DNA from: a virus
Length of the DNA stretch: 64,000 nt
IMG/VR virus record: IMGVR_UViG_3300010383_000010
Span: 241-64,240 of that record
Reading direction: 5' to 3' (one strand)
In this document: positions 1-64,000 of the stretch, piece after piece
Layout of the letters: each line of letters opens with the position of its first letter
Position numbering within the stretch: position 1 is the first letter of the stretch
Position numbers and translations under genes: made by a program
Notes under the pieces: model-generated
The model's input: the letters and a program-made list of their open reading frames with translations, nothing else
Database searches by the model: none
What the model was told of the DNA's origin: nothing

Positions 1-1197
1 GGCCGCTTAGCGAACGAAGCCGCGCTTGGTCTTAAGGCTGTTGCGACGTTTGACGAGGCTGCGGACTCCTATACAGCAACCGGGGCGCCTATCCGTTTTG
101 TACTGGACGTGCGCAAGACGGACGGAGCGGCAAGCGGGATTGCCGTATATTTCGCGGGTCGCAAGCTTGCCGACATTAAGCAGGCCGATTTGGATAAGGC
201 CGCCGCAGAACTTTACCCAGGCGCAAGCCGGGAGACGTTAATACGGCAAGTGTACACGCCGTTCATCGCGGTGTGGAATCACGCGGCACGCAAAGAGATG
301 TGCGACGTGCGCGTATGGGAGCGTCCGCGTAAAGCGAAGGGCACGAACGTTGTTCGCATGACACGCGCAGAGCGCAGCGGTACGGCGCCGGTTGAATATG
401 AGCACGCGGCGCGCTTTGTTGCGTCCATGTCACCGGACCCAGCAATGCTTATGACGTTCCTGTTTTACACAGGGCTGCGGCCCATCGAGGCGTTTGCGCT
501 GCAGGCGGAAGACGTCAACGTTGGCAAGCGGTGGTTTGTGGTGCGCAGCAGTAAGACGGGACAGCCGCGTGGCGTACCGCTGCACGATTTCCTGTGCGAG
601 TGGCTGCCGGCGCTTGTTGAACGTGACGGCGCACTATTCCGCACGCCACGCGGCGAGCCGTACGGCGAAGTGCAAGCCGGTGGTGGTGGCCTTAAGTCAG
701 CCATAGCAGGAGCGCGCGGGCGTTCTGGAATTAAGGACGTGTCTCCTTATACGGCCCGCCATACCGTATCGACGCAACTTGTCGTGGCCGGTGTGCATCC
801 GCATATCAAGGACCAGATACTTGGCCACGCAGCCGACGACATGAGCCGCCACTATACAAACGTGCCGCAAGCGGCGCTTATTGAGGCGATCAATAAGTTG
901 CCTGTGCCCGACGCCTGGCGAGCGCTGCCGTGGGTTGCGGCGCCGCTGGAATGGAGCGCGCGATTGAGCCGGGGCGTGACTGGCGGAAAAGAGGGCGAGG
1001 TGATTGCGCTGCGGCAGGCCGGAATGTCGCTTAAGCAGATTGCCGCCGTCGTCGCCATTTCGGAAGGCTCCGTCTTCGGGATTTTGCGGGATGCCGGCAT
1101 GACCGGGACAAACAAGGCGCGCGGCAAGCGGCAGAAGCTGGACGGCGTATCCGCCGAATCGAGCGCGGAAAAGACGCCCGCCAAGGCGAACGAATAA
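1..1197 (+). CDS. int: Tyrosine integrase (5' partial) with C-terminal HTH-like extension
   Basis: Frame open from base 1; catalytic signature GLRPIE, SSKTG, YTARHT, ILGH, RHYT; lies next to att core. Confidence 0.93.
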   Translation, partial: GRLANEAALGLKAVATFDEAADSYTATGAPIRFVLDVRKTDGAASGIAVYFAGRKLADIKQADLDKAAAELYPGASRETLIRQVYTPFIAVWNHAARKEMCDVRVWERPRKAKGTNVVRMTRAERSGTAPVEYEHAARFVASMSPDPAMLMTFLFYTGLRPIEAFALQAEDVNVGKRWFVVRSSKTGQPRGVPLHDFLCEWLPALVERDGALFRTPRGEPYGEVQAGGGGLKSAIAGARGRSGIKDVSPYTARHTVSTQLVVAGVHPHIKDQILGHAADDMSRHYTNVPQAALIEAINKLPVPDAWRALPWVAAPLEWSARLSRGVTGGKEGEVIALRQAGMSLKQIAAVVAISEGSVFGILRDAGMTGTNKARGKRQKLDGVSAESSAEKTPAKANE

Positions 1198-1207
1198 GGA
1201 ACAACTC

Positions 1208-1224
1208 CTGCACGCATTCTGCAC
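1208..1224 (+). repeat. Putative integrase arm-type site, left copy (CTGCACGCATTCTGCAC)
   Basis: 16/17 identical direct repeat with 1456-1472; the two copies flank the att core. Confidence 0.6.
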
Positions 1225-1348
1225 GTTTCGGTGTGCAATTCGGGTTTTGTTCCGCGCACTTCATGAAGGCGCACCAAACGACATGAAATGATAAATACGA
1301 CGCAAGCGCCACAACCCGTTGTTTTCGCTTGGTATTTTTATGAAGGAA

Positions 1349-1396
1349 TGGTGCTGCAAGAGAGGATTGAACTCTCGACCTCTCCCTTACCAAGGG
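1349..1396 (-). other. attP: attP core: 3' 48 nt of tRNA-Thr(GGT)
   Basis: Minus strand CCC-TTGGTAA-GGGAG AGGTC GAGAG-TTCAATC-CTCTC TTGCAGC A CCA gives anticodon loop, T-arm and acceptor 3' strand; D-arm and 5' half absent; just downstream of int. Confidence 0.9.
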
Positions 1397-1455
1397 TAGG
1401 GGTAAAAATTGCGAGTCCATACAACATATAGTTTCGCAGCGAGGCGCAGCGTGCA

Positions 1456-1472
1456 CTGCACGCATTTTGCAC
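1456..1472 (+). repeat. Putative integrase arm-type site, right copy (CTGCACGCATTTTGCAC)
   Basis: Direct repeat of 1208-1224. Confidence 0.6.
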
Positions 1473-1519
1473 ATAGTTGATTGTGCGGCAAATAGTTTCC
1501 TTGTTTCGGTGATAAGACT

Positions 1520-1762
1520 ATGTTCCTATCCTACATGTCCCACAACCCGCCACGAATCTGGTTCACCGATGAGCACAAGCGCGAGCTTGTCGCCTCCCTT
1601 GCCCGCCGACCGAAATGGCACACCGTAGAGGAATTAGCTAGGCTGATTGAAGCGCGCGCGGCGCAAGGATGGAATGTCGTGCTTACGCCCGGCACGGCGG
1701 ATTATGTGGCTAGGATGTTGAAGCGAATGACGGAGGGAGGATCTAGTGATGGCAAATTATAG
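1520..1762 (+). CDS. Hypothetical phage protein (80 aa)
   Basis: ATG ORF coupled to the next two ORFs. Confidence 0.6.
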   Translation: MFLSYMSHNPPRIWFTDEHKRELVASLARRPKWHTVEELARLIEARAAQGWNVVLTPGTADYVARMLKRMTEGGSSDGKL

Positions 1763-1958
1763 ACGCGACCTGAATGGCAGATACACCTATACGTCCTACC
1801 CGCCAACGCCGTCGCAGGCAGAAATCATCGAGTCGCTTGTGGCTGCGCTGGAAGGCTGTCGCACATTCTTCAATGACCTGAAGCGAGACGAAGCAGACGT
1901 CGATGAATTTTTGGAAACCATCGACTCCGCCCTCGCACTGGCGCGGAAGGGAGAGTGA
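1749..1958 (+). CDS. Hypothetical phage protein
   Basis: GGAGGGAGG RBS, overlapping operon arrangement. Confidence 0.65.
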   Translation: MANYRRDLNGRYTYTSYPPTPSQAEIIESLVAALEGCRTFFNDLKRDEADVDEFLETIDSALALARKGE

Positions 1959-2149
1959 TTGGGATGGCGATTGTCGAAATTAGCGAAGACGACTTGTGGC
2001 TGTTGGCATCGGCGGCCGAAAACATTCGGGGCGGCTCGCAAAATGAAGAACGACGGGTTGAAGCCGCGTTTAGGATTGCGAGCAAACTTGACGATCTGAG
2101 GCGCCGCATAGACGCAGCCCTTATTGCGCAGCCGTCCGGCGTGCAATAA
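1955..2149 (+). CDS. Hypothetical phage protein
   Basis: GTGA overlap, RBS GGAAGGGAG, followed by terminator. Confidence 0.6.
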   Translation: MIGMAIVEISEDDLWLLASAAENIRGGSQNEERRVEAAFRIASKLDDLRRRIDAALIAQPSGVQ

Positions 2150-2175
2150 TCCCCTGCCATCACTCTTCCCAACAC

Positions 2176-2200
2176 AGCCCGCCCAGCGGGCTTTCTTTTT
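2176..2200 (+). terminator. Rho-independent terminator
   Basis: AGCCCGC-CCA-GCGGGCT followed by TTCTTTTT. Confidence 0.7.
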
Positions 2201-2622
2201 GCCCTCTTCTCTGCTGCCGCCAGCCACCCATTTCACGAAAAGTAACCATACTGCAACACTGCTGTTGCTAACTGCCACGGCTCGCCGTTGGCCCTTGCAT
2301 CGGTGGTCCTACCACTTATGGTGAATGTGGGTGTCGTAACCCAATAGAGTCGGCGATCGAGGGAAGCCGACTAGGCGCTTGCTCGGCGGCAGCGCGCGTC
2401 CTGGCCCAACGGCCGGGGGCGGTGCGCTATGTCCAAGCGAAAGCTAAAAGCTACCGGCCGGTCGCCGAACCGGTTACGACCCCCCGGCTTGCGCCGTGAC
2501 CGCCTGCCGGCGGCTAGACGCGCAAGTTGAAGAAGCATTGAGATGCGGACTGGCGCAGAGCTTGGTGTCGTGACTTGCGACCGCACAGGCGCCCAACAGC
2601 AACAACAACCAGGAAGCAGGAA

Positions 2623-2826
2623 ATGAAACGTAATGGGTTGCCGTGTGTATGCGCGGCTGGCATGGGCGAACGCAACACCGAAGACATACCGTGCAAGATG
2701 CGCGACGGAGCAAAGGGCAGGAGCGCTATTCGCGCCATATGGGACGACAAGGGCCGATGGCTTGTCCACTGGCGCGAAGCGAACGGCGAAGAGTGGGTCG
2801 GCACTTATAGGCTCGTGCCTATGTAG
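2623..2826 (+). CDS. Hypothetical protein (67 aa)
   Basis: RBS AGGAAGCAGGAA before ATG 2623. Confidence 0.55.
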   Translation: MKRNGLPCVCAAGMGERNTEDIPCKMRDGAKGRSAIRAIWDDKGRWLVHWREANGEEWVGTYRLVPM

Positions 2827-2863
2827 AAGATGGCAACAAGCGGCCCGTTGCATTAAGTGGCGC

Positions 2864-2892
2864 TTGCTACGAGTGACGGGCCGCGCTATAGC
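2864..2892 (+). promoter_or_regulatory. Putative sigma70 promoter
   Basis: TTGCTA-N17-TATAGC about 30 nt upstream of the 2920 ORF. Confidence 0.4.
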
Positions 2893-2919
2893 CGGGCCAT
2901 ACACAACGGGGATATGTGC

Positions 2920-3327
2920 ATGGCCGTCGATGATATTAAGAAGCTGCGTCCGGAGTTGCTCGACAAGAGCATAGCGGAGTTGGAGCGACAGCAGAACGAA
3001 CTGGCGCTGGCGATTGCGCACAAACAGCGCGAGGCGGAGGTGTCCGCCAAGAAAGACTTGGCTGACGAAGCCAACCGCCACATAGACGCCGTTAATGAGG
3101 GCGTGAAGTTCCTTCAGGGGATTGGCCAACTGCCGGCCAGGATCGCGGCTGGCTTTACCCGCGAAAGCGACGGCATGTTCTCGCCGTCCATGTTTCTGCG
3201 CCACATTACCGCGGAGTCGCTGTTGACGTCGGCGCTGACTGGTAACCGCCCTAAAAGGAAGCGTCGCAGTAAGGCGGAGATGGAGGCCGCGCGTGCGGCC
3301 GGTGAGCCAGCTAGGCGGCGTAGGTAG
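2920..3327 (+). CDS. Coiled-coil protein with basic C-terminal tail (possible nucleoid-associated protein)
   Basis: N-terminal heptad-like helix IAELERQQNELALAIAHKQREAE; C-terminal RPKRKRRSKAEMEAARAAGEPARRRR. Confidence 0.7.
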   Translation: MAVDDIKKLRPELLDKSIAELERQQNELALAIAHKQREAEVSAKKDLADEANRHIDAVNEGVKFLQGIGQLPARIAAGFTRESDGMFSPSMFLRHITAESLLTSALTGNRPKRKRRSKAEMEAARAAGEPARRRR

Positions 3328-3356
3328 AAAGAAAAAAGGGCGCCAACTGGCGCCCT
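3328..3356 (-). terminator. Rho-independent terminator for the leftward operon and tRNA-Gln
   Basis: AGGGCGCC-AACT-GGCGCCCT hairpin with A-run on its left (U-run on minus strand). Confidence 0.7.
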
Positions 3357-3388
3357 AGTTGTTTGTGCTGAGGGAGTGCACAAATTGC

Positions 3389-3462
3389 TGGTTCCCGCCC
3401 GTGGATTCGAACCACGATTCACGGCGTCAAAGGCCGATGTCCTACCATTAGACGAAGCGGGA
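3389..3462 (-). tRNA. tRNA-Gln(TTG)
   Basis: 74-nt cloverleaf: acceptor TCCCGCT/GGCGGGA, anticodon loop CTTTGAC, T-loop TTCGAAT, encoded CCA. Confidence 0.93.
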
Positions 3463-3490
3463 TTATAAGAAGGTGGCGACTGGCTTATAA

Positions 3491-3742
3491 CTAGGCCGCC
3501 ACCTTCGCCTTCTCAAGAAGAACTATTTGATCCTCGTTCATCCATCCGCCCATGACGCCCGCACCGTATAGATACTGAAAGCACCCCTTGTCGTGGTTGT
3601 AGCGGACGTCACGTATCCAAAAGTGATGATTTTGGTATGAGCCATAATATATTTCCATATAGTCGCCGACGCCATACTTAGGCGTCGCGGCTACTTCTTC
3701 GTCGCGTTCAACCACTCTCGTTATTGTCACAACTGTTTTCAC
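3491..3742 (-). CDS. Hypothetical phage protein
   Basis: GTGA overlap with upstream gene; SH3/KOW-like PKYGVGD start. Confidence 0.65.
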   Translation of the reverse strand: MKTVVTITRVVERDEEVAATPKYGVGDYMEIYYGSYQNHHFWIRDVRYNHDKGCFQYLYGAGVMGGWMNEDQIVLLEKAKVAA

Positions 3743-4095
3743 GCCACCACCCCATTCAACTCCGCCCCGCAGAGTGCATAGCCCACAAGATCCACAAAGC
3801 TATCGCGATGATCGGGAGTCTCGGCCAGCCGCGCCTCTTTCATGAGCCGCATCAAGGGCGCAACGTCCTTGGCGGATATGTCAACGTCGCGGCCCGTGTT
3901 CTTGAAATACGCATCCCAAAAGCGGGCAATCCTCTCGAAATTATCTTCCGGCTTGCCGTATGCCGATCGGCGTGCGCCGTTGACTATCTTCTTCGCCTCG
4001 TCGGCAATGGCCGTCTTGACGTCGGGCCGCGCTAGCACCTGGTCGCAGAAGGATTCTTCGTTGTTGTTGTCTACTGCTCTTGCCATGATTTTCAT
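3739..4095 (-). CDS. DUF6378-family protein
   Basis: Motif GARRSAYGKPEDNFERIARFW...MRLMKEARL...DHRDSFVDLVGYA. Confidence 0.8.
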   Translation of the reverse strand: MKIMARAVDNNNEESFCDQVLARPDVKTAIADEAKKIVNGARRSAYGKPEDNFERIARFWDAYFKNTGRDVDISAKDVAPLMRLMKEARLAETPDHRDSFVDLVGYALCGAELNGVVA

Positions 4096-4355
4096 CCCGC
4101 CACCTGTTCGTTGAGCGCGGCGTCCAGTGCGTGCCCCACCGCGCACTCCTGACATTCCATGTACCATTCGTGCGTCTCTTTGAGATGCTGGTGCATCGCC
4201 TCGATAGCGGCGCGGGCCACCAAAACAAAGTCGACTTCTCCCTGGTCGAGCCACGCCAGTTTCAGATCGTCGCCAAGATTAATTTCCTCATAATCTTGGC
4301 GACCTATTTCTGTCGCCACAGCCCGCGCCACACGTTCCACCATACTCTCACACAT
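4092..4355 (-). CDS. Hypothetical phage protein
   Basis: MVERVARA...ARAAIEAM pattern common in phage accessory genes; coupled overlaps. Confidence 0.7.
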   Translation of the reverse strand: MCESMVERVARAVATEIGRQDYEEINLGDDLKLAWLDQGEVDFVLVARAAIEAMHQHLKETHEWYMECQECAVGHALDAALNEQVAG

Positions 4356-4719
4356 CTTCCGTCTCCTTCACGCGCTTCGGCTCCGGCAACGGTCCGTCAG
4401 GATGCAAGGGGCCTTCGTCGCCCTGAACCGGCAAGTCGGGATCCTTTGCAAGTTGCCGCAGGAACTCAAGCGGGTTGCTCACAAGCGGACGAAAACGACG
4501 CGCCGCGAATGGCGGATCGTCATAGCCGTAAGTTGGGTCAATGCCGCGGTCGACGCCCTCTAGCCGCACGCCAAGATAATCGCCGTCGACGTAGCTGGTG
4601 AACATACCAACCCACCGCAGCTTATAGACGGCGCCTTCGGTGATGCCCTGCGGAATCGTCACGCGCTCGAACTTGTCGTCGACGCACACAACGTCCTGGC
4701 CTGCGTAAAATTGGTTCAA
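4348..4719 (-). CDS. Hypothetical phage protein (TTG start)
   Basis: GGAGG RBS before TTG; FYAGQDVVCVDD start. Confidence 0.7.
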   Translation of the reverse strand: MNQFYAGQDVVCVDDKFERVTIPQGITEGAVYKLRWVGMFTSYVDGDYLGVRLEGVDRGIDPTYGYDDPPFAARRFRPLVSNPLEFLRQLAKDPDLPVQGDEGPLHPDGPLPEPKRVKETEDV

Positions 4720-4844
4720 ATCACCCTCCTTCCGCACTTCACGCGATAGCGCGGCTTGCTATGCCAGACGAAGCCTACCGGCTGGACGAAATGCACGTCG
4801 TCAACCGTGAAGGACGGAATGGTTAGGCGTTCGATCCAGTACAT
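4716..4844 (-). CDS. Small hypothetical protein (42 aa)
   Basis: Fills gap with start/stop overlaps on both sides. Confidence 0.4.
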   Translation of the reverse strand: MYWIERLTIPSFTVDDVHFVQPVGFVWHSKPRYRVKCGRRVI

Positions 4845-5053
4845 TAGGCCACCTCCTCCACTGGAGTGATGGGCGCCCAATGCGTGTAACCGCCCTTGGC
4901 TGCGTTCCCGCAAACGATGTAGTCAATATTGCTCACATGGTAGGCGTGGCCCGGAAAGTCCTCTTGGGCGGCCAGCAGCGGGCTGTAAATCAGCACGCTC
5001 GGCCTATTCGCCTCGCCGGGCAACACGTCTTCAATCTTTCGCCAATCAGTCAC
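4844..5053 (-). CDS. Hypothetical protein (DUF551-like)
   Basis: MTDWRKIED start and THWAPI end. Confidence 0.6.
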   Translation of the reverse strand: MTDWRKIEDVLPGEANRPSVLIYSPLLAAQEDFPGHAYHVSNIDYIVCGNAAKGGYTHWAPITPVEEVA

Positions 5054-5232
5054 GCCGCTTCCTCCACCTCAATATCCTCCGCCTCATCGCCCATCATCAC
5101 CGCCATGACGTTGAACGCCTCGACCGCATCGCGCGCTTGGCTGGCGGTAAGCGTCTCAACTACCGGCCCGACACTTACGGCCAGTTGCCCGGCAACGCGC
5201 CGTAAGGTGAAGGTATCTGTGATGCGGATCAT
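5050..5232 (-). CDS. Hypothetical protein
   Basis: ATGA overlaps. Confidence 0.6.
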   Translation of the reverse strand: MIRITDTFTLRRVAGQLAVSVGPVVETLTASQARDAVEAFNVMAVMMGDEAEDIEVEEAA

Positions 5233-5447
5233 TGGGCGTCACCAAGGATAGCCGCGCGCATATCGCCAGCATGAAGCGGAACCCATTCGGCGCGCTCCTC
5301 CGCCACCTCCGCACACCGCTTGCGCTCACGCCAAAGCTCCCTCGCAATCTCATTCCGCATAGCCGTGCTGTAACCCGTGTCGGTCGCCCAATGACAGCGC
5401 ACTACGCGCATGGCTGCTTCCATAATATCCTTCGGCATCACCGCCAT
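5229..5447 (-). CDS. Hypothetical protein
   Basis: GGAGGG RBS, coupled overlaps. Confidence 0.55.
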   Translation of the reverse strand: MAVMPKDIMEAAMRVVRCHWATDTGYSTAMRNEIARELWRERKRCAEVAEERAEWVPLHAGDMRAAILGDAQ

Positions 5448-6373
5448 CACCCCACCCTCCTTTGCTGTTGCCGCACGCGCTGGATTTCGCGGAAGGCGCG
5501 AAGGAACTCCGCTTCGGCGCGCTGCGGATTCCAATATTCAAGCGCGACGCCAAGCGGATCGTCGTGCTTGTCGTGCCAAGCCATAGGCGTCATATTCTGC
5601 CGGATTTCATCGGCCAGGATTCGATTGTCCGCCTCATGGACGGTTACAGGCAGATCGTCCTCAAAGCCGGTAAGCTCAAACCGATCCGCTATGACGCCCC
5701 ACAGCCGGCTTTCCGCTTCCTTGTATTCGGGAAGGGAGCGCTTCACCGGGCGCGGCAGATCGACGAGATACGCCTCTGTGGCATCGTGAAGAAGCCCAGC
5801 CAGCCGAACGCCGGGCGCGTAGTTTTGCGCCAGCAGCCATCTGTAGATGTGCACCGAATGTTCTGCTACGGAATAGAACTGATATCCGTGGCCACCATAT
5901 CGGCAAAGCATCGAAAGCGCGTGGGCGATGTCCTCGATGTGGATTTCGTCTGGCCGTGCATCGAGCGGATAGAACTCGACGCCGGTCCAGGTTTGCATGA
6001 AGGATCCCTTGCGCTTAGTGGCGTCAGCAACCGGGCGCAAGTTGTCGTTGTCCGAAGTTTGTATGCGTTGTTCGGACACACCCTCCACCGCAAGGCGGGC
6101 GGCGGTGTCCGAAGATTGTGGTAGCGACCAATCATCCCAGCGAACGGAGCGCGGATTCTTGTAACTGCTCGGCACGCGGGTTTTGTTGAACCCCTCACGA
6201 TAACCCTTCGCATGTGAATATTCCGGCGATGCCTGAACGTAGAGATAATGGTTAGGCGGGCGGCCCTCCGATTTATCTGCAGCACCTTCGCGTTTGCCTT
6301 GCTCGTACATGCGCACGCCCTCTGCGGCGTAGTCATAGTGGCTGTAATCTGGCGCTCCAAATTCACACCGCAT
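5447..6373 (-). CDS. HD-domain phosphohydrolase (YfbR/YfdR-like) with N-terminal extension
   Basis: IEDIAHALSMLCRYGGH, YSVAEHS, GLLHDATEAYLVD, EADNRILADE. Confidence 0.88.
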   Translation of the reverse strand: MRCEFGAPDYSHYDYAAEGVRMYEQGKREGAADKSEGRPPNHYLYVQASPEYSHAKGYREGFNKTRVPSSYKNPRSVRWDDWSLPQSSDTAARLAVEGVSEQRIQTSDNDNLRPVADATKRKGSFMQTWTGVEFYPLDARPDEIHIEDIAHALSMLCRYGGHGYQFYSVAEHSVHIYRWLLAQNYAPGVRLAGLLHDATEAYLVDLPRPVKRSLPEYKEAESRLWGVIADRFELTGFEDDLPVTVHEADNRILADEIRQNMTPMAWHDKHDDPLGVALEYWNPQRAEAEFLRAFREIQRVRQQQRRVG

Positions 6374-7647
6374 CACGCCGCCCTCCGTTCCTGATTGTCG
6401 TTCGCCGCCGTTGCCGCAGCGGCCTCGCGCTTCGCCGCACCAGCCACCATGCCGGGCGTCAGTGTCAGCCTCGCCACCTCGCCATGCGCCTTGCTGTATG
6501 TGATGACCTTGGCGCTGCGACCCGACAGCCACCCGCCGTTCGCCGCATAGGCATCCGGTGCGGCAAGCGTTTCGTGCCGCTCGACCTTCATGAGGTTGGT
6601 GGTCTTCAACTCATCCGAATGCAGATGGCCGAGGTGCGCATACGAATATTTCGTGCTGCCGTAGATTTCGCGGTAGCGGCCAGCGAACACCGAATCCACG
6701 TTGCCAATCTTGCGGCGGTGGCCGTGGTGCAGGAACAGCGACACGTCGCCGTGCTTGTAGGCGTAATATGTGCCAGCCGAGTCGTCAACGGTAATACGCG
6801 GCTCGTCCTCATAGTGGGCCGCCATCCAGCCGCGAAGCCAGCTTTCGCTTGCCGGATCGTGGTTGGCGTCCGCCATCACGATATGCACAAACTTGTGCTT
6901 GGTGAGTAACCGCCGAACAATCTTGCGCACGACGCGGATAGCAACCCGCACCATCTTATCGAACCGCGAGTCGCCGTCGAGCACATGCCGGTTGGTCGGC
7001 GTCACCGACTCGAAGCCATCCCAATGCAGCAAGTCGCCCAACTGCGCCAGGATTGCTGTCTCGGAAGGCGGCGCAAGCTCGATAGCCGCCGCAAACCAGT
7101 CGTCGATAAGCTGCTCGGCCAGTTTGAGGTCGTAGTCCGCGCTGCCGGTTTCTTCCGACCATGCCAGCGAGCCGAGATGGACGTCTGTAAGGACATAGAG
7201 ATTCAACAGCGTGTCGACGGTGTATGCGGGCGGACTGGTTGGCTCTGCGCGCGGCAGGCTTTCCGCAAAAGCTGCCGACGCAGCTTCCATTGCTGCCTTG
7301 CGCGCGGCAACGTCCGGCTCTGCGATTTTCCATCCGCCCTTCCAGCGCCCGTCCGCATCGACCATGCCGGAAATGCGCTTCCAATCGAAGCCATCGGGAA
7401 GCTCGAAAACTTCACCCGGCTCTTTGGCCTGCCGGATCCATGTTCCGTCGTCTGTCTTTTTCGACAACTCCTTAATCACATAACCCGGCATCGTCTCGAC
7501 GCCCGGCTTCACAAGCCCGCGCTCGGCAGCTTTGCGGAGGCGGTTCTGGAACGTGCTGCGCGCAATGCCAAGGCGGGAAGCGGCTTCGCTGTCGCTATTG
7601 CAGGCCGCGCGCATAAGCGCGGCTTCCATAGCGAGGTCGTCGGTCAT
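6373..7647 (-). CDS. Calcineurin-like metallophosphoesterase with N-terminal HTH
   Basis: TDVHLG, LGDLLHWD, ANHD, LHHGH, GHLH metal motifs; N-terminal ASRLGIARSTFQNRL. Confidence 0.85.
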   Translation of the reverse strand: MTDDLAMEAALMRAACNSDSEAASRLGIARSTFQNRLRKAAERGLVKPGVETMPGYVIKELSKKTDDGTWIRQAKEPGEVFELPDGFDWKRISGMVDADGRWKGGWKIAEPDVAARKAAMEAASAAFAESLPRAEPTSPPAYTVDTLLNLYVLTDVHLGSLAWSEETGSADYDLKLAEQLIDDWFAAAIELAPPSETAILAQLGDLLHWDGFESVTPTNRHVLDGDSRFDKMVRVAIRVVRKIVRRLLTKHKFVHIVMADANHDPASESWLRGWMAAHYEDEPRITVDDSAGTYYAYKHGDVSLFLHHGHRRKIGNVDSVFAGRYREIYGSTKYSYAHLGHLHSDELKTTNLMKVERHETLAAPDAYAANGGWLSGRSAKVITYSKAHGEVARLTLTPGMVAGAAKREAAAATAANDNQERRAA

Positions 7648-7648
7648 T

Positions 7649-7819
7649 TCAGTTGCCAATGGATGGCTCCTTGGTCTGCGGAAATCGCTTGTCGAATTGC
7701 TTCAGGCATTCGTCTGCCCAACTCGTTGGGGATTCAATGCGCGCGCAATTGCTCGACCGCGCAACAGCAATCCATGCGTCCAACCAGGCCCGTTCGCGGC
7801 TCGGCACGTCCTTATTCAA
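7649..7819 (-). CDS. Hypothetical protein (TTG start)
   Basis: GGAGG RBS; operon coupling. Confidence 0.55.
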   Translation of the reverse strand: MNKDVPSRERAWLDAWIAVARSSNCARIESPTSWADECLKQFDKRFPQTKEPSIGN

Positions 7820-7968
7820 ATCACCCTCCATCCAACAATATCGCTAGCCGCCCCGGTATGCGCCCAATCGACAGCACAACCGGCCGGCAGTTCAACGGTG
7901 CGGCCATCCCTGCGTCGCACCGCTACGCTCGCCTGTGTGGGCGCCTCACCGCCCGCCCATGGCGTCAT
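7816..7968 (-). CDS. Hypothetical protein
   Basis: W...V.VR.RDG...DW.H...DIVGWRV pattern; coupled overlaps. Confidence 0.55.
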   Translation of the reverse strand: MTPWAGGEAPTQASVAVRRRDGRTVELPAGCAVDWAHTGAASDIVGWRVI

Positions 7969-8159
7969 GGCACCACCGGATCCATGAATGTTACCGCGCT
8001 TGGCCAGCGGCCCGCCGCTTGGGCGTAGTCGGGCACTTCCCAACTGCGCTGGTCGTCGCTGTCTAGCGATAGCCATTCTTCCCATTCCTCTGATTTGTCT
8101 ACTTGCACGACGTACCAGTGAGCGTCGTTGTCGCGGGTTAGGTAGTGGCGGCTAGTCAT
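7965..8159 (-). CDS. Hypothetical protein
   Basis: Coupled overlaps. Confidence 0.6.
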   Translation of the reverse strand: MTSRHYLTRDNDAHWYVVQVDKSEEWEEWLSLDSDDQRSWEVPDYAQAAGRWPSAVTFMDPVVP

Positions 8160-8355
8160 CTTCTTCGATAACCCGCCATGCGGCGCCGTCGAGGAAGGCG
8201 CAGCCAATGGGTCGCACGTCAATCTTTATGCCGGTATCGTCCTTGATTAGGCAAAGGCTGCCATAGTCGCCAAAAAACGCGTACCGTTTGCCGGCCGTTA
8301 GATACGGCACCTCTTCCGGTATGCTATCCGCCACAAGGTACTTCTTAGCCATCAC
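8152..8355 (-). CDS. Hypothetical protein
   Basis: GGAGG RBS, coupled overlaps. Confidence 0.6.
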   Translation of the reverse strand: MMAKKYLVADSIPEEVPYLTAGKRYAFFGDYGSLCLIKDDTGIKIDVRPIGCAFLDGAAWRVIEEDD

Positions 8356-8783
8356 TCCACCTCCAACGCAGGCCGCTCCGCCCGCTTATCCCCATCGCCA
8401 GAAACAGGCGGCTCGCCGTCATAAGCAACGCCGCCCTCTTCGCCCACAACCGCGCTAACCGCGCCGCCTTGCGCGCCAATGTCGAGCGCGCCTTGCAGGC
8501 CGTTCGCGTCGCTTTCGGTGTACGGCATCGTATAGTACACGGCAGGCCCGTCACCCTTGAGCAGCACGCGGATAGCCACCCCGACTTCGATGTCTGCACC
8601 GAGCACCGCATAGTGTCCCGCAGGCGGCGCGGTGAATCGTGGCTGGCCCGTTGGGATGTATACGGCTAGCGCAGCCAATACGGCCATTGTAGGCAAAGCC
8701 AGGATATGCCTGTAACCAATCCATGCGTAGACGCAAAGTGCCAGGCATAGGGAAAGCCAGACGGTTGCGACGGTGATGGTCAT
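8352..8783 (-). CDS. Membrane protein (2 N-terminal TM segments), probable partner of the TolQ/ExbD-like pair
   Basis: Hydrophobic N-terminus then TGQP...AIRVLL...PAVYYTMPY soluble domain. Confidence 0.65.
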   Translation of the reverse strand: MTITVATVWLSLCLALCVYAWIGYRHILALPTMAVLAALAVYIPTGQPRFTAPPAGHYAVLGADIEVGVAIRVLLKGDGPAVYYTMPYTESDANGLQGALDIGAQGGAVSAVVGEEGGVAYDGEPPVSGDGDKRAERPALEVE

Positions 8784-8998
8784 GGAGAAACGCCCGAGAT
8801 TAGAAAAAACACGACTGCGCCGGCAAAAACAGAACCGAGATACATCCCCACTACGATCGGAAACGCAGCCATCCATGCGGCGTTTCCCCACCAACAGTAA
8901 CCAGTTGTCACATCTAGCCACCAATTCGTAATCAGCGTGGCGATGAAAAAGCACGCTGACACAACAGCTACGGCAGCAACAACCCCAAGCACAATCAT
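8780..8998 (-). CDS. Small 2-TM membrane protein
   Basis: Two hydrophobic stretches; GGAGG RBS. Confidence 0.65.
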   Translation of the reverse strand: MIVLGVVAAVAVVSACFFIATLITNWWLDVTTGYCWWGNAAWMAAFPIVVGMYLGSVFAGAVVFFLISGVSP

Positions 8999-9144
8999 TG
9001 CGTATCCTCCTTGACGCTCTCTCTAATTAGTGCCGCCAGATACCGCGCCTTTGCAGCCTGATACGCCACCGCGTAATACTGCGCTTCGGCTTCAAGACGG
9101 CGTAGGTTGCGGGCGCAGAGCCATGCTTTGAAGCGGGTGATCAT
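8995..9144 (-). CDS. Small hypothetical protein (49 aa)
   Basis: ATGA overlaps. Confidence 0.5.
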   Translation of the reverse strand: MITRFKAWLCARNLRRLEAEAQYYAVAYQAAKARYLAALIRESVKEDTQ

Positions 9145-9320
9145 GGAAGCTTGCCAAGGTGCTTGACAACGCGGCGCGCGCGAGCACGGGCGCACGCCTC
9201 CGCCTTCTCAATGGTATTGTGCGTGTTAGTCGACCCCTGCACCCAAAACGGCCACCACCAACGCCAAGACTGCACCTCGTAGCCGGAGTATTCGTCCGTC
9301 ACAATTCGATAGTACGCCAT
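9141..9320 (-). CDS. Small Trp-rich protein (59 aa, below ORF-track cutoff)
   Basis: GGAGG RBS; MAYYRIVTDEYSGYEVQSWRWWWPFWVQG...KHLGKLP. Confidence 0.6.
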   Translation of the reverse strand: MAYYRIVTDEYSGYEVQSWRWWWPFWVQGSTNTHNTIEKAEACARARARRVVKHLGKLP

Positions 9321-9329
9321 TCTAGCCTC

Positions 9330-9902
9330 CTACTTCTTATCCGACCGCAAAGGCCGATAAACCTCGTCACCACCCGTAACAACGCCCGCCGCGTCCAACC
9401 GCCACGCCTTCACGGTGCGCTCTTGCTTTGGCTGCAACACCACCTCGCGCTTAACCAGCAGGCGCCCGTTTAGCGCAATTTCGACCTGCACAGTCGTCGG
9501 CCCGGTACACGAATAGCAGTGGACATTTGCGACATACTCGCCGGCTGGCGTTGCTCGCGCAAAGGCGCTCTCGCAGTTTATCGGCGTTTCATCCAGCGCC
9601 GTGCCCAAGTCATCGCGCAGCAGGCTCCACACCTTGCCAGACTTGCGGCTGTAGCCAACTGGCTTGTCGTTCGGCGCGCCAAGCCACAAATCTACGTCGA
9701 TCGCGCCCTCCGGCCAGCAAGCAAGCACAGCAATGTTGCCGGGCGGAGGTATGTTTGGGTCGGCCGATGCTGGCGGGTTGATTTGGGGAAGCGCCAGGAA
9801 CACGAATGCCGACTGCACAAACGTCAGCACAAGCAGCACGTCCACAAACGCCCATAGCCACGGGTTACTGTGTCCTTTACCCTGCTGGCCACCGCTACGC
9901 AT
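9330..9902 (-). CDS. ExbD/MotB-like single-TM protein with periplasmic beta-sandwich domain
   Basis: TM PWLWAFVDVLLVLTFV with the conserved Asp; WPEGAIDVDLWL and GEYVANVH motifs; directly downstream of the TolQ-like gene. Confidence 0.7.
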   Translation of the reverse strand: MRSGGQQGKGHSNPWLWAFVDVLLVLTFVQSAFVFLALPQINPPASADPNIPPPGNIAVLACWPEGAIDVDLWLGAPNDKPVGYSRKSGKVWSLLRDDLGTALDETPINCESAFARATPAGEYVANVHCYSCTGPTTVQVEIALNGRLLVKREVVLQPKQERTVKAWRLDAAGVVTGGDEVYRPLRSDKK

Positions 9903-10401
9903 GGCTAAGCCGATCGATGGCAGTCGCCAAGATGCGCAGGTTGACCATCGTCCAGATTGCCAGCGACAGGCCGACAATGGTTGAGCCGAATGCCGTGCCA
10001 CTACCGGCAAGCAACTGCGCACCTGCGGCCCGCATGCCTTCCGGCGTCGTCAGCGCGGACGTATCGATGCCGCCAAAGGCAGAGAGGAACCCGATAGCGT
10101 TGCCGACGATTCCCAGGATGAACAGGCCGGCAAGTAGGTCGTGGAGATGGGCGGTGTTGCGCAGGAGCATGGCACGATAGTCTTGCCGAGTTTCATTTAG
10201 GCAAGCGTAATCCGCCTCATCAGCCCCGCGCCCATACCAGAAAGTAGCCGCCAATCCGTATGCAAACACAGCCGCAATAACCAGCGTCATGTGCGCGCCG
10301 TCTGCGGCTGGCAGCCGGGCTATGTGGCCCTGCCATGCCGCCCACGCGACAACGCAGGCGCCGGCCGTGTTGGCGATGAAGAGTCTGGCCGTGGTGGTCA
10401 T
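9895..10401 (-). CDS. MotA/TolQ/ExbB proton-channel family protein
   Basis: LFILGIVGNAIGFLSAF and LAGSGTAFGSTIVGL match the two conserved TM helices. Confidence 0.82.
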   Translation of the reverse strand: MTTTARLFIANTAGACVVAWAAWQGHIARLPAADGAHMTLVIAAVFAYGLAATFWYGRGADEADYACLNETRQDYRAMLLRNTAHLHDLLAGLFILGIVGNAIGFLSAFGGIDTSALTTPEGMRAAGAQLLAGSGTAFGSTIVGLSLAIWTMVNLRILATAIDRLSHA

Positions 10402-10592
10402 TTCGTCACCGCAGGAACACAGACGAAAGCCACACCGGAGAGCGGGACGTTCATTGAGCGCCCGGCTTCGTCTTGCCGTACATATCCAACCATCTGCTGG
10501 CCACCCTGAATGCAGGCGTCTTTGTTGGGATACTGATACGGCACCACGGCAATGCCGGCGTTCATCGCAATCACAAGCAACCAAGTCATCAC
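10398..10592 (-). CDS. Small secreted protein with two Cys
   Basis: Signal-like MMTWLLVIAM; DAC...FVCVP. Confidence 0.65.
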   Translation of the reverse strand: MMTWLLVIAMNAGIAVVPYQYPNKDACIQGGQQMVGYVRQDEAGRSMNVPLSGVAFVCVPAVTK

Positions 10593-10993
10593 GCCGCCTC
10601 CTTCTTATCCGCCGCCGCGTTCTCTTCCAGAACCTCGGCAAGCTGATTGAAGAGGTGCGCGGCCTCGCGGAGTTGGTCGGCGTTGGTGTAGCCGTAGTCG
10701 ATGCTAATACCGACGCGCCGATTGGTTCCACCCATGCCGTCTACCTTCGCAATTCCATACACGCCCGGCACAATCTCGCGGCGCGTGATGGTGCGGATTG
10801 GGGAGGCTGACGGCGACTTAACCAACTCCAGCGCACTATTTGGCATCCATGTGTCGGTCTCGACAAAATATGGTTCGTCGTCACTTGTGCGCTTATCCGC
10901 GACGGTGACTTCGGTAGCGCCGTTGCTAAACGTGCCGCCGCCTACCAACCGCACCCTATCCCCAACCTTAAACTTGCTCTTATTCGCACCCAT
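10589..10993 (-). CDS. Hypothetical protein with KOW/SH3-like N-terminus
   Basis: KFKVGDRVRL. Confidence 0.7.
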   Translation of the reverse strand: MGANKSKFKVGDRVRLVGGGTFSNGATEVTVADKRTSDDEPYFVETDTWMPNSALELVKSPSASPIRTITRREIVPGVYGIAKVDGMGGTNRRVGISIDYGYTNADQLREAAHLFNQLAEVLEENAAADKKEAA

Positions 10994-10995
10994 CT

Positions 10996-11661
10996 TCACG
11001 CCCTCCCCATCAGTGAACAAATCGCATCGCCCGGCACAACGTATGCCAGCCCCGTCTGCGACAAGTCGTAATCCATTCTCTTTGCCGGGTTGTCAGCCTG
11101 CCCAACAACGCCAAGCTGCCCGCCGACAACGATGCCGACAACATCGCCGTACCTGTCGAACACGCCGCCTCCGCTAATGCCGCCCGTCATGTTTAGCGAC
11201 GCGACAACCACGGACTCCCACGGATTGCTCTTGCGTTCCGCGCCGGCAACAGCGCCCGGTATGTAAAGATTATCCTCTTGTCCCGGCGAACCCGCAGCCG
11301 TAATGGTTTCACCTACAGCCGGTGCGCGGCAGGACAAATGCGCCGCCGTCATATCCTCACCGCGCACCGGCTTCAGCGCCGCAACGTCGTACTTGGTGTT
11401 AACCCACAACACGTCGGCAAACTGCACCGTGCCATTGTCGAGCTTAAGCGTGACTGTCTGCTGGCCGTACCCGACATGGCCAGCCGTAAGCACGATGCCA
11501 TTGCCGATATAAACGCCGCTGCCATGTCCGCCGTCGAACAGGTCCACACGCACAACGCTACCAGCCTTCTCGCCGGCCACACTGCCCGTTTTTGTCGTAT
11601 CAACATTACTGGCGCAGCCGGCAAGCAATGCCGCTGTCGCAATCGCTAAAAGCGTGCGCAT
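10996..11661 (-). CDS. Lipoprotein trypsin-like serine protease (S1)
   Basis: Lipobox LLAGC; catalytic triad TAGHV, YDVAAL, GISGGGV. Confidence 0.88.
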   Translation of the reverse strand: MRTLLAIATAALLAGCASNVDTTKTGSVAGEKAGSVVRVDLFDGGHGSGVYIGNGIVLTAGHVGYGQQTVTLKLDNGTVQFADVLWVNTKYDVAALKPVRGEDMTAAHLSCRAPAVGETITAAGSPGQEDNLYIPGAVAGAERKSNPWESVVVASLNMTGGISGGGVFDRYGDVVGIVVGGQLGVVGQADNPAKRMDYDLSQTGLAYVVPGDAICSLMGRA

Positions 11662-11798
11662 AATAGCTCCTAAGTGGGGAGCGCCCCCGGTTGTGTGCGG
11701 CAGTTGGCGCTGACGCACAAGGTTCTGTAGCAACCCTATTCGGTACTTCGGTGGTGGGGGGCGTCAAGCGGAAAATGCGCCACTGAATAGCGGGCAAC

Positions 11799-11832
11799 AA
11801 AAAAGCCCCCGAACCTTGCGGAACGGGGGCTT
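11799..11832 (-). terminator. Terminator at end of lysis operon
   Basis: AAGCCCCCG/CGGGGGCTT stem with A-run on left. Confidence 0.75.
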
Positions 11833-11839
11833 GTCGGGA

Positions 11840-12124
11840 TTAGGAGCGTCGGGCGGGAGTTTTGGATTCGTAAAGACGGTCCAGACGGTCATTAACGCCG
11901 TCGAGTCGAGCATCGAGGCGACTGCCGACTCCCTCGATTGCCTTCATCAAGGATGCCGTTTGCTCCTGCATTCCGGCTTTCGTGACGTAGGTTTCCGCCG
12001 TGTGCAAACGGTGCGCCGCAAGCTCGTCCTTCACGCTCGCCACTAGTGACGAAAACCGCCAGTAGGCACCGCCGACCGCGCCGGCAATAGCGAGGACCAG
12101 GTAAACCATCTGTTCCGCGCTCAC
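11840..12124 (-). CDS. Single-TM coiled-coil lysis-module protein
   Basis: N-terminal TM then coiled coil; last gene of lysis cluster. Confidence 0.65.
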   Translation of the reverse strand: MSAEQMVYLVLAIAGAVGGAYWRFSSLVASVKDELAAHRLHTAETYVTKAGMQEQTASLMKAIEGVGSRLDARLDGVNDRLDRLYESKTPARRS

Positions 12125-12531
12125 TTGCGCCCCCGTATGGCCGTAGCGACCAACTGCGCGCCGGCCACGCCACCGCCCACATAGAAGATGTTCTGAAACA
12201 CGATGTCTGCGTACTCTTTCAGTTGCGGCGGCAGGGCGGCGACGTCGGGAAGCGCACCGCCAAAAGCGGAGTCCATCATGCCCCAGCCGTACCAGATTGC
12301 GGTCGGAACTGCGGCCAGCATCCACGGGATCCAGAACGCTTTGTGCTGCATACCGGCGGTTACGACGCTTGCCGCGGTGGCGCGTTCCTGCACGGCCGCC
12401 TCAAGCTGCTTTACGACGGCATCCGCTACTAGCTTCTTTTCGTCGGTGTCCGCGGCGAGCCGTGCTTTGTAGGCGGCGGTAAGCTGGCCGACCAAATCGC
12501 CGGTTATCCAGCGGACGACGGCGGCCCACAT
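12121..12531 (-). CDS. Putative holin (3TM-holin-like)
   Basis: Helical N-terminus and C-terminal TM segments; downstream of endolysin. Confidence 0.6.
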   Translation of the reverse strand: MWAAVVRWITGDLVGQLTAAYKARLAADTDEKKLVADAVVKQLEAAVQERATAASVVTAGMQHKAFWIPWMLAAVPTAIWYGWGMMDSAFGGALPDVAALPPQLKEYADIVFQNIFYVGGGVAGAQLVATAIRGRK

Positions 12532-12777
12532 TTACTTGCCGCCGGCCGGCTTAGCGAGGTCCGTGGCGCGATGCCTGCGGGCGCACTCCAGCACAACACC
12601 AAAGCCGATCAGAAACAACGGGAACCACTTCGCGCCGATAAGCGCTGCGAATGCCTGCGGATCGGTGGTATCGAGCACCTGCAGCACCGCACCGCCAAAA
12701 GCGGAAAGCCGCGCCAGAAAGATGGTTTCGGAGTCGTGGAACCAGGATTTGATTTTAGTCCAAAGGGTAGCCAGCAT
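12532..12777 (-). CDS. 2-TM membrane protein, putative holin/antiholin
   Basis: Two hydrophobic segments; immediately after endolysin. Confidence 0.6.
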   Translation of the reverse strand: MLATLWTKIKSWFHDSETIFLARLSAFGGAVLQVLDTTDPQAFAALIGAKWFPLFLIGFGVVLECARRHRATDLAKPAGGK

Positions 12778-12779
12778 GA

Positions 12780-13397
12780 TTATGCAGCCTTCTTGAAAAT
12801 GCCGAGGATGGCGCGCAAGAGCGCGGCCAGCCAATTCGGGTTGTTGTCGTTTGCGGCGGGCGTCGGCTCGCGGCTAGACCAGTCAGCGGGAGGCGGCGGA
12901 GGCTGCGACGCCGCGCCGTAGCCTTCCGCTTTCAGGCTGGCGTCATAGTCGCGCGCGATGGCCGCGATAGACGCAGCCTTGTCCGTGCCATTGATAATGC
13001 GCCGGGCGCCCGCAAAATCGCTCGCCTGAAGCGTGATATAGTCGGCCAGTTTCTTGCCGGTGAACCAGCCTTCTGCCATGCCGTCGACAAGGATCGGCGC
13101 GGCGTACTTCGGCTGCAGCAAAAGCTTCGGGTTGGCCACGAAATCTACGCCAAGCTTCTTGCTGGCCTTCTCGTAGTTGGCTTTCCACGTCAACTGGACG
13201 TAGCCCATACCGACATACGGATAGTACGCCTTGCTGCGCAGATACGTCTCGCCGCCGTATTCGCGCACCGGTTTCATGGTGCGGGCCGTTTCCCAATAGG
13301 CAGTGGCCAGCACATATGCCGCCTGATTGCGCAGCAATCCAGCGGCCTTGCACGTATCGATAATGAGGCGGGTGTCGCCAAGATTCAGGTTTGGCAT
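12780..13397 (-). CDS. Endolysin, GH19-like lysozyme
   Basis: AYVLATAYWET, GMGYVQLTWKANY, ARRIINGTD. Confidence 0.88.
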   Translation of the reverse strand: MPNLNLGDTRLIIDTCKAAGLLRNQAAYVLATAYWETARTMKPVREYGGETYLRSKAYYPYVGMGYVQLTWKANYEKASKKLGVDFVANPKLLLQPKYAAPILVDGMAEGWFTGKKLADYITLQASDFAGARRIINGTDKAASIAAIARDYDASLKAEGYGAASQPPPPPADWSSREPTPAANDNNPNWLAALLRAILGIFKKAA

Positions 13398-13416
13398 TGG
13401 TTTTCCTTTCGCGAGC

Positions 13417-13635
13417 CTACTCGCCCAGCCGGTCTGCACCCGCCGTTCCCCGCCTCACCCACCGCGCAAGCTCAATCGCGCAGTGGTTCGGCTCGACTAG
13501 CCGGTTCATCAGCCGACAGAATTTGCAGCCAGCGCCGTGGCTGGCCGCTATGCGGGCGCAAAGCGTTTGGCCCGGCTGCCCGCCGGACAGCCGGTTGAAG
13601 AGCCGCGACAGGCGGCCCAAGCGTGTGGTTTGCAT
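13417..13635 (-). CDS. Small Cys-containing hypothetical protein
   Basis: N..GGQPGQTLCARI..C..C..HC pattern seen near phage lysis genes. Confidence 0.6.
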   Translation of the reverse strand: MQTTRLGRLSRLFNRLSGGQPGQTLCARIAASHGAGCKFCRLMNRLVEPNHCAIELARWVRRGTAGADRLGE

Positions 13636-13640
13636 GTATG

Positions 13641-13670
13641 TTGCCTAGTCGGCCGGATGCGGCGTATGAT
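13641..13670 (+). promoter_or_regulatory. Putative sigma70 promoter
   Basis: TTGCCT-N18-TATGAT. Confidence 0.45.
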
Positions 13671-13675
13671 TGCTG

Positions 13676-13728
13676 GGCTAGTGGTAAACCTTGCCCGGTC
13701 GCCAACTCCCCCGGTGGCCGGGCTTTTT
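13676..13728 (+). ncRNA. Candidate small RNA or attenuator with CU-rich loop
   Basis: 11-bp stem GCCCGGTCGCC/GGTGGCCGGGC, loop AACTCCCCC, then TTTTT, about 20 nt after the promoter. Confidence 0.4.
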
Positions 13729-13831
13729 GAAAGCGCGTAGGAATTGGGTTGCGACCCAAACCTCAATGCCTGTATTCACGATGAACAAATTCGAGTACGG
13801 TCCCCTCGCATCTGGAAAGAAGGATTAACTG

Positions 13832-14059
13832 ATGGAACGCCTCGAAAATGTGCTTCTTGCATCCGGACTTCTTTGCGGCATTGTTGGAATAATCGGTCTC
13901 GCGGCCGGAGCGGTGATTTCATGGATTACCGGGTTCGGCTCCGTTGCCATCCTTGGCGGCGTTATCGCCATGATCGGCGTTGTGCTGTGCGGTGGTGGCT
14001 TGCTCGTTGGCTTGGGACCATCGTTGATCAGGGTTCTTAGGGACAGGCCAATTTCCTGA
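13832..14059 (+). CDS. 2-TM membrane protein (moron)
   Basis: Strongly hydrophobic, GAAGGA RBS, opposite strand to late genes. Confidence 0.7.
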   Translation: MERLENVLLASGLLCGIVGIIGLAAGAVISWITGFGSVAILGGVIAMIGVVLCGGGLLVGLGPSLIRVLRDRPIS

Positions 14060-14128
14060 TCCTTATCATTTGCCAGAAATGCTGATCCCAAACGCGCCGT
14101 CGCGTGCGCTCACAAAGTCGAATATTTG

Positions 14129-14269
14129 ATGCGGCATCGCCGTCTGAAAGGCGCGCGCGAGGTTGCGTACTTTCTGTGTGAAGCAGTGTGCTACGCCATA
14201 ATCTGGTGCATGGTGGGGTATATCGTCTTCGACCTGTGGCGACTTATCGCTCGCCTATATAAGCCATAA
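14129..14269 (+). CDS. Small single-TM protein (46 aa)
   Basis: MRHRRLKGAREVAYFLCEAVCYAIIWCMVGYIVFDLWRLIARLYKP; weak RBS. Confidence 0.35.
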   Translation: MRHRRLKGAREVAYFLCEAVCYAIIWCMVGYIVFDLWRLIARLYKP

Positions 14270-14289
14270 AACTCAGCCACTTGGTGCCC

Positions 14290-15747
14290 ATGAAAACGAT
14301 CGTGTCGGACGTGCTAACAGCCTTGTCTCATCGCATGGTTTTAACCGCATGGGCGGGTATCGCGACCCTGCTCACCGTCGTTTTTCCGTTGGTTTATTCA
14401 TTTCGCAATCACGACAACACGCCAGTTTATCTCGGGCTCGCACTCGCCTCGCTGATCTTGTTCATCGCTGTCGCGGTTTTTGTTGCTGAGGTCGTGCGCC
14501 GCCGCGCCGGCGCCCCTACAGTGCAGCACCCCATTGGCCCTTCCGTCCCAGTTGCACTGTTTATTTCCGGCCTCGCGACATATGCCGTGCTTTTTTTGTA
14601 TTTTACGATCAAGAACGATCTGTTCTTTCGACGCATAGGTTTCGAAGGCCTCGTCGAGCGCAGCTTGGCAATGCCGGCATACGAGTTGATTGTTCACCGC
14701 TCCTTTATGGAAAACGCCACGACGCTTCTTTGCGCGACAATCGTAATACTCATGGCGGTTCGGCTTTCGACGGGAGTGCGCATCTATGCGATTGTCGTCT
14801 GGCTTATAACTTTCGCCATATATTCTTCTTTCGTGGTCACAAATAATCGCTTCCAGAGCGCTATCCTCTATCTCGGAATCTGCATTGCTCTCGGATACGC
14901 TTGGAGCTCCAGAAAGTGGCCAAAGGCCTATCTGCTGGTCGCAATCATCGCGGTCGTCGGCTTCTCTGCGTACAGCTTCCGCGTGACGGAAAATATGAGA
15001 GATGAAATCTCGATCGCTGGTTGCGTCAAAGTGACAGCTCTCGACCCTACCAAGACCCCGATGGAGATCATCAAAAGAGCATCCGGCAATCCGCACCTCT
15101 GCGGCGACGTCACCACCGAGATTATGACCGAGGTAAAGACCGCCGCCAAGGCGGGAGCGATCGGATCTTCAAATGGAGCAGTGGACGCAAACGCAGAGCG
15201 ATATGCTGCCGCTAAAAAGATCGTGGACCAGGAAGCGAGACCTTGGGATCGCCGTTTGAACAGCCTTGGCCTCGTGGCGGACATCACCCGTCCGGCCTTT
15301 TCCCGCGGCTTTGGCTACGGTTCGTTCTGGATTCAGCCGCTGAGCCTGTATTACTACTTCTTCGCCGATCGTGAAAAATATCGGGAGATGAAGCAGAGCC
15401 TTCGGACAAACCCCAAGGTCTATATTTCCAGTCGCTATCTCGACACCACAATCAAGGATACCCCATCGTCGATCCTCACAGACGCCTATGCCAATTTCTT
15501 CCTCGCTGGCTTCATCGTTGCCGGTGTTCTTATGGGTGCGATATTGGGCTGGACTGACGGGGTTCTCCGATCAACAACGAGTGCAGGCGCGGCAGTCTTG
15601 GCCTTCTTTCTGATGGAGAAGTCGCTCTACGCAGAAAAGGAGATGCTGACCTTGATCATCGATCTGCTCAAGTTCAGCCCTGTTCCAATTTTGTCGGCGA
15701 TCCTTCTTTGGCGCGTCCGCTTGAATAGAAACGAAGCTGGAGGTTGA
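14290..15747 (+). CDS. Polytopic membrane protein, Wzy/O-antigen polymerase-like
   Basis: About 10 TM segments, large periplasmic loop, TNNRFQ and SSILTDAYANFFLAGFIVAGVLMG motifs resembling Wzy. Confidence 0.6.
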   Translation: MKTIVSDVLTALSHRMVLTAWAGIATLLTVVFPLVYSFRNHDNTPVYLGLALASLILFIAVAVFVAEVVRRRAGAPTVQHPIGPSVPVALFISGLATYAVLFLYFTIKNDLFFRRIGFEGLVERSLAMPAYELIVHRSFMENATTLLCATIVILMAVRLSTGVRIYAIVVWLITFAIYSSFVVTNNRFQSAILYLGICIALGYAWSSRKWPKAYLLVAIIAVVGFSAYSFRVTENMRDEISIAGCVKVTALDPTKTPMEIIKRASGNPHLCGDVTTEIMTEVKTAAKAGAIGSSNGAVDANAERYAAAKKIVDQEARPWDRRLNSLGLVADITRPAFSRGFGYGSFWIQPLSLYYYFFADREKYREMKQSLRTNPKVYISSRYLDTTIKDTPSSILTDAYANFFLAGFIVAGVLMGAILGWTDGVLRSTTSAGAAVLAFFLMEKSLYAEKEMLTLIIDLLKFSPVPILSAILLWRVRLNRNEAGG

Positions 15748-15748
15748 T

Positions 15749-15874
15749 ATGCAGATGAAGGATGTGCTGAGAGCAACCGGGCAGTTCATTTTCTTCATGG
15801 CCTGGTTCGGTGTGGCCATGTGGGTCATCGGCTATGTGCCGATGGACCCGGCCAGCATTACCCCCATGCCTTGA
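15749..15874 (+). CDS. Small single-TM protein (41 aa)
   Basis: GGAGG RBS; MQMKDVLRATGQFIFFMAWFGVAMWVIGYVPMDPASITPMP. Confidence 0.5.
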   Translation: MQMKDVLRATGQFIFFMAWFGVAMWVIGYVPMDPASITPMP

Positions 15875-17962
15875 TTAAACATCGACAGTCCCAGTCAGCC
15901 CATCAGCGGAGATGACGAAGTTCGTGTTGGTGCCGCTGCGCTTGACGCCGTAGCCGGTCCCGTCGCCGCCAGTGTTACCACTGATACGCGCATAGTCGGT
16001 ATTGTTGATCTCGATCTTGTATGCCGCATCGGCTCCGTGGAACTTATTGTCTCTGATCCTTGCCCCTATGAGCGGGTCGGCATCGCTCACAGCATAGATG
16101 GCCTTTGATCCGCTGATCCCGGCGCCATTCTGCTCCATCCAGTTGTTGTCACAGGTGGGGTTGCAGGCCGTCTCCGCAGCACTTGTCTGGTAGAACATCA
16201 GCGTATTCAGGCTGTTGTTCGACTGCACGATATTGTCTTTGACAATCATACCAGCGGTGTCCTGCCACAGGCATGCCGTGCCAGTAGCCTCGGTGGCAAA
16301 CTCTGTGATATTTGCTACGAAGCGAGACGCTGTCGGGAAGTTGCCAGAGCCTGATGTACGTACACAGCGATAGTGACGTTTGTTGTCGAGAAAGTGATTC
16401 TTCTCGAAATCTACGGCATACCCCGCGCCGCGAAACTCGACGGCATAGTAGCCGTCCTCGACATACTTGAAGTTCCAGAACATGTTCTGGCTGATATCGA
16501 CCAGCTTGGAATTCCCACCAATGGTATACGCCTGAGCGGAGCCTGTAGCGTCGGAACCATCGAAGCCGATGTTATGCATAAACTGATGATAGCCCGCCTC
16601 CACGCCGCTGATCGCTGCATCGTGAGACAAAGCGGGACCATCGATCATCGCGGGGAATATGACAGACCAGCGAACACCAGCGCCGTCGATGTTGACGTAG
16701 ACGCGACCCTGGATCGTCGCCGTGACGATATAAGCGCCGGGATCGAGCCATGCCGAAATAAACCCTCTCGGATCGGCCATCTGCGCGATATCGAGCCACT
16801 TCTGCAAAGCAATCGTATTATCCGTGCCATAGGAGTAGGCGCCCGCGCTCGAAACCGTCGTACCGGCAGCGTCAGCCAATTCAACCGAGGTCGCGCTGTT
16901 GACGGAGGCAATCGTGGTGTAGAGCGTGGCGCCGGCCGCGCCTGCGTCATAGGCCACGAAGACCTTGCCGATATCGTCGCTCGTCCATGCTGCGCTGGCG
17001 GACGTATAGGTATTGTCGCCGGAGGAGATCGCCCCATCCGAACCGGCTACCCGGTCGCCGATCGCGCCAAACCACGAGGAGTGGACCTTGCCGTCAGTGT
17101 TCACCACCCATGCGCCAGAAGTGGCGGCGACCGCATTGGCCTTGGCGAACACACCTTCCGTAGTGTCGGCCGCGATCTGCGTGGAATAGTTGCCGGCCTT
17201 CCACGTCCAGAAACGGCCGTCTGCTGTCATTGCCGTGTTGTACCGGCTGACGCTGAGCGCCTTCACGGCGGCAACGGTGGTGCAGACGGGTGCGAGCAAG
17301 AGGGCAAGAGCGCTCGCCAACTTCGGTTCGGTGACGTCGCCGTCATTCAGCGCTACCGCCGTATCCTCCCAAACCGACCCCGAATAGGTTCGCCGCTTTC
17401 CGACCGTCGTGTTCCAGTATTCCGCACCGGTTATTGGAGCGCCGCCAGCGGCCGCAGTTGCCGCGGCGTCGTCTGCGAAGGCGCCGAGATAGATGGACTT
17501 GAACTCTGCCAGTGCAGCCTCGGCGGCCGCCTGGATCGCCGCGCTCGCCTGGTCCGACAGCAGCCGGAACGTCGTGCCGCTGATGTAGCCGGCCGCAACG
17601 GACCCGGCCTTCAGCCCGCCCGGCGCAACATCATTGCCGCTGTTGGTCTTAACCGTATAGACCGTGCCGCCGTTGAACTGCACGGTGACCGGCGAAGCCG
17701 TGTTGTCCGCGTAGATATTCACAGCTAGCAGCGCACCATTTGGCGTAGCGGGCAGCGCAACAGCGGTATCCGCCTTGATCGCGTTTGCCGTGCCGGCACC
17801 CGTATTAGACGCGGGAATGAAGTCATACAGGCCGCTAGCGTCGCCCGTGGCCATTGCGGCCAGCAATGCGCGGATTTCCTTCTTGAGCGGCTTCCACGCG
17901 CCACTGGACGGCACGCCATCGGTCACGAAGTCCCGAAAGACTTCATTCGCAGTCAAAGTCAT
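15875..17962 (-). CDS. Tail fibre/tailspike with C-terminal beta-helix (pectate-lyase-like) domain
   Basis: Conserved N-terminal anchor TANEVFRDFVTDGVPSSG; GAIGD..GTDNTIALQKWLD..GAYIV followed by Asn-rich beta-helix repeats. Confidence 0.85.
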   Translation of the reverse strand: MTLTANEVFRDFVTDGVPSSGAWKPLKKEIRALLAAMATGDASGLYDFIPASNTGAGTANAIKADTAVALPATPNGALLAVNIYADNTASPVTVQFNGGTVYTVKTNSGNDVAPGGLKAGSVAAGYISGTTFRLLSDQASAAIQAAAEAALAEFKSIYLGAFADDAAATAAAGGAPITGAEYWNTTVGKRRTYSGSVWEDTAVALNDGDVTEPKLASALALLLAPVCTTVAAVKALSVSRYNTAMTADGRFWTWKAGNYSTQIAADTTEGVFAKANAVAATSGAWVVNTDGKVHSSWFGAIGDRVAGSDGAISSGDNTYTSASAAWTSDDIGKVFVAYDAGAAGATLYTTIASVNSATSVELADAAGTTVSSAGAYSYGTDNTIALQKWLDIAQMADPRGFISAWLDPGAYIVTATIQGRVYVNIDGAGVRWSVIFPAMIDGPALSHDAAISGVEAGYHQFMHNIGFDGSDATGSAQAYTIGGNSKLVDISQNMFWNFKYVEDGYYAVEFRGAGYAVDFEKNHFLDNKRHYRCVRTSGSGNFPTASRFVANITEFATEATGTACLWQDTAGMIVKDNIVQSNNSLNTLMFYQTSAAETACNPTCDNNWMEQNGAGISGSKAIYAVSDADPLIGARIRDNKFHGADAAYKIEINNTDYARISGNTGGDGTGYGVKRSGTNTNFVISADGLTGTVDV

Positions 17963-18063
17963 ATTCAATTTTCCAATGGTTGTTGTGCCGCTTGGCGGCT
18001 AGCTACCGGGCACCGGCCCTGCCGCTCGGGGAGCGCGGGCCACGCGGCACAGGCAGCGTCGCG

Positions 18064-19809
18064 CTAGGCAGGCGTCGTTATCGTCGTGCTATCGGACCAG
18101 TCGCCGTCGCGGCCCTTTTCGGTCACGTAGCGAATCTGAAACTCGTATTCAGTTGCGGCGGACAGCGCCCAGCTATCAGCGGTTGTCGCGCCCGCTGTGA
18201 CGGGAATATCAATCCAAGCCGTGTCGGCGGTTGCTCTCCCGCGCGCTTCGATGTGAAGAATTGCGCTGGGCGCTGGCGAGAATGACAGCCGCGCTATCGG
18301 CCCGGCGATAAAGTCGACGTCCGGCGCGTCGGGCTTCGGCACGCTGTTATCGACCTCCGACTCGTCATATTCCGGCGCGTCGCCTTCTTCCTCTGCCGCG
18401 TTCCATTGATAGGCGGCCTCCGGCATGGATTGCACCTGCAACGTCACGCCGCGCAGAATGCCGCCTTCGCCAATGTCAAAGCGAAAGTCCTGCACCTCGA
18501 ACACCGAATTGATGCCTAGCGCCGGAAGGTTCACTCGCACAAACCGCTCGCCGAATGCCGCCAAAGCCTTCAAGTTGCATTGGAATGTGCCCACCCAAGT
18601 CGGATTGGCCCTAAACGCCGCAAGCTTCATCAGGCGACGCGCCTGGCTGTGCGACGGCGCCATGGGGAATTCCATGTCGCTGGCGATTTCCCCGCGCGCG
18701 CTTACGTCCGTGGCGTCAACCCAGGGATCGGCATCGGCCGCCTGATAATCCTGGCCAGGGTCAAGATACTTTGCCCGAATGGTGTTCGCGGTAGAAAGGA
18801 TATCCCGTCCGCGGCCTACCTCCGAAAAGCCCGTTATGCTGTCGTTATCCAGTGTAACGGTAGGTTCAGCCCACTGCCCGATATCGAGCGTCAGGCCGCC
18901 GTCAGGCGTCGGCACAAGCCGCCCGTCGCAACAGTTGAGCATACGCCCCACGACGTCGGCGGGCCGCTCTTCCAGCGTATAAGACCCCCACAGGCGATAG
19001 CGCGCCTCGGTGCCTTCCTTGGTGGTGATGATATCAGCCGCGCGGTTATACGCTGCCGCCCAACCGGCAGCAGCAAGCGGCGTGGCTATAATGCTTGCCG
19101 GCAGCCGCATGCCTTCCGCATGCGTGATGTAATCGCGAATGACGGCCGCCGCATTATCGTTCCATGCGTCAACGCCAGTCACCGGGTGGGTGACAATCGC
19201 GCCGCGCAGCACAAGACGGTAATTGGTGTTGATGCCGTTCGGAAACGTCGACAGATAGTCCTTGTCTTCAACGGCGCGTTGAATGGCACACAGCGACGCA
19301 ACACCATCGCCACGATGCGCGGTCGTCCATTCGGGGAATCTTTCCGTTAGTATGGAATAGGAGGTCTCCGTCGCCGCACCAAGTCGCGTTTGAATGTTGC
19401 AATGACCGGCCACGGCGCCGCTTGTTACGTCGCCCGTGCTGTCAAGATTGACGCCCTCGTCATCCACCCAATAGTTCTCGATGCCGTCGATAGGCCCGAC
19501 GCCGATCGCCAGAAGCTTATAAAAATTGCCGCCCTTTGATTCCGCAAATACCCACGGGCCGCTTACCTTGACGCGCCCATAGTGGCGCACACGCGGCTGT
19601 GTCGGCTGGCGTGTGGATTGCTGGACATCCTCCGGCTTCGGTGCCTTTGGGCCGAAAACCGAGTTGGCGAGGTAGGACAGGCCGATGGAAAGGCCGATCT
19701 GGATGGCGCCAACCACGGTAGGAACAACGATGCCAAGCGCCGCGCCCCCAAGCCCCAGCGACGTAAATGTCGATAGCACCAAGGCCGTAAGCGAAAACGG
19801 CATACGCAT
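18064..19809 (-). CDS. Tail tip/host-specificity protein (GTA-like), FN3-like C-terminus
   Basis: PRVRHYGRVKVSG, NAAAVIRDY, YRLWGSY; EYEFQIRYV..G..GDWS. Confidence 0.8.
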   Translation of the reverse strand: MRMPFSLTALVLSTFTSLGLGGAALGIVVPTVVGAIQIGLSIGLSYLANSVFGPKAPKPEDVQQSTRQPTQPRVRHYGRVKVSGPWVFAESKGGNFYKLLAIGVGPIDGIENYWVDDEGVNLDSTGDVTSGAVAGHCNIQTRLGAATETSYSILTERFPEWTTAHRGDGVASLCAIQRAVEDKDYLSTFPNGINTNYRLVLRGAIVTHPVTGVDAWNDNAAAVIRDYITHAEGMRLPASIIATPLAAAGWAAAYNRAADIITTKEGTEARYRLWGSYTLEERPADVVGRMLNCCDGRLVPTPDGGLTLDIGQWAEPTVTLDNDSITGFSEVGRGRDILSTANTIRAKYLDPGQDYQAADADPWVDATDVSARGEIASDMEFPMAPSHSQARRLMKLAAFRANPTWVGTFQCNLKALAAFGERFVRVNLPALGINSVFEVQDFRFDIGEGGILRGVTLQVQSMPEAAYQWNAAEEEGDAPEYDESEVDNSVPKPDAPDVDFIAGPIARLSFSPAPSAILHIEARGRATADTAWIDIPVTAGATTADSWALSAATEYEFQIRYVTEKGRDGDWSDSTTITTPA

Positions 19810-19857
19810 GATGCGGCCGCCAAGCGACGGCCAGTCGCCGTTCATATTTGGCCGCAT

Positions 19858-20286
19858 CTAGTTAAGCCTCATCATATAGCGACGCTCAATCGGCTCAAAA
19901 CCGGTGCGCCGCACGATCCTGTCGACTGCCGCTTGCCGCTCGTTGTCGAGCGTCGAAAGCATGATTGCGGTTGCACCCAAGGCGCGCGATTGCGACACGA
20001 ACTCGCGCAGCAAGTCGCGCCCGCCACCGCCGGCCCACCAGAAGGCCTCTTCCATGATGAGCGCGCCTGCCTGAAACCAGCCGGGAGACAGGACACCGCC
20101 GATTGCGCCCTTACCGTTGGTGAGCACCAGGCCGCGCGGCGAATGGATAAGTTGGCGCAGCAGTTGCACCGCCGCCGCCTCGTCCAAATCGCCCACGCCG
20201 GCATAAGCATAGGCGTGGAACTCTCGACCCATAGCCAAAAGCGCGGGCACGTCGCTTTCGACGGCCCGGCGAATATCGCCAGTCAT
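19858..20286 (-). CDS. GNAT-family acetyltransferase in tail module
   Basis: IRRAVESDVPALL start, EEAFWWA, GGGRDLLREF, RTGFEPIERRY. Confidence 0.78.
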   Translation of the reverse strand: MTGDIRRAVESDVPALLAMGREFHAYAYAGVGDLDEAAAVQLLRQLIHSPRGLVLTNGKGAIGGVLSPGWFQAGALIMEEAFWWAGGGGRDLLREFVSQSRALGATAIMLSTLDNERQAAVDRIVRRTGFEPIERRYMMRLN

Positions 20287-20317
20287 GCGGTGGTTCCTTT
20301 GGCTAGCCGCCTACCGG

Positions 20318-20911
20318 CTAATAATCAGGGTAGACGAACGTCTTGAACAACAGCGAAGGCGCGTACTGAAAGAACTTATCCCCCGCGCTACGCGACTGCT
20401 GATCGCGGTCGGTGTACCGACCGTAAGGCGGACGCGAGCGGTTAAAGAATGCGTTCTCCGCCGTCATAGTAATCGACTGGATTGCGCCGGTAACGTCGTC
20501 GCTCTGCGAGCGCGATATGCGTGGGGGTTGGCAAAATCCAAACCACAACGGAATAGGCGCGCCAACCGGTTGCCACTCTTCGTCGAATAGTTGGAGCAAC
20601 ACGGTTACAGGCTGCTGCTGCACGTCCGGCGTTGCCTCCAGCGCCTTTGCCAGTAAATCCGTCGCCTGGTCCGGCAATCCGTTAAGCGTTAGCGTAATGG
20701 CCGTCGACGCCGTGCCGGTAGGAACCGACAGGCCTTCAATCTGCGCGCCGCCATATGCGGGCGACCAAGTCTGGCCGCCGCTAACCAGTGGCGTGTTGCC
20801 GTTCCAGTAATAAACGGTGCCCGACTTAAATTCGAGTTTGAGCAAGAAATCTGCCCTGACTACGGAAGCGGACAGGATTGCTATTTGTTCTGGCGTGAAG
20901 AATGCGGACAT
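20318..20911 (-). CDS. Minor tail protein
   Basis: LKLEFKSGTVYYWNG...RYTDRDQQSRSAGDKFFQY; tail-module position. Confidence 0.8.
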   Translation of the reverse strand: MSAFFTPEQIAILSASVVRADFLLKLEFKSGTVYYWNGNTPLVSGGQTWSPAYGGAQIEGLSVPTGTASTAITLTLNGLPDQATDLLAKALEATPDVQQQPVTVLLQLFDEEWQPVGAPIPLWFGFCQPPRISRSQSDDVTGAIQSITMTAENAFFNRSRPPYGRYTDRDQQSRSAGDKFFQYAPSLLFKTFVYPDY

Positions 20912-20918
20912 GCACCAC

Positions 20919-21908
20919 CTATGCGGTGGAAGCACCACCGTCTAATTCATCAGGAAAATTTAGATAGCAGTCTCGGCCCCACGCCTCGAATGCGGCTTTA
21001 TCATAAGCGCGGGCGGCGGCCTCCGGAGTCGAGAATGTACCCAAGTGCGATATCTCGCCATCGATGCTTATGCGCGCAAACCATTTATTTTTGCTCTTAT
21101 ATGCACCTCTATATCCAATCCTTGGCGGAAGCATTCTCCTTGCGCGTAAGTGACGCGCGCGTGCCGCAGGCTCTTGCCATGACGAGGCAGTTGCCGCACT
21201 CCGTCGCTCCTTCTCCTCTGGCTGCTTCAAGGCCTCCCGTATTTTTTTACTGCGGGCTGCGCGGTTTGCCGGAACGCGCCATTCCGTCTTCATTTTTTCG
21301 CTTAGCTCGGTTTTGCGATTTTCATCAAAGGAGGCAATTATGCCGGCGATCCTCTTTTTTCTGACGGCATCATCTTGCCACGCGCCCTTTAGCTTTTGCC
21401 GCGTCTCATCGCTTGGCAATCTCCCCGTGTTGGCCTCCGATATTCTCAAGCGATGCCAATCTTCTATAATTTTACCGCGTGACGCATTTCCTATCTTAAT
21501 GCGGGCTTCATCGCTGACCGGCTTGCCTCGCTGTGCGTCTGCCATCTTCTTCTTTGTATCTTCGCCAACAATACGCCCGGACGTCCCTTCGCCGCCGTCC
21601 GTTAGGTTCGTGAGTATTCCTGTGCCGTTGTTCCGCCGCCCGAATAAAGCTATATACGCCACTTCAAGAGCGAATGCGTCATGCTCGCGAAGGTGTTCGT
21701 GCCATCTGACCACGCGGGGCGTGTTGCCTTCGCGTTCGATTTTCCTAATCGTATTCATGAAAATACGATTGCAGTATTTTAGCGACGTATCTCGTCGCCC
21801 GTGTCCCTTTCCTATATAGAAAGGATCCCCGTTCGGTCTTAACCACGCATAGACGTAAAAGTCGTGATGATTATCATTTGCCGCAATGGGCGGCTTTCGT
21901 TCCGTCAT
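20919..21908 (-). CDS. Free-standing GIY-YIG homing endonuclease with NUMOD3-like repeats and AP2 domain
   Basis: FYVYAW..FYIGKG, NLTDGGEGTSG, SDEARIKIG/SDETRQKL repeats, YRGAYK..KWFARI..HLGTF.TPEAAARAYD. Confidence 0.88.
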   Translation of the reverse strand: MTERKPPIAANDNHHDFYVYAWLRPNGDPFYIGKGHGRRDTSLKYCNRIFMNTIRKIEREGNTPRVVRWHEHLREHDAFALEVAYIALFGRRNNGTGILTNLTDGGEGTSGRIVGEDTKKKMADAQRGKPVSDEARIKIGNASRGKIIEDWHRLRISEANTGRLPSDETRQKLKGAWQDDAVRKKRIAGIIASFDENRKTELSEKMKTEWRVPANRAARSKKIREALKQPEEKERRSAATASSWQEPAARARHLRARRMLPPRIGYRGAYKSKNKWFARISIDGEISHLGTFSTPEAAARAYDKAAFEAWGRDCYLNFPDELDGGASTA

Positions 21909-22026
21909 AGCAAGTATCCCTCTTGCGTATCCATGTGGTGCCACGGCAGGCGCTGGATGGGCGCTTTTCGACTGGCCGGTCTAGCCGTGGCGTTGGTAAT
22001 ATAGGATTATCGCTGCACGGAGGCAA

Positions 22027-22686
22027 TCACAGCGCCTCGATAAATTCAACGCTGGGAGTTGCGAAACGCCTCATGGAAAGATCAAGCGACATTCCATCAT
22101 CGCTCGCCAACCTCATTAGGCAAACAGGATCATCGAACTCCAAATTCGTCCCGCTCGGCACGGCCTCCCGCAACGGCGGGCGGAACGTTATGGCGCCCGT
22201 ATCGGTGTCAAACGTGCGTACCCTGTAAAGTCTGCCATCCACGCTGAAGTGCATACCCGGCTCTATCGTGCCGGCATAGTTCACCTGCACAAAGCCCGAC
22301 ACAGCGCGCGCCGCCCAACCGCCTACCGTCACAACGTCAATGACGCGCCCCACATAGCCGCTGTCATCGCTAAAGAACGCGTCGTCGCTATGCGGCACGG
22401 CTTCGTAGAGTCCATCCGCACCGCTTGGCACAGGCTGGTATCCGCGGCAGATTGGCACCAGGATCGTGCCAAGCCGGCCCTCTAATAGGTTGGCAACTGC
22501 CCGCCACGCCAACACCGCTTCGCGCTTGCTAATGATGACGTTCCCGAGCGTTACACTCCAAATGCCCGCATCCGATGCCACCACCTGCGCGACGCCGCTA
22601 ACAGACGGCGGCGCCGACAGCGTGCGCGGCTTCAAATCGAGCGCAAGATTCTGGCACCGCAAAGTTGACGGCCATCGTATTGTCAT
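22027..22686 (-). CDS. Distal tail protein
   Basis: Follows tape measure; TFRPPLREAV..LEFDDPVCLMRL. Confidence 0.75.
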   Translation of the reverse strand: MTIRWPSTLRCQNLALDLKPRTLSAPPSVSGVAQVVASDAGIWSVTLGNVIISKREAVLAWRAVANLLEGRLGTILVPICRGYQPVPSGADGLYEAVPHSDDAFFSDDSGYVGRVIDVVTVGGWAARAVSGFVQVNYAGTIEPGMHFSVDGRLYRVRTFDTDTGAITFRPPLREAVPSGTNLEFDDPVCLMRLASDDGMSLDLSMRRFATPSVEFIEAL

Positions 22687-22717
22687 TCTGTTTTCCTATT
22701 GGCGGCCGACAGGCGCG

Positions 22718-25700
22718 CTACATACGGCGCGCCTGCGTATCCGCAATCATGCCAGGCATCTGCTGCTTCACGGCTTTGGTGGATGCCTGCACGATGGCTG
22801 GCGACGCCTGCCTTACGGTTGAGCGCGAAACGCTCTCAACAAACGGCAAGAGGTTGCCATTGTTGTCGGCGCTGACGCCAACCGTGATATGCAGGCCATC
22901 TATAGTCCCGCCGTTGCCGCCGCCACCGCCAACACTTCCGCCGCCCGCATATCCGCCGCGCGCGAACCCGCGCCTGGCGACATTATGCAGCCTTTCCAGG
23001 TTTCTCGGCCCGATGGCTTTTGTGGCCTCCGACGAAAAGACGTATTCGCCTTTGTGGACAATGCCGGCAGGATCGTATTTACCGCCCTTGCCGGTATAGC
23101 CGCCGTCGTCAAACAGTCCGATATACCCGCCGGGATTCGCCGACAGCCAGGAGAACGCAGACGTTCCACTAAACGCCGAATTCAACCCGCCGCCGAATAG
23201 CGAACTAAGCCAGCTTCCGCCGCCACCGCCTGACGGGGCGGAAGGGAATTGATTCAGCGCGTTGCCGAACTTCCCCATACCCGTGCCGAGGTCACCAAGA
23301 CCCTTTGCGGCGGTTGTCGTGCCGGCCGTCAGTTTACTAATGGCGACAGAAGCAGTCTTGGCGGAACGATCAATGCCATCAAAACCAGTGATGCCTTGGC
23401 CTTTTGCCCCAAACCAGGCGCCCCAACCGTTTTGCTTTGCGTGGTTTAGGGCAAAAGCCGTGGACTGTTGCCAATTCGCAGGGTCGGATGGATCTAGCCC
23501 GGTTTGCGCTTGGAACGCATTGCCGAGCCCCGTTCCAAAGCCCGTTCCCTTCCCGCCTTTGAGTAACTGGAATGGTCCGAATGATGGCTCGCGAAAACCA
23601 CCCTTCATGTAATTGGACTGCCAGATGCCAGCGCCCAAGCCTTCCGACTTGGCCACCTTCAGAGCCGTGGACGGATCGATGCCGATAGCGGCTGCGTACT
23701 GTTTGATAAAGTTCGTGGCATTGCCGACGCTGTATGCCGCACCTGTCGAAGTCCCGCCGCCACTAAACGCCTTTGTGACGCCAGACGATACGGCGTTTGT
23801 TACAACGCTTGCCGCGCCACTGGTGCCGCTGGTCTTCAACCCATTCAGGCCGAACATCTGGCCAACCAAGCCGCCAACGGAGTTGCCGTTTGTCGGCTGC
23901 CCGCCAAACAGGCTCGCAAGCGGTCCCTGCCCAAGCAGTACCGCTTTAATTACGGCCTCGGCTAATGCGGCTGTGACTCGCTTTAGGGCTTTCTCAAGCC
24001 CATCAGCACCGCTGGTAATGTCGTCCAGAACGCCGGTCGTCAAATCGCCAAAGAATTGCGCGCGCTCGTTGAGGTCGTCTTGTGCCTGTTGCGCCTTCCG
24101 CAACTCCTCTGCCTGTGCGGCGTATGCGCTTGACACCTCGTCAATCGCCCTTACCTGCTCAGAACTAAGCTGCTTGTTTTGCCAATCCTGGTCGCCCTTG
24201 CGCCGGGCTTCTTCACGGACCTCCTTTAGCGCCTTCTGCTCAAGGTCGAACGCCGTCTTCCGCTTGGCTTGTGCCTCGTACGACTGCCCAACCATGGCCG
24301 TCTCTTCGGCCAGCGCTTGTGTGCGCGCGCGGATTGCATCGATGTCCTCGAAGAAGCGCGAATCGGCGGTGCGCGTCCTAGCCTTCTTAACTGTACGCTT
24401 GTCGTTGGCCGCGCCAACATCTTCGCGGTTGGGTGCGGGCGACGGCGTAAACTCAGCGCCGCGACGCTGCGCGTCCTCAATAGCCCTGTCGGTTGCAATG
24501 CCGATCGGGTTGACGTGTCGCCCATTAGGCGAGCCGCCGGTCGCTGCATAGGCGTCGGAAACGGCTTGCGACGCACCGCGCGCCTCAAGGACAATGGCCT
24601 TAAGCCCGTCGATAATTCCGGCGAACGACGGATTGGCGCGCTCAAGTTTGGCAAGCGCGGCGCCGATCTCGTCGACGCTCATCGTGCCGTCTTTGGCGCC
24701 GTCGAAAATCTTCTGAAGCTCCTTCTGGAGCGGTTCAGAATTTACGTCGGCCATGGCGCGATTGAACTTGTCAATCGTATCGGCAATTTCGTCGACCGGA
24801 GCGGACAAGCCGGGGATTGTCGCTGCGGTGTTCGCCGCTTCAAGCGCAAGTCCACGAAGCGCATCGCGCGCCGAAGCCAGTTTCGGATTGACAGAGGCTA
24901 TCTCGTCAATTTTCGCAATGAACGCCTTAACGTCATTGGTATTCGCGAGGTCTTCAAGCGCCTGCTTGAACGGTTCGAATTGCGACTGCAGGACGCGCTT
25001 AAGCGGACCTTGCGAACCAGCCCCGCCGCCAACTGTCTTATAGACAGAGTCGAAAATACCCTTGATTTGCGTCGCCAGCAAATCCTTGGCGTCTTGCACA
25101 TCCTTGTCGTTTAGCGCGTTAACCGAACCCGCAGACAGCGCCGCATAATTGCGCTTCTTTGCGGCAGCTTCATCCCACGCGTCGCCAAGAAGCTTAACGT
25201 TGCCGTCATGCGACTTAATGATGTCGTCGAGTGATTTGATTTGGCTTCCGCCAGCCACAGCGTAGGCCGCGAGCGCGACGCCAGCCGCAGCCATTGCCGC
25301 CGTGGCGAGTGGGAAACGCGTAGCGAGTGAGGCGACTTGCGTTCCTAGCGCCTTAAGGCTACCGCGAACGCCGCCCTGCCCCTGCTCCAGCGCATCGTAA
25401 ATCTGACCGGCCTGCGACGCGAAGATTTGCATCGGCGGTGCGCCAAGGGCAAACATCGTAATGACGTCGTTTCCCTGCCGCGACAGGTTGAGCATCTGCG
25501 TCGACGTCAGTTTCGCAACTGCGCCGGTTTCCTTTAACCCTTTGTTGGCAGCACCGATATACGTCACGCGGCTGGCAAACGCAGCCTTTTCGGACGTAAT
25601 CGCCGCAGCCATCTCGTTGGTGCTAATCGCGCCGATGGCGTGCGCGGTCTTAATGTCCTTCAGGTTGGCGAGGTACTGCTGTTGCGCCGCATACAGCGGA

Positions 25701-25981
25701 TTGTATTTCTTGCGCAGATCGTCGAGCGCCTTGCCTTGCTGCGCAAGCGCACCCTGCCACTCCTTCGCGCCCTTACTGGCTACACCAACCATTTCGTTGA
25801 TGCGCTTCTGCACACCGGTCGTATTAATCGACTTGTCGATAGCACGGCCCGTGGACTCCCACGTCTTTTGCACGCCATTCGTTGCCGACGTAACCGACTG
25901 CCCAAGTTCGCGCAACTGGCGCTTAATCTGCGTCAGGTCGGTGCTGACACTAATCAGAATGTCGTCGTCTTTACCGGCCAT
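22718..25981 (-). CDS. Tape measure protein with lysozyme-like insert
   Basis: 1087 aa, Ala-rich coiled coil; NLSRQGNDVITMF..PPMQIFASQAGQI; C-terminal FDDGGYTG..PAGIVHKGEYVF. Confidence 0.92.
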   Translation of the reverse strand: MAGKDDDILISVSTDLTQIKRQLRELGQSVTSATNGVQKTWESTGRAIDKSINTTGVQKRINEMVGVASKGAKEWQGALAQQGKALDDLRKKYNPLYAAQQQYLANLKDIKTAHAIGAISTNEMAAAITSEKAAFASRVTYIGAANKGLKETGAVAKLTSTQMLNLSRQGNDVITMFALGAPPMQIFASQAGQIYDALEQGQGGVRGSLKALGTQVASLATRFPLATAAMAAAGVALAAYAVAGGSQIKSLDDIIKSHDGNVKLLGDAWDEAAAKKRNYAALSAGSVNALNDKDVQDAKDLLATQIKGIFDSVYKTVGGGAGSQGPLKRVLQSQFEPFKQALEDLANTNDVKAFIAKIDEIASVNPKLASARDALRGLALEAANTAATIPGLSAPVDEIADTIDKFNRAMADVNSEPLQKELQKIFDGAKDGTMSVDEIGAALAKLERANPSFAGIIDGLKAIVLEARGASQAVSDAYAATGGSPNGRHVNPIGIATDRAIEDAQRRGAEFTPSPAPNREDVGAANDKRTVKKARTRTADSRFFEDIDAIRARTQALAEETAMVGQSYEAQAKRKTAFDLEQKALKEVREEARRKGDQDWQNKQLSSEQVRAIDEVSSAYAAQAEELRKAQQAQDDLNERAQFFGDLTTGVLDDITSGADGLEKALKRVTAALAEAVIKAVLLGQGPLASLFGGQPTNGNSVGGLVGQMFGLNGLKTSGTSGAASVVTNAVSSGVTKAFSGGGTSTGAAYSVGNATNFIKQYAAAIGIDPSTALKVAKSEGLGAGIWQSNYMKGGFREPSFGPFQLLKGGKGTGFGTGLGNAFQAQTGLDPSDPANWQQSTAFALNHAKQNGWGAWFGAKGQGITGFDGIDRSAKTASVAISKLTAGTTTAAKGLGDLGTGMGKFGNALNQFPSAPSGGGGGSWLSSLFGGGLNSAFSGTSAFSWLSANPGGYIGLFDDGGYTGKGGKYDPAGIVHKGEYVFSSEATKAIGPRNLERLHNVARRGFARGGYAGGGSVGGGGGNGGTIDGLHITVGVSADNNGNLLPFVESVSRSTVRQASPAIVQASTKAVKQQMPGMIADTQARRM

Positions 25982-26019
25982 GTTTTTTCCTGTATAAGAC
26001 GCGCAATGGAGGCTTGGTT

Positions 26020-26283
26020 ATGCACAAATTGCAGATTGGGATTATCGCCGGAGTCGCGGTTGCCGTTATGGCCATCTATGCCGGCGCGAGCGAACCGCCC
26101 GCCGTTCGTTACGACGCAGCGTACTGCGCAGGCCGATTGAGCGACTTGCGCAGTTTTAATGCCGGCGCAGCCCCGCGGGGCGCACCGCTGACAAAAGCCA
26201 GCACCCGCGCATACGTCGAATCTTGCGCGGCGCACGATACACAATTTGCCGCGCTTGCTAAGTCGGCGCTCGCGGCCAACTAA
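26020..26283 (+). CDS. Small secreted/membrane protein with two Cys (moron)
   Basis: GGAGG RBS, hydrophobic N-terminus, antisense to tail operon. Confidence 0.65.
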   Translation: MHKLQIGIIAGVAVAVMAIYAGASEPPAVRYDAAYCAGRLSDLRSFNAGAAPRGAPLTKASTRAYVESCAAHDTQFAALAKSALAAN

Positions 26284-26546
26284 CCATACCGCTTAACCAG
26301 CGCATCCAATTCTGCGTCGCTCGGCCCCTTGCGGTCGTCTTCCTTGTCGCCCCCCATACGCCGATTATATCCGGCTATGGCCGCAAGGTATTCCGTCAGC
26401 GTCGCGCGCCAGAAGGTTTCCGGCGCCCAACCAAGACAGCCAAACGCACCGCCCATCCAGTCTTTCCATGGGAACGGCGCGCTGGCATCTAACCCGCCGC
26501 TCTTGCTATCAGAGTCGCCGCCGCCTTTTACGCGGCGGCTTCCCCG
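26280..26546 (-). CDS. Tail assembly chaperone C-terminal part (lambda T-like), reached by -1 frameshift
   Basis: -1 frame open from slip site: PFPWKDWMGGAFGCLGWAPETFWRATLTEY...LDALVKRYG. Confidence 0.8.
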   Translation of the reverse strand, partial: RGSRRVKGGGDSDSKSGGLDASAPFPWKDWMGGAFGCLGWAPETFWRATLTEYLAAIAGYNRRMGGDKEDDRKGPSDAELDALVKRYG

Positions 26547-26857
26547 TTTCCCTCGTCGTCGTCCGCGAAGTGGTGCGCTAAGACGGCATTCAGCGCCTCG
26601 GCGCAGGCCTTGAAGTGCTTAAGCTTCAATTTGCCGGCCGCTTCTGCGCCATTTCCCTTGACGGTAAGCAACTCAATAGCCGCAACCGTGGCCGCCGGCT
26701 CTACAGCCGACAGCCTTTGGAACAGGTCCGACATGGACTTGCACTCAAGGCGAGTGGATACCGCCGACAAGCCAGCCATCGTGGCGGCAATGACAATTTC
26801 CGTGCCGCCAATCGTCAAGCCCACTTCGCCGCGGGCACCATTCACCTCAAGCGCCAT
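26528..26857 (-). CDS. Tail assembly chaperone (lambda G-like)
   Basis: Between major tail and tape measure genes; NGARGEV start. Confidence 0.85.
   Translation of the reverse strand: MALEVNGARGEVGLTIGGTEIVIAATMAGLSAVSTRLECKSMSDLFQRLSAVEPAATVAAIELLTVKGNGAEAAGKLKLKHFKACAEALNAVLAHHFADDDEGNGEAAA
26546..26552 (-). promoter_or_regulatory. -1 frameshift slippery site G GGA AAC
   Basis: In-frame X XXY YYZ heptamer near the end of G; -1 frame gives a 192-aa G-T fusion. Confidence 0.85.
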
Positions 26858-26859
26858 GA

Positions 26860-27291
26860 TTAGACCTCAGCCTCAAACGTAAGGGCATCCGCGGCATTGA
26901 ACGTGGCGTCGAAGCTCAGCGTCCCTTCTTGTTCGCCCGAGAGCGTAAAGTCGGTCACGTACCAAGGGCCGGTAAACGTTCCCAAGCCAGGCACGATAAC
27001 CTTGGCGTTGAAGATTTCAGCATCCGTCACATAGCCAATAAACGCAGTCGTCTCGGCGCTCTTGACGAACTTACCGGAACCAGAAAAAGTGCGATTCTTA
27101 ATGCCTGGAACGCCAGTCTTCTGCGGCGTGTCGCCGGGGTTGGTGCACGATGGGATGGTAGTATCAACGTCGTTTGCCGACATGTTGAAGCTACGAGTCT
27201 GAATCCCGCAGAGATTCTTAAACGTCTCGGGACTGTCGTTCTGCCCAATTTGAATGAGCAAAAGGCGGCCCGTCTGCTGGCCATCAGCCAT
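26860..27291 (-). CDS. Major tail tube protein (TP901-1/GTA-like)
   Basis: GRLLLIQIG, LCGIQTRSFNMSANDVDTT, FSGSG, PGLGTFTGPW.VT. Confidence 0.88.
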   Translation of the reverse strand: MADGQQTGRLLLIQIGQNDSPETFKNLCGIQTRSFNMSANDVDTTIPSCTNPGDTPQKTGVPGIKNRTFSGSGKFVKSAETTAFIGYVTDAEIFNAKVIVPGLGTFTGPWYVTDFTLSGEQEGTLSFDATFNAADALTFEAEV

Positions 27292-27307
27292 CAGCTATTC
27301 CTTTCAA

Positions 27308-27332
27308 GAAAAAGGCCGCTCGCTGGCGGCCT
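27308..27332 (-). terminator. Terminator-like hairpin after HNH gene
   Basis: AGGCCGC/GCGGCCT stem with A-run on left. Confidence 0.55.
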
Positions 27333-27337
27333 GTCGT

Positions 27338-28168
27338 TTAGATTAGATGTAGGCGCTTATCGCCCTTACTGATGTTATCCCGCCACCATAACGGCCGCAG
27401 GTTGGTTAGCGCCCAGCACGCCTTAAATTCCGGGTCGTCTTCGGTTTCGTAGTTGAAACTGGCGCGCGGGAGAATGTGATCGATATGCCATTCCCCCATA
27501 TTCTCCCAAGACATTCCGGGGAGAAACTGCTTTTCAATGTGGACGTACAATTCGTCGAGCGTGTAATCGACTAGAGACTCCCATTTACGGCCAGCCTTTT
27601 TCTCTCCGAGAGCAAGCTTTATTGCCGTCTTCATCCTCTGGTCGACGCGCTGTTTGGGCTGAGCACGATATTGCGCATCCCATTCAGCCATATAAGCTTT
27701 TCGTTCAGGCGTCTTATTGCGCTCTCGCGATTTTCGGTTTATCTCTTCGCGGTTGGCGTCATTATATTTTTGTGATCGCAATTTTCCGTGATCCGCGGGC
27801 AATCTTTCCTTATGCCGCCTTCTGTATTCTGCGACCTTTGCGGGGTCTCTAATCCGTCCGCGCTCGCGCTCACGGTTGACGACGATGACGCATTCTTTAC
27901 AGTATAATTGTTTTGCCGCGTTCCTCCGGCACGACTCACCGCAACGCCCGCACTTCATATCTTCGCCGATTGTGCAGGACGGAGGCCGTCTTTCCAGATC
28001 ATACAATCTTTGAATTTCTGCGCGTCGGTTGGTCTTACAGTCAACACAATGGACACGAGGTCGTCCATGCGACGGCGGAATCGGCACCTCGCAAAGTTTA
28101 CAAAACCTAATTTTTGAAAGAGTCCCTTGCGCTTTATCAAACAGCGCACTAATTGCAGCTTCAGCCAC
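27338..28168 (-). CDS. Free-standing HNH homing endonuclease with N-terminal CxxC motifs
   Basis: QFLPGMSWENMGEWHIDHILP..TNLRPLW..DNISKG. Confidence 0.85.
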   Translation of the reverse strand: MAEAAISALFDKAQGTLSKIRFCKLCEVPIPPSHGRPRVHCVDCKTNRRAEIQRLYDLERRPPSCTIGEDMKCGRCGESCRRNAAKQLYCKECVIVVNRERERGRIRDPAKVAEYRRRHKERLPADHGKLRSQKYNDANREEINRKSRERNKTPERKAYMAEWDAQYRAQPKQRVDQRMKTAIKLALGEKKAGRKWESLVDYTLDELYVHIEKQFLPGMSWENMGEWHIDHILPRASFNYETEDDPEFKACWALTNLRPLWWRDNISKGDKRLHLI

Positions 28169-28263
28169 TCGATGCTCCCAATAGCGTCGTTTTGGTCAGA
28201 GCCGGCACGGTGTTAGCGCACCCTGTCGGCTCGCTGCTTATATAGGCTTTAGCGCGGCTTTCT

Positions 28264-28698
28264 TCAAGACGCCTCAATGACTGCCGACATGCTAATTACA
28301 CCGTGGCCCGTGGTTCCGTCTTGGTCGTAGAAATACCGTTCACCGGTATTTGCCAGGTTGACCAGCCTGTTGCCCGGTAGCGCCAGCGCATAATGGTGCA
28401 GCGCCTTAACCACCTGCCAGCCTATCGCCCGCGCATCCTGCAGCGCACCACCGGGACTAACCGCTAATGGGTGGCTGTCGTCGGTCCACACATGCACGTT
28501 TAGCGTCACAAGCATGGAGTCGACGCATTCCATCGCATCGCGCGTCGAATAGGCGTCGTCGATCGTCACATACGGCGGCACGTAGCTTGCCGGCGCTCGA
28601 TAGAAGATGTTAGTCGCCGGCACCAATGCGGTAAGCCCGGCGTATGCTCGCAGGCGCGCTGTAGCAACGCCCACAAGCTCGTGCATTGGTGCGGCCAT
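28264..28698 (-). CDS. Tail terminator (DUF3168-like)
   Basis: PPYVTID..TLNVHVW..DGTTGHGV; position. Confidence 0.78.
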   Translation of the reverse strand: MAAPMHELVGVATARLRAYAGLTALVPATNIFYRAPASYVPPYVTIDDAYSTRDAMECVDSMLVTLNVHVWTDDSHPLAVSPGGALQDARAIGWQVVKALHHYALALPGNRLVNLANTGERYFYDQDGTTGHGVISMSAVIEAS

Positions 28699-28730
28699 GT
28701 TGTTTCCTTGTGGTGGCTACTTGCCGCCGG

Positions 28731-29234
28731 CTATTTGCCGAGCGACCGCTTAACCGCGTCGTTGACAGCCTTGGCAATCTTGCGCTTGGCCTGCGGTTTG
28801 ATCCGGCTCCAGTTACTAAACACATGGGGATGTGCGCGCGAGCCGGGATGCTGGACGGACGGCGTAGACACAAGCGAGCCATCCGCACCGAGAAACACAA
28901 GGTTCTTTCCGTTGCGCCCCGCAATCTTATGCGGCGCAGTCCCCCACTCCAGCCATCTCCAACGGAAATCGGCATAGATAGCGGCGGCATCCGGGTCTTT
29001 TGATTGCTTGCCGCCCACGGGCACAATACCAGGTCGATTCTTCTGAAAATCGCCTTGGATGCTTTCCATGTAGCCGCCGGTATCGTGCGGCGCGTCGGCG
29101 GAAATGATGTTGGCCGCGTCCTTGACGACTTCCAACTTCGCTTCGGCGGCTGCCTCCGTGACGCCCGGCGTGATGCGCTCCAGCTTTCGCATCAAGGCTT
29201 CGCGGCCGAGCACTTTTGCTTTGAATGCCATCAA
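28731..29234 (-). CDS. HK97 gp10-like tail completion protein
   Basis: APHDTGGYMESI, RWLEWGT. Confidence 0.82.
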   Translation of the reverse strand: MMAFKAKVLGREALMRKLERITPGVTEAAAEAKLEVVKDAANIISADAPHDTGGYMESIQGDFQKNRPGIVPVGGKQSKDPDAAAIYADFRWRWLEWGTAPHKIAGRNGKNLVFLGADGSLVSTPSVQHPGSRAHPHVFSNWSRIKPQAKRKIAKAVNDAVKRSLGK

Positions 29235-29243
29235 CTTACCGCC

Positions 29244-29627
29244 CTACGAAGCCGCACCCTCAATCACCAGCATTTCCAAAAACTGCCCCCGCTCATCGGG
29301 ATCCACGATGGTCGCAATGTCGAATACCCTTGGCGACGCGCCATTCGCGTCCTGCGCCTGCCGCGCATCCACAACCCGCCAATCGGTACGAACGGCCCGC
29401 GTTGCCGCACAATTGCGCACAATCAGGTTGTATGGTTGCTTGCTGGACAACCGGCTTGCCGCAAATGACTCGACGTCGCCGCCGAACTTAGGCTGCAGGC
29501 GGGCGGCGCATGTATATTGGTCGGCCCAAGGGCCGGGCACCTGATTCCCGTAGCCATCGTCGGCCGTGGTGCGCGCTTGGAACGTCACTCGCCGGTTGAG
29601 TTGGCCGGCTCCGTTGCGCTTTGCCAT
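29244..29627 (-). CDS. Head-tail adaptor (head closure)
   Basis: GAGQLNRRVTFQ..DDGYGN..W; IVRN. Confidence 0.85.
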   Translation of the reverse strand: MAKRNGAGQLNRRVTFQARTTADDGYGNQVPGPWADQYTCAARLQPKFGGDVESFAASRLSSKQPYNLIVRNCAATRAVRTDWRVVDARQAQDANGASPRVFDIATIVDPDERGQFLEMLVIEGAAS

Positions 29628-29797
29628 TCTGCGGGCACCTCGTCCTTATTCGTTTTGCGCAACCTAACGGCCTTGCCGGCTGCAATGGCTAGCGTGGCGC
29701 AGGCTGACGTTACCTGATAAACGCCGGGCTTGTAATCGACCGTCACAGCTGGCGTAGGCTTGTGGCTAAATGGTGAGGTTATTCTTATCCAAGCCAT
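29585..29797 (-). CDS. Small conserved neck-region protein
   Basis: TAATG overlap; WIRITSPF..YKPG..CATLAIAAGKA. Confidence 0.6.
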   Translation of the reverse strand: MAWIRITSPFSHKPTPAVTVDYKPGVYQVTSACATLAIAAGKAVRLRKTNKDEVPAEWQSATEPANSTGE

Positions 29798-30444
29798 TAG
29801 CGCCAACACCTCTTTACCCATTCATGCCGCAACTCATGCGGCTTTTCCTTGCCGTGGAAATACACAATGCGCGCATCACCAACGCCGGATTGCCGCACCG
29901 TGCCCTTGTAGGATTGCACCGCGCCAGGGAACAGATCGTCTATGTATGCGTGCGGATAACGCCGCACCCATTCCATGTCATTCTGGCCGGCGTGCTCTTC
30001 GGCAATGCGCGTCCATCCCTTGGGGATTAGTGCCACGCCGTTGCACGCTTGCCGCATCTTGTACGGGTCGCGCGGGAGCGCCTGCCGGTCCGCCGTCATG
30101 CAATAGTCAGCAAGCTTGTCACAATTGCCGGTTACAACGGTGTCGAGGCCAACCAGGATCATCGGTCCGTCAACGGCGTAGGCACGGATGCAGTCGCCGT
30201 AACCGCCTTTGCCTAAAGTCGGATCGACTATTTCAAAGATTGGTTCCTTGAAATCGCGCGCTCTATCCGTAAAGCACACAAACCGAAACGGTAGCGTCAA
30301 ATTGCGCTTGAAGCCTCGATAAAGGCGCTCAACCCATTCCTCAGTATACATCGAGGAAAACGATTGGCTGTGTTCGTTGGCTTGCCAGAACAGGGTGGCT
30401 ACGGTAAGCGCGCCGTCCTGTGCGGTGGCGCTCACGCCACCCAC
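29797..30444 (-). CDS. Glycosyltransferase-like protein (GT-A fold)
   Basis: YTEEWVERLYRGFKRNL..FRFVCFTD, LVGLDTVVTGNCD, ACNGV, GQNDMEW, IVYFHGKEKPH. Confidence 0.72.
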   Translation of the reverse strand: MGGVSATAQDGALTVATLFWQANEHSQSFSSMYTEEWVERLYRGFKRNLTLPFRFVCFTDRARDFKEPIFEIVDPTLGKGGYGDCIRAYAVDGPMILVGLDTVVTGNCDKLADYCMTADRQALPRDPYKMRQACNGVALIPKGWTRIAEEHAGQNDMEWVRRYPHAYIDDLFPGAVQSYKGTVRQSGVGDARIVYFHGKEKPHELRHEWVKRCWR

Positions 30445-30941
30445 CTGTGCCGCTTGTCGTTCCTGTTGGCGGGAACTTGCGCTAGATAGCCGTTGCGCTT
30501 GAACACCATTCCATCCGGCACGCTTCTGTCACAAACAGCGCCGGCAGCGACAACCGCGCCGCGCCCAATTCTAACCCCAGGCAAAACCACAGCGTTCGCA
30601 CCAACAATTGCCCCGTCCTCCACCACAACTGCCCAATGCTCATCGTCGCGCAGCAAATCGTCCCGATAGCCGCCCTTGTGCGCCGCCGGCCAACAGTCAT
30701 TCGCCAGCACAACGTTCGGGCCGAGAAACACATCGTTGCCGACCTTGAAGCCAGCGCCGCACTTGACGCCGCCACTCACGATCACGCGGTCACCGTAAAC
30801 GGAGCCGTCCAGCATCGCGAACGGACTAACCGAACACCCGGCACCCAGGCTCGTGCCGCGGGTAATCGAGGCAAACTGCCAAACGTTCGTGCCTTCACCT
30901 AAAACAACGTCGGCGTCGACGTGTGCAAGGGGGTGGATCAT
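30432..30941 (-). CDS. Hexapeptide-repeat (LbH) sugar acetyltransferase, WbpD/WlbB-like
   Basis: IHPLAHVD..LGEGTNVWQF, VFLGPNVVLAND, VGANAVVLPGVRIGRGAVVAAGAV. Confidence 0.88.
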   Translation of the reverse strand: MIHPLAHVDADVVLGEGTNVWQFASITRGTSLGAGCSVSPFAMLDGSVYGDRVIVSGGVKCGAGFKVGNDVFLGPNVVLANDCWPAAHKGGYRDDLLRDDEHWAVVVEDGAIVGANAVVLPGVRIGRGAVVAAGAVCDRSVPDGMVFKRNGYLAQVPANRNDKRHRWVA

Positions 30942-31303
30942 GTTTGCGGGTCCGCGCAAAGAGCCTCTTCCGTGAGCGTCCGCCACACACGATACGGCGC
31001 AAGCAGTGCCCTCACCGTGCGCGGCAGCATCGCCCCGTCAGCCTCCCACGATGCGGAACCGCGCCCTTCGTACATATCCTCCACCAGGAGCAAAACTGCC
31101 GCGGTAATGGGCGGCGTTACCTCCATGGCCGTGCCGTCATCGCCGGACGGCGCACTTCCGCCTTCTTCAAATACGATGCGGTCCAGATATTCCGTGACGA
31201 TGGTTTCCGCAGCAGACTGATACGCCGCCAAAATAGTATCGTCGTCGGTGAAGTCGGCCGCGTTGACGTGCTTTTTGACAAGCGCGGTATCTACAATTGT
31301 CAC
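30938..31303 (-). CDS. Head-tail connector (HK97 gp6-like)
   Basis: KKHVN..DDDTILAAY, AAVLLLVEDMYEGR, RALLAPYR. Confidence 0.9.
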   Translation of the reverse strand: MTIVDTALVKKHVNAADFTDDDTILAAYQSAAETIVTEYLDRIVFEEGGSAPSGDDGTAMEVTPPITAAVLLLVEDMYEGRGSASWEADGAMLPRTVRALLAPYRVWRTLTEEALCADPQT

Positions 31304-31947
31304 GCCGCCTCCAGTTCGCCGGCAGCGTCCACGCCGAACAGCGATGCAAAATCAATCTTCGGGAAATTCTCTAGCGCGCTGACCGGAGAGGCATTCAGAA
31401 CCTCAACACCGATTTCCGCCAAAAGCGGCGCGGTGTCATCCAGCGCCCGTCGCCAACGGTTGGCATTGGCAGACGTTGGGTTATGCAGTCCGCCGCCGTG
31501 CCGGCCGTGCCAATGCACGCCTTTGTCAACGCGCATGTCGTAGCCAACAAGCACAATACGCTTGGCGCCGAATTGCACGGCAAGGTTAAGCGCATGGAAG
31601 CCGCTATTGCCGCCCCAGCCTACCTCGCCGAATTTATTGATAAGCAGACTGTCATCCGCGCGCACGAGATGTATCTGCCTCAACCGCCACTCGGCGGGAG
31701 CGACGATCTCGTCGTTGCCTATCTTTAAGCCACCGAAGGACGGTACGCCGTCATTCTTTTTCCACCACTCGCCATCGCAAGCGTAAAGAACGTCAGCCCA
31801 AGGTGCCAGCTTGTACGAATTGTTAATGGCAATGACTTTTGCCTTGCCAAGCGCAAGGTCTATCGGGACTTCGACTGCGGACGGCCCCGACGCGACGATG
31901 ACGACTGTTTCTCCGAGCCAGTCAGGCCACCATCCGGGCGCCCCGAA
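31300..31947 (-). CDS. Rossmann-fold sugar-transferase-like domain (MptE/Maf-like or GT29-like), expressed as a frameshift fusion
   Basis: Frame open 31947-31300: ETVVIVASGPS, INNSYKLAPWADVLYACD, GGNSGFHALNLA..GAKRIVLVGYDM, HWHG.H; no ATG/GTG/TTG before 31683. Confidence 0.72.
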   Translation of the reverse strand, partial: FGAPGWWPDWLGETVVIVASGPSAVEVPIDLALGKAKVIAINNSYKLAPWADVLYACDGEWWKKNDGVPSFGGLKIGNDEIVAPAEWRLRQIHLVRADDSLLINKFGEVGWGGNSGFHALNLAVQFGAKRIVLVGYDMRVDKGVHWHGRHGGGLHNPTSANANRWRRALDDTAPLLAEIGVEVLNASPVSALENFPKIDFASLFGVDAAGELEAA

Positions 31948-32138
31948 AAAGGGTCGCGGCCATCGCCCCTCCGCTTCACGCTTTGCGGCGCTGCAGGGCG
32001 CTTTTCAATCGGCAACTCTTCGATGGCATAGCCGTTAGCGATAAGCTCGACGGCTTCCCAATTCGGAGCGTCGAACGTTTCACCCTTGCGAGCCGTGCCG
32101 TAGCTGCCCAGCGTCGTTTTTAGCGCGCGAAGTTTCAT
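31860..32138 (-). CDS. Small post-capsid protein (92 aa), N-terminal part of the frameshift fusion
   Basis: GGAG RBS, directly after major capsid gene; KGETFDA..AVELIANGYA. Confidence 0.75.
   Translation of the reverse strand: MKLRALKTTLGSYGTARKGETFDAPNWEAVELIANGYAIEELPIEKRPAAPQSVKRRGDGRDPFSGRPDGGLTGSEKQSSSSRRGRPQSKSR
31947..31953 (-). promoter_or_regulatory. Putative -1 frameshift slippery site C CCT TTT
   Basis: In-frame X XXY YYZ heptamer at codons 62-64; -1 frame continues 215 codons. Confidence 0.72.
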
Positions 32139-32150
32139 AAAATCTCCGGT

Positions 32151-32179
32151 AAGAAAAGGGCGGGCCGTTAAGCCCGCCC
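32151..32179 (-). terminator. Terminator after major capsid gene
   Basis: GGGCGGGC-CGTTAA-GCCCGCCC with A-run on left. Confidence 0.75.
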
Positions 32180-32188
32180 ATGCTTCAA

Positions 32189-33412
32189 TTACGAAGCGGT
32201 AGTCAGCGTGTTCAGGTCGCCCGTGACGAACGCTTCAGGGCGATAAACCGCAAGCCCAAGACGCTCCTCAACCCTCAGAGTCATGAGGTTCTTCTCGAAG
32301 TCGTCCGAGTTTTCGGTTGACAGCAGAACCTCGACTCCCATGCGATCGAAAATCTGCGCGGCGAGGTTGAACGCGCCAACCAGGAAGTCGCCAGCGCTCA
32401 TCGCCTGCGTCTGCACAACCGGCAAGCCCCAAAGGGTCGGGCCGATAGGCGAAAGAGCGCTGCCCACGATGTAGCGCTTCTCCGCGTCCTTGACGAGCTC
32501 GATGCGCGCCCAATCGGTCGGGTGCAGCACGAAGCCGCTGGCCGGGTACTCAGCCAAGATGACCTGCAGGACGGCAAGGCGCAGACGGTCAATCGCGGTT
32601 TCGTCCGAAGCATTGAACTCCGGCGCGAACGCAGTGGCCTGCGGGACAATACCGTTCAGGTTCTGACCGGAGCCGTTGCCGTTGAGGATCTGATTCTCCT
32701 CAACGTACTTCAGGCCATACGTACCGCGGGCATTGATGTAGCTAGCGAGCCCCGGAGCGTCGTCCATGATCTGGCGGGAAGCCTTGAAGATATGGGCGAG
32801 CGTGCGAACCGGGGTTGTCACCAGGTTGAAGGTGATGTCCGATTTGGGCTTGGTCGTGCCTTCGGTCACGGGGCGGGCGTTATTCGTGAAGCCCGTTTCC
32901 TTGACGTACTCAATCGAGCTGGCCGAAGTCTGCCCGGGCGCAAGTAGGTCACGGATGGTGAACTGACGATTCGGCGGGGCAACAATGCCAGGAACGCGCA
33001 TACCGGGGACCAGCGACGTACCAGCCGAGCGGCCGGCACCAACCGTGGTGTTGGACGAGGTGATATCGGCACGCTCAACGCCAACTCGGATCGAACCGCG
33101 CCAGGCGCCAACCTTGTCGATGTTCTTGAACGCCTCGGAAGCAACCAGATGATCGCCAAGGTCCATGCCCTCGGCCTCGACCACCTCGCGTTCGCGGGCG
33201 GCACGCTTCTCAAGTTCGCCGACGCGCGTAGTGGCGTCGCCAAGCTCCTTAAGAGCCTCGTCGACCTTGCCCTTCAGTTCGTCGGAAACGGCACCGGCAG
33301 CCTTCAGCTTTTCGGTGAAATCGGCGCCAAGATTGCCGACCTTTTCTTTGATATCGGCAAGCGAAGTGCCAAGCTCGCCGATCTTGTCGGCAAGCGCAGT
33401 GTTGTCAGCCAT
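32189..33412 (-). CDS. Major capsid protein, HK97 family
   Basis: N-terminal coiled-coil delta domain; TIRDLL, EGTTKPKSD, TLAHIFKAS, EERLGLAVYRPEAFV. Confidence 0.95.
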   Translation of the reverse strand: MADNTALADKIGELGTSLADIKEKVGNLGADFTEKLKAAGAVSDELKGKVDEALKELGDATTRVGELEKRAAREREVVEAEGMDLGDHLVASEAFKNIDKVGAWRGSIRVGVERADITSSNTTVGAGRSAGTSLVPGMRVPGIVAPPNRQFTIRDLLAPGQTSASSIEYVKETGFTNNARPVTEGTTKPKSDITFNLVTTPVRTLAHIFKASRQIMDDAPGLASYINARGTYGLKYVEENQILNGNGSGQNLNGIVPQATAFAPEFNASDETAIDRLRLAVLQVILAEYPASGFVLHPTDWARIELVKDAEKRYIVGSALSPIGPTLWGLPVVQTQAMSAGDFLVGAFNLAAQIFDRMGVEVLLSTENSDDFEKNLMTLRVEERLGLAVYRPEAFVTGDLNTLTTAS

Positions 33413-33471
33413 TAGCTGAGCCTTTCTATAACAATATTTGGGAACGCCGCCGCAGCGGCACTAAACCCGCG

Positions 33472-34587
33472 CTAGACGCGGAATGATTTCGCTTCGGTCA
33501 GAAGCCTTTCGACCGCTGCCAAAGCGGCAGCATCCGCATCGCCATCAGGTTCCCCCTGATCGGCCTTGAGGTAGAGCCGAGCGGCCCGCTCCGCCTCCGA
33601 ATTTGACAGGCCAGCAAGTCCCTTGAGGCCATTTTCAAATTCGCGAACTGTAATCTTTTCGCCGGCGGCCATCTTTGCCACCAGGTCGCGCGCAGCTTCG
33701 GCCTTGGCCTGGTTCTGCGCCTTAACGCGCCGCACATATGCAGGCATCGTGTCGGCTCCAAAGCGCGCCAGCGTCTCGTCAAGCGTCGCAACACGATCGA
33801 CCATGCCGCGGTCCATCAGGGCTTCAGCGTAAAACACACGACCCTGCCCGAAGCCGTCCTCAACCTTGCCGATCGTCGTGCCGCGGCCTTCAGCCACAGC
33901 GGCCACAAAGCGCTGATAGGAACGATTTACGCCGTCCTGTATATGTGCCAGCGTCTTCTTGCCAAGCGGTTCGGTTTCGTTGCCCTCAACCTTGTTCTCG
34001 CCGGCCGAAATGTACGTGCGTTTGATGCCTCGCTTTTCCAGCGCAGCCGAAATGTCGTCGTGCGCCGTATAAACGCCGATCGAACCGGCCCGCCCGCTGG
34101 GCGAAACAACAATCTCGTCCGCGCTCGCCGCAATCCAGTAGGCCGCACTAGCCGCAAGGTGGTTTACCTGCGCGATAATCGGCTTTTCGCCGCCGCGAAC
34201 GGCGCGAATCTCATTGGAAAGCTCCTCCGTGCCGGGGACAGAACCACCAGGACTGTCGACGTCCAACACAACAGCCTTGACGTCTTCATTGGACAGTGCC
34301 GAATGCAGCGCCTTGCGAATGCCGGCGTAAGACGTCCCGCCCGACATTGCCGAAAAAGCGTCCATTTTGTTCGCCAGGACGCCATAAATCGGGATAACCG
34401 CGATTTTACCATCCGTTTCGGCGACTTCCTTAGCTCGCGCATCGGAAACCGCAGCGGCGAACTCGGTCGAAAACAGCTTTTCGCCTTCGGCGCGGGCTAC
34501 GAGAATGTCGGCCAAAACGCCCAATTTCTCGCGCTGAATAGCCCATGGATCCGCCGTAAAGGCGTCCAGCAGGTGTTCAAACTTCAT
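33472..34587 (-). CDS. Prohead protease, S49 family
   Basis: LDVDSPGGSV, AASAAYWIAS, AGSIGV. Confidence 0.9.
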   Translation of the reverse strand: MKFEHLLDAFTADPWAIQREKLGVLADILVARAEGEKLFSTEFAAAVSDARAKEVAETDGKIAVIPIYGVLANKMDAFSAMSGGTSYAGIRKALHSALSNEDVKAVVLDVDSPGGSVPGTEELSNEIRAVRGGEKPIIAQVNHLAASAAYWIAASADEIVVSPSGRAGSIGVYTAHDDISAALEKRGIKRTYISAGENKVEGNETEPLGKKTLAHIQDGVNRSYQRFVAAVAEGRGTTIGKVEDGFGQGRVFYAEALMDRGMVDRVATLDETLARFGADTMPAYVRRVKAQNQAKAEAARDLVAKMAAGEKITVREFENGLKGLAGLSNSEAERAARLYLKADQGEPDGDADAAALAAVERLLTEAKSFRV

Positions 34588-34596
34588 TGAAATTCC

Positions 34597-35901
34597 TTAA
34601 GCAGCGCGTTTTTGCGGCTGTTCGGCCGGTTTTGGCTGTGTGGTGGTGGCGACGGGTGGCGCATTGTCGTTTGCGGGCCGTGGGGCGGGCGTTTCACCCA
34701 GTTTTTCCAGTGGAACCATGGCGCCCTGAACTATCAGGCGGTCGCCGCCCGGCTCTTTCGCCTTGTTTTCGTAGGCGCGCGCCTCGTCCGGCGTGTAAAT
34801 GCCGTTCGTGACCATCTTCGACAGAAATTCGGCTCTCGCGGTGCTGTCGCCACGCAAAAGTCCCTCCATCGAGAACTTCACGATGGTTGTTTTGCGCGTT
34901 TTCGCGTCCAGCAAGTCGCGATAGATGGCCGATTCAATGCTTCGCAGCATTGGCGTAAGACACGTCTTGGTAAACTGCAGGATTAACTGCTCGATACCGC
35001 TGCCCCAGGTCGTCGTGCCGTTGGCCGCGTGGCCAATCATTACAGGCGGAACGCCGAAGATCCGGCAAATCTGCTCAACTGAATACTGACGCGCCTCCAA
35101 AAGCTGCGCGTCCTTCGGGTTGATACTGATCGCGTGCGGCGAAAGCCCCGCCTCCAGTACAGCAATGCCGCCAGCGTTCTCAGCACCGGCAAACGATTGA
35201 AGTGTGTCGCCAATCTGCTTGCGCTGTTCGGGCTTCAGCACCTGGTCCGACGTCAAAAACACCGTCGAAATCAGGCCCTTCTTGTACACGCGCCCAGACG
35301 ATTTCTCGCCGGCCAGCGCGTTGCCGATTACGTTACGCTCCATGCCGATAGGCGAAATACCGCGGTCACAGCCCGGCAGCAACGCGCCGCGGACATGAAA
35401 CATACGATCTTCGGTAACGCGCCGCTTGCCGCCCCTCTTGCCGGCCGCATACATGCGCTCCGTCACTTCGTAGTAACGGCGGTTGCTGTCGTCGCGCTTT
35501 ACGTCGACAGCCAACGGATCCAGCGGGATTAGCGAAACCAGCCGCTCGCCACTGAATTTCTTCTCCGCGAAGAAGTTGCCATCCAGGCAAAGGCAAATCG
35601 CTGCCATCGCCCAAAAGTCTGCCGACGTGTCGTCGAGGTTCGGCATGTCATGCAGAATCTCGTAAAGCGGCGACTTCTGGTTAACCGTCGTGCCGCCCGC
35701 ATCATACACCAGGCACGGCAGCGTCTTAACCGAATTGGCAATCAGGTTGACACAGGCCCACACGGCATCCAACTGCATGGCGCGGTCGTAATTCACAACC
35801 TCGCCGCTAGTCGTCTCGCCGCCAAAGAACCCGCGCCAAAAAGGCTCGCTGGACGCATTCAAATCAATGGAGCGCCCTAGCCATCTATCCCACCAGGCCA
35901 T
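34597..35901 (-). CDS. Portal protein, HK97 family
   Basis: AVWACVNLIA, CLDGNFF, GISPI, EQICRIFGVPP, GIYTPDEAR. Confidence 0.95.
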   Translation of the reverse strand: MAWWDRWLGRSIDLNASSEPFWRGFFGGETTSGEVVNYDRAMQLDAVWACVNLIANSVKTLPCLVYDAGGTTVNQKSPLYEILHDMPNLDDTSADFWAMAAICLCLDGNFFAEKKFSGERLVSLIPLDPLAVDVKRDDSNRRYYEVTERMYAAGKRGGKRRVTEDRMFHVRGALLPGCDRGISPIGMERNVIGNALAGEKSSGRVYKKGLISTVFLTSDQVLKPEQRKQIGDTLQSFAGAENAGGIAVLEAGLSPHAISINPKDAQLLEARQYSVEQICRIFGVPPVMIGHAANGTTTWGSGIEQLILQFTKTCLTPMLRSIESAIYRDLLDAKTRKTTIVKFSMEGLLRGDSTARAEFLSKMVTNGIYTPDEARAYENKAKEPGGDRLIVQGAMVPLEKLGETPAPRPANDNAPPVATTTQPKPAEQPQKRAA

Positions 35902-35947
35902 GACGCCCCTTCTGCTTGTAGCCGCACCGTTTGCGGCACCGCGCGCG

Positions 35948-37531
35948 TTACCACGTCACGGCGATCATGTTGTTTGCAAAGTCGTCGAGGTTGGCTTCGG
36001 GCTGATACGTCCCGGCCATTGCCGCGGCCATTGCCAAAGCCACAGCGCCGTCAATACGGCCGCGAGCCTTCTGCTTGTCGAGTTTCTTATTGCCAGACGG
36101 GTCGGTCTTAACGGCTGTATTCAACATACACGACGTCAATACCGGGTGGTCGCCGTGCGCAAGCCGTTTGTTCAGGATAAGACCGACAAGATCACGTAGC
36201 GCAGGCGTCATTGATGCAAAGCCCTGTCCGAACTGCTCGAACTTGGCGTTATCGCCTTCAAGCTGCCCTTCGTCGAAGCCGGCCTTCAGCAGCCACGGTT
36301 TCAGATGTCGCCACCGCCATCGGTCAAACGCAATCTTGCGCACATCGTACTTGTCGAAAACCTCATGGCGCAAATGATGCGCGACGAACTCGTAATCGAC
36401 AGTCGGCCCGGGTGTCACATCGAGGAATCGATTCCCCGTGGCGTCCGGCCGCGCCCACACGTCGTACGGTACGCGATCCTGCCGCGCCCGGTCCAACAGC
36501 CCGTCCTCGGGGAGCCAAAACGTCGGCTTGACACTCCATACCGTGCCGGTAGCGGTTTCCTCCGGCGCCATAAGCACCAGAGACGTCAAGTCGGATATTT
36601 CTGACAGGTCTAGCCCGCCAAATACCGGTTTGCCGTCGAAACTTGCAGCAGGTGCGTTGCAAGATTTCCATACGGAAGGCGCGACCAGCGGAGCGGTTGC
36701 GTCAATTCTCTGGTTTAGGAAGAGCCAGCGAAAACTCGATTCTTCCGTAGGCAGACGCGACGCCATTGCGGCCTTGTCTTCCACATCTTTCTTAGAACGA
36801 AAGATTCCAAGCGCCGGGTTTGCCGCTGCCCACGCCTCCTCGTCGAGCAAGTCGCAATCTTTTTCTGCTGTGTAAACATGCGAAACAATGCGCGGATCCT
36901 TCGACGTCTCTGCGTCGTCAATCCAACGCGAGAAAAGATCGTTATCTGTGGCGGCCTGCGTCGATATTGCAAACAGCATCGCGCGCCCTTCATAGGCGCC
37001 CTGCGAAGTTACAATCGCCTCAACGAATGCATCATGCGGCCCCTTCACCTGCCCCACCTCATCCAGAATGGCAAGGATGGGCGAGCCGCCGTGCGCACCG
37101 GCCGCCTCTGCTGAAATGGCCTCGTATTCAACGTTTCGCGCCAAGCCGACGATCTTCTTGCCAGAAGGCACAACGCGCGCCAGCTTCGACAGTTCAGGTG
37201 ATTGCCAAACCATCTTGGCGGCGTAGTTGAAGACTTCAGCTGCCTGCTTTCGAGTCCTGGCACCCGAAACGATGCGACTGTTCTGGTAGGCCTCCGGCCC
37301 AACGATGTGCGCCAGCAGCAGGCAGGCAATCAAGCCAGTCTTACCGTTTTTTCTGGCGATAGACAGGTACGCTCGCGACGTTCCGTTCGGGTTATCGTAT
37401 ACTTCGAGAATGAACCTCTTCTGGAACGGGAGAAGCTCAATGGATTTACCAAGTAGATTTCCCTCCGGAACCCTACAATAGCGGTGAATGAAGGCGATAA
37501 CTCTTTCGCCGCGCGTCATTTTCTCCGCCAT
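35948..37531 (-). CDS. terL: Terminase large subunit
   Basis: IARKNGKTG Walker A, ILDEVG Walker B, GGLDLS, RIDGAVALAMA. Confidence 0.95.
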   Translation of the reverse strand: MAEKMTRGERVIAFIHRYCRVPEGNLLGKSIELLPFQKRFILEVYDNPNGTSRAYLSIARKNGKTGLIACLLLAHIVGPEAYQNSRIVSGARTRKQAAEVFNYAAKMVWQSPELSKLARVVPSGKKIVGLARNVEYEAISAEAAGAHGGSPILAILDEVGQVKGPHDAFVEAIVTSQGAYEGRAMLFAISTQAATDNDLFSRWIDDAETSKDPRIVSHVYTAEKDCDLLDEEAWAAANPALGIFRSKKDVEDKAAMASRLPTEESSFRWLFLNQRIDATAPLVAPSVWKSCNAPAASFDGKPVFGGLDLSEISDLTSLVLMAPEETATGTVWSVKPTFWLPEDGLLDRARQDRVPYDVWARPDATGNRFLDVTPGPTVDYEFVAHHLRHEVFDKYDVRKIAFDRWRWRHLKPWLLKAGFDEGQLEGDNAKFEQFGQGFASMTPALRDLVGLILNKRLAHGDHPVLTSCMLNTAVKTDPSGNKKLDKQKARGRIDGAVALAMAAAMAGTYQPEANLDDFANNMIAVTW

Positions 37532-37534
37532 TAT

Positions 37535-37993
37535 TTACCTTGCCAGCAGTTCATCCTCCAGCGGGTTGTCTGCCTCAATATCTTTGGCGATGGCGCGCCT
37601 CTTGGCAGCGTCCCGCGCCTCCCCCATTTGCGCGCGCGCGTGAAGTGACAACGAGCGCCGGAATGACAAGATCGACGATGCGTGCATTTGCACGATAGCC
37701 TTGCGCGGATTTGCGACCGGTGTGCCTTTTTCGGAATATGCTACGCCGCCTTCATCGCGGAGCATCTTTTGCTCTCGCGTCAAATCTGCCATCGTGCGCG
37801 CAAGCATCGCAGCAATCTCAAGCTGATGCGCCGACCATTCCGAACGCGCAAACTCCGCAATGACATTACGGAAGAAAGGCAAATCACCATCATCAAGCGG
37901 AACGTTGCTAGGCGGATCAATTTCGCTCGCCGCCTTCGCCATAACCTTGACGGCCTCTTCGGCGCTGTCTATGCGCGCCTTACGCTTCGCCAT
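37535..37993 (-). CDS. terS: Terminase small subunit (P27-like)
   Basis: Directly upstream of terL; KGTPVANP..LSLHARA. Confidence 0.82.
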   Translation of the reverse strand: MAKRKARIDSAEEAVKVMAKAASEIDPPSNVPLDDGDLPFFRNVIAEFARSEWSAHQLEIAAMLARTMADLTREQKMLRDEGGVAYSEKGTPVANPRKAIVQMHASSILSFRRSLSLHARAQMGEARDAAKRRAIAKDIEADNPLEDELLAR

Positions 37994-38039
37994 GGTTCTT
38001 CCTTATGGGAAAATCTGTATTAGCGTTAAAGCTGAGTTG

Positions 38040-38095
38040 TGTGCGCCGGTATATAAGGGGCGATCGCCGACTTTGGAGGCCGCCCCGTCAATGCA
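38040..38095 (-). other. Putative cos region
   Basis: Between packaging HNH and terS; minus strand GGGGCGGCCTCCAAAGT...ATACCGGCGC resembles layouts in HK97-like cos phages. Confidence 0.4.
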
Positions 38096-38130
38096 TCGCA
38101 TTGATTTTGTTTGTCTTTTAGGATTGTCAC

Positions 38131-38436
38131 TTAGATCGGATAGCCATCGGAGCCGTAGGCCATCAACGCGCCACGCTCTTCGCGCTGTTTTGCTCCGTCA
38201 TGATGCGCCTTGCACAAGCTCTGGAATGGGCCAAGCCAGAACGCCGTCACGTCACCCTTGTGTGGGGTAACGTGATCACACACCGTAGCCGGCTCAATCA
38301 CTTCGCTTTCCAGGCACATGCAGCACAAAGGCTCGGCCATAAGCTGAGCCTCACGCAACCGACGCCAACGCGTTGTGTTGTATAGCTTTCGATATGCTAC
38401 CGCCTCGACGCTGCGCTTGTCTGGCTTAGCGGCCAC
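38131..38436 (-). CDS. Packaging HNH endonuclease (HK97 gp74-like)
   Basis: YNTTRWRRLR..EPLCCMC..DHVTPHKGD..QSLCKAHH; upstream of terS. Confidence 0.88.
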   Translation of the reverse strand: MAAKPDKRSVEAVAYRKLYNTTRWRRLREAQLMAEPLCCMCLESEVIEPATVCDHVTPHKGDVTAFWLGPFQSLCKAHHDGAKQREERGALMAYGSDGYPI

Positions 38437-38605
38437 GCTGCTCGTACCGCATGAACCGCAACGGCAGCGAGCGATCGTACGCGGCAAGCGCATCCGCAAT
38501 CATGCGCTTGACCTCGGCGCGACTAACCAAGTCCATCTCAGCCTTGGCGCGCTCAAGGTCGCTGGTGTCCAGGTCTAGCTTGACGGTGAGTGTGCTAGTG
38601 GGCAT
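38426..38605 (-). CDS. Hypothetical protein
   Basis: GGAGG RBS; LTVKLDLDTS. Confidence 0.55.
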   Translation of the reverse strand: MPTSTLTVKLDLDTSDLERAKAEMDLVSRAEVKRMIADALAAYDRSLPLRFMRYEQRGR

Positions 38606-38819
38606 GGACCGGCGCCTCCTGCAGCACATACTTGGCGATCGTCGCGCCACCATCATTCATCAGATAAGCAGTCGTCGCCCCGGTAAGCGTGTGCGCCGTG
38701 TCGCGCTCGTCGCGCCATCCAACACTCTTGGTGTATCGTCCGTCCATCTTGGCGCGCACGTCGTAGGCCTCCGATACTCGCTCGTATCCGTCTGCATCGA
38801 TATATTTCATGGTAAGCAT
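38595..38819 (-). CDS. Hypothetical phage protein
   Basis: MLTMKYI..AYLMNDGGATIAKY pattern. Confidence 0.65.
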   Translation of the reverse strand: MLTMKYIDADGYERVSEAYDVRAKMDGRYTKSVGWRDERDTAHTLTGATTAYLMNDGGATIAKYVLQEAPVHAH

Positions 38820-38916
38820 TGCTTCGGCCTTCTTCTGCTGAATAACGCAGCCCGGCACTATCTGCGCGCTCGCAGGTTGCCTGGCTGGACATGCAGCACG
38901 CTGCATGTGGGTGGGT

Positions 38917-38990
38917 TGGCGAAGGACCAGGGATTCGAACCCCGACTAAGTGGGTTGGAGCCACTTGTGCTACCGTTACACTAATCCAAC
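38917..38990 (-). tRNA. tRNA-Trp(CCA), acceptor stem with two U-U mismatches
   Basis: GTTGGAT..AGTGG-CTCCAAC-CCACT..CGGGG-TTCGAAT-CCCTG GTCCTTC G CCA, 74 nt. Confidence 0.82.
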
Positions 38991-38993
38991 ATT

Positions 38994-39072
38994 TGGTTGC
39001 GGCAGGTCGGATTTGAACCGACGTTCTCCTGGTTATGAGCCAGGCGAGATGACCAGACTTCTCCACTCCGCA
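38994..39072 (-). tRNA. tRNA-Met(CAT), fMet-like body with bulged acceptor stem
   Basis: TGCGGAG..CCTGG-CTCATAA-CCAGG..GTCGG-TTCAAAT-CCGAC CTGCCGCA A CCA, 79 nt. Confidence 0.85.
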
Positions 39073-39179
39073 ATAAGAAGGCCGCAACGCCTGCGCGTCA
39101 GGGTTACGCTACCCACGCTTTTGCACCACAATGCGGTGACGGCGGCCATGTTGTCGTCTGCCCATTCGGGCGAATTGAA

Positions 39180-39239
39180 AGCGGCAGGGAGCAGCGCCAA
39201 CGGCGCCCGGTTTATCTACCCGTTGCTCAACCTGCCGCT
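39180..39239 (-). ncRNA. Candidate structured RNA upstream of tRNA pair
   Basis: Nested stems GCGGCAGG/CCTGCCGC and GAGCAGCG/CGTTGCTC enclosing short hairpins, in about 440 nt with no convincing ORF. Confidence 0.35.
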
Positions 39240-39518
39240 AGAACGCCACAACGCAGCGGGAGGAGGACGCGCGAAGTGGCGATGCGGTGTGGTGCCGAAC
39301 GCAGAAGCTAGTGCTGTCGGTCATTGAGGCACCATTGTGTGCCGCCACGGTTAGTTACGCCCAACTCAGCGGTGGCGCCGTGCTGTTCGCGCAGCCGTAC
39401 CGCCACATGGTCGAGCGTCCGTCGCATAAGCGCACGGAACAGTGCGGGTAGCGCCAGCCAACAATGCGGCTTCACTACCCCTCACTGATACTCACCATGG
39501 GAAAGGGCTTTAGGGACG

Positions 39519-40442
39519 CTATGCGGCAGATTTTTTCAACGCAACATCAAGATTGTCGTTTGCTGCGCGTAAAATCTTCTTGCCCATTCTCTCGGCGCGT
39601 TTACCGACAAAACCGTGCGCCTCGCCAATCTCACGAAACGTTTTAGCCGTCATGGCAACGTCAAGCGTCTTGCTGTCTGCGCCTGATAGCGCGGCAAGTG
39701 TTTCAGCCCACATCTCACGCTCGACTATATGTGTCGTGACGTCTTCCCAGGCAACGCTGCCGCTTTCGCCCTTCTTGCCCTTTTCCAAGCCGATGAACAA
39801 TTCGCGAAGATTGGTCGGCCGCCACGGAAAGCCGGGCTTGCAGGGTTTGGCGGCGTGGGCGGGTAGTAAGGCGAGTTCCGCCCGCATATCCGCTTTTGAC
39901 TGCAGCTTGGCAGGTTTCTCTGCCGCTCGCTTATCCTTGCCCTTGCGCCTTACCTTGTTTGGGTGCTTACCGCCATATACGTCGGTATAGGCCACGTTGC
40001 TAACAATCGTGTCGCCACCCAACACGCGCTCCTGCCTGTCGCGCGTGCCAAGCATGGCGCCAACTGGCATCGGCGCGTCATATTCGATAAGCTTGCCGTC
40101 GATGCTATAGCGGTATGCGCGCTCCTTTTGCGAGCCGTCGCTAAAACGCAACTTGCCTATGCCGGTTACGACCTTATGGCTTTTCGTTTCGCCGCCGGGC
40201 AGTTTCTCGACGTGCGTGCCGTATTCGACGGTGCCGCTTTCTATGGCCTCCTCGATTTCGGAAATGGTCGGCCTAATGGCCCTGCGCCGCTCGATATGCA
40301 ACCCAGCCAAATCCTCCGGATTGTTGTCGTTTGCCGCTACCGGCGTGAAGTTGGTTTTGACGGGCGCGGGTTCGCCTTCCGGCTTGCCGCGGTATGCCAT
40401 TACCGATTTTAGCTGTTCCGCTAATGATGCGTGGCGAGTCAT
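39519..40442 (-). CDS. Putative late transcription regulator with C-terminal HTH
   Basis: AKTFREIGEAHGF..AERMGKKILR; last early gene before tRNAs and packaging genes. Confidence 0.6.
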   Translation of the reverse strand: MTRHASLAEQLKSVMAYRGKPEGEPAPVKTNFTPVAANDNNPEDLAGLHIERRRAIRPTISEIEEAIESGTVEYGTHVEKLPGGETKSHKVVTGIGKLRFSDGSQKERAYRYSIDGKLIEYDAPMPVGAMLGTRDRQERVLGGDTIVSNVAYTDVYGGKHPNKVRRKGKDKRAAEKPAKLQSKADMRAELALLPAHAAKPCKPGFPWRPTNLRELFIGLEKGKKGESGSVAWEDVTTHIVEREMWAETLAALSGADSKTLDVAMTAKTFREIGEAHGFVGKRAERMGKKILRAANDNLDVALKKSAA

Positions 40443-40553
40443 GCTGTGTTGATGTCCCCGTTATCGTTATGCTACATCTTGTGGCCGCGTTTATGCCGCT
40501 ACACACATTATAGGGTTATTCGCGGCAAAAGTGCAGGGCTGGGTGGAAATAAA

Positions 40554-41087
40554 TTATGCGGCGGTGGTGGTTTTGGTGTTGTCGTTGTTAGCCAACCAAC
40601 CCCGCACCAACGCCACAGCCTGCGCAGCGGCGTCCTCCGGCGTGGTGGCGCGCAACACCGCCTGCCGCGTGAAGCCTAGCGCAGCCAACAGCGCATGGCG
40701 CTCCCGCTGCGCCTTGCTAACCGCAGCCCCGCCCTTCACCTCGATAAGCGCCAGCCGACCGCCGTAGATGTACAGCCGTAAGTCTGCCTCGCCGGGGGTA
40801 AGGCCCGTAGCCTTGGCCTTGGCCGCTTCCCGCATAGACCGGCGAGCCGCGTTAAAGTCGCCAGCCAGCGTAAACGTGCCTGGTTTGGCGCCGGCAGCGG
40901 TGGCCGCATATTCCGGCATAGAACGCAGCGCACGCACGATAGCCGCCTGAAGCAGCCATTCCTCGACGGGCGCCGGCTTCATGGTAACGCGCCCGTCCTT
41001 GGTGGTGAGGCGGACGCGGGCGCCGTTGATGCGGACTGTTTGGGTGGTGGTGCGGGTGGCTGCCGTGGTGGTGGTTTTTGCAGGCAT
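40554..41087 (-). CDS. VRR-NUC domain nuclease
   Basis: EEWLLQAAIV, GLTPGEADL..LIEVK..SKAQ. Confidence 0.85.
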   Translation of the reverse strand: MPAKTTTTAATRTTTQTVRINGARVRLTTKDGRVTMKPAPVEEWLLQAAIVRALRSMPEYAATAAGAKPGTFTLAGDFNAARRSMREAAKAKATGLTPGEADLRLYIYGGRLALIEVKGGAAVSKAQRERHALLAALGFTRQAVLRATTPEDAAAQAVALVRGWLANNDNTKTTTAA

Positions 41088-41099
41088 GTGCGCCTCCTT

Positions 41100-41310
41100 G
41101 TAAATATATACTTTCATCTCTCACACACACATGGATTCAGTAATAAAGGTATATATTTACAATGACTATAAAATAGCAATTTTGTGTATGTGAATCAATG
41201 CGTTAAGTCTGTTCCAAATTTTACAATTGTCTGCAATTTTTGCAACGAGTCCGAATCCCGTTGCAAAAAATCGGGCAATTGCAGCGTCATTGCAAAAATT
41301 TCTGCAACGT
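41100..41310. other. Putative replication origin
   Basis: Very AT-rich tract followed by a TGCAA cluster including inverted repeat TTTTTGCAACG/CGTTGCAAAAA (41237-41269); directly after primase gene. Confidence 0.5.
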
Positions 41311-41311
41311 C

Positions 41312-43627
41312 CTAAGCGGCCAGTTTTTCGCTGGCCAGGCGCACCTTCACGCCCTTGCCCTCGATTGTCGGGCGCTCGATTTCGCCCGACAGCACAAGGC
41401 GCTTAATGGCCTGCTCAACCATACGATCGTCGGCCTTCGATACGCCGCGCTTGCGCACCAGCGTCGACTGCGCCAGCGAGCCGTCCTTGCTTTGGCGAAG
41501 CGCGGACAGGATGGCCTTGCACAGTTCCTCGAATTGCGATCCGGCCATGTATTCGTCGACGCCGCGATTGATGGACACAATGGACGCCTGCACGATGGCG
41601 TGGCCCCACTCAACGTCCTCAACCGTAACGGCCGGCTTGGCGCTGTCACGGCTTAACGCGCGGATTGTCGCAAGCTTAATCGTGTGCTCCGCGGTTCGCC
41701 CTATAATGCCCTCGGACGCTCCGTTATCGCCAATTTCTTCAATCTGCCAATCCTCGATTTTCGTCCATCGCCGTTCAGCCTCCTCGTCAGCCCAAGGCAC
41801 AGCAAGCAGGGCCGGCCGAATGTGCGGATTCTTCCAGTTCTTGGGCATATTCTCACTTGTGACGGGAAACCTGTCTCGACTTTCCTTGATCGCGCCAATC
41901 AATGACGTCGGCGTAATAAGGATTGCCGGCGCCTTATGCCTGTCCGGTCGCAGGGTAGGCTCCAGAACCACCAGACGCGCTACAAAACCATCTGTGAGGC
42001 TTTCCTCCGTGATGCCCTTGTAGAACGTGGTCGGCGTCGACATGCCCATAAGTGACACGGTGGGCGAGAACACCGGCTCGGCAGAGCTATCCCGCGTTGG
42101 GTCGGCATGTTCCTTTCCGGACCACATGCCGTTCGATTTGGAGAATATCTCCAGCAGCACCTTGCGTATGGTTTGCGCCCAGCTCGACGAGCCGCGCCCT
42201 GTTACGGACTGAAGCACGACGCCCATCTCGTCCCACGGCATAAGGAACACGGGGCGACGGCGCACGATCTTTTCGATTGCGGATCCGCTGGTGACTTCGC
42301 CGGGGCCGATAAGGTCCGGCATCTGCACATCGACAGCAAGCGTTTGCACCGTCTTCAATGGATGCTCCTTGCCGAAGCCAGGAGGTGCAATGCCGACCAT
42401 ATAGACGTTAAGCCCCGCGCCTGTCGGCCCAACGGCCCGGCGGCCGAACAGCACGGACATGAACGCCACGGCCGCCATGATGGAGAACTCCGGCACGGGC
42501 CGCCGCGATGTGTCGTAAACCCACTGGCTGATAGCGCCAAGTAAGCCGCCGGCTTCCTGCGGCGTGAACGGGTTATAGTATTTGTTGTCGTTGGCTGGCT
42601 TTTTGGGCGTGGGGGATGCGGGTGCAGGTGCTGCCGGAAGGGCGGTTGGCTTAGCCGCTTTCTTTGTCATCTTCTCCCGCATCTTGGTTGTGTCCACAAA
42701 CTCAATCTCCTTGTAGTTGAGTTTGCCCTTGAGCCAATCGGTGGCGACGTCGAGGCCGCAGCTAAAGACGTTCATCACCACATCGAGCGCCGTGTGGTTT
42801 TCGTTTGCGCCCCAATCGGTGATGCCCTTCGCGCTGAACGAAAGGTTCGGGTTTTCAACGCCGCGCCATTCCGCCACGGCACGGTAACGCCCGTCGCCGC
42901 TGCGCTTGCACTGTGGGAGTTTGAGTTCAGGCACCCATAGGTCGAGATTTGCGAGCGCCAGGTCGTTGATCTCGCGCCAAATCGTGTCTCGCGATTCAAC
43001 CTCATGGTACTCATGCACAATAGGCTCGATATAGCCAAAGCGCGACAGCACCGCGGCGATCTTGTCGGCTATGTCGTCGTCAAGAACCGGCAGGTCTTCG
43101 GGGGCGTAGTCCTCCAGCGGATCGCCAAGCCACTGGTATGACTCCTGCGTATCAGGGTGGATGGTTGGTGGGCAGACGGTTTGCTTTCCGTAGGCGAGAA
43201 GGTCGACAATGCGTTCCTGCTTCCCGAAAACGGAAATGCTGAAGGCGCGGCTGACAATCTTGTCCGAGCCGCGGAAGAACGCCGAATAGCCCTTCTGGCC
43301 GCGCTTCTTGACGGGGCTATCAGGGATGATTTCGGCCAATGCCGCGCGGATTGTTTCGTCGTCTGTGTCAATGTCGACCACCTTTACCATGTGGTCTAGC
43401 ACAACGCAGACGCCGCCTTGCGGCCAGTCGCACCAGGTTGCCACCTCTTCGTCGGTCGGCATACGATCGCAGTATTCATTCCAGCCGAGATTTCCGAACC
43501 AGTATCCCTGCGAATAAGCGCCGGGGCGTTTGCTGCCCGGTCGGCACGGGATGGCGCGCCAACCTTGGTCGACGAGCTTGGCGCCGACGCGAGCGTAGGG
43601 GGATGGTATCTTGGGGAGTGCCGCCAC
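41312..43627 (-). CDS. Bifunctional DNA primase/polymerase with DUF3987-like C-terminal domain
   Basis: GWRAIPCRPGSKRP, VVDIDTD, KQTVCPPTIHPDT; GFGKEH, DEMG, DGFVARL. Confidence 0.85.
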   Translation of the reverse strand: MAALPKIPSPYARVGAKLVDQGWRAIPCRPGSKRPGAYSQGYWFGNLGWNEYCDRMPTDEEVATWCDWPQGGVCVVLDHMVKVVDIDTDDETIRAALAEIIPDSPVKKRGQKGYSAFFRGSDKIVSRAFSISVFGKQERIVDLLAYGKQTVCPPTIHPDTQESYQWLGDPLEDYAPEDLPVLDDDIADKIAAVLSRFGYIEPIVHEYHEVESRDTIWREINDLALANLDLWVPELKLPQCKRSGDGRYRAVAEWRGVENPNLSFSAKGITDWGANENHTALDVVMNVFSCGLDVATDWLKGKLNYKEIEFVDTTKMREKMTKKAAKPTALPAAPAPASPTPKKPANDNKYYNPFTPQEAGGLLGAISQWVYDTSRRPVPEFSIMAAVAFMSVLFGRRAVGPTGAGLNVYMVGIAPPGFGKEHPLKTVQTLAVDVQMPDLIGPGEVTSGSAIEKIVRRRPVFLMPWDEMGVVLQSVTGRGSSSWAQTIRKVLLEIFSKSNGMWSGKEHADPTRDSSAEPVFSPTVSLMGMSTPTTFYKGITEESLTDGFVARLVVLEPTLRPDRHKAPAILITPTSLIGAIKESRDRFPVTSENMPKNWKNPHIRPALLAVPWADEEAERRWTKIEDWQIEEIGDNGASEGIIGRTAEHTIKLATIRALSRDSAKPAVTVEDVEWGHAIVQASIVSINRGVDEYMAGSQFEELCKAILSALRQSKDGSLAQSTLVRKRGVSKADDRMVEQAIKRLVLSGEIERPTIEGKGVKVRLASEKLAA

Positions 43628-44274
43628 TATGCTGCCTTCCTTTTCCACTGAACGAGGTTGCCGGCTTCGCGCCATAGGTGTTCGGGCGTGTCGTCGTATA
43701 TGCGATGCAAGTGCCCGTCTCCTTCGTGCTGTCCGCCAATACGGTATTGAAAATTGTTGTACCGAGCGGCATAGTCGAGGGCCGTCTCTTCCCCGTAAAA
43801 CAGATCGGCGAAGTCCTGGTCACAAAAGTCGTCTAAAGCGAAAACCCCTAAGCCCCATCTATTCCAACTGTCGTTTTTGAACGGGCCGTTGCCAACAACC
43901 ACAATTTCGTACTGCGGTCTTGATTTCGATTCTTCCACATACGAATCGAATTCTTCTTCTGCCATTTCGTCTATTGGTTTCCTTGGCGGAGAAATCGCGC
44001 TTGCCGCGCGAAATGCTTTATCGGCGACGATCTTGGCCTGTTTAATTGCGGCATCTTCGGCATCCGCAAAGTTAATCGGCTTGACTTCAACGAGCGCCTT
44101 GACCTTGCCCTTCAGCATGAAATCCGGCGCCCAGCCATCCAGGTCGAACGGCTCATAATCCCATTTCCAGCCGCATAGATCGAAGAACGCCGCCCAACGC
44201 GCTTCTAGGCGCGAGCGGAAGTTGACGCCCGCATAGGTCGTCGGAATTGCCTTGATGTCGTATTTCATTGTCAT
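43627..44274 (-). CDS. PD-(D/E)XK-type nuclease-like protein
   Basis: PTTYAGVNFRSRLEARWAAFFD..WDYEP..WAPDF..LVEVKP. Confidence 0.78.
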   Translation of the reverse strand: MTMKYDIKAIPTTYAGVNFRSRLEARWAAFFDLCGWKWDYEPFDLDGWAPDFMLKGKVKALVEVKPINFADAEDAAIKQAKIVADKAFRAASAISPPRKPIDEMAEEEFDSYVEESKSRPQYEIVVVGNGPFKNDSWNRWGLGVFALDDFCDQDFADLFYGEETALDYAARYNNFQYRIGGQHEGDGHLHRIYDDTPEHLWREAGNLVQWKRKAA

Positions 44275-44399
44275 TCCTTCTTCCCCGCTGATGCGTAGGA
44301 AAGGGCGAGGTCTTTTGGTGTGGTGGTGGGTGTGCTGTTGTCAGGCTGCAAGGCGGGTGTCCTCGGTGGTGTGGGTGGTCAGGTGAAACAGGGCGCCCG

Positions 44400-44738
44400 T
44401 TAGAATGGGGCGTCTTGGTTGCGCACCAATTCCCGCATATGCCGCGACGTTCCGTCGAACACCGTCTTCCACAGCATCTTACGCTCCAGTTCATCCATGT
44501 CCGCCATGTCGGTTTTGCCAAGCTCGGCGCAGTAGTTGCCGGCGTCCTCGTCAACCATTTCTAGCGCCTTAAGCTTGTATGCGTCGGGCCGCTTTGCGCG
44601 GCGGATATCTTCAGCAAGCATTGAGCAATCCGCGCATAGCCATTTGGGGTCCGTGTCTTTGTAGGAGGTGAAGCCTATGCCTACGCCAACCGCGCGCTGG
44701 GAGCACCAGTGGCAGGTGGTGGGTGTATATTCATCCAT
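44400..44738 (-). CDS. DUF6511-like zinc-binding protein
   Basis: CHWC..LCADC..AGNYCAELGKTDMA..APF. Confidence 0.65.
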   Translation of the reverse strand: MDEYTPTTCHWCSQRAVGVGIGFTSYKDTDPKWLCADCSMLAEDIRRAKRPDAYKLKALEMVDEDAGNYCAELGKTDMADMDELERKMLWKTVFDGTSRHMRELVRNQDAPF

Positions 44739-44855
44739 TGGCGCGCTCCTTGTGCTCACGGATGCGAAAACCAAACCCGCCCTTACCGGCCATGATTCCG
44801 CCGTCCGTCTGCCCGCTTGTCCTGGTCGGCGAAGTGCCCATAGATTTGCCGTCCT

Positions 44856-46568
44856 TCACCCCGCTGCCCCCCCCACCGTTGCCGCGGCGCCGCCGAATAA
44901 CGGTAGGTTATCGTTGTCGGCCTGCTTGATTGCCCTCGAGCGACGTGTAGCCGGCCCGGCGTTTGCTAGCCGCAACCGCTCGGCAATGTCAGCTTGATAT
45001 TCTTCCTCGCGCTCAATCAGGATGCATCGCATTCCCTCGCGCCACGCAGCCTCGCCCGTGCTGCCGCTGCCGGCGAATGGATCCAGCACAAGTCCGCCCT
45101 TCGGCGTTACAAGCCGCACCAACCATTGCATCAGGTCGACAGGCTTGACGGTCGGATGCTTGCTGCCAATCCGGTCCATCTTGTCGGCTTTGGCCGTATA
45201 GAAGAAGCGGGCGGCTGAGCCGGAGTCGGCATAGCTTGGCATCTGCACCATGGAGCCAAAGCCTTCATGCGCGATACCTTGCTGGCCAGACTTGCCATTA
45301 CTGACCGCGCCGTCTCGATCAGGAAACGCCGCCACAACCTCGTCGCTGCCGTCGTGTACGATGTTGGCGGGCCAGCGGCCGAGAGGTGACGCCTCGGTTT
45401 TCACACCTTCGACAGAACCGTGTTCACGCCAAATGCCGCTAACATTGTTCCGCGAACAATTGGCCGCGTGATCTTCCCCGGCTTCTACCCGGCATCCATC
45501 CACATTAATTGCACCCGTGCCGTGCTCAAGCACGTTCTCGGCTACCGTACCGACGAGCGGCTTGCGGGCGAGGCAAATGGGTTCCCATGCCGGCTTGAGC
45601 GCTGTTCCTATGCCGTCAGGAATAATTGGTTTGCCGCACCTTCCGCAATTCGGCCATGCTCCGCCATCTTGTGACTGCGATTGTCCGGCCACAGTTCCAG
45701 ATTTGATCTCTCGTTGTTCAGCGGCCTGTGGTCCACATGATGCACGACTTCTGTTCGTATTAGCGGACGGCCCACCCAATCCGCCATCACTCGACGGTGT
45801 TCCATCACGTATCCGTCCCGCCTCGCCATCGACAACAGATGACGCGGACACCTCACATATCGAACCGACACGTAATTCCCCCGACGCCTTCTTAGAGTCA
45901 CTCCGCCCTTCCATGCCGGATTCTCCGTCCCGAATTTCGGCGGAGGAAAGTTGCTCCCATCCGGCAGAGGATGTGCCTTGTTCCGGCACGCTCGACTGCA
46001 GAACTTTCCCGTGTTCTTTACCAGAGTGTTCGGTCTCCTGTACATCGGCGTTCCGCACAGATCGCAGGTCGTGTTGCAGAACCGATGCGGTTGCTTCGCA
46101 TCCCGCACACGCGCATCTAATACCGTCGAGTTTGCGGCTGACGTTATGGCTTTTGGGGAAGCCACTTCCATACAAATATCCAAGCTGATCCCTTATCTCA
46201 AACCCAGCATCCTCGATGGCAACCGCCATCCGGTGATAAGTGCGTGTCCCGCTAAAGGCCACGACATGCCCGCCGGGCTTCAGGATGCGCAGGCACTCGG
46301 CCCAAAACACCTCGCTAAAGGCAACCTCGCCGGTATCCCATTGCTTGCCCATGAAGCCGGCAGAGGCGCGACTGTAGACGTCGCCATCCTTGGTTGGCTT
46401 GGCGTTAGCTCCGCCGAAACGCTTCTGAATAGACACCAGCGCATAGGGCGGGTCCGTCACGATGCTATCGATTGAGCAGTCAGGCAAGCTGCGCAATACG
46501 TCGCGGTTGTCGCCGCCGTATAGCGTGACCTTGCCGTCGAGGTGTTCAGTTTTTGTAAATTCGCCCAT
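44856..46568 (-). CDS. N4/N6 DNA methyltransferase (beta class) with about 170-aa insertion
   Basis: GDNRDVL, IVTDPPY, LKPGG, YGSGFPKS, GTALKPAWEPI, HPTVKP..LVRLVTP.GGLVLDPFAGSGSTG. Confidence 0.92.
   Translation of the reverse strand: MGEFTKTEHLDGKVTLYGGDNRDVLRSLPDCSIDSIVTDPPYALVSIQKRFGGANAKPTKDGDVYSRASAGFMGKQWDTGEVAFSEVFWAECLRILKPGGHVVAFSGTRTYHRMAVAIEDAGFEIRDQLGYLYGSGFPKSHNVSRKLDGIRCACAGCEATASVLQHDLRSVRNADVQETEHSGKEHGKVLQSSVPEQGTSSAGWEQLSSAEIRDGESGMEGRSDSKKASGELRVGSICEVSASSVVDGEAGRIRDGTPSSDGGLGGPSANTNRSRASCGPQAAEQREIKSGTVAGQSQSQDGGAWPNCGRCGKPIIPDGIGTALKPAWEPICLARKPLVGTVAENVLEHGTGAINVDGCRVEAGEDHAANCSRNNVSGIWREHGSVEGVKTEASPLGRWPANIVHDGSDEVVAAFPDRDGAVSNGKSGQQGIAHEGFGSMVQMPSYADSGSAARFFYTAKADKMDRIGSKHPTVKPVDLMQWLVRLVTPKGGLVLDPFAGSGSTGEAAWREGMRCILIEREEEYQADIAERLRLANAGPATRRSRAIKQADNDNLPLFGGAAATVGGAAG
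45608..46171 (-). CDS. HNH endonuclease nested in another frame inside the methyltransferase
   Basis: CDLC, KFCSRAC, GTENPAWKGG, YVMEHRRVMA..GRPL..EVVHHVDHRPLNNERSNLELW; start uncertain. Confidence 0.85.
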   Translation of the reverse strand: MEVASPKAITSAANSTVLDARVRDAKQPHRFCNTTCDLCGTPMYRRPNTLVKNTGKFCSRACRNKAHPLPDGSNFPPPKFGTENPAWKGGVTLRRRRGNYVSVRYVRCPRHLLSMARRDGYVMEHRRVMADWVGRPLIRTEVVHHVDHRPLNNERSNLELWPDNRSHKMAEHGRIAEGAANQLFLTA

Positions 46569-46569
46569 C

Positions 46570-47079
46570 CTAAGCCACCCTCACCGTAACCGTATCCTCA
46601 CCCGTCTTAAGCACCGCACCGGGCACATTGTCGTTTGCCAAAACAGCCAATAGCGCTTTCTTATCCGGCACGCGCTCGATGCGCACATAGGCGTCGGGCA
46701 ACTTCGTGGCGTCCTGCACGTCGACGCTATCGCGACCTTTGCTAATGCTAATGGTGGCTTCCACCAAGCTTGCTTTGGGCAAGCCGGCCGCCTTTAGGAC
46801 GCGCAGCATAAAAACACGCATGGCTTCCTTCTTGCGTTCGGCGCGCGCTTTGCGGCTGGACAGGTCCGCCATGCGGGCCGCTATGGCTTTGCCCATGCTA
46901 TCGGCGTCGCGCTCCTGGTTGAGGATGCGCGTCAGTACGTCGAAAGCCGCGGTGCTGCCTTCCAGCATGTCTTTGCGGAGGTCGGCATCCTCGGCAAGCT
47001 CTGGATAGGCCGCGAACAGGGAGTCGATGTCGGCCAGAACGTTGGCGACGTCGGCTTGGAGGTAGTTGGGGTTAGACAT
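46570..47079 (-). CDS. Siphovirus Gp157-family protein
   Basis: Coiled coil then LPDAYVRIERVPDKKAL..VPGA. Confidence 0.82.
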   Translation of the reverse strand: MSNPNYLQADVANVLADIDSLFAAYPELAEDADLRKDMLEGSTAAFDVLTRILNQERDADSMGKAIAARMADLSSRKARAERKKEAMRVFMLRVLKAAGLPKASLVEATISISKGRDSVDVQDATKLPDAYVRIERVPDKKALLAVLANDNVPGAVLKTGEDTVTVRVA

Positions 47080-47687
47080 TATGCGGCCCTCCGCTTTGCT
47101 TCTTTAAGTTCGCGCTGCGCAACGATAAGCTCCCATTCCTCTTTCAGGATTGGCCGCGCACCATCGAACTCAGGCCGGAAGTTTTTGCACTCATCATTGA
47201 CTGTATATCCGCGCGCTTCATAGTCCGCGACTTGCTTGGCAATATCCGGTACGTAGAGCGCAAACGGTCCATCCGGCGACAAGTACAGAAAGCCGCATCC
47301 AGAAGCGATGCCGCTGCTGGTCCCGGTCATGCCGTCACAATCTTCGGCCTTGTACCGAAGCGTTGTCGGCACGCCCAACAACTTAGCCAGTTCGTACCCA
47401 CGCTTGTCGTATCCGGCGTTCGCTTCAAACTTCTGCGCCCACTCTGTTTTAGCTTTTGGCGTGCTGTATCCGTGGCGGTTTGGCTTTTTAAAGTCCTGGT
47501 GCGGCCGCCCCTCAAACACAACGCCGCAAACAGTTCCGTCCAGAATGGATTCAAAGTACCGAGTTACACCAAGCGGCTCGATAAGTTTAATGTTGCGCGC
47601 TACCGTTGCCTCACGGTCGGCAACGTGCTTGTGCGCAAGCTCAAGCGTCTTGCCGCCCTCAACCAGAAAATATAGATATTCGGTCAT
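47079..47687 (-). CDS. Hypothetical protein (202 aa)
   Basis: GGAGG RBS, coupled to Gp157. Confidence 0.75.
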   Translation of the reverse strand: MTEYLYFLVEGGKTLELAHKHVADREATVARNIKLIEPLGVTRYFESILDGTVCGVVFEGRPHQDFKKPNRHGYSTPKAKTEWAQKFEANAGYDKRGYELAKLLGVPTTLRYKAEDCDGMTGTSSGIASGCGFLYLSPDGPFALYVPDIAKQVADYEARGYTVNDECKNFRPEFDGARPILKEEWELIVAQRELKEAKRRAA

Positions 47688-47764
47688 TTCTTATTCCTCC
47701 TACATCCTACGGCCAGTTGTGCCCCGCACAGCGCACCGTATACGTTATTGCGTATATCTGTGTT

Positions 47765-47938
47765 TTATGCGGCCTTGCGTATATTCCCCGCCACATACTC
47801 CCGCACAGCATCATCCTGCGCGCGGCCGATAGCGCCTTTTGGCACTATGATGTAGCCGGCGCGATTAAGCGCCTCGATTGCGCTAATGGCCTTCTCGCCG
47901 TCCAGTTCGTCGGTCAAAATGCTAAAAGGGGATCTCAT
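47765..47938 (-). CDS. Small hypothetical protein (57 aa)
   Basis: GGAG RBS, overlaps helicase end; AIEALNRAGYIIVPK. Confidence 0.5.
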   Translation of the reverse strand: MRSPFSILTDELDGEKAISAIEALNRAGYIIVPKGAIGRAQDDAVREYVAGNIRKAA

Positions 47939-49586
47939 CCAACTCGCTCCATTTTACGTTGCCTATGCCGCTGTCGTTATCATTCGCCGCCTGCGGCGCA
48001 TTATCGTTAGCGGCGTCACCTGCCCTATAGTTCTTAACCGTCCAGTATTTGCCATCCGGCGCGACGCTAATTTCCGCGGTATCGTTTAGCTCCCGCTGGC
48101 GCTCCAAAAACTGCAACACGGTTTTCGGGAATGGCCGCTGCCCGCCATGCGCATTCCAGAACCTGTCAGTCTTGCTCTTGAAGTACCCTTCGTGCTCCGG
48201 CCCCAGCCAATCCGAAATGCGCGTTAGGCCGCACATATATGTGACCTTCACGCTGTCTTTTTTTCCCGGCTTGCCTTGGTGGAAGTCGAAGCGGCGGCTG
48301 GTTACGGGACGCCATTCGGCGGCGCCCTTGCTCAATATGGGCAAATCCGCCGCAACAGCCTGAACCTTGACTTCCGGCTCCGGAAATTCATGGCCACACT
48401 CCACACATTGACGCGCCGCCGCATGGTTGATGCACTGGCATTCGGGACAGACACGGATTGGTGCCTCACCTTCGCCTTTGCCGGGCTTCTTGATTTGCAC
48501 ATCGTCGATTGGCCCAAGAGTCCGGACAACGTTTGCGAAATCGAGGATGAGACATGTATCTTTGCCGGGTGCCAGCCGAAGCCCCCTGCCGCACTGCTGG
48601 ATATACAATGCAGGCGACTTCGTTGGTCTCATCAGCGCGATAAGGTCGATGGCCGGATAATCGAAGCCGATCGATAGAACGTTGACGTTCGTCAGGCACT
48701 TGATGCGGCCGGCCTTGTAAGCCTCGATGACGCGGACTCGCTCGGCGGACGGCATTGAGCCTTCCACCATTTCGGCCACAACGCCCCTCCTGTTCATTTC
48801 GTCGCGGATTTCGGCCGCATGGTCCACACCAGCCGCAAACGCTATCCACGCCCGCCTGTCGCCGCCGTAGCGTATGATTTCGTCGACTGCAGCCTCGGTG
48901 ATTTCCGACTTGTTAACGGCGCGCTCCAACTCGCCCGCGATGTACTCTCCGCCCCGTGTGTGTACGCCAGAAACGTCAAACGTTGTCGCCGTGCCCTTGC
49001 TAACGGGCCGCGTTAGATAGCCCTCGTCAATAAGCTGCGCTATGCCGACTTCGTATGCGATGGATTTGAACAACGGATCCTCGCCGTCCGTTAGCATGCC
49101 CATATCCATCCGAAACGGCGTGCCCGACATGCCGAGAATGCGCATGTCGGGATTGATAGCGCGCAGCGCGTCGATAAACTGCCGATACATGGTCGTGCCC
49201 TTCGGGCTAACCAGGTGCGACTCGTCGATAATCAGGCAGTCCGTCCAGCCAATGCGTTCGGCCTGCGCATAAACCGACTGGATGGAGCAAAACAGGATTT
49301 GTGCCCGCGTCGAGCGTTGCCCGAGCGCCGCGCTATTAATACCAGCGGGAGCAAACGGCCAGGTTCGCAGCATGGCCTCAAAGTTTTGCTTCACAAGCTC
49401 CCGCGTATGCACGGCGCACACAAAGCGCGCCTCCGGGTATTTGGCGATAACCCGCTGGATGAAACCCGCCTGCATAAGCGTCTTGCCGGCACCAACCGAC
49501 GCGACGAGAAGCGTGGAGTCGACGCGCTCCAATTCGGCGTCGACCGCTTCTATCGCGGCTGATTGATAAGGCCTCAATTCCAACAT
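47922..49586 (-). CDS. SF2 DEAD/DEAH-like helicase with C-terminal Zn finger
   Basis: LRPYQ, SVGAGKT, IIDESH, SGTP, QQCGRGLR, CPEC..CVEC. Confidence 0.92.
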   Translation of the reverse strand: MLELRPYQSAAIEAVDAELERVDSTLLVASVGAGKTLMQAGFIQRVIAKYPEARFVCAVHTRELVKQNFEAMLRTWPFAPAGINSAALGQRSTRAQILFCSIQSVYAQAERIGWTDCLIIDESHLVSPKGTTMYRQFIDALRAINPDMRILGMSGTPFRMDMGMLTDGEDPLFKSIAYEVGIAQLIDEGYLTRPVSKGTATTFDVSGVHTRGGEYIAGELERAVNKSEITEAAVDEIIRYGGDRRAWIAFAAGVDHAAEIRDEMNRRGVVAEMVEGSMPSAERVRVIEAYKAGRIKCLTNVNVLSIGFDYPAIDLIALMRPTKSPALYIQQCGRGLRLAPGKDTCLILDFANVVRTLGPIDDVQIKKPGKGEGEAPIRVCPECQCINHAAARQCVECGHEFPEPEVKVQAVAADLPILSKGAAEWRPVTSRRFDFHQGKPGKKDSVKVTYMCGLTRISDWLGPEHEGYFKSKTDRFWNAHGGQRPFPKTVLQFLERQRELNDTAEISVAPDGKYWTVKNYRAGDAANDNAPQAANDNDSGIGNVKWSELDEIPF

Positions 49587-49588
49587 GC

Positions 49589-50263
49589 TTAGGCCACCTC
49601 ACCCATAGCCGCCCGCAACTTCTCGCGTGCTCGTGCCTCAATCTGGCGGACGCGTTCGCGCGTGATGCCCCATTCATCGCCAATGTCGTGCAACTCGTCC
49701 CCCATGGCGCGGCGCAGAAGCACGGTTTTACCGCGCCCTTCCATGCGCTCCAGCGCTTGCGAAAGCTCGACGATGTTGTCCTGGCGGGGCGGCTCGCCAA
49801 CTCTATCTATAACGGTACTTTGAGCGCCCCCGTCGCCATCCGAACTATAGCTTATGGCGCTTACACTGCGCTGCCTGCGCATGTGCTTCACCCGCTCGCG
49901 CATTTGGAATGCTAGCCATGCTGGGAAACTACCTGATGGATTGAAGGTTCTGCGCCTGGCGACCGAAACGGCAACAGTCTCGTTTACAAGGTCTTCCCTG
50001 TCCTGCGCGCGACGCTCCATGCGTCGGGCAATCTTTCTTAAAAAGGGCAGCCAATCGACGAGACGCTTATTAAAGTCCTCAATTCCCTCTTCATTCTGGT
50101 ACGGTACGTTACCGGTCCCGCCTAACGGGAAATCGGACACAAGAGAGGGATTACGATTGTAGTAACCCGTCACCGCCTGCCGCGTGATGCCAAGCTTTGC
50201 CCCAAGAGTGCGCGCGGTGTCTTCGGGAGACCAAGTCTTTTTGATTTTCTCAACGTAGCCCAT
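49589..50263 (-). CDS. Sigma70-family sigma factor (regions 2 and 4) with GcrA-like N-terminal HTH
   Basis: Region 2 LRKIARR..REDLVNE..SFPAWL; region 4 LHDIGDEWGITRERVRQIEARA; N-terminal LGITRQAVTGYYNR. Confidence 0.8.
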   Translation of the reverse strand: MGYVEKIKKTWSPEDTARTLGAKLGITRQAVTGYYNRNPSLVSDFPLGGTGNVPYQNEEGIEDFNKRLVDWLPFLRKIARRMERRAQDREDLVNETVAVSVARRRTFNPSGSFPAWLAFQMRERVKHMRRQRSVSAISYSSDGDGGAQSTVIDRVGEPPRQDNIVELSQALERMEGRGKTVLLRRAMGDELHDIGDEWGITRERVRQIEARAREKLRAAMGEVA

Positions 50264-51222
50264 TACGCGGCCTCCTTATCCGCAGTTGCCCCATCCACCC
50301 ACACGCGCCCATCACGCATACGGTACGTCACGGTTTCGGCTTCCTCGTCGACGTCTATCTGTTCGCCGTCCACCAGTCCCGGTAGCGTCAAATGGGCGGG
50401 GCACCCAGCCGCCTGCTCTTCGGCAGACAGCGGTTTATTGAAGCGCCCACAAGACCACGCCCCGCCCTCCTCCGGCGACGAATAGAGGCACGTCCTGCAG
50501 TTTACCCGCGCGGGCCGCCCTTCGTGACAGATTGCCCGATGCTTGCACCAGCCGCAGGCGAACGCCATCTTGGCGGTCGGATCTTCGTGCAACTTGGCGG
50601 GTGGCTCGCTACTATCGATAATCCGTTGTGCCCGCGCCAGAAGCCGTACGACATATTCCGTGTCCAGCGTTAGCCGCTCCGCATAAAGCTCGTCGTTATC
50701 CTTGCATACGGCAAGATAGATTCCGCGGTCACGCCCGCGCTGGTACATATATGTCTGGATCTGTCCAAAATGATGCGGCTTGCTTTTGCGAACACCATCC
50801 TTCTTTAGCGCGGTGAAGCTCTTCAGGTTGTGCGACTTGATTTCCCCGACATGCCAAGTACGCGGCGCCTCCGGCAAGCCAAGGATTTCCGAGTCCATAT
50901 AGCCGCGCACATGCCCGCCGCAAGCCGTCACCATTATCTGCTTGCCGCCATCGTCGAGGTCGACCACTTCGCAGCCGATCATGCGCAGGTTTTCAATCCA
51001 GCGGGTTTCTTCCACCGTTCCGGTTTCGAAGATGCGCAGCGTGCGGCCAGGTATGTGTTCGTGGTCGGTTGCCCAGCGGAACTCATACCAAAGCTTGCGC
51101 TCGCACTCCTCCGCCAGTTGGCTAACCGGTATGCTGCGGCCATCACGCGGCTTATTGTTCGCCTCATAGGCCGCGTAGATAGCCCCGACCGTCGTGGCTG
51201 TGCGCTGGGGGATGGCGACCAT
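50263..51222 (-). CDS. Cas4/RecB-like PD-(D/E)XK exonuclease
   Basis: EECERKLWYEFRW, GYMDS, VGEIKS, QIQTYM, CGWC..IC. Confidence 0.82.
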   Translation of the reverse strand: MVAIPQRTATTVGAIYAAYEANNKPRDGRSIPVSQLAEECERKLWYEFRWATDHEHIPGRTLRIFETGTVEETRWIENLRMIGCEVVDLDDGGKQIMVTACGGHVRGYMDSEILGLPEAPRTWHVGEIKSHNLKSFTALKKDGVRKSKPHHFGQIQTYMYQRGRDRGIYLAVCKDNDELYAERLTLDTEYVVRLLARAQRIIDSSEPPAKLHEDPTAKMAFACGWCKHRAICHEGRPARVNCRTCLYSSPEEGGAWSCGRFNKPLSAEEQAAGCPAHLTLPGLVDGEQIDVDEEAETVTYRMRDGRVWVDGATADKEAA

Positions 51223-51503
51223 TAGGAGGCTTCTGCGAAAAGCGGTGCCGTCTTAAGGGCGGAAGCGTGACCGCGAACGTCACCGTCCATCTTGCGCGTC
51301 GTCCAAATCTCCTTCCCGTCGCGCGTTACGGGGTGCATCTCGCAGACGTCAAATGTCACGTCGTCCACCTCGTCAGGCTCGATATCAAAGTTGTCTGAAT
51401 TGATTTCACGCTCGATTGCGGCCTCCGCCTCCTCTTGCGAGGAGGCGTGGACACACTTGGATGCCCGGCCGCTAAAGTGATATGACACAATGAACTTGCG
51501 CAT
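51222..51503 (-). CDS. Hypothetical protein
   Basis: Operon position. Confidence 0.6.
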   Translation of the reverse strand: MRKFIVSYHFSGRASKCVHASSQEEAEAAIEREINSDNFDIEPDEVDDVTFDVCEMHPVTRDGKEIWTTRKMDGDVRGHASALKTAPLFAEAS

Positions 51504-51505
51504 AA

Positions 51506-52558
51506 TTACACCCGCATCGGCATGAGGACGCAAAGCAGCCCCTCCGCTGCCTTGCTGGTAAACAGCGTCGGGCTACCGGAATCAGCCAATGCCATCGTCA
51601 CATCGCCCGCTGGAAACTGCGCGACAAGCTCGGTGAGGTAGGACGCATTGAAGCCAATCTCGATCGGCTCGCCGTCATATGCGATTGCGATTTCTTCCGT
51701 AGCGCTGCCGGAATCCGGATTGCTGACTTCAAGCGTTGCCTGGTTGTCGGCAAAGGTAAGCTTCACGGCGCGGCCACGTTCGGACGAAACCACGGAAACA
51801 CGCTCGGCGGCCTGTTTCATGGCCGGAACGTCGAACGTCACCAGTTTGTCGTTGCCGCTCGGAATGACGCGCTGATAATCGGGGAACGTGCCGTCGATTA
51901 GTTTGGACGTAATAACGGTATCGCCGGAAACAAACTGGATCTTGGTGGCGGACAGTCGCACGGAGACAGCGCCCTTCGGTACGATGCCGACCGTCTTGCG
52001 CGGGATGATGATGCCGTCGAAACCGCCGCCGTGTTCCGGCCCATAATTGCGCGCCAGCCGATGACCGTCCGTTGCAACCGCCGTAAGCTGGCCGTCCAGA
52101 ACGTGCAGATAAATGCCGTTCAGGTAATAGCGAGTTTCCTCCGTTGAGACGGCGAAGTGGCACGGCGCGAACAGGGCGGACAAATCCGCCTCAAACTCCG
52201 CCGACCAATCGCCCGTCGCCATAGTCGGAAAGTCGTCGATTGGAAGCGTCGGCAGGCTAAACCGGCTGCGACCCGCCTTGATGGTCGCGGTGTTGTCGGA
52301 CGTGGTGATTTCCACCATATCGCCGGCCAGCTTATTGACGATGCCGGTAAGCAAGCGCGCGTCGATGCAGACCGACAGTGCGCCTTCGGCCGGGGCGCTT
52401 CCGGTCACTTCGATATCGAGGTCGGTTGCAGTTGCGGTTAGCCTACCGCCGTCCGCCACAAGGCGCACGGTCGACAGGATCGGAATTGTATTGCGGCTTT
52501 CGACAACCTTGGTTGTGGCCGCCAGAAGGCGTGCGAGGTCATGGCGCTGGATGCGCAT
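51506..52558 (-). CDS. dnaN: DNA polymerase III beta subunit (sliding clamp)
   Basis: TIPILS..ATDLDI, EETRYYLNG, ATDGHRL, LIDGTFPDYQRVIP, IGFNASYL, LMPMRV. Confidence 0.93.
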   Translation of the reverse strand: MRIQRHDLARLLAATTKVVESRNTIPILSTVRLVADGGRLTATATDLDIEVTGSAPAEGALSVCIDARLLTGIVNKLAGDMVEITTSDNTATIKAGRSRFSLPTLPIDDFPTMATGDWSAEFEADLSALFAPCHFAVSTEETRYYLNGIYLHVLDGQLTAVATDGHRLARNYGPEHGGGFDGIIIPRKTVGIVPKGAVSVRLSATKIQFVSGDTVITSKLIDGTFPDYQRVIPSGNDKLVTFDVPAMKQAAERVSVVSSERGRAVKLTFADNQATLEVSNPDSGSATEEIAIAYDGEPIEIGFNASYLTELVAQFPAGDVTMALADSGSPTLFTSKAAEGLLCVLMPMRV

Positions 52559-52627
52559 GTGGTGGCTCCTTGGTTGTGTGGTGGGTGGCCGTGGCTGTTG
52601 GAAGCAACCACGGCCTGTGTCGGTGGG

Positions 52628-53047
52628 TTAGGCCGCTTGTTTCTTCGCTTTATCGCGTTCGTGGAACGCTTCTGCCCACGCTACAAGAACGTCAACCATA
52701 GACGCCTCGTTTGGCGCGTAAAGCCATTCAGTATGATAATAGCCCCACGAAAAACTAGTAGTGCTCCCTGTCCCAATCGGCTCCATAACGGGCGTTGCGG
52801 CGTTAAAGATAAATCCGCCGCGGTTAAGCAAAATCTCCGCAACCTGCCACACCTCTGGATAGTCGCCATCAGAGTACCGCCTTAGTTCGGGAAGGGCGAT
52901 ATAAAGCTGCGCGTTGTCTCGTTGCGGAAGGTCTTCCACGAAATCAGTGAAGTCTTCCGAGGGACAATCGGCCTCGCCAAGAGCCGGAATATAAATCAGC
53001 GTATCAATGCGCGCCGTGGCATCAAAAATTCTCTCGGCGGTTTCCAT
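52628..53047 (-). CDS. Hypothetical protein
   Basis: AGGA RBS, TAATG coupling. Confidence 0.7.
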   Translation of the reverse strand: METAERIFDATARIDTLIYIPALGEADCPSEDFTDFVEDLPQRDNAQLYIALPELRRYSDGDYPEVWQVAEILLNRGGFIFNAATPVMEPIGTGSTTSFSWGYYHTEWLYAPNEASMVDVLVAWAEAFHERDKAKKQAA

Positions 53048-53448
53048 TACGCAGTTTCCTCTTCTAGTTTGACGTACGCACCGTCACGCACGTGGCCAAA
53101 ACTCCAGGTCTTGCCGGGATAGTCCTTTAGCCAGTCAGACACGGCCTGTTCGATGGCATTCCCGAGGATGCGATGCGCGTTCTTGACGTGCGCCCAAGGG
53201 TCGTCGGGACCGTTTTCGCCAAAGCATTCTTCGTTGTTTTCGCAAAGATCCTCCATGATGAGTTCCGCAAAGCGCTCGCCGTCGATGTTGGCCGCCATGA
53301 CGCTCTTGTCCGCTTCACAGACATAGAAGTCCTCATCATAAGAATCGCGGCCTTCCGCGATGGCTTCTTCCTTGCTGTCGAACGGACCGCTGAAGCTTTC
53401 CGCATCCTCGGCATAACCATGCCACCACTTATAATTCTTGTCGCCCAT
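53047..53448 (-). CDS. Hypothetical acidic protein
   Basis: GGAGG RBS; GPFDSKEEAIAEG. Confidence 0.7.
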   Translation of the reverse strand: MGDKNYKWWHGYAEDAESFSGPFDSKEEAIAEGRDSYDEDFYVCEADKSVMAANIDGERFAELIMEDLCENNEECFGENGPDDPWAHVKNAHRILGNAIEQAVSDWLKDYPGKTWSFGHVRDGAYVKLEEETA

Positions 53449-53506
53449 CTCAATCCTCCATCCTTACGGATGGCCAGTTGCCCACGCAACCAGCCGCCCG
53501 GTTGCG

Positions 53507-53890
53507 TTAGTGCAGGTCGATATCCGGCACGATCGTCGTAGGCTTGAAGATGACCTTGTAGCGGTATGTGCTAACGTCAGCCCCGTCGATCTGCTCCGCG
53601 AAGTACGTCACGTTGTCGGACAGGCCAAGGAAGTGCTTCTTGTACGTGTTCGGTCCGGTCTTGCACGTTACCGTCACCTCACGCGGCCCGTCGTTGTTGC
53701 CAAGCGAGCAAAGCCCCTCGATGGACAGCATGTATTCGCCGGTAATGCCGTTGTAGAAGATGACGCGCCGGTTGATTTCAAACTGGTCCGCCGCCTTGGA
53801 AAGATTATGCGAGGCGACGTCAGCGTCACTGGTGCAGCCGGCCAGTGCCGCTGCCAACACGGCAGCGGCTGCAATCAATAGTTTCTTCAC
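53507..53890 (-). CDS. Conserved phage lipoprotein
   Basis: Lipobox LAGC; DADVASHNLSKAADQFEINRRVIFYNGITGEY, KKHFLGLSDNVTY. Confidence 0.82.
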   Translation of the reverse strand: MKKLLIAAAAVLAAALAGCTSDADVASHNLSKAADQFEINRRVIFYNGITGEYMLSIEGLCSLGNNDGPREVTVTCKTGPNTYKKHFLGLSDNVTYFAEQIDGADVSTYRYKVIFKPTTIVPDIDLH

Positions 53891-54492
53891 TTGCGCGCCC
53901 CCCACGGCTTCTTCGCGGGCGCCGCAGCAACGGGCGCCGGCCGATTGTCATTGGCGACGGCGCGCGCGTTGTCGTTGGCGGCCTTGGTCTGTTCGGGGAA
54001 CACGCCAACCTCCGGCTCGTCGTCCTTGTTCGGGTCGAAGAAGTACTTCACCTCATTGTTCGACACCATCATTGGCGAGCCGTCGTCGTTCTTGGCTGGT
54101 ACGCCGTTTTCCTTCTTCTGGTACGGCTTACCGAGGCCGATTTCCGCGAAGAACGGACGAAGATGCAAGTCTTCGCTGTCTTCGACCGGCCCCTTATGTC
54201 CGATGGCGTTGCACAGGAACGTAAACTGGCGATTGCCGAACTCTTCGCCCTTCGGCTTTTCGGTGTGGACCAGGTAGAAGCGGTCGAACACCTTCTGGTT
54301 GGCGTACTCCTCCGGCGCCCTCACGTTGTATACGACATCGAGCCGGAACAGCGTGCCCTCGATGTTGTTCTCGTTTGGCTTGGAGGACTCAATTTCCAGT
54401 TCATAGATGCCGTTAGGCAGCTTTTCATAGGAGCCGCCGCGACGCTGTTCTGCGTCTTCAACCGGGGCGAATGTACGTGCGAGTTGTGCCAT
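53887..54492 (-). CDS. DUF669-like single-stranded DNA-binding protein
   Basis: LPNGIYELEI..NNEVK..KKPW; follows AAA_24. Confidence 0.75.
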   Translation of the reverse strand: MAQLARTFAPVEDAEQRRGGSYEKLPNGIYELEIESSKPNENNIEGTLFRLDVVYNVRAPEEYANQKVFDRFYLVHTEKPKGEEFGNRQFTFLCNAIGHKGPVEDSEDLHLRPFFAEIGLGKPYQKKENGVPAKNDDGSPMMVSNNEVKYFFDPNKDDEPEVGVFPEQTKAANDNARAVANDNRPAPVAAAPAKKPWGARK

Positions 54493-54512
54493 GCGTGTTT
54501 GTCTCCTTTAGA

Positions 54513-55301
54513 TTAAGCCGCTGCGGCGGTGTTGGTGTTATCGTTGTCCGCCACCCAAAACTTGGACAGCGCCGCGTAGCCCTGCCCCTTTTTGTAGGTA
54601 ACGGTATCGGGCATGGAATAACGGTTTTTGGCCTGGTATCCCGCGCCTTCGCTAAGGTGGATTTGCCGCTCCTTGCCGCCTTCCGCGTGCGCTACGGTTT
54701 TCTTAGGCGCCACCTCTTTTTCCTTCAGCGAAACGCGATAATTGAGAAAGGCCACAATGTCGGCCTGCTCACGCACAAGCGCATTGCCGCGCTTGTGAAG
54801 CTTTACGGTGTAACGGCTGTATGGATCCGTAGTGGGCGAATCGAACCGCACGATTTCGGGGTGCGCCAGCATGACGACGTTAATCCCGGCCTGCGAAAGC
54901 GCCGCCACGCCGCCAAGGAAGTCGCGCCATTCGGTGTCGGCCTCGACGTAGCCCTTGCCATAGCCGGGTTCCTCGATGCTGCTGCAGCCAAGCCGCGCAC
55001 TGGTCGCCGCCCACACAAGATGCTCAAGGCCGTCCAGGCTGTCGATAATGACGGTCTTGAACTCGTGCTCCGTGGTGAGCAGTTCCGAAAACACCTCGAT
55101 AATGTCGTTGAACGTTTCCACCGTGCCGGGCGTTGCCATTTCAACATCGGACGGCGGACGCTCGCCTTCGGTTGGCAAATACAGCGGGCTAGGCCACTCG
55201 GCGGCCAGGCTCGTCTTACCGATGCCGTCGACGCCATAAAGCAGGACGATCGGCGGGTTGGTGGATTTGCTTGACTTAAGTGAACTAAGCGAAATTGCCA
55301 T
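54513..55301 (-). CDS. AAA_24 / Sak4-like ATPase
   Basis: LLYGVDGIGKTSLA, VIIDSLD, MLAH, AKNRY. Confidence 0.88.
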   Translation of the reverse strand: MAISLSSLKSSKSTNPPIVLLYGVDGIGKTSLAAEWPSPLYLPTEGERPPSDVEMATPGTVETFNDIIEVFSELLTTEHEFKTVIIDSLDGLEHLVWAATSARLGCSSIEEPGYGKGYVEADTEWRDFLGGVAALSQAGINVVMLAHPEIVRFDSPTTDPYSRYTVKLHKRGNALVREQADIVAFLNYRVSLKEKEVAPKKTVAHAEGGKERQIHLSEGAGYQAKNRYSMPDTVTYKKGQGYAALSKFWVADNDNTNTAAAA

Positions 55302-55486
55302 CAGCTAATGCTCCACGAATAAACCGCACCCGCGATATCGGCCAACTTCCACAGCGCCAGGCCGGTGATAAGCGCACCGGTTAGTGCGATGGTGGCGGCT
55401 GCAAGCGGCGCGGGCTGGTAGGTGTCGTCGTCTTCCGGTGCGTAGTCGGGCGGGTAGTCGGCCCAAGGTGAGTTGGGTGCAGTCAT
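55301..55486 (-). CDS. Small single-TM protein
   Basis: GGAGG RBS; hydrophobic C-terminus. Confidence 0.6.
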   Translation of the reverse strand: MTAPNSPWADYPPDYAPEDDDTYQPAPLAAATIALTGALITGLALWKLADIAGAVYSWSIS

Positions 55487-55556
55487 AAGTCCTCCATGCC
55501 GCCTACTGCGCGGTGCGCAATAGGCGGTGCTAGTGTTGCGTTGTTGTGGTGGATGG

Positions 55557-56717
55557 TTAGGCGGCTTCCGCCCAATGCTTGGCGGCTCGACGTGCGTCGA
55601 TACGCTTCATGCCAGTTGCCTTTACGATAGCCGTGGCGGCATCTTCGTAGTCGCCACTCGCCGCCAGCCGCTGCCACTCATGCTTGTACACCTTGGCTTC
55701 CTTCGCCGTGTCGACAAGCTCGTAAACGCCGAACTCCTGGCCCTTGTGCTTGCCGGCAAGCCGCCTGGCTTCCTTGGTGGCGGCCTCACGGTCGGGATGG
55801 ACGAACGGGCGGTCGGCGGGCTTGGGCTGACCATTTTCGATCAGGGCGACGATGGCGGGGCGTTTACCCGCAATCTGCTGCCAGCCGCCTTCGCCGTCAC
55901 TAACGAAAAACTTTGCGTCGCGGATCGTATACGTCTCGCGCTTGCCGCTTGTTGCGGGAGAAACAAGGCGAAGTTCGTGCTGTTCCCACTTGATGGTGTC
56001 TTCGTGCCCGTCGAAGTCCCAAATAACTCGGTATCCGTCTCCTACGATTTTGTGCACCGTGCCGGGCGTTTCGTAGTCGTTTCCGTCAATGGCATTCTCT
56101 ACCCGATCCCCAACCTTAAACTTCGGCTTGTCTTCCGCCACAGTAGCCACAGCCGGCTCGTCGACCCATTCGGCGATGAGGTCGTTCGTGCTGTCAATGT
56201 ATTTTGCAACGCCGTTTTCGTCGTAATAGCAATCAGGCGATTCCCACGCGACCCAGTCGTCGTCATGCACCTCCATCGGCCCCACCTTGCGCCCGTCGCG
56301 CGTTTTGTAGTAGCGGCCGGCCTGGATGCGCAGTTGCGGTTGCGGGGCAACTGCAACGGGTTCGAGGTCGACAGCCTCAAGCCACCACTCGTTATCGTCG
56401 TCGCCGTGGCCGTCCGCCCAATTGTTGAACGCCACGAGATACGGGACGTTGGACTCGTCATCCATAACGATGACGCCAGTTTTGCCTCTTGGCAGGTTGT
56501 TTCCGATGCACCGCACCTTGTCGCCAACGGCGAATTTCGGGGCGGGTTCGAACTCACTGCCAAAGAAGAACAGGCCTTCCGGATACTTCTCGCACCACAG
56601 GTTAGCCGCCCCGCCGTCTACGGGCTCGCCAACGATATGCGTCACAGTGCCAACCGGAATTTCATCATAATCCGTATGCAGCACGCGCACATTCATTCCT
56701 TCGCGCAGTTCCATCAC
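55557..56717 (-). CDS. Mosaic protein with repeated KOW/SH3-like modules
   Basis: KFAVGDKVRC, KFKVGDRVEN, GRYYKTRDGRKV. Confidence 0.75.
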   Translation of the reverse strand: MMELREGMNVRVLHTDYDEIPVGTVTHIVGEPVDGGAANLWCEKYPEGLFFFGSEFEPAPKFAVGDKVRCIGNNLPRGKTGVIVMDDESNVPYLVAFNNWADGHGDDDNEWWLEAVDLEPVAVAPQPQLRIQAGRYYKTRDGRKVGPMEVHDDDWVAWESPDCYYDENGVAKYIDSTNDLIAEWVDEPAVATVAEDKPKFKVGDRVENAIDGNDYETPGTVHKIVGDGYRVIWDFDGHEDTIKWEQHELRLVSPATSGKRETYTIRDAKFFVSDGEGGWQQIAGKRPAIVALIENGQPKPADRPFVHPDREAATKEARRLAGKHKGQEFGVYELVDTAKEAKVYKHEWQRLAASGDYEDAATAIVKATGMKRIDARRAAKHWAEAA

Positions 56718-57019
56718 GCCACTCCCTTTGTCTTCGTATTGGCGCGCAGCGCCTTTTCTTTCGTAAAGTCGATTACGTTCTCGCCAACGGGCGCTTCCTT
56801 CCCGCCAACCGGTTCGCCGCCGTCATCCATGCGCTGCAGCGTTACGCCGTGGAACACCTGCACAAGCCCGCTGCCGGCAAGCTGCACCGTGTACATAAGA
56901 CCGTGAATGTCAGCGCCGATAACGATACCGAACACGTTGGTGTTCAGGCGAAACTCAACCCACTCTCCGTAGTCGAAGTAACTGTCCATGCAGGTACAGT
57001 CCGTGTTGTTGTCGCTCAT
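56714..57019 (-). CDS. Hypothetical protein (SH3-like)
   Basis: GGAG RBS; FDYGEWVEF..GIVIG. Confidence 0.65.
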   Translation of the reverse strand: MSDNNTDCTCMDSYFDYGEWVEFRLNTNVFGIVIGADIHGLMYTVQLAGSGLVQVFHGVTLQRMDDGGEPVGGKEAPVGENVIDFTKEKALRANTKTKGVA

Positions 57020-57294
57020 GCTGCTCTCCGTTCCGCGCCGGCAGGCGCTCCATCCAGTATGCTTACCCGCGCCAGCGACACGTCGACGTACCGCCAGCGG
57101 GTGCTGCAAATGCAGTGGTATGGCTGGCCGCTGCGCACGCTGCGATAGGTGCGCCGGTTGTCGTTAGCCGGACGCTGCTTGTCGAAATATCGATGCAGCG
57201 CCGTGTCGGTTTCGCGCTCGGCTAGCGGCGCCTCTTCGGGAAAGATTGATGCGGCGCTGCTTGGGCGCAATACGCCGTCTGTGCCTTTAAGCAT
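57016..57294 (-). CDS. Hypothetical protein, first ORF of leftward early operon
   Basis: GAGG RBS before ATG 57294. Confidence 0.6.
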   Translation of the reverse strand: MLKGTDGVLRPSSAASIFPEEAPLAERETDTALHRYFDKQRPANDNRRTYRSVRSGQPYHCICSTRWRYVDVSLARVSILDGAPAGAERRAA

Positions 57295-57570
57295 TGTAAC
57301 CTCAGCTTGCCGCTGTGCGGCGGTTGTTTGACAAAGCCGAGGCGCGCGCGTATATAAGCGCATCCACGGCGTTCTGTAGCGGTTCGTCCTGGTACTCAAA
57401 GGCATCGGCGTTGGCGCGTCGGTGCCTTTTTAGTTGGTATGTGGGTGGCGGGGTGTGTCAAGTGGCAAAGCCACTAGGCGCCCGCTCTGCAGTATTTCCT
57501 TTCTTTCGCCTCCAGCGCTGGCGGTGTGCGCGGCCCCTTGGAACCTTTCGGCTTCGTTAGGGTTAATCAA

Positions 57571-57599
57571 TTTATACGCTTGCCTATAGTAGGCGTCAA
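57571..57599 (-). promoter_or_regulatory. Leftward early promoter
   Basis: TTGACG-N17-TATAAA. Confidence 0.8.
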
Positions 57600-57653
57600 C
57601 CCTATAGGCGCACCTATTTTACAGCGTGGCGTTGGCGTTATAGGTTTGCGTAT
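57574..57653. promoter_or_regulatory. Three putative CI operators, consensus ATAGG-N4-C(C/G)TAT
   Basis: 57574-57587 (minus), 57604-57617, 57640-57653; overlap the promoter and cI start. Confidence 0.7.
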
Positions 57654-58338
57654 GGATTACAAAGAGATGGCTATAGCCCTAGAGGCGAAATTAGGTTCAC
57701 AAACGGCTGCAGCGAAAGCCGTTGGCGTATCGCAACCGACGTTTCGAGCGTGGATGAACGGCGGCGCGATCAGCGGCGACAACATGATGGCACTGGCTGC
57801 GGCTTGCGAGTCGGCTGGCGTCATAGAGCGGCAAGAGGTGCGGTTCGTCCCCGGTCGTGGCAAGAGTCATATATTGCGCGAACTCGACAGCCTGTTTGGT
57901 GCGGGCGGCGGCGGCGTGCCGATGCTGGCCGAAACGCGCAATGGAACGACATTCGACGAAGACGCGTTCCGAGATGAGGAGTGGGCCATGCCCGCGTCCT
58001 ATCTGAATTCAGAACTTCGAGTAAAACCGAATCGCGCAATCGTGGCCGAGGTTGTCGGCGACAGCGGCTACAATCCGGAATCGCCCAACGCGCCAGGTTC
58101 GTTGCTCCCCGGAGATCGGGTCATCATTGACACCTTCGACAAGCGGCCTTCGCCGCCCGGCCCGTTTGCCGTGTTCGATGGCAATGGGCTGGTGATAAAG
58201 CTCGTCGAGCACATCACCGGCACAGATCCAGCGCGATTTCGTCTGTCCAGCCGCAACCCGGTCTATAGCCCATATGAGGTTTTAGAAGAGGAGGCGGTTG
58301 TTATTGGACGCGTGAAGGGACGAATTTCGCGCATGTAG
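57652..58338 (+). CDS. cI: CI-like repressor (HTH + S24 peptidase)
   Basis: SQTAAAKAVGVSQPTFRAW HTH; VVGDS and VIKLV catalytic Ser/Lys; VIGRV. Confidence 0.9.
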   Translation: MDYKEMAIALEAKLGSQTAAAKAVGVSQPTFRAWMNGGAISGDNMMALAAACESAGVIERQEVRFVPGRGKSHILRELDSLFGAGGGGVPMLAETRNGTTFDEDAFRDEEWAMPASYLNSELRVKPNRAIVAEVVGDSGYNPESPNAPGSLLPGDRVIIDTFDKRPSPPGPFAVFDGNGLVIKLVEHITGTDPARFRLSSRNPVYSPYEVLEEEAVVIGRVKGRISRM

Positions 58339-58381
58339 CCTATAAATTTGCCGATCTTCCTATAATTTATATGTATGCCTA

Positions 58382-58410
58382 TTGACACTATAGGCCACCA
58401 TAAGCATAAT
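58382..58410 (+). promoter_or_regulatory. Rightward early promoter with operator-like sites
   Basis: TTGACA-N17-CATAAT; ATATG-N4-CCTAT at 58369-58382 and ATAGG-N4-CATAA at 58390-58403. Confidence 0.78.
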
Positions 58411-58461
58411 GCACCCGTACAGCCTAGATGGCTGCTGGCTCCGAAGATGGAGTGCGGGAAG

Positions 58462-58689
58462 ATGGTATTACCCGACAGGATGCGAAGGGCCGCCGGTTAT
58501 AACGGCGCACCCGTTGGCGAACGGCAGGCCCTTCTTTCTGAGGGCGCCGACACAATCGAGGCGATGCTGGAAGCATTGCAGGAAGCAGAAGACGTAATCG
58601 ACGCGCTCGACAAGTCTGGTTACTCTCAATCCGATGTTCTGGCGACCGTTCGCGCCGCCATTGCACTTGCTACGCAGGCGCAATCATGA
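58462..58689 (+). CDS. Hypothetical protein
   Basis: First ORF after promoter; ATGA coupling. Confidence 0.6.
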   Translation: MVLPDRMRRAAGYNGAPVGERQALLSEGADTIEAMLEALQEAEDVIDALDKSGYSQSDVLATVRAAIALATQAQS

Positions 58690-58850
58690 CTGACTTCAAC
58701 GGCACCACCACCTTCCTCGGCACCTTCACCGGCCACAACTACCGCGCGCCGGAACCTGCGGTAACGCTGCCGCGGGCGTTGTTGGCGGGGCTGTGCATTG
58801 CGCTGTTTGTGTGCGGCGGGTTGCTTCTGGTGATAGGAGCAACGTTGTGA
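58686..58850 (+). CDS. Small single-TM protein (54 aa)
   Basis: Overlaps on both sides; hydrophobic C-terminus. Confidence 0.5.
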   Translation: MTDFNGTTTFLGTFTGHNYRAPEPAVTLPRALLAGLCIALFVCGGLLLVIGATL

Positions 58851-59050
58851 GGTACTGCCCGCGATGCTCAAACTTGATACTTGCCGGTTCTACGACTGGC
58901 GAAAGTGGCATCTATGGTTCGCATGACATCCCCGACTTATGCGAACCATGCCTTCACGACGAAGACGAAGAAATAGACGCGGCCGGCACCAACAATCTGC
59001 CCGATACGCTCGCTTGGTATCGTCGCAATATGGCAGCACTCCAATGCTAA
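58847..59050 (+). CDS. Small CxxC protein
   Basis: GGAG RBS, GTG start; CPRC..CEPC. Confidence 0.55.
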   Translation: MRYCPRCSNLILAGSTTGESGIYGSHDIPDLCEPCLHDEDEEIDAAGTNNLPDTLAWYRRNMAALQC

Positions 59051-59478
59051 CAGCCCCCGAAGAATCCGAACTGCGCGCCATCCTTACGCTAACCCGTGGC
59101 TGCGAAAAATCACTCAGCACCAAGCAGACGGCATTCATGTTCGCCGCCCTCGCCGACAGGCTGGACAATTTCATTGAAGAACACGGCGAGCTGCTTGGCG
59201 GCGGCGTGTTTCCCACCAACCGTTGCCCGTTATTGCCGCGCAATAACCCACAACCATTTTCAGGAGCACACCATGAACCGCCTAACCGTACAGGAATTTA
59301 TCGCACAGGGCATGACGCCCGCGCAGATCGCAAGCATTGCTGCGGCGTATCCCGCCAACCGCGAACTGCGTGCCGTTGCCGACGAGGTTGCATTACAGAC
59401 CGGCCTTCCGGGCGGATATGTGCGCAGGTACAACGACGGCATAGAGCGAGCCGCGCGGCGAGCCAAGCCCGGCAATGA
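59044..59478 (+). CDS. Hypothetical protein (3' part overlaps next gene)
   Basis: ORF from ATG 59044; long out-of-frame overlap lowers confidence. Confidence 0.4.
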   Translation: MLTAPEESELRAILTLTRGCEKSLSTKQTAFMFAALADRLDNFIEEHGELLGGGVFPTNRCPLLPRNNPQPFSGAHHEPPNRTGIYRTGHDARADRKHCCGVSRQPRTACRCRRGCITDRPSGRICAQVQRRHRASRAASQARQ

Positions 59479-59530
59479 CAACCGCCGTAGTCGCGATAGC
59501 GGCCAGCCGCGCAATCGGAGGGCTGCGTGA
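59273..59530 (+). CDS. Hypothetical protein
   Basis: AGGAG RBS; GTGA overlap with next gene. Confidence 0.65.
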   Translation: MNRLTVQEFIAQGMTPAQIASIAAAYPANRELRAVADEVALQTGLPGGYVRRYNDGIERAARRAKPGNDNRRSRDSGQPRNRRAA

Positions 59531-60237
59531 TGGACGGCAACATGGAAACAATCGACGGCGTAGAAACTGGTAATACAGTGGCGCCAAACTACCTCGCCGC
59601 CTCACAGGAGCCGGCGCCGATGTTGACGCCCGAACAGGAAGCCGAGATCGTCGCAGACATCAATTCTGGGCGGTGGCCGTACCTGCAACCGTCAAGCGGA
59701 GAAGGCCCGCCAGTTGTCGCCGCTCCCGTCCCTCCCGTAATGGGGGAGGATGCCTCTATCGGCGATCTGCTGGCGAAGGCCAACGAGAAGATCAACGCTG
59801 AACTCCAAGAAACCGAGGCCGCGTTGCTCTCTGTGGCGAAGCCGTGCGGGGTGAAGGCGCTGGAGTGGCCGAACCATTGTGACGAGACTGTTCCACAGGC
59901 GCTCCGCTATCTAGCGGACCATGACCGGCCGTCTGGTGGCGAGCAGCGGTTCAATTCCGCGCACCTGTATCAACTTGCTGGCGAGATCGAGCAGGCCGTC
60001 ACCCTCTCCCATCCTGCGCAGGGGTGGCGGGAGATGGACAGCGCGCCGAAGGACGGGACCGAGTTCCTAGCTGCGTGGAAGCATCGTATCGGCAACGGAC
60101 ATACGATCTTCATCGTCAGTTGGAAGGACCGCTACGGATGGGTAGACCAGGACCGCAACCCGTTTCCCAGCGATCCTGATTTGTGGTCGCCTATCGCTCT
60201 CCCCTCCGCTCCCGCTGGAGGAAGCGGCAATGAGTAA
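59527..60237 (+). CDS. Hypothetical protein with DUF551-like C-terminus
   Basis: WREMDSAPKDGTEFL..PDLWSP. Confidence 0.7.
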   Translation: MMDGNMETIDGVETGNTVAPNYLAASQEPAPMLTPEQEAEIVADINSGRWPYLQPSSGEGPPVVAAPVPPVMGEDASIGDLLAKANEKINAELQETEAALLSVAKPCGVKALEWPNHCDETVPQALRYLADHDRPSGGEQRFNSAHLYQLAGEIEQAVTLSHPAQGWREMDSAPKDGTEFLAAWKHRIGNGHTIFIVSWKDRYGWVDQDRNPFPSDPDLWSPIALPSAPAGGSGNE

Positions 60238-60490
60238 GCTGACTGAAGCGCAGCGGCGCAATCTTGAACACGTTCGCGATCACGGTCAGTCTACGCCAGG
60301 AAGCAGGGCGGCGTACAAATGCCGCATGGCGGGTTGGTCCGTTTTCGTTTGGCGGTTCGGAGACGGAAAAATAGCGACAATCGCAGAAAACCCGCCATAT
60401 CCAGGGCGAGAACTCATCGAAGTTGTCGGCGAACGTTTGACCGAAGCCGGCCGTCTCGCCTTGGCCGAGGAGGGGCGGGACAATGGCTAG
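60230..60490 (+). CDS. Hypothetical protein
   Basis: KLTEAQRRNL..LTEAGRLAL pattern. Confidence 0.7.
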   Translation: MSKLTEAQRRNLEHVRDHGQSTPGSRAAYKCRMAGWSVFVWRFGDGKIATIAENPPYPGRELIEVVGERLTEAGRLALAEEGRDNG

Positions 60491-61511
60491 TTCGAGCGAG
60501 AGTCACGGCAGCTACGATCTGAATGATGCCGCTGCGCCCATGACCCGGGACATCGACAAGCTGGTGGAGCGCGTCAATCGGATGGCAGCGGGCAATCCCT
60601 ACGAAAGTGGTGACTTTCTGCGCTCGGTCTCTGATGCCCTCGCCACCCTCGCCAAGAGGCTGGAGGAAGCGGAGAAGGTGATCCGGCCTTTTGCTGCGCT
60701 CGCACACGCCGAGTACGACGACGTTCCGAACGTAGTTGGCGTGTCGCTAACTTTCGACAACGGCGAGGAGTTGGGCGCATTGCCATTTGGCGATCTGCGC
60801 GCAGCCCGCCGCTGGATGGAGGGCAAGCAGATGAACGACATACCTGAAACAGTCGAATGGCTCTACAACCAGAGCAAGACGGCACTAGTTGACCGCATCG
60901 GCCGTCTCCGTGCCGAGCTTGAGGCAGTGACGGCGGGGCAGCAACAATATCTGATTGAGCTTTCCAAAAAGCTTGGCGGATTGTCTCGCTACATCAATGA
61001 GCAGGGCGATTATCGATCCGACGACGATTGGGCTTCATTCCTTCTCGCTCGAGCGGAAGACCTACTCCACAGCGAAGGCGATCAACGTCGTCGCGCCAAC
61101 GCCGCCGAGGATGCTCGCATCACTACGGCTGATGTGGCGTCTCGCATCCTCATTCGTGCCGAAGCCGCCGAAGCCCGCGCGGCGCAGTTGGAGGCTGAGA
61201 ACGGGCGGTTGCTCGACGAGATAAAACGCCTCAAAACGCCTGACAATTACTGGGATTGGGATGATCCGGAAAGCGGGTACGACAATTTCCAAGAGCCAGT
61301 CCAGAGCGCCGACATGGGCGCGGTTGTCCGGCTGCTGACCGGGAAGACCCTTGGGACCGTGTGGGCGACCACTCGCGTCCTGACCGTCGATGAAAACGGC
61401 GATTGGGATGATTCGGAAATCGTCTGCTTCGACACCAAAGAAGAAGCGGAGCGTTGCTGGCCGGAAAGCCTTGAAGCTGCCCGCGCCACGCTAACCGGGC
61501 GGGAGGGGTAG
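60483..61511 (+). CDS. Coiled-coil hypothetical protein (possible internal start at 60831)
   Basis: 342-aa ORF; GGAGGG before internal ATG. Confidence 0.7.
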   Translation: MASSSESHGSYDLNDAAAPMTRDIDKLVERVNRMAAGNPYESGDFLRSVSDALATLAKRLEEAEKVIRPFAALAHAEYDDVPNVVGVSLTFDNGEELGALPFGDLRAARRWMEGKQMNDIPETVEWLYNQSKTALVDRIGRLRAELEAVTAGQQQYLIELSKKLGGLSRYINEQGDYRSDDDWASFLLARAEDLLHSEGDQRRRANAAEDARITTADVASRILIRAEAAEARAAQLEAENGRLLDEIKRLKTPDNYWDWDDPESGYDNFQEPVQSADMGAVVRLLTGKTLGTVWATTRVLTVDENGDWDDSEIVCFDTKEEAERCWPESLEAARATLTGREG

Positions 61512-61718
61512 ATGGAGCCGCTTGACGACACCGACGACTACCGTGACGGCGTCCTGTTCCGCTTCTGGATTCGCGCAGCGGCATATCCTGGCGGATGGCC
61601 GGGGCGGCTCTCGCAACTCATCCAAGAAGAAACCACGAAGGAGGGCCACGCCTCGCCAGCCGCATATCGGCGTGCGTTGACGATGCTGGCAATCGAGAAG
61701 GGGGTAAATCTGCCATGA
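61512..61718 (+). CDS. Hypothetical protein
   Basis: GGAGG RBS. Confidence 0.6.
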   Translation: MEPLDDTDDYRDGVLFRFWIRAAAYPGGWPGRLSQLIQEETTKEGHASPAAYRRALTMLAIEKGVNLP

Positions 61719-62032
61719 CTGACACGCTACCCTCATGGGCGATAGAGCAGGCGCGGGAGGTGGCGCTACGCTGGTTTCACCCGTCGATGGTCGGACACGT
61801 CCGCCTTCGGGATGCCATCGCCACCGCCCTCACCCTCGCCTACCAGCAAGGCAAGCAGGACGGGCAGCGGGAGATGCGCGAGCAGGATGCGAAGGTGGCG
61901 GCGGGCAACTCGTCTGAATTCGACTTCCTCACCGCTCTCGAAGAATGTCGAGACAGCGAATACGGCTTTCATTCGGGCCGACTTCATGCCTCCCAAGCCA
62001 TCCGCGCCCTCGGAGGCTCCGATGCCGGCTGA
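61715..62032 (+). CDS. Hypothetical protein
   Basis: ATGA overlap; AIATAL..ASQAIRAL pattern. Confidence 0.6.
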   Translation: MTDTLPSWAIEQAREVALRWFHPSMVGHVRLRDAIATALTLAYQQGKQDGQREMREQDAKVAAGNSSEFDFLTALEECRDSEYGFHSGRLHASQAIRALGGSDAG

Positions 62033-62087
62033 GCGCAAGGAGGCGGTAAGGGCGTGGGTGACTGTGCAAAGTGCCAAGGAGATAAAT

Positions 62088-64000
62088 ATGCTTAGACCAT
62101 ATCAGGCCACCGCGGTTGAAAGCGCCCTACAGGCGCTAACAACGAGCGGTAGTGCCGTCCTGCAGATGCCCACCGGAGCCGGCAAGACGAAGGCGGCGAC
62201 GGAGATTATAAAGCGCCACAATAAGCCCGTGTGGTTCATCTGCCACCGGCAGGAAATTGAACGACAGGCGGCTGAGGCATTCACTGCCGCTGGGATCGAT
62301 TTCGGCATTGTGTCGCCGCGTGCGGAGCTTGATTACGACAAGCCGGTGCAGATTGTTTCGGTGGCCAGCCTCCGGCTTCACAATCTACCGCCGCCGTCGC
62401 TTGTTATATGGGATGAGTGCCACCACGTTCCCGCGCCCTCTTGGGCAAGGCTACACAAAGCTTTATCCGCGGCACGGCACCTTGGTCTCACTGCAACTCC
62501 GGAACGCCTTGACGGGAAGGGTTTGTCGGATTGGTTCAAAGAGTTGGTCGTTGGGCCGTCCATTGAAGCGCTGGTGTCGCAGGGATTCCTGTCCCCCTTC
62601 CGATATTTTGCACCAAGTGACCCCGACCTTACCGCAGCCAAGTTGCAGGCGGGAGACTATAAGAAGTGTGACGCGGACAAGGCGATGAATACGCCGGTCC
62701 TGATTGGTGACGCCGTTGCAGAATATAATCGGGTTGCAAACGGCAAGAAGGCAATTGCATTTTGCACGTCTCGCGAAGCGAGCAAGGCTCTTGCCGATAG
62801 GTTCAATGCAGTGGGCATACCAGCCAGGCACGTTGACGGAGAAACCGACGATAGGGACAGGCGCGCTGCAATCGATTCCATAAAGTCTGGATCCATTAAG
62901 ATTCTTTGTAACGTCGAGGTGTTCACGGAGGGCTTCGACGTTCCCGGCATCGAGGCCGCAATTCTTATGCGCCCGACAAAATCACCGACTCTGCTTTTGC
63001 AGATGATTGGTCGCGCCTTGCGCTTTGTGGAAGACAAGACAGCAATTATCATGGATCACGCCGGGCTACATCGTGACCACGGATGGTTTGCAGACGAGTG
63101 GCAGTGGTCAATTGAGGGTGGCGCGGCAAAAGCGCGGCGGCAAGCAAATGTACGCGGCCCGCGACGCTGTCCTGAATGTAAAGAGGTTCGCGCCGAACGC
63201 GAGCCGGTATGCACCTGCGGCTATGAGTTCTCGACGGGTCGCGAGATTGGCGAGTATGACGGCGTGCTCACGGAGGTACGAGGCGTTGTGCCGGAGGGGT
63301 GTGTTACTGTATCGGATTTCGCCCGCTTTGCGGGCACAAATTGGACGACGGTAATGAAGCTTATATCAGAGGGGATGCCAGCAGATGGCAAATTAGTTAT
63401 TGAGAGGCGCGCCGTTGCATGGCTGATCCAAAGAGGATCCCCCAAATTACGCCCATTCGATGTAGGCAATCCGGAAGAATATGAGGATTGTAATTCATTT
63501 TCCAGGCGGGTTGGCGTAAGCAGCACATCCGTTTACCGATGGGTGACAATGGGAATCCCGCATGCATCAAACGGATGGATCCATGTGCGAGATGGATTGG
63601 AGTGGGTGGAGCGCGGGCGTAAGGAGGGAGCTATTAGGTGGGGCGCACCTGTGTCGGATGACCTTATATCACCAACCGCTCTGCTTAAAGAGGTTGGGTT
63701 GTCCACTGGCGCATTAAAAAGTGTTCTGGCGTTGGGTCTGCCGGTGCGCCACGGACGAATCTCTAAGGGCGCTGGTGTGGCGTGGATAATGAAGAACTAT
63801 AAATCCGCACGAGCAAAGCCAGTGGGCGCGCCGGACGGAGAATATGAACCGTTGGCTGCTTTTAGGGAGAGGATTCACTCCAGTACAAAGCGGTTCTGCA
63901 AGCCCGGACTCCCGCGCGCCCCCAACGGCTGGGTCCACATCCAGCGCGGCCTGGAATGGGTGCGCGACAACACCAACATCGAGATACCGCCGGAGGCTTG
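62088..64000 (+). CDS. Second SF2 helicase with Zn ribbon and four tandem MerR/Nu1-like HTH repeats (3' partial; absent from ORF track)
   Basis: AAGGAG RBS; LRPYQ, MPTGAGKT, WDECHH, LTATP, TEGFDVP, QMIGRALR, CPEC..CTC; frame open to window end. Confidence 0.9.
   Translation, partial: MLRPYQATAVESALQALTTSGSAVLQMPTGAGKTKAATEIIKRHNKPVWFICHRQEIERQAAEAFTAAGIDFGIVSPRAELDYDKPVQIVSVASLRLHNLPPPSLVIWDECHHVPAPSWARLHKALSAARHLGLTATPERLDGKGLSDWFKELVVGPSIEALVSQGFLSPFRYFAPSDPDLTAAKLQAGDYKKCDADKAMNTPVLIGDAVAEYNRVANGKKAIAFCTSREASKALADRFNAVGIPARHVDGETDDRDRRAAIDSIKSGSIKILCNVEVFTEGFDVPGIEAAILMRPTKSPTLLLQMIGRALRFVEDKTAIIMDHAGLHRDHGWFADEWQWSIEGGAAKARRQANVRGPRRCPECKEVRAEREPVCTCGYEFSTGREIGEYDGVLTEVRGVVPEGCVTVSDFARFAGTNWTTVMKLISEGMPADGKLVIERRAVAWLIQRGSPKLRPFDVGNPEEYEDCNSFSRRVGVSSTSVYRWVTMGIPHASNGWIHVRDGLEWVERGRKEGAIRWGAPVSDDLISPTALLKEVGLSTGALKSVLALGLPVRHGRISKGAGVAWIMKNYKSARAKPVGAPDGEYEPLAAFRERIHSSTKRFCKPGLPRAPNGWVHIQRGLEWVRDNTNIEIPPEA

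Follow-up and report, generated by a model that had tools for sequence, protein, structure and literature searches.

The closest described counterpart of the feature considered here is the SsrA tag, which trans-translation adds to failed products. The head of this tag is bound by the adaptor SspB and thereby tethered to ClpX (PMC9963277). In Caulobacter, where the tag is AANDNFAEEFAVAA, deletion of sspB slows the degradation of tagged proteins (PMC9393093). The tmRNA tags of the Rhizobiales sampled by us (ANDNYAEARLAA, ANDNYAPVAQAA, ANDNYAPVAVAA and ANDNYAMDNAVAA) have ANDN(YA) and a final AA as their invariant parts, and those of 7/7 genomes of this order begin with ANDN. SspB was recovered in 60/60 other genomes of the order, a sample that excludes the phage's own host genome; its domain is closely homologous to the Caulobacter SspB whose structure is solved (2QAS/2QAZ, E 1e-38), and at 6/6 loci the tmRNA gene lies immediately upstream of sspB. 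A further group of precedents consists of natural ClpX substrates with encoded degrons or adaptor motifs, such as the C-motif-1 proteins of E. coli, MuA, lambda O, the RseA fragment with SspB, and CtrA of Caulobacter and Sinorhizobium. Finally, engineered DAS-type ssrA variants join a weakened ClpX end to an intact SspB site, which makes their degradation SspB-dependent (reviewed in PMC8138137 and PMC9382460).

Against this background we analyzed a window of 64,000 nucleotides (IMG/VR record IMGVR_UViG_3300010383_000010, positions 241 to 64,240) from a temperate, Rhizobium-type phage, in which about a third of the proteins, mostly early DNA-handling enzymes, carry elements of such a tag (Table 1). 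There are 13 exact ANDN motifs in the 64-kb phage, every one on the minus strand, and the called gene set contains 12-13 of them versus 0.17 expected (Poisson 1e-18 to 1e-20). The shorter NDN is found in frame 18-19 times versus about 1.4 (1.37) expected (Poisson 1e-14), with 300 within-protein residue shuffles giving a mean of 1.47 and a maximum of 7. NDN is the most over-represented tripeptide of the phage proteome, as is ANDN among its tetrapeptides; the variants besides ANDN are DNDN (three times), NNDN, GNDN and a single WNDN, probably due to chance. C-terminal Ala-Ala, encoded by ten different codon pairs, occurs at the end of 19 of the 88 called genes versus 1.33 expected (binomial 9e-17), or about 20 of 89 proteins; the uncalled ORF 57016-57405 has such an end too, and 9/15 NDN proteins of this phage end in AA. 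The enrichment of both elements is far above chance. The first-pass annotation had reported the 13 exact ANDN motifs with their variants, some 20 proteins ending in AA, and the combination of both on single proteins; all of this held, and the motifs are located at the proteins it had named.

Table 1. Tag-like elements of the phage (window coordinates; quoted tails and ends run to the stop codon)
Element	Carrier and context	Gene or ORF	Motif position	Strand
DNDN	HD dNMP phosphatase, N-terminal extension	5447-6532	6041-6052	-
ANDN	DNA repair exonuclease, tail AANDNQERRAA; full tag-like tail	6373-7659	6394-6405	-
ANDN	Glycoside-hydrolase-like lysis protein, C-terminal insert; end KKAA	12780-13439	12843-12854	-
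ANDN	NUMOD3/AP2 homing-endonuclease-like protein, near N-terminus	20919-21944	21870-21881	-
ANDN	Portal protein, Pro-rich C-terminal tail; end KRAA	34597-35901	34663-34674	-
ANDN	phrog_36072 protein, tail AANDNLDVALKKSAA; full tag-like tail	39519-40442	39552-39563	-
ANDN	phrog_36072 protein, second motif, residue 37, near N-terminus	39519-40442	40323-40334	-
NNDN	VRR-NUC-like protein, tail ANNDNTKTTTAA	40554-41117	40578-40589	-
ANDN	Prim-Pol/DUF3987 primase, Pro-rich linker; end KLAA	41312-43675	42584-42595	-
DNDN	N6/N4 DNA methylase, tail, then clamp-binding-like NLPLF	44856-46568	44907-44918	-
ANDN	Gp157 protein, C-terminal part; end RVA	46570-47079	46627-46638	-
ANDN, two	ResIII/DEAD helicase, tail, 8 residues apart, before DEIPF tip	47922-49586	47976-48011	-
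ANDN, two	SSB-like protein, disordered tail	53887-54492	53944-53979	-
DNDN	AAA_24 (Sak4-like) protein, tail ADNDNTNTAAAA	54513-55301	54537-54548	-
ANDN	Uncalled ORF; end RRAA	57016-57405	57157-57168	-
GNDN	ORF, 18 residues before end; end RRAA	59096-59530	59471-59482	+
Ala-Ala end without NDN		3491-3742		-
Ala-Ala end without NDN		5050-5232		-
Ala-Ala end without NDN		10589-11020		-
Ala-Ala end without NDN		26528-26857		-
Ala-Ala end without NDN		31300-31683		-
Ala-Ala end without NDN		43627-44274		-
Ala-Ala end without NDN		47079-47687		-
Ala-Ala end without NDN		47765-47938		-
Ala-Ala end without NDN	Cas4-type exonuclease	50263-51222		-
Ala-Ala end without NDN		52628-53047		-
Ala-Ala end without NDN		55557-56717		-

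The underlying DNA word, AAYGAYAAY, is not equally common off frame: it occurs 18 times in frame 0, once in frame 1 and never in frame 2, with two antisense copies and three in intergenic regions as called, one of which falls inside the uncalled ORF 57016-57405. Wobble usage within the motif (AAC 0.67, GAC 0.67) resembles that of the genome as a whole (0.63, 0.64), and all four Ala codons occur at the Ala position. This frame specificity, together with wobble that follows genome-wide codon usage, indicates that selection acts on the peptide, in agreement with what had initially been deduced from the variation of synonymous codons.

At the peptide level, 76 phage sites yielded a consensus with A (48) or P (16) at -2 and A (55) at -1, followed by N-D-N, such that the phage motif can be written as [A/P]-A-N-D-N-x-P; the x of ANxN is D at 236 sites versus 1.6 expected. 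Pro stands two residues after NDN at 93/236 sites (39%), and an aromatic residue (Y, F or W) directly follows ANDN at only 11/236. In the native tag the residue behind the head is aromatic, being Phe in Caulobacter and Tyr in every host tag sampled, and in E. coli it forms part of the SspB site; its near-absence from the phage motif argues against full mimicry. Across four phages, 31/60 NDN proteins end in AA versus 38/237 non-NDN proteins (odds ratio 5.6, p = 4e-8, with orthologs that are not independent), and the first Asn most often lies 9-13 residues before the C-terminus (77/187 unique tails, and 50/85 among tails with an AA end), compared with 11-12 in the native tag. The residue preceding the final AA is often charged, and a charge at this position would weaken direct recognition by ClpX.

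The motifs lie in disordered, accessible tails, termini and linkers: 59/76 sites are at most 60 residues from the N-terminus or at most 40 from the C-terminus, and the flanks are Pro/Ala/Thr-rich, poor in hydrophobic residues and marked by many indels among orthologs. In the one protein modeled with AlphaFold2, the SSB-like protein, the core has a pLDDT >90 and residues 171-192 fall below 50. N-terminal sites make up about a quarter of the total and internal ones another quarter, both distant from any C-terminal degron, which weighs against their being read as tags. Early-region genes are marked more often than virion genes (15/23 vs 5/24, p = 0.003). The NUMOD3/AP2 homing-endonuclease-like gene sits within the tail module.

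The trait is common to phages 16-3 and NV1.1.1 and the Bradyrhizobiaceae prophage L005, and is present in 39/63 viral loci related through Sak4; its bearers form three deep clades, which implies that it is old. Comparison of orthologs shows individual sites being gained and lost through short indels. The tail motif of the DNA repair exonuclease is kept in NV1.1.1 and 16-3, as is the N-terminal motif of the phrog_36072 protein in NV1.1.1; the NV1.1.1 ortholog of the lysis protein is missing the ANDN-bearing insert, its primase (76% identical) is without ANDN, and its portal (68% identical) lacks the motif owing to a short indel. The portal of 16-3, which is unrelated to that of this phage, ends in TANDNQEDEAEAA. 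A sister clade has Ala-Ala on the same orthologs and no ANDN at all, indicating that the two signals are separable. Furthermore, an IS transposase has the same kind of tail, which suggests that other mobile elements may use the same ANDN/Ala-Ala code.

This trait is not an effect of host or composition. A 400 kb portion of a Rhizobiales chromosome processed with the same gene caller contained 5 NDN versus 5.5 expected, no ANDN, and AA ends in 7/370 genes, which is no excess, and six control phages, including RHph_X2_26 with the same host genus and the same GC, were likewise without excess. Whole Rhizobiales genomes of 6.6-8 Mb have 23-29 copies of the DNA word versus 13 in the 64 kb phage, and of the 34 copies in a 4.4 Mb MAG, 13 are inside a 25 kb prophage and one belongs to the tmRNA gene.

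On balance, we favor the proposal that this phage lineage evolved encoded copies of the two elements of the host tmRNA (SsrA) tag, which would be read by SspB and ClpXP. Tag mimicry had been put forward in the first-pass annotation from the AANDN...AA pattern of alphaproteobacterial tags, and is well supported at the sequence level by the ANDNYA...AA form of the Rhizobiales tags, the consistent presence of SspB, the co-occurrence of ANDN with AA, the spacing peak at native length, and the recurrence of the trait in related phages; SspB binding, degradation by ClpXP and a benefit to the phage are what we infer from it. The copied head would be [Ala/Pro]-Ala-Asn-Asp-Asn and the copied end the C-terminal Ala-Ala, both lying in unstructured segments (termini or linkers), for the most part on early proteins with roles in replication, recombination or nuclease action. 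The head is predicted to dock the protein onto host SspB and the free Ala-Ala carboxy-terminus to enter the ClpX pore, with marked proteins being turned over by ClpXP or competing for it, so that their levels and lifetimes would depend on host protease capacity. Under this proposal full tails (ANDN, 5-10 residues, AA) may be complete adaptor-dependent tags, AA-only ends plain ClpX degrons, and ANDN-only sites tethers. The phage might profit from short-lived early proteins, from removal of leaky prophage expression, or from coupling of its proteins via a shared, saturable protease.

The phage copies share with the native tag the A-A-N-D-N head, the free Ala-Ala end, similar spacing, and a C-terminal, unstructured position; however, they are gene-encoded on functional proteins. 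In these copies Tyr/Phe almost never follows NDN, Pro is frequent at the second residue behind it, the positions preceding AA are variable and in many cases charged, and some copies stand at N-termini or within linkers. Natural ClpX substrates likewise bear encoded degrons on functional proteins, including those of mobile elements, and use the host ClpXP, but they are single proteins with individual signals, whereas here one two-part code is spread over about a third of the proteome and kept across a deep lineage. DAS-type tags share the adaptor-binding head and the non-optimal residue before the terminal pair, but are man-made and tested, whereas the phage tails are natural and known from sequence. 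A literature search found no published description of a phage-encoded two-part tag code.

An unlikely alternative is that ANDN is a short linear motif for a reader other than SspB, such as a host or phage replication-recombination hub, with its likeness to the tag being coincidental or indirect and Ala-Ala being a separate ClpX signal. The lack of the tag Tyr in the motif, the many N-terminal or internal sites, the sister clade that retains AA ends without ANDN, and the preference for DNA-metabolism proteins, some with tails bearing a DEIPF tip, clamp-binding-like NLPLF/DMF/SLF or a conserved RPWG tip, would all suit such a reader. However, no candidate for it was found in the phage, whose genes include none resembling SspB or the ClpX zinc domain and whose trypsin-like protease is an exported lipoprotein; moreover, co-occurrence with AA at the native tag distance would be needless for an unrelated reader, and the portal and lysis proteins carry ANDN too. 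A sliding-clamp-binding motif (QL[SD]LF type) was rejected, as ANDN is polar and not a hydrophobic penta- or hexapeptide for the clamp pocket; clamp-like NLPLF, DMF and SLF stand beside the ANDN-type motif in methylase tails as separate motifs. The phage encodes a beta clamp.

Less probable again is that SspB and ClpX do read the motif but the tagged proteins serve as decoys, saturating adaptor and protease and thereby stabilizing further ClpXP substrates, whether phage or host proteins, such as cell-cycle regulators. The signals recur on many abundant early proteins, ANDN-only sites without a nearby degron would bind and escape degradation, and the Sinorhizobium cell cycle is under ClpXP control (PMC4433202, PMC11929396); yet one dedicated inhibitor would be a cheaper block, and the native-like spacing and free AA ends suit true substrates. 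Lastly, a nucleotide- or codon-level signal (a DNA/RNA site, or a NAY codon run read by queuosine tRNAs) or an artifact of composition, gene calling, Shine-Dalgarno sequences or stop-start overlaps, to which the strand bias of the word and the 7/19 AA ends at which a GGAG-like stretch accompanies an overlapping or abutting downstream start might point, was tested, is not supported and appears extremely improbable, given the frame specificity and genome-like wobble, a gene orientation that accounts for the strand bias, the need for Ala at -1 and Ala/Pro at -2, the lack of enrichment of the remaining 63 NAY triplets (67 observed vs 53 expected), the absence of ANDN or AA-end excess in the controls with the same gene caller and GC, and the 12/19 AA ends without an adjacent start.

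Returning to tag mimicry read by SspB and ClpXP, we tentatively posit, as a speculative extension that is itself rather unlikely, that ANDN and Ala-Ala form a proteolytic queue, in which about a third of the proteome, chiefly early nucleases, helicase, primase, SSB and methylase, would pass through a saturable SspB-ClpXP route. Leaky expression in the lysogen would thereby be erased, early proteins would rise sharply and in synchrony after induction once the route is saturated, and the lysis-lysogeny decision would depend on the protease and adaptor status of the host; ClpXP-controlled host cell-cycle proteins might be disturbed too.

If SspB and ClpXP indeed read these tails, this would be the first case known to us of a virus marking a large share of its proteome with the host's quality-control tag. 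The lineage would then have a simple sequence signature, as illustrated by the prophage in the MAG, and its more than 50 different tag variants would constitute a natural library for alphaproteobacterial degron engineering. A directly testable system would be available in Sinorhizobium meliloti with the classic phage 16-3. The lifetimes of phage proteins, and perhaps the switch between lysis and lysogeny, would be a function of host protease capacity.

The sequence is a nearly complete phage genome of about 64.3 kb (CheckV completeness 100%) with a GC content of 59%, and among named phages it is closest to Sinorhizobium phage NV1.1.1 and Rhizobium phage 16-3. A simple codon-likelihood method called 89 genes covering 90% of the window, the majority of them on the minus strand. 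Judging from its integrase and HTH repressor-like gene, the phage is temperate.

Features of the phage genome considered in this analysis
Feature	Coordinates	Strand	Remarks
Integrase	1-1197
tRNA genes (3): Gln (ttg), Trp (cca), Met (cat)	3389-3462, 38917-39072	-
DNA repair exonuclease	6373-7659
Trypsin-like serine protease	10996-11733	-	lipoprotein signal LLAGC
NUMOD3/AP2 homing-endonuclease-like gene	20919-21944	-	insertion within tail module; AANDN at N-terminus
Portal	34597-35901
phrog_36072 protein	39519-40442
N6/N4 DNA methylase	44856-46568	-
ResIII/DEAD helicase	47922-49586	-
Cas4-type exonuclease	50263-51222
Beta sliding clamp, phage-encoded	51506-52558	-
SSB-like protein	53887-54492	-
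Sak4-like (AAA_24)	54513-55301
HTH repressor-like gene	57526-58338

The first-pass annotation had reported ANDN motifs on many proteins of this phage and C-terminal Ala-Ala (AA) on about 20, resembling the head and end of the host tmRNA (SsrA) degradation tag, and both observations are borne out by counting. Exact ANDN occurs 13 times in the window, throughout on the minus strand and each time in the frame of a long ORF. Within the called gene set, NDN (including the variants DNDN, NNDN and GNDN) is observed 18 times where 1.37 would be expected, and ANDN 12 times where 0.17 would be; no other tri- or tetrapeptide is nearly as over-represented, and shuffling of residues within each protein yields a mean of 1.47 NDN with a maximum of 7. 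AA ends are found on 19 of the 88 complete genes against 1.3 expected, and are encoded by ten different codon pairs.

Explanations at the level of nucleotides, codons or artefact were tested and rejected. The comparison of in-frame with off-frame and antisense occurrences that the annotation had proposed is clear-cut: genes have 18 copies of AAYGAYAAY in frame 0, a single one in frame 1, none in frame 2 and two antisense, and three further copies lie outside called genes, one of them in the ORF 57016-57405. Codon choice within the motif, with its free wobble positions, follows genome usage and the preceding alanine uses all four of its codons; therefore the peptide is the selected object, as the annotation had argued from synonymous variation. 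Frame specificity together with free wobble rules out a nucleotide-level signal, and a run of NAY codons related to queuosine is ruled out as the remaining NAY triplets show no enrichment. Likewise, AA cannot be a by-product of Shine-Dalgarno sequences or overlapping starts, because a downstream start touches the stop codon in only 7 of the 19 AA-ending genes and because AA ends make up just 2-3% in the host and in a phage of the same host. The same pipeline applied to 400 kb of a Rhizobiales chromosome recovered five NDN (5.5 expected), no ANDN and AA ends on 7 of 370 genes. Six control phages, namely Pseudomonas PP9W2, Stenotrophomonas BUCT603, Brucella Tb, Roseobacter CRP-902, Shigella Sf11 and Rhizobium RHph_X2_26, displayed no excess; the last of these shares the host genus and GC content of the window phage and has a Sak4 55% identical to its own. 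Whole Rhizobiales genomes (6.6-8 Mb) contain only 23-29 copies of GCNAAYGAYAAY, a density of about 4 per Mb, compared with about 200 in the phage. A Bradyrhizobiaceae MAG of 4.4 Mb that harbours a related prophage has 34 copies, 13 of them no more than 25 kb from the prophage and one in the tmRNA gene. A search for depletion of ANDN from host proteins in a 6.7 Mb genome revealed none: of the 28 sites other than the tmRNA, about 14 are in a coding frame, where about 10 would be expected.

Across 76 sites from four phages the motif conforms to the consensus [A/P]-A-N-D-N-x-P, with the final proline present in about 40%. The same consensus emerges from 236 ANDN sites in 42 sources, where the aspartate of A-N-x-N is essentially fixed and an aromatic residue directly follows NDN in fewer than 5%. 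The 76 sites divide into 42 no more than 40 residues from the C-terminus, 17 no more than 60 from the N-terminus and 17 internal ones; their flanks are enriched in proline, alanine, threonine and glutamine and poor in hydrophobic residues. Consistent with accessible ends, the SSB-like protein, modelled with AlphaFold2 from 28 orthologues, combines a confidently predicted core with a tail of pLDDT <50 in which both ANDN motifs lie. The AA end is much commoner in proteins with NDN (pooled odds ratio 5.6, p = 4e-8, orthologues across phages being non-independent), and the first asparagine most often stands 9-13 residues from the C-terminus (77 of 187 unique tails; 50 of 85 among those ending in AA). 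In the window phage one or both signals occur in 15 of 23 early-region genes versus 5 of the 24 genes for virion proteins and packaging.

The annotation had also proposed repeating the count across related phages, and there the trait recurs: NV1.1.1 has 24 NDN, 18 ANDN and 20 AA ends, the corresponding counts in phage 16-3 are 17, 15 and 17, and a 21.7 kb piece of the MAG prophage has 16 NDN, 9 ANDN and AA ends on 12 of 35 genes. The Sak4-like gene links 63 viral loci, of which 39 bear the trait, mostly with ANDN as the top tetrapeptide, 10 have an excess of AA ends alone and 14 have neither signal. In a Sak4 tree of these loci, obtained by a quick search with SH-aLRT support only, ANDN-positive loci form three deep clades requiring two changes, and ANDN is absent throughout one clade of 23 loci. 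Several loci of the ANDN-negative clade retain AA ends on orthologous Sak4, SSB-like protein, Cas4 exonuclease and helicase; therefore the two signals are separable and the AA habit is the wider one. A sister clade of viral contigs (L087, L089, L090, L092, L094, L098, L099, L105 and L112) has AA ends on 5-8 of 16-32 genes, the Sak4, SSB-like, Cas4 and helicase orthologues among them, and no ANDN. A covariation test for host-matched head motifs found no tag-head-like motif enriched in the other-host phages PP9W2, BUCT603 and Sf11 or in the ANDN-negative sister clade. Within the positive lineage the motifs of the exonuclease, helicase, SSB-like and phrog_36072 proteins are retained in otherwise diverged tails, while those of the portal, primase, lysis protein, Gp157, Sak4 and VRR-NUC vary between orthologues, their absence usually being due to short indels. 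The portal of 16-3, which is unrelated to that of the window phage, bears an ANDN...AA tail of its own.

Several tails have further features. In the methylases of this phage and its relatives, clamp-binding-like NLPLF, DMF and SLF adjoin the NDN motif, and the acidic end of the helicase, DEIPF, resembles that of an SSB. In ANDN-positive lineages the SSB-like protein itself closes with a conserved basic tip, R-P-W-G, and its orthologues from ANDN-negative loci end in DDEIPF; where it has two motifs (viral loci L041-L113) the first stays ANDN and the second is often ANSN, ANNN, ANTN or ANGN. A different kind of mobile element, an ISKra4-family-like transposase present in three copies (L135:37-1545, L139 and L141) in the Rhizobiales host G056, has the C-terminus CANDNQTVAQDALAA, a full tag-like tail of ANDN, nine residues and AA.

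Seven sampled Rhizobiales genomes encode the tmRNA tags ANDNYAEARLAA (three), ANDNYAPVAQAA (two), ANDNYAPVAVAA (one) and ANDNYAMDNAVAA (one); invariant among them are ANDNYA and the terminal AA, with 11-12 residues from the first asparagine to the end. The Caulobacter tag is AANDNFAEEFAVAA (PMC9393093). The phage copies exactly those parts of the tag that are invariant in its hosts, the tyrosine excepted. Because these parts recur with the spacing of the native tag, at accessible ends and more often jointly than singly, there is strong sequence evidence for an encoded mimicry of the host tmRNA tag.

Published work describes SspB as a tether that attaches to the first residues of the tag and links it to ClpX (PMC9963277); in Caulobacter, loss of sspB slows degradation of tagged proteins (PMC9393093). 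SspB is present in all 60 other genomes sampled from the order, being absent only from the incomplete MAG. In each of the six Rhizobiales loci inspected (L008-L013), sspB is immediately preceded on its own strand by a permuted tmRNA gene, and the Rhizobiales SspB domain has close homologues in the Caulobacter and Agrobacterium proteins of solved structure. A predicted complex of two Rhizobiales SspB substrate-binding domains with the 35-residue tail of the phrog_36072 protein scored 0.02 in a run without controls. No homologue of SspB or of the ClpX zinc finger was found encoded in the phage. That ANDN has a different reader would accord with the missing tyrosine, the frequent proline, the N-terminal and internal sites and the sister clade with AA only; we deem it unlikely. 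The phage trypsin-like protease, which has homologues in both 16-3 and NV1.1.1, is ruled out as a reader or cleaver of ANDN, since its lipoprotein signal implies that it is exported. A version of the tag reading in which recognition is the same and the tagged proteins act as decoys or jam the pathway strikes us as quite improbable.

Encoded ClpX degrons occur on regulators and on single mobile-element proteins. Our literature searches for phage ANDN or tag mimicry yielded nothing relevant, and we found no paper that describes the two parts of the tmRNA tag copied across a third of a phage proteome and retained in a deep lineage; the phenomenon differs in this breadth from the known degrons, which are borne by single proteins. 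In light of the mimicry of the tag, we lean towards a role in proteolysis, whereby the ANDN head would dock phage proteins on SspB and ClpXP would degrade them, to the benefit of the phage.

Follow-up and report, generated by a model that had tools for sequence, protein, structure and literature searches.

The tail assembly chaperones G and GT of lambda-like phages are reportedly produced by a programmed -1 frameshift. A -1 frameshift is likewise said to yield the T7 capsid proteins 10A and 10B, and Ig-like domains are reportedly added to phage structural proteins via frameshifting. In mycobacteriophages, phage glycosyltransferases encoded next to the capsid gene are said to glycosylate the virion; to our knowledge, that system is not reported to involve frameshifting or a fusion with a capsid-proximal domain. 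We analysed a 64,000-nt stretch of a virus record (the window; all coordinates are window positions) and suggest, with a probability of about 85%, that a programmed -1 ribosomal frameshift fuses a small post-capsid protein to a transferase domain that has no start codon of its own.

The gene pair of the window resembles G/GT in several respects. A conserved slip of the -1 type at an X_XXY_YYZ site would lie within an operon for phage morphogenesis and would yield a short product plus one with a C-terminal extension, both sharing the N-terminal domain, and the position of the site is conserved rather than its sequence, often with no obvious stimulatory structure. The G/GT pair is located between the major tail and tape-measure genes, whereas the window pair is located between the capsid and head-tail adaptor genes; the G/GT extension is an assembly domain, whereas here it is an enzyme, and the folds differ (predicted as L9-N-like and GT42-like in the window). 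About half of the window's family also carries a C_CCT site where only the P-site tRNA re-pairs, unlike G/GT. Membership in the G/GT chaperones was rejected on location and folds, though the pair would work like G/GT. The likeness to T7 10A/10B is that, by a -1 slip, some of the protein made from a head-module gene would be extended at its C-terminus; there, as in the Ig-like additions, what is extended is the capsid or tail protein itself, with a non-enzymatic domain as cargo, unlike the window. The window shares with the mycobacteriophage system sugar-transferase genes within a virion structural operon, presumably modifying capsid or tail proteins, but enzyme families and hosts differ. The mechanism is known (compare G/GT and T7 10A/10B), and what would be new is which genes are paired, that the cargo is an enzyme and how often the C_CCU site is of the P-site-only kind. 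Literature searches on phage-capsid frameshifts with a glycosyltransferase or sialyltransferase, on Tetraselmis viridis virus and on PAJU2 found no description of this recoding.

The head module of the window is of the HK97 type and is encoded on the minus strand, as are all features given here. It comprises, in order, the portal gene (34597-35901), the S49 protease gene (33472-34587) and the major capsid protein gene (32189-33412). Directly 3' of the capsid gene we detected an intrinsic-terminator-like hairpin with a T tract (32179-32150), composed of a 9-pair stem (8 G-C), a loop of 4 and the sequence TTTTCTT; the capsid gene of Tetraselmis viridis virus S20 likewise has a hairpin and T tract 3' of it. 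The next gene encodes a 92-aa post-capsid protein (31860-32138, ATG at 32138, SD sequence GGAG at 32147-32144), whose first ~45 aa (32004-32138; the N-domain) are predicted to adopt a small beta/alpha fold of the L9-N / DUF7302 / DUF7210 type. The transferase frame is followed by the Ad1 head-tail adaptor gene (30938-31303), whose GTG start overlaps the enzyme stop as GTGA. Genes for a hexapeptide-repeat acyltransferase (30432-30986) and a glycosyltransferase-like protein (29797-30444) follow and complete a sugar-modification cassette with the enzyme, with profile matches to PF00132 (E 8e-20) and phrog_1962 (E 4e-39), respectively.

The MptE/GT42-like enzyme frame is open from 32004 to 31300 and is closed on its 5' side by TGA 32007-32005, which sits inside ATT GAA of the 0 frame. 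The first ATG, GTG or TTG in this frame is TTG 31683, far past the VIVASGPS motif and ~90 codons beyond the start of the conserved domain. The 0-frame codons of the 92-aa ORF read GAC CCT TTT TCG, placing a slippery heptamer C_CCT_TTT of the X_XXY_YYZ type (31947-31953) in register. A -1 shift at this heptamer, with position 31947 read twice, would join 64 and 215 residues into a 279-aa protein, with the junction DPFFGAPGWWPDW / DPFFGAPGWW and the predicted CDS join(32138..31947, 31947..31300). The -1 frame with the transferase domain spans 31300-31953, that is 217 aa from the CCC codon to the stop TGA 31302-31300. Since the enzyme frame lacks a start codon, the -1 fusion would be the only route to the full-length enzyme. 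An earlier note on this DNA had claimed a frame without a start before 31683, closed by the TGA in ATT GAA, an in-register heptamer at 31953-31947 with a 64 + 215 = 279 aa product, and a terminator after the capsid gene; the coordinates and the TGA all check out, the heptamer and product were re-derived exactly, and the terminator-like hairpin is present. The start-less enzyme frame with its in-register heptamer is confirmed as a real feature of the locus and is more than chance, because 47 related loci show the same relation of frames and the same slip element, and the phase of substitutions switches at the heptamer.

According to the proposed mechanism, ribosomes would start at ATG 32138 and most would stay in the 0 frame, producing the 92-aa protein. 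A fraction would slip back one base at C_CCT_TTT, with tRNA-Pro moving from CCU to CCC and tRNA-Phe from UUU to UUU, and would continue in the -1 frame to give the 279-aa protein, composed of the N-domain, an 18-residue linker and the GT42/Maf-like transferase. The N-domain would then recruit the enzyme to proheads or capsids, where, jointly with the acyltransferase and glycosyltransferase encoded next to it, it may modify virion proteins.

About 100 related loci were obtained by scanning the genomes in IMG/VR and GTDB, mostly from alphaproteobacterial prophages, e.g., of Ensifer, Nitratireductor, Filomicrobium and Bradyrhizobium. We called a locus start-less when no start codon lay in its enzyme frame within 30 codons of the VIVASGPS motif. 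The 47 start-less loci come from many samples and from isolate genomes and form 43, 30 and 22 clusters at 90%, 70% and 60% identity, respectively. In a few PY-type loci a GTG or ATG does occur in frame, far upstream at 40-42 codons from the motif, which counts against the -1 reading. In every one of the 47 start-less loci the N-domain ORF is in the frame that needs a -1 shift. The N-domain profile, run against all three forward frames, was detected directly 5' of the enzyme only in the -1-requiring frame (59 hit rows, the window included and redundant copies counted), with no in-frame hit and none needing +1. The distance from the ATG to the slip site takes 25 different lengths among the 47 loci and the -1 relation is kept throughout, implying that many linker indels have been filtered for frame.

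The best phage match, Tetraselmis viridis virus S20, is 47% identical and has the same layout, its post-capsid ORF overlapping a start-less enzyme frame. In S20, a row of four in-frame TGA stops precedes CCC TTT G, the exact point where the enzyme frame opens, and the S20 record annotates only a truncated 157-aa piece of the enzyme; in a close relative the enzyme is called as 159 aa.

C_CCT is the near-invariant slip element, present in 40 of the 47 start-less loci at 33-57 nt before the GPS motif. The seven other loci have T_TTT, A_AAA or G_GGA_AAC. A tandem X_XXY_YYZ site was found in 19/47 loci, 18 of them with CCCTTTN and one with GGGAAAC. The remaining C_CCT loci, about half of the family, continue with ACG, ATT, ACT, ACC, TCG, TCC or TCT, so only the P-site tRNA-Pro would re-pair, from CCU to CCC. 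P-site-only re-pairing is a less established kind of -1 site. In 10 loci an enzyme-frame stop lies at most 15 nt upstream of CCCT, with a gap of 0 nt in S20 and the locus L084, and this fixes where the enzyme frame must be entered. Stand-alone enzymes with their own ATG begin with M-x-P-x-W and lack the P-F/Y residues of the slip site, residues that are also absent from the natural in-frame fusions described below; the P-F/Y conservation therefore reflects the recoding signal rather than the enzyme. We also observed an ATG or GTG in the third frame exactly 10 nt upstream of CCCT in 16/47 loci, which the -1 model does not account for, and an enrichment of T at position -9 relative to CCCT across the loci.

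The enzyme part was searched against 5.8 billion proteins. The matches are mostly stand-alone forms of 205-220 aa, some of which may be database proteins with mis-called starts, plus proteins of 247-277 aa. Nine of the latter have an N-terminal small domain and a short linker, in frame with ...WFPDWRGET.VIVASGPS, and the N-domain profile matches 5 of these nine fusions (E 1e-6 to 1e-10). Two fusions were confirmed on contigs, P0023 in L105 and P0037 in L106/L107 (seen on 12 contigs), each one continuous ORF directly after a Phage_capsid gene and with no in-register CCCT. The natural fusions with the N-domain argue that the fused polypeptide is a selected product. A third arrangement is found in the loci L053-L056, where a separate 72-aa N-domain gene follows the capsid gene and the enzyme, with its own ATG, follows the adaptor gene. 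A tree built from 191 enzyme cores shows the frameshift forms dispersed over it, with at least 4 changes forced by well-supported branches, and the fusions form at least 2 clades nested among frameshift clades; such a distribution fits repeated one-base toggling between the states. The earlier note had pointed to homologues as a check, both for the slip element with its frame offset and for natural in-frame fusions, and had expected annotation pipelines to truncate the gene. CCCT is at the homologous position in 40/47 loci with the -1 offset in 47/47, fusions of 247-277 aa exist, and the truncation was observed in S20 and in the close relative.

An independent view of the junction was provided by L108, a relative from an unrelated Logan assembly with ~90% nt identity, which has no indel across the junction and CCCTTTC as its slip site. 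Upstream of the heptamer, 17 of the 21 mismatches between the window and L108 are in position 3 of the 0-frame codons; downstream of it, 52 of 71 are in position 3 of the -1 frame. This comparison indicates that purifying selection acts on the 0 frame up to the heptamer and on the -1 frame beyond it. The stretch was also sought in public sequencing runs and is not contained in any of them (best share 0.09).

The homopolymer runs at the junction (CCC, TTTTT) and the relatives with natural in-frame fusions could suggest another origin for the broken frame, namely an indel introduced into the T5 run by sequencing or assembly, or a pseudogene of recent origin; the true gene would then be an in-frame fusion or dead. 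We consider this extremely improbable: the independently assembled L108 keeps the length and frames across the junction, the offset is common to the 47 loci from many samples and isolate genomes, and the -1 frame is under purifying selection right after the site. The same T5 run, together with the negative search for an RNA structure that would stimulate a ribosomal slip, could point to another non-standard route, such as transcriptional slippage at the T run, non-canonical initiation in the enzyme frame or synthesis of a shortened enzyme from TTG 31683; such routes are, in our estimate, quite improbable. At most slip sites the T run is three long or missing altogether (CCCTTTC, CCCTACG); slippage by the polymerase would need a longer run, so transcriptional slippage is unlikely. 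Internal initiation is opposed by the enzyme frame before the motif, which in the window has no ATG, GTG or TTG, CTG and ATT not being seen either, and by the stop codons located immediately before CCC in S20. Initiation at 31683 would remove the invariant GPS motif together with ~90 well-modelled conserved residues.

The third frame of the window contains a GGAGG and then ATG 31963, the start of a 13-codon ORF, from which a +1 shift also reaches the enzyme frame; the earlier note did not mention this element. The enzyme could in this way be made alone, by a start at ATG 31963 and a +1 shift at CTT_T as in prfB, with no fusion. The GGAGG is an SD candidate for such a start, lying 4 nt upstream of the ATG, S20 has ATGATGATG at the same place, and four CCCTTTA loci read CTT TAG in the third frame; the ATG or GTG exactly 10 nt upstream of CCCT in 16/47 loci and the enriched T at -9 are also in its favour. 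However, such a start is absent from most lineages, the invariant CCCT is split as xCC|CTx in the third frame, and the CCCTACG type offers no +1 re-pairing. The in-frame fusions, which show selection for the fused polypeptide, and the N-domain ORF held in a -1 relation at every locus despite the many linker indels also argue against it. Rejected as the main mechanism because the start is missing from most lineages, CCCT is out of register and the fusions are unexplained, the +1 shift appears highly unlikely. The programmed -1 frameshift, which the earlier note had proposed, is strongly supported by the conserved frame and slip element, the selection switch, the indel-free L108 and the natural fusions. 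We infer that the slip is ribosomal in nature, and the same holds for its efficiency.

The signals that could stimulate a -1 slip were less uniform than the slip site. The RNAalifold consensus of 36 loci gave no pairs in the downstream RNA, and the hairpins of the window are no better than those of shuffled sequence (z = +0.67 for 97 nt and -0.83 for 52 nt); the U-to-C change in L108 breaks one pair of the second (52-nt) hairpin. An internal SD-like GGAGG (31968-31972), located 14 nt 5' of the heptamer, is a candidate stimulator. With the 16S 3' tail it forms a predicted duplex of -10 kcal/mol that ends 13 nt before the slip site. In a simple SD 4-mer test, 9/46 loci were positive vs an 11% background (p = 0.058). 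The duplex-energy profile across loci showed anti-SD complementarity enriched 3-5 fold between -29 and -4, the enrichment being broad and moderate with no fixed spacing. The upstream SD-like element of E. coli dnaX is at ~10-14 nt, a range that includes the distance in the window; dnaX also has a strong downstream hairpin and the site A_AAA_AAG, whereas the window's family has no conserved hairpin and its SD-like element is not universal. These data are only suggestive of the upstream GGAGG as a stimulator of the slip at a dnaX-like distance. The 0-frame Asp-Pro pair might serve as a pause site.

The AF2 model of the enzyme has a pLDDT of 95.5 and is confident from the first residues. It resembles the Campylobacter sialyltransferases CstII and CstI (GT42), identity to the fold matches being only 13-16%. 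Foldseek matched the model to CstII (1ro7/1ro8, E 4e-5 to 8e-5, TM 0.52-0.57) and to the Maf flagellin glycosyltransferase (5mu5, TM 0.60); the MptE HPPK structure 8sd5 also matched. By its modelled fold, the enzyme is therefore assigned as a putative GT42/Maf-like nucleotide-sugar transferase. In the sequence profiles, phrog_4603 ('alpha-2,3-sialyltransferase') matched residues 37-221 of the open frame with profile positions 1-171 of 178 (E 4e-49). Pfam PF01973 scored below its gathering threshold (22.1 bits vs a cut-off of 34.6) over residues 123-159 only, and many enzyme homologues carry a precomputed PF01973 match. The residues G23, S25, D60, D139, H147, W148 and N187 are invariant in the family, and H149 and H152 are nearly so. 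The same phrog_4603 family includes P1 PmgO, Pseudomonas phage PAJU2 ORF010 and proteins of Caulobacter/Brevundimonas jumbo phages (30-37% identity). These homologues are often encoded among head and neck genes, as is the window enzyme; they have their own start codon and no N-domain, whereas the window enzyme has no start and is not stand-alone.

The AF2 model of the 92-aa protein has a pLDDT of ~94 for residues 1-42 and of ~50-68 in the later 10-residue blocks, and the protein is predicted to be a 42-residue folded domain followed by a disordered rest. Its 0-frame tail is the out-of-frame reading of the conserved enzyme N-terminus. Residues 1-52 matched phrog_2616 (E 7e-9), and a Pfam search of the 92-aa protein gave no match. 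DUF7302 matches were obtained for 8/40 members of the N-domain family (best E 5.6e-5) and DUF7210 matches for 2/40; the Atlas neighbours of the N-domain are DUF7210, DUF7302 and L9_N clusters (0.84-0.89). In the fold comparisons, all Z scores were within the chance range for such small folds: 5.0-5.4 for L9 N-domains and GINS B-domains, in the range of a common small arrangement, 4.3 for the C-terminal domain of lambda gpFI (2LSM; rmsd 1.1 A over 41 residues) and 3.7 for B. subtilis YqbF (2HJQ). The BFVD fold search of the small protein returned only uncharacterised small phage proteins. A single complex prediction of N-domain residues 1-50 with capsid protein residues 85-407 scored 0.45, with a control at 0.37, and so speaks neither for nor against binding.

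The lambda gpFI gene, which directly follows the major capsid gene, offers a comparison for the position of the N-domain. The gpFI C-domain is connected by a flexible linker to a second module, as the N-domain is linked to the enzyme; gpFI and the N-domain have no detectable sequence similarity, the domain order of gpFI is reversed, and the partner module in the window is the enzyme. The gpFI protein bridges capsid and terminase (PMC13595911), and this function, together with a gene located after the capsid gene, makes a capsid-docking role of the N-domain plausible. By analogy, the N-domain may tether the enzyme to the head, a suggestion based on the gene position and the weak fold likeness to the gpFI C-domain and YqbF. 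A more far-reaching version is possible, if rather doubtful: the N-domain would be a prohead- or capsid-docking module like the gpFI C-domain, the frameshift would keep adaptors with an enzyme in a set minority relative to bare ones, and the few transferases on each assembling head would glycosylate the capsid in situ. Together they would form a capsid-tethered system of protein glycosylation, and the three gene states would have been toggled repeatedly in evolution by one-base changes.

If real, the -1 frameshift reported here would add a widespread case to the few conserved programmed frameshifts known from tailed phages, and the first in which the part joined to a head-module protein is an enzyme instead of a structural or assembly domain. 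For annotation, the consequence is that pipelines truncate or miss the transferase in many alphaproteobacterial phages and prophages. The C_CCU sites whose A-site codon is not slippery would shed light on how P-site-only -1 slippage works. The separate, frameshifted and fused states could serve as a natural experiment on whether coupling of the enzyme to a capsid-proximal domain matters, and through this locus an as yet unstudied phage glycosylation cassette (phrog_4603, the P1 PmgO family) would become directly open to experiment.

The slip element CCCT is preceded in the window by an ATG at 31961-31963 on the minus strand, placed in the third frame, which is neither the 0 frame of the post-capsid protein nor the -1 frame of the MptE/GT42-like enzyme. 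Of the 47 related start-less loci, 16 have such an ATG or GTG in the third frame at a distance of exactly 10 nt 5' of CCCT, among them the window, L001 (Tetraselmis viridis virus S20), L008-L010, L017, L028-L030, L033, L034, L042, L049, L087, and L098. We detected T at position -9 from CCCT in 18 of 40 loci, whereas the remaining third codon positions have it in 2-8 of 40. This T belongs in some loci to a TGA that closes the enzyme frame and in others to an SD-like GGTG.

The divergent members L064, L071, and L080-L082 have homopolymer or classic sites instead of C_CCT, namely A_AAA_AAA, T_TTT_TTT, and G_GGA_AAC. In L066, also divergent, the stop of the 0-frame ORF is located 14 nt ahead of the GPS motif of the enzyme, whose frame there contains a Lys-rich stretch (STKKQGKKARTQ).

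A strong intrinsic-terminator-like hairpin (window 32150-32179), directly 3' of the major capsid gene, probably lowers transcription of all genes downstream; a similar element follows the S20 capsid gene (L001:2555-2595). At the 3' end of the enzyme gene, the stop shares bases with the GTG that opens the Ad1 head-tail adaptor gene (GTGA, window 31300-31303), and GGAGG is found 4 nt 5' of this overlap. Translation of Ad1 may be partly coupled to ribosomes arriving in the -1 frame.

S20 (NC_020840) and SI1 (HQ632858) are "algal virus" records classified as Caudoviricetes, and their head module, frameshift included, is of the type usual in alphaproteobacterial phages; for these reasons the algal host attribution of both looks doubtful. 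S20 additionally encodes a second phrog_4603 paralogue (L001:4916-5593).

In phages that encode the N-domain, the folded N-terminus of the post-capsid protein, in a separate gene (72 aa), this gene is followed by an overlapping ORF whose sequence by eye resembles an Ig-like repeat domain (L055:1630-2188), and some Atlas neighbours of the N-domain carry it in fusion with an InlB B-repeat, SAP, or Rho_N domain. The N-domain thus has the look of an all-purpose anchor to which different C-terminal cargoes are attached. Downstream of the adaptor and ahead of the other neck genes, the window has genes for a hexapeptide acyltransferase and a glycosyltransferase-like protein (29797-30986), which, taken together with the frameshift-made enzyme, constitute a candidate virion glycosylation cassette.

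Follow-up and report, generated by a model that had tools for sequence, protein, structure and literature searches.

An HNH endonuclease gene nested out of frame (+1) in an uninterrupted phage DNA methyltransferase gene: a probable mobile cassette that the host gene reads through

In the window analysed here (a 64,000-nt stretch of viral DNA, positions 241 to 64,240 of IMG/VR record IMGVR_UViG_3300010383_000010), a DNA methyltransferase gene stays open through a foreign cassette of about 525 nt, and the same DNA encodes an HNH protein in the +1 frame of the same strand. The explanation we favor, with a probability of roughly 0.8, is that a mobile HNH homing-endonuclease cassette replaced a loop of the methyltransferase, that the host gene reads through it, and that the HNH protein is made in the +1 frame. 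This strategy has already been published (2023–2025; PMC9957025, PMC11855218); the window represents a widespread lineage of its own, inserted elsewhere in the same enzyme family.

The methyltransferase gene, the cassette and the nested HNH frame

The positions of the identified features are presented in Table 1. The long ORF matched phrog_67 (DNA methyltransferase; E 2e-66) and, above the cut-off, PF01555 (N6_N4_Mtase; E 5.9e-27), the latter in two stretches, one on each side of the insert. The order of its motifs, with motif IV (DPPY, aa 39–42) ahead of motif I (FxGxG; FAGSGST near aa 498–504), together with the profile match places the protein in this family. The enzyme is of the orphan phage type, its gene lies within a replication module, and the methyltransferase core has a pLDDT above 90 in an AF2 model.

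Table 1. Features of the methyltransferase gene and the nested HNH gene (positions in the window).
Feature	Position	Strand	Description
DNA methyltransferase ORF	44856..46568	-	570 aa; beta-class N6/N4 type (PF01555); stop-free across the cassette
Methyltransferase, N-terminal conserved part	46137..46568	-	aa 1–144, last residues GFPKSHNVS; from homologue alignments
Methyltransferase, C-terminal conserved part	44856..45614	-	aa 319–570, GIGTALKPAWEP ... motif I
Inserted cassette	45615..46136	-	aa 145–318 in the methyltransferase frame; Ser/Gly-rich linker in place of the native loop
Upstream cysteine cluster, C152-A-C154-A-G-C157	46098..46115	-	methyltransferase frame; overlaps the probable HNH start codon
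Downstream cysteine pair, C308-G-R-C311, then GKP	45636..45647	-	methyltransferase frame
HNH endonuclease gene	45608..46108	-	+1 frame; 166 aa; probable GTG start at 46108, TAG at 45608–45610
HNH catalytic core (EHRRVM ... VVHHVDHRPLNNERSNLELWPDNRSH)	45671..45799	-	+1 frame; Pfam HNH_3 stretch, aa 129–167 of the 191-aa ORF
HNH stop codon, TAG	45608..45610	-	within the GGC ATA GGA (G-I-G) codons, where methyltransferase conservation restarts

A 191-aa ORF (45608–46183) lies inside the methyltransferase ORF on the same strand, offset by +1 (46568 − 46183 = 385 = 3 × 128 + 1). It contains the motifs CDLCG...FCSRAC, NPAWKGG, EHRRVM and VVHHVDHRPLNNERSNLELWPDNRSH, and it is matched by PHROG HNH families (E 1.3e-15). 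Its match to Pfam HNH_3 (PF13392; E 0.004, 17.2 bits) is under the cut-off of 24.8; 14 of 18 relatives match this family, with a best E of 1e-8. The H, N and H columns are invariant in the HNH alignment (A2), and every catalytic or zinc-finger residue without variation in that alignment is present in the window protein. The best match of the HNH model among solved structures was I-HmuI, a weak one (Z 4.2, VIA-align); Foldseek with this model against the PDB returned nothing at E ≤ 0.001, and a profile search of PDB sequences with the HNH gave chance-level matches only. Taken together, this evidence identifies the nested ORF as an HNH, of which this copy scores under the curated Pfam threshold.

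The probable start of the HNH gene is GTG 46108. A start codon is present 8–16 codons ahead of the first zinc-finger cysteine in 39 of 42 relatives (53% expected), and in 32 of the 42 the start is ATG (27% expected). A Shine-Dalgarno-like motif precedes the start in only 9 of 39 relatives and none is evident upstream of GTG 46108, nor was an internal promoter for the HNH found in a sigma-70 scan. Upstream of the GTG, the HNH frame is open for a further 25 codons, to TTG 46183, and extends into conserved methyltransferase sequence.

The methyltransferase motifs GFPKS and GxGTALKP flank the cassette. Its junctions were defined against an insert-free allele (L109), the kind of alignment that an earlier note on this DNA, made from the letters alone, had proposed. 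DNA similarity to this allele extends at the upstream junction as far as CATAACGT, and at the position of the HNH stop the allele carries GGC TGG GGC (G-W-G). In the methyltransferase frame the insert begins with RKLDGIR and finishes with IIPD/GIG (a slash marks a junction). The loop lengths of 117 homologues indicate that the native loop replaced by the cassette was of 54–71 aa. The stretch between GFPKSHNVS and GIGTALKP comprises 174 residues (S 14%, G 14%, A 9%, E 8%, R 7.5%), of which 15.5% are hydrophobic, compared with 27.5% elsewhere in the methyltransferase, and aa 156–299 of the AF2 model have a pLDDT below 50 and are devoid of secondary structure. As modelled, the insert would be a disordered and tolerated loop in the methyltransferase frame.

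No signature of splicing was detected. A search of Rfam (E ≤ 1, positions 44000–47500) revealed no intron or other relevant RNA family across the gene, and the Pfam search of the long ORF matched no Hint/intein family. The residues of an intein splice junction (N-terminal C or S; C-terminal HN, then C, S or T) are absent at the insert ends, from which the true inteins of relatives differ (CLSED...VTGN/S). Since there is neither a Hint domain nor a pair of splice-junction residues, the residues that the cassette adds in the host frame would have to remain in the mature protein. Moreover, the HNH ORF occupies 501 nt of the cassette and thus leaves, with some 25 nt outside it, no room for an intron or ribozyme core, and the sequence around the upstream junction folds, as RNA, no more stably than its shuffled versions (z = 0.0). 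The missing Rfam match, the 25 nt outside the ORF and the strong selection that keeps the exon frame free of stops (see below) set the cassette apart from group I introns. A search of sequencing runs yielded no RNA run with the window sequence, and at most 29% of its words were present in any run. The sole weak Rfam match, to a snoRNA model, lies just outside the methyltransferase gene.

What the earlier note had observed in the sequence was thereby upheld in full: an uninterrupted methyltransferase with a complete HNH protein, its motifs as listed there, in another frame of the same strand; about 170 low-complexity residues bounded by CACAGC and CGRC (C152–C157 and C308–C311); an HNH stop within the G-I-G codons; and the lack of intein ends and intron structure.

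Selection on the two reading frames

The earlier observation that both frames are free of stops across the insert was found to exceed chance. In the window, the methyltransferase frame contains no stops where 7.0 are expected, and it was stop-free in 0 of 5000 synonymous-codon shuffles of the window HNH; the third frame over the HNH contains nine. In 73 non-redundant related loci (GC content 39–72%), no stops were found in the methyltransferase frame, compared with 422 expected from synonymous shuffles, whereas the third frame contains 598 (556 expected). T is absent from the third HNH position before AA/AG/GA codons (0/1874, compared with 21% elsewhere). The absence of stops over such a range of GC content, against 422 expected, would require the methyltransferase frame to be translated. 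A 223-aa antisense ORF (45517–46188, plus strand) was weighed as a possible third coding frame but discarded, since just 11 of 74 relatives have open antisense frames.

The HNH frame is the constrained reading of the shared DNA, and selection acts on it. Nucleotide diversity at HNH codon positions 1, 2 and 3 is 0.386, 0.322 and 0.570, respectively, and mean amino-acid identity over the same DNA is 55% in the HNH frame, compared with 31% in the methyltransferase frame. The window and locus L001, whose HNH proteins are 91% identical, differ at 19, 8 and 60 nucleotides at these positions; 60 of the 87 differences lie at the HNH wobble position, a bias that points to recent purifying selection in the HNH frame, which the earlier note had named as a point to check. 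The term "overprinting" used in that note does not fit: it appears that a pre-existing HNH gene was inserted into the methylase gene, with the methyltransferase-frame reading as a by-product.

Cysteine pairs are found near both ends of the insert in the methyltransferase frame. Among 50 non-identical alleles, C-x(1-2)-C is present within the first 45 insert residues in 44 and C-x2-C within the last 45 in 46; 43 alleles contain both, three neither and four only one. The upstream pair is mostly located upstream of the HNH start in relatives. In the AF2 model the pLDDT is 63–68 at the downstream pair, compared with 30–40 in the middle of the insert, and in locus L038 the dyads accompany the cassette to a second site, an intein site. 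The co-occurrence of the dyads and their presence in L038 lend indirect support to the suggestion of the earlier note that the flanking cysteines may close the loop with zinc, which is plausible. The predicted complex of the two cysteine-bearing segments with zinc obtained a score of 0.14 (mark, 0.34), which weighs neither for nor against such binding. It is conceivable, albeit doubtful, that the cassette is adapted in two frames, its C-x-C and C-x2-C end dyads binding zinc and stapling together the ends of the 175-residue linker, so that it would act as a portable, splicing-free substitute for an intein. If this were true, the same stapled cassette could be accommodated at more than one place on the methyltransferase surface, such as the loop of the window protein and the intein site of L038.

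Distribution, mobility and alternative explanations

The lineage is spread over 234 IMG/VR stretches and 435 protein clusters, from metagenomic phages and prophages of many phyla; the homologues in these 435 clusters (145–200 aa) are gene-called as stand-alone products. In 90 of the 105 loci retrieved with an HNH profile, the HNH lies between two methyltransferase halves of the same frame, always in +1 and with no host-frame stop, and in six further loci the contig ends are reached with the methyltransferase frame still open. Four states are visible in this one HNH family: (i) host-frame read-through; (ii) residence, again in +1, within true inteins carried by methyltransferases of this family (L101, L018, L095, L094 and L073; 41–64% identity to the window HNH over the best segment; site YG/C...N/SGFPKS); (iii) a separate gene between two methyltransferase fragments, the host being split into two ORFs (L061 and L069); and (iv) free-standing genes beside methyltransferases (L036 and L091). 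Related HNHs occupy three or four different methyltransferase sites, in addition to the usual position of the homing-endonuclease domain in inteins.

The distribution of the insert is patchy, and the HNH and methyltransferase phylogenies are incongruent. Insert presence requires at least 12–15 changes on the tree of the methyltransferase flanks, the methyltransferase backbones nearest to that of the window lack the insert (P0007, 79%), and in AU tests the HNH tree and the methyltransferase tree were each rejected on the alignment of the other (p ~1e-74). Identity along the methyltransferase gene forms a mosaic. Patchiness, mosaic flanks and incongruent trees suggest that the HNH most likely functions as a homing endonuclease; part of the patchiness could instead stem from gene segments being exchanged whole by recombination, with no homing by the endonuclease.

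In the proposed course of events, a mobile cassette with an HNH gene of the free-standing type would have taken over the variable loop between GFPKS and GxGTALKP. The methyltransferase would be translated straight through it, a hydrophilic, disordered linker of about 175 residues being tolerated, and translation of the HNH would begin internally, at a start codon of its own in the +1 frame (GTG in the window, usually ATG in relatives). Selection would have purged the cassette of methyltransferase-frame stops, so that the host gene survives with neither intron nor intein splicing. The likeliest targets of the HNH are methyltransferase alleles without the cassette in co-infecting phages or prophages; once these are cut, repair from the occupied allele would copy the cassette in (homing). 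Both proteins are presumably made from the shared DNA, and the methyltransferase that carries the cassette probably stays active. An endonuclease in a tolerant loop whose host frame is kept open needs no splicing; the earlier proposal of such an arrangement is supported by stop avoidance, the codon-position pattern, the disordered model, patchiness and incongruent trees.

The earlier note had also suggested a restriction or addiction pair. In such a pair the nuclease would attack DNA lacking the methylation, and nesting would secure the co-inheritance of the two proteins instead of serving selfish homing. Nuclease and methyltransferase are indeed physically inseparable in the window, and free-standing HNH genes adjoin methyltransferases not only in L036 and L091 but also in the phages Sashimi and Tiff81 (PMC11855218). 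However, the strong incongruence of the two trees rejects co-evolution, and, with the closest methyltransferase backbones lacking an HNH, the locus does not have the character of a type II restriction-modification system. The occurrence of related HNHs at several enzyme sites and in the homing-endonuclease position of inteins, the structural match to a homing enzyme and the orphan type of the methyltransferase also render a functional pair improbable. It is similarly unlikely that the cassette is a relic in this phage, with a dead HNH and a region kept solely by the need for an open methyltransferase frame: the invariant catalytic and zinc-finger residues are all in place and the differences from L001 fall mostly at the HNH wobble position, even though the sub-threshold Pfam score and the GTG start with no visible ribosome-binding site would suit a decayed gene.

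Synthesis of the HNH as a fusion with the N-terminal part of the methyltransferase, by +1 ribosomal frameshifting and not as a separate product, would agree with the 25 open codons upstream of GTG 46108 and with the general scarcity of Shine-Dalgarno motifs. This is very improbable given that start codons, ATG in most cases, occur in strong excess at a constant spacing ahead of the zinc finger, that the upstream open HNH frame varies from 13 to 174 codons between loci with no sequence common to the lineages, that gene callers give stand-alone products, and that L061 and L069 carry the same HNH as a separate gene. Were the cassette removed after all, whether as an intron that escaped recognition, as a degenerate intein or through translational bypassing, the open frame would be incidental, a possibility that the complete lack of stops (0 against 422 expected) renders very remote. 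Phage HNH genes usually reside in introns or inteins, and relatives of this HNH do sit in true inteins of the same methyltransferase family, but the window cassette has no Rfam match, Hint domain or intein end residues, consists almost entirely of the HNH ORF and shows no unusual RNA fold at its upstream junction.

Relation to known systems

Homing endonuclease genes are thought to require an intron, intein or intergenic home. In Aeromonas phage Aeh1, mobE splits nrdA, leaving genes in pieces after the insertion of a homing endonuclease. As in the window, a free-standing homing endonuclease gene is there located in a conserved enzyme gene with neither intron nor intein, and L061 and L069, in which the methyltransferase is split around the HNH, represent the same type of outcome; in contrast, the host gene of the window is unsplit and read as one polypeptide in another frame.

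For Mycobacterium phage ShiLan and its relatives, Gosselin et al. 2023 (PMC9957025) described a hidden out-of-frame HNH in the gp65 DNA methylase, and hidden HNHs of this kind in mycobacteriophage methylases were treated as the "ShiLan domain" by Arsenault, Gosselin and Gogarten (Genes 2025; PMC11855218). ShiLan gp65 belongs to the same methyltransferase family as the window protein (DPPY, GFPKS, GWGTALKP and ARKP motifs). In both, the host-frame insert is stop-free and modelled as a low-confidence loop, a complete zinc-finger HNH in another frame of the same strand starts with GTG a few codons into the insert and stops at its very end, there is no intron or intein signature, and a patchy distribution is combined with an incongruent phylogeny. 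The window cassette is thus of the ShiLan kind, with a stop-free insert, a complete alternative-frame HNH, no intron or intein detected and a disjunct distribution with unlike phylogeny.

The two HNHs are homologous (tblastn E 8e-10) but share only about 35% identity. The ShiLan insert follows GWGTALKP, with the native loop kept, and its HNH is in the +2 frame relative to the host, whereas the window cassette lies about 60 codons upstream, replaces the loop and carries its HNH in +1; in site and frame it therefore falls outside the strict ShiLan domain. Furthermore, the window HNH has one N-terminal zinc finger and the ShiLan HNH two flanking ones, and the host-frame cysteine dyads at both cassette ends distinguish the window from ShiLan. 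The ShiLan domain has been described only in actinobacteriophages, in contrast to the window lineage with its metagenomic phages and prophages of many phyla. An Actinobacteriophage intein survey (bioRxiv 10.1101/2025.01.02.630785) includes inteins with the homing endonuclease in a separate reading frame; the intein-borne relatives of the window HNH resemble these, whereas the window itself has no intein.

The hidden-HNH family represents a third route, in which the endonuclease occupies another frame inside a gene and the host reads through it. Published examples come from just a few mycobacteriophages; the lineage of the window is much larger, and within it the upkeep of the host frame by selection can be measured. 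Gene callers overlook the nuclease wherever the methyltransferase ORF is intact, and the low-complexity region of such methyltransferases goes unexplained in their annotation. The family provides a natural system in which to ask how large a disordered insert can be accommodated in the loop of an enzyme.

The methyltransferase ORF and its nested HNH gene

The parent IMG/VR virus record (64,346 bases; rated complete by CheckV) is covered almost entirely by the window. The methyltransferase gene belongs to a phage replication module, together with genes for a Mu Gam-like protein, a 554-aa DEAD helicase, a Prim-Pol/AAA_25 protein and members of phrog_21138 and phrog_19707. The 787-aa protein of the module is syntenic with the Prim-Pol/AAA_25 genes of L001 (the window's nearest relative) and L109 (an allele free of the cassette), and the gene order of the module is common to the window and both of these loci.

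Two stretches of the ORF match PF01555, N6_N4_Mtase (Pfam, E 5.9e-27), and PHROG DNA methyltransferase families are matched as well. In the 174-residue linker between GFPKSHNVS (aa 136–144) and GIGTALKP (aa 319–326), Ser, Gly, Ala, Glu and Arg are abundant, and hydrophobic residues make up 15.5%, compared to 27.5% in the remaining methyltransferase. In an AF2 model built with 50 homologues as input, the catalytic core has a pLDDT >90, and aa 156–299 have a pLDDT <50 and no secondary structure. The model fits a cassette that, in the methyltransferase frame, would be a tolerated disordered loop.

The linker DNA encodes, on the same strand and offset by +1, a complete HNH protein containing a C-x2-C...FCS-x2-C zinc finger, NPAWKGG, EHRRVM and HHVDH...N...N...H. 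Homologues of this protein form 435 protein clusters (58–81% identity; typical size 145–200 aa), and PHROG HNH families match it with an E value of 1.3e-15. Fourteen of the 18 relatives examined have a Pfam HNH_3 match; the window protein itself scores 17.2 bits, below the 24.8-bit cut-off. An AF2 model (mean pLDDT 72) gave no significant Foldseek result. Of the solved structures, I-HmuI, an HNH homing endonuclease, matches it best, but weakly (Z 4.2; rmsd 4.0 over 66 residues). Taken together, these matches indicate a genuine HNH gene, and the dual-frame arrangement described in the earlier note was correct in every element (uninterrupted ORF, complete nested HNH, its motifs, and the TAG within the G-I-G codons).

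Positions of the methyltransferase, the nested HNH gene and related loci
Sequence	Feature	Position	Strand	Remark
Window	Phage replication module	41312-49586	-	Includes the methyltransferase
Window	Methyltransferase ORF	44856-46568	-	570 aa, uninterrupted
Window	Mu Gam-like protein	46570-47079
Window	HNH stop TAG	45610-45608	-	Within GGC ATA GGA (G-I-G codons of the methyltransferase)
Window	Antisense ORF	45517-46188	+	223 aa; spans the entire HNH
L061	Split methyltransferase	2113-3664		HNH as separate gene
L069	Split methyltransferase	1103-2704		HNH as separate gene
L110	Different hidden HNH	1887-2456		189 aa
L038	HNH cassette at intein site	2989-3507		YCGC ... ICARCGKP
L008	Methyltransferase with second ORF	1573-2259

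Splicing and selection in the two frames

The earlier note had read the insert as a splicing-free endonuclease, seated in a tolerant loop and keeping the host frame open. Removal of the cassette as an intron or intein is the alternative to this reading. An Rfam search across the gene (E <= 1) matched no family, a Pfam search of the methyltransferase ORF revealed no Hint or intein family, and intein end residues are absent from the window's insert. Alignment with the insert-free L109 delimited the junctions of a cassette of ~525 nt. Since the HNH ORF starting at GTG 46108 (501 nt) fills this cassette, there is no space for a ribozyme core. Judged from sequence, the cassette is most likely not spliced out. 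Avoidance of stops in the exon frame would also serve no purpose in a cassette lost ahead of translation or in its course, which argues against removal and supports the splicing-free reading.

Such avoidance was examined in a set of 105 loci: 80 viral loci and 24 from bacterial or archaeal genome bins, fetched with an HNH profile, and one contig found through its methyltransferase. In 90 of these, N- and C-terminal halves of a homologous methyltransferase flank the HNH and share one frame with no stop between them, and the HNH is always in the +1 frame relative to it; six further contigs end with the methyltransferase frame still open. For 73 non-redundant loci (GC 0.39–0.72), expectations were obtained by permuting synonymous codons within each HNH. 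No methyltransferase-frame stops were observed over the HNH, compared to 422 expected, whereas third-frame stops numbered 598 (556 expected). The absence of stops results from avoidance of T at the HNH third codon position before codons starting with AA, AG or GA (0/1874, compared to 21% elsewhere). In the window alone, 7.0 stops were expected and none was seen (stop-free shuffles, 0/5000).

Nucleotide diversity was 0.386 at the first, 0.322 at the second and 0.570 at the third HNH codon position, and the window differs from L001 at 19, 8 and 60 such positions, respectively. Translated in the HNH frame, the shared DNA gave a mean amino-acid identity of 55%; the methyltransferase-frame value was 31%. 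The comparison of both frames thus indicates that the HNH is under ordinary purifying selection, with changes concentrated at wobble positions, and that the main constraint on the stop-free methyltransferase frame is to remain open. The apparent methyltransferase-frame conservation of MEGR, VLQ and GRLRDGA is a shadow of HNH motifs. The antisense ORF was rejected as a coding frame: of 74 relatives, only 11 have open antisense frames, so these frames are not kept open and the ORF is a chance by-product.

Probable HNH translation start and terminal cysteine dyads

Among 42 non-redundant relatives, 39 (53% expected) have a start codon 8–16 codons ahead of the first zinc-finger Cys, and in 32 of the 42 (27% expected) it is an ATG. 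The equivalent start in the window and L001 is GTG (46108 in the window), 14 codons ahead of CDLC. This enrichment makes independent initiation of HNH translation likely. Shine-Dalgarno-like motifs before the start are rare (9/39), a sigma-70 scan revealed no internal promoter-like site, and the RNA fold at the upstream cassette junction was not unusual. Eight relatives (L005, L020, L022, L044, L050, L057, L063 and L065), but not the window, carry a conserved [AG]TGCG[CGT]TA[CT]CATAC in the 18-nt stretch just ahead of the HNH ATG. This motif, which translates as MRYHT in the HNH frame and as (A)LPY.H in that of the methyltransferase, may serve as an alternative start or as a signal for translation.

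In the methyltransferase frame, the cassette opens with C-x(1-2)-C and closes with C-x2-C(GKP). Among 50 non-identical alleles, 43 have both dyads, three have neither and four have only one. Since the upstream dyad precedes the HNH start in most relatives, it cannot be explained by HNH coding. Moreover, L038 (as well as L040, L041 and L043) contains a dyad-flanked HNH cassette without intein motifs at a different position, before SGFPKS (the intein site), with the native loop kept downstream; the dyads therefore belong to the cassette. AF2 pLDDT at the dyads (57–68) is somewhat above that of the mid-insert (30–40). A putative zinc knuckle pairing the loop ends is a reasonable inference.

Distribution, mobility and relation to the ShiLan domain

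HNH relatives in the +1 frame reside inside true inteins (CLSED...VFVTGN|SGFPKS) of the same methyltransferase family (L101, L018, L095, L094 and L073), in the place expected for an intein's own endonuclease domain and with the intein frame open across them. L110, the prophage methyltransferase P0105 on the Nitratireductor kimnyeongensis chromosome (annotated by NCBI as a methyltransferase only), carries at the window's loop site (GFPKS-GxGTSLKP) a ShiLan-like, two-finger HNH in the +2 frame; its zinc fingers lie on either side, and the methyltransferase frame is likewise open. In two low-GC contigs, L061 and L069, the HNH separates an N-terminal ORF (DPPY, GFPKS) from a C-terminal ORF (motif I), a genes-in-pieces outcome of the same insertion, and in L036 and L091 it is free-standing beside a methyltransferase. 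The L008 methyltransferase reads through the HNH and is then broken downstream by a second ORF (zinc-finger and H-rich motifs), possibly a second endonuclease insertion, with the motif I part resuming in another frame.

On a backbone tree of 117 methyltransferases (loop removed), cassette presence requires at least 12–15 changes, and the backbones nearest to that of the window, P0007 (79% identity) followed by P0065 and P0013, are cassette-free. Across 45 loci that carry the cassette, AU tests on the HNH alignment reject the methyltransferase tree, and vice versa (p about 1e-74). Along the gene, the window shows higher identity to L109 over parts of both flanks (about 90% at nt 121–360) and to L001 over the cassette. 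Such a mosaic and patchy pattern would be expected from homing with flanking co-conversion or from frequent recombination within the gene.

In a methylase family of mycobacteriophages, three insertion elements were described, namely an intein, a LAGLIDADG endonuclease and the then unexplained ShiLan domain (Gosselin et al. 2023, PMC9957025). The last of these is an out-of-frame HNH whose GTG start lies 18 bp inside the insert and whose TAA falls within the insert's last four bases; the methylase frame is stop-free, no intron or intein is present, and active homing appears to occur in this domain, which is modelled as a loop (Arsenault, Gosselin and Gogarten 2025, PMC11855218). Pacc40 gp60 is a second such case (PMC11855218), and our literature search found these elements described only in actinobacteriophages. 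The window methyltransferase belongs to the same family as ShiLan gp65, and the two HNHs are related (about 35% identity, E 8e-10). However, the ShiLan HNH follows GWGTALKP, is in the +2 frame and does not disturb the native loop, whereas the window cassette is in the +1 frame at a fourth insertion site for this family and replaces the native loop of 54–71 aa.

The main reading of the earlier note is supported, and the hidden-HNH phenomenon is real, selected and widespread. The window cassette represents a distinct lineage, inserted at a new site, of a kind already published in 2023–2025; the sole part that could be new is a possible adaptation of the cassette in both frames, the putative zinc staple.
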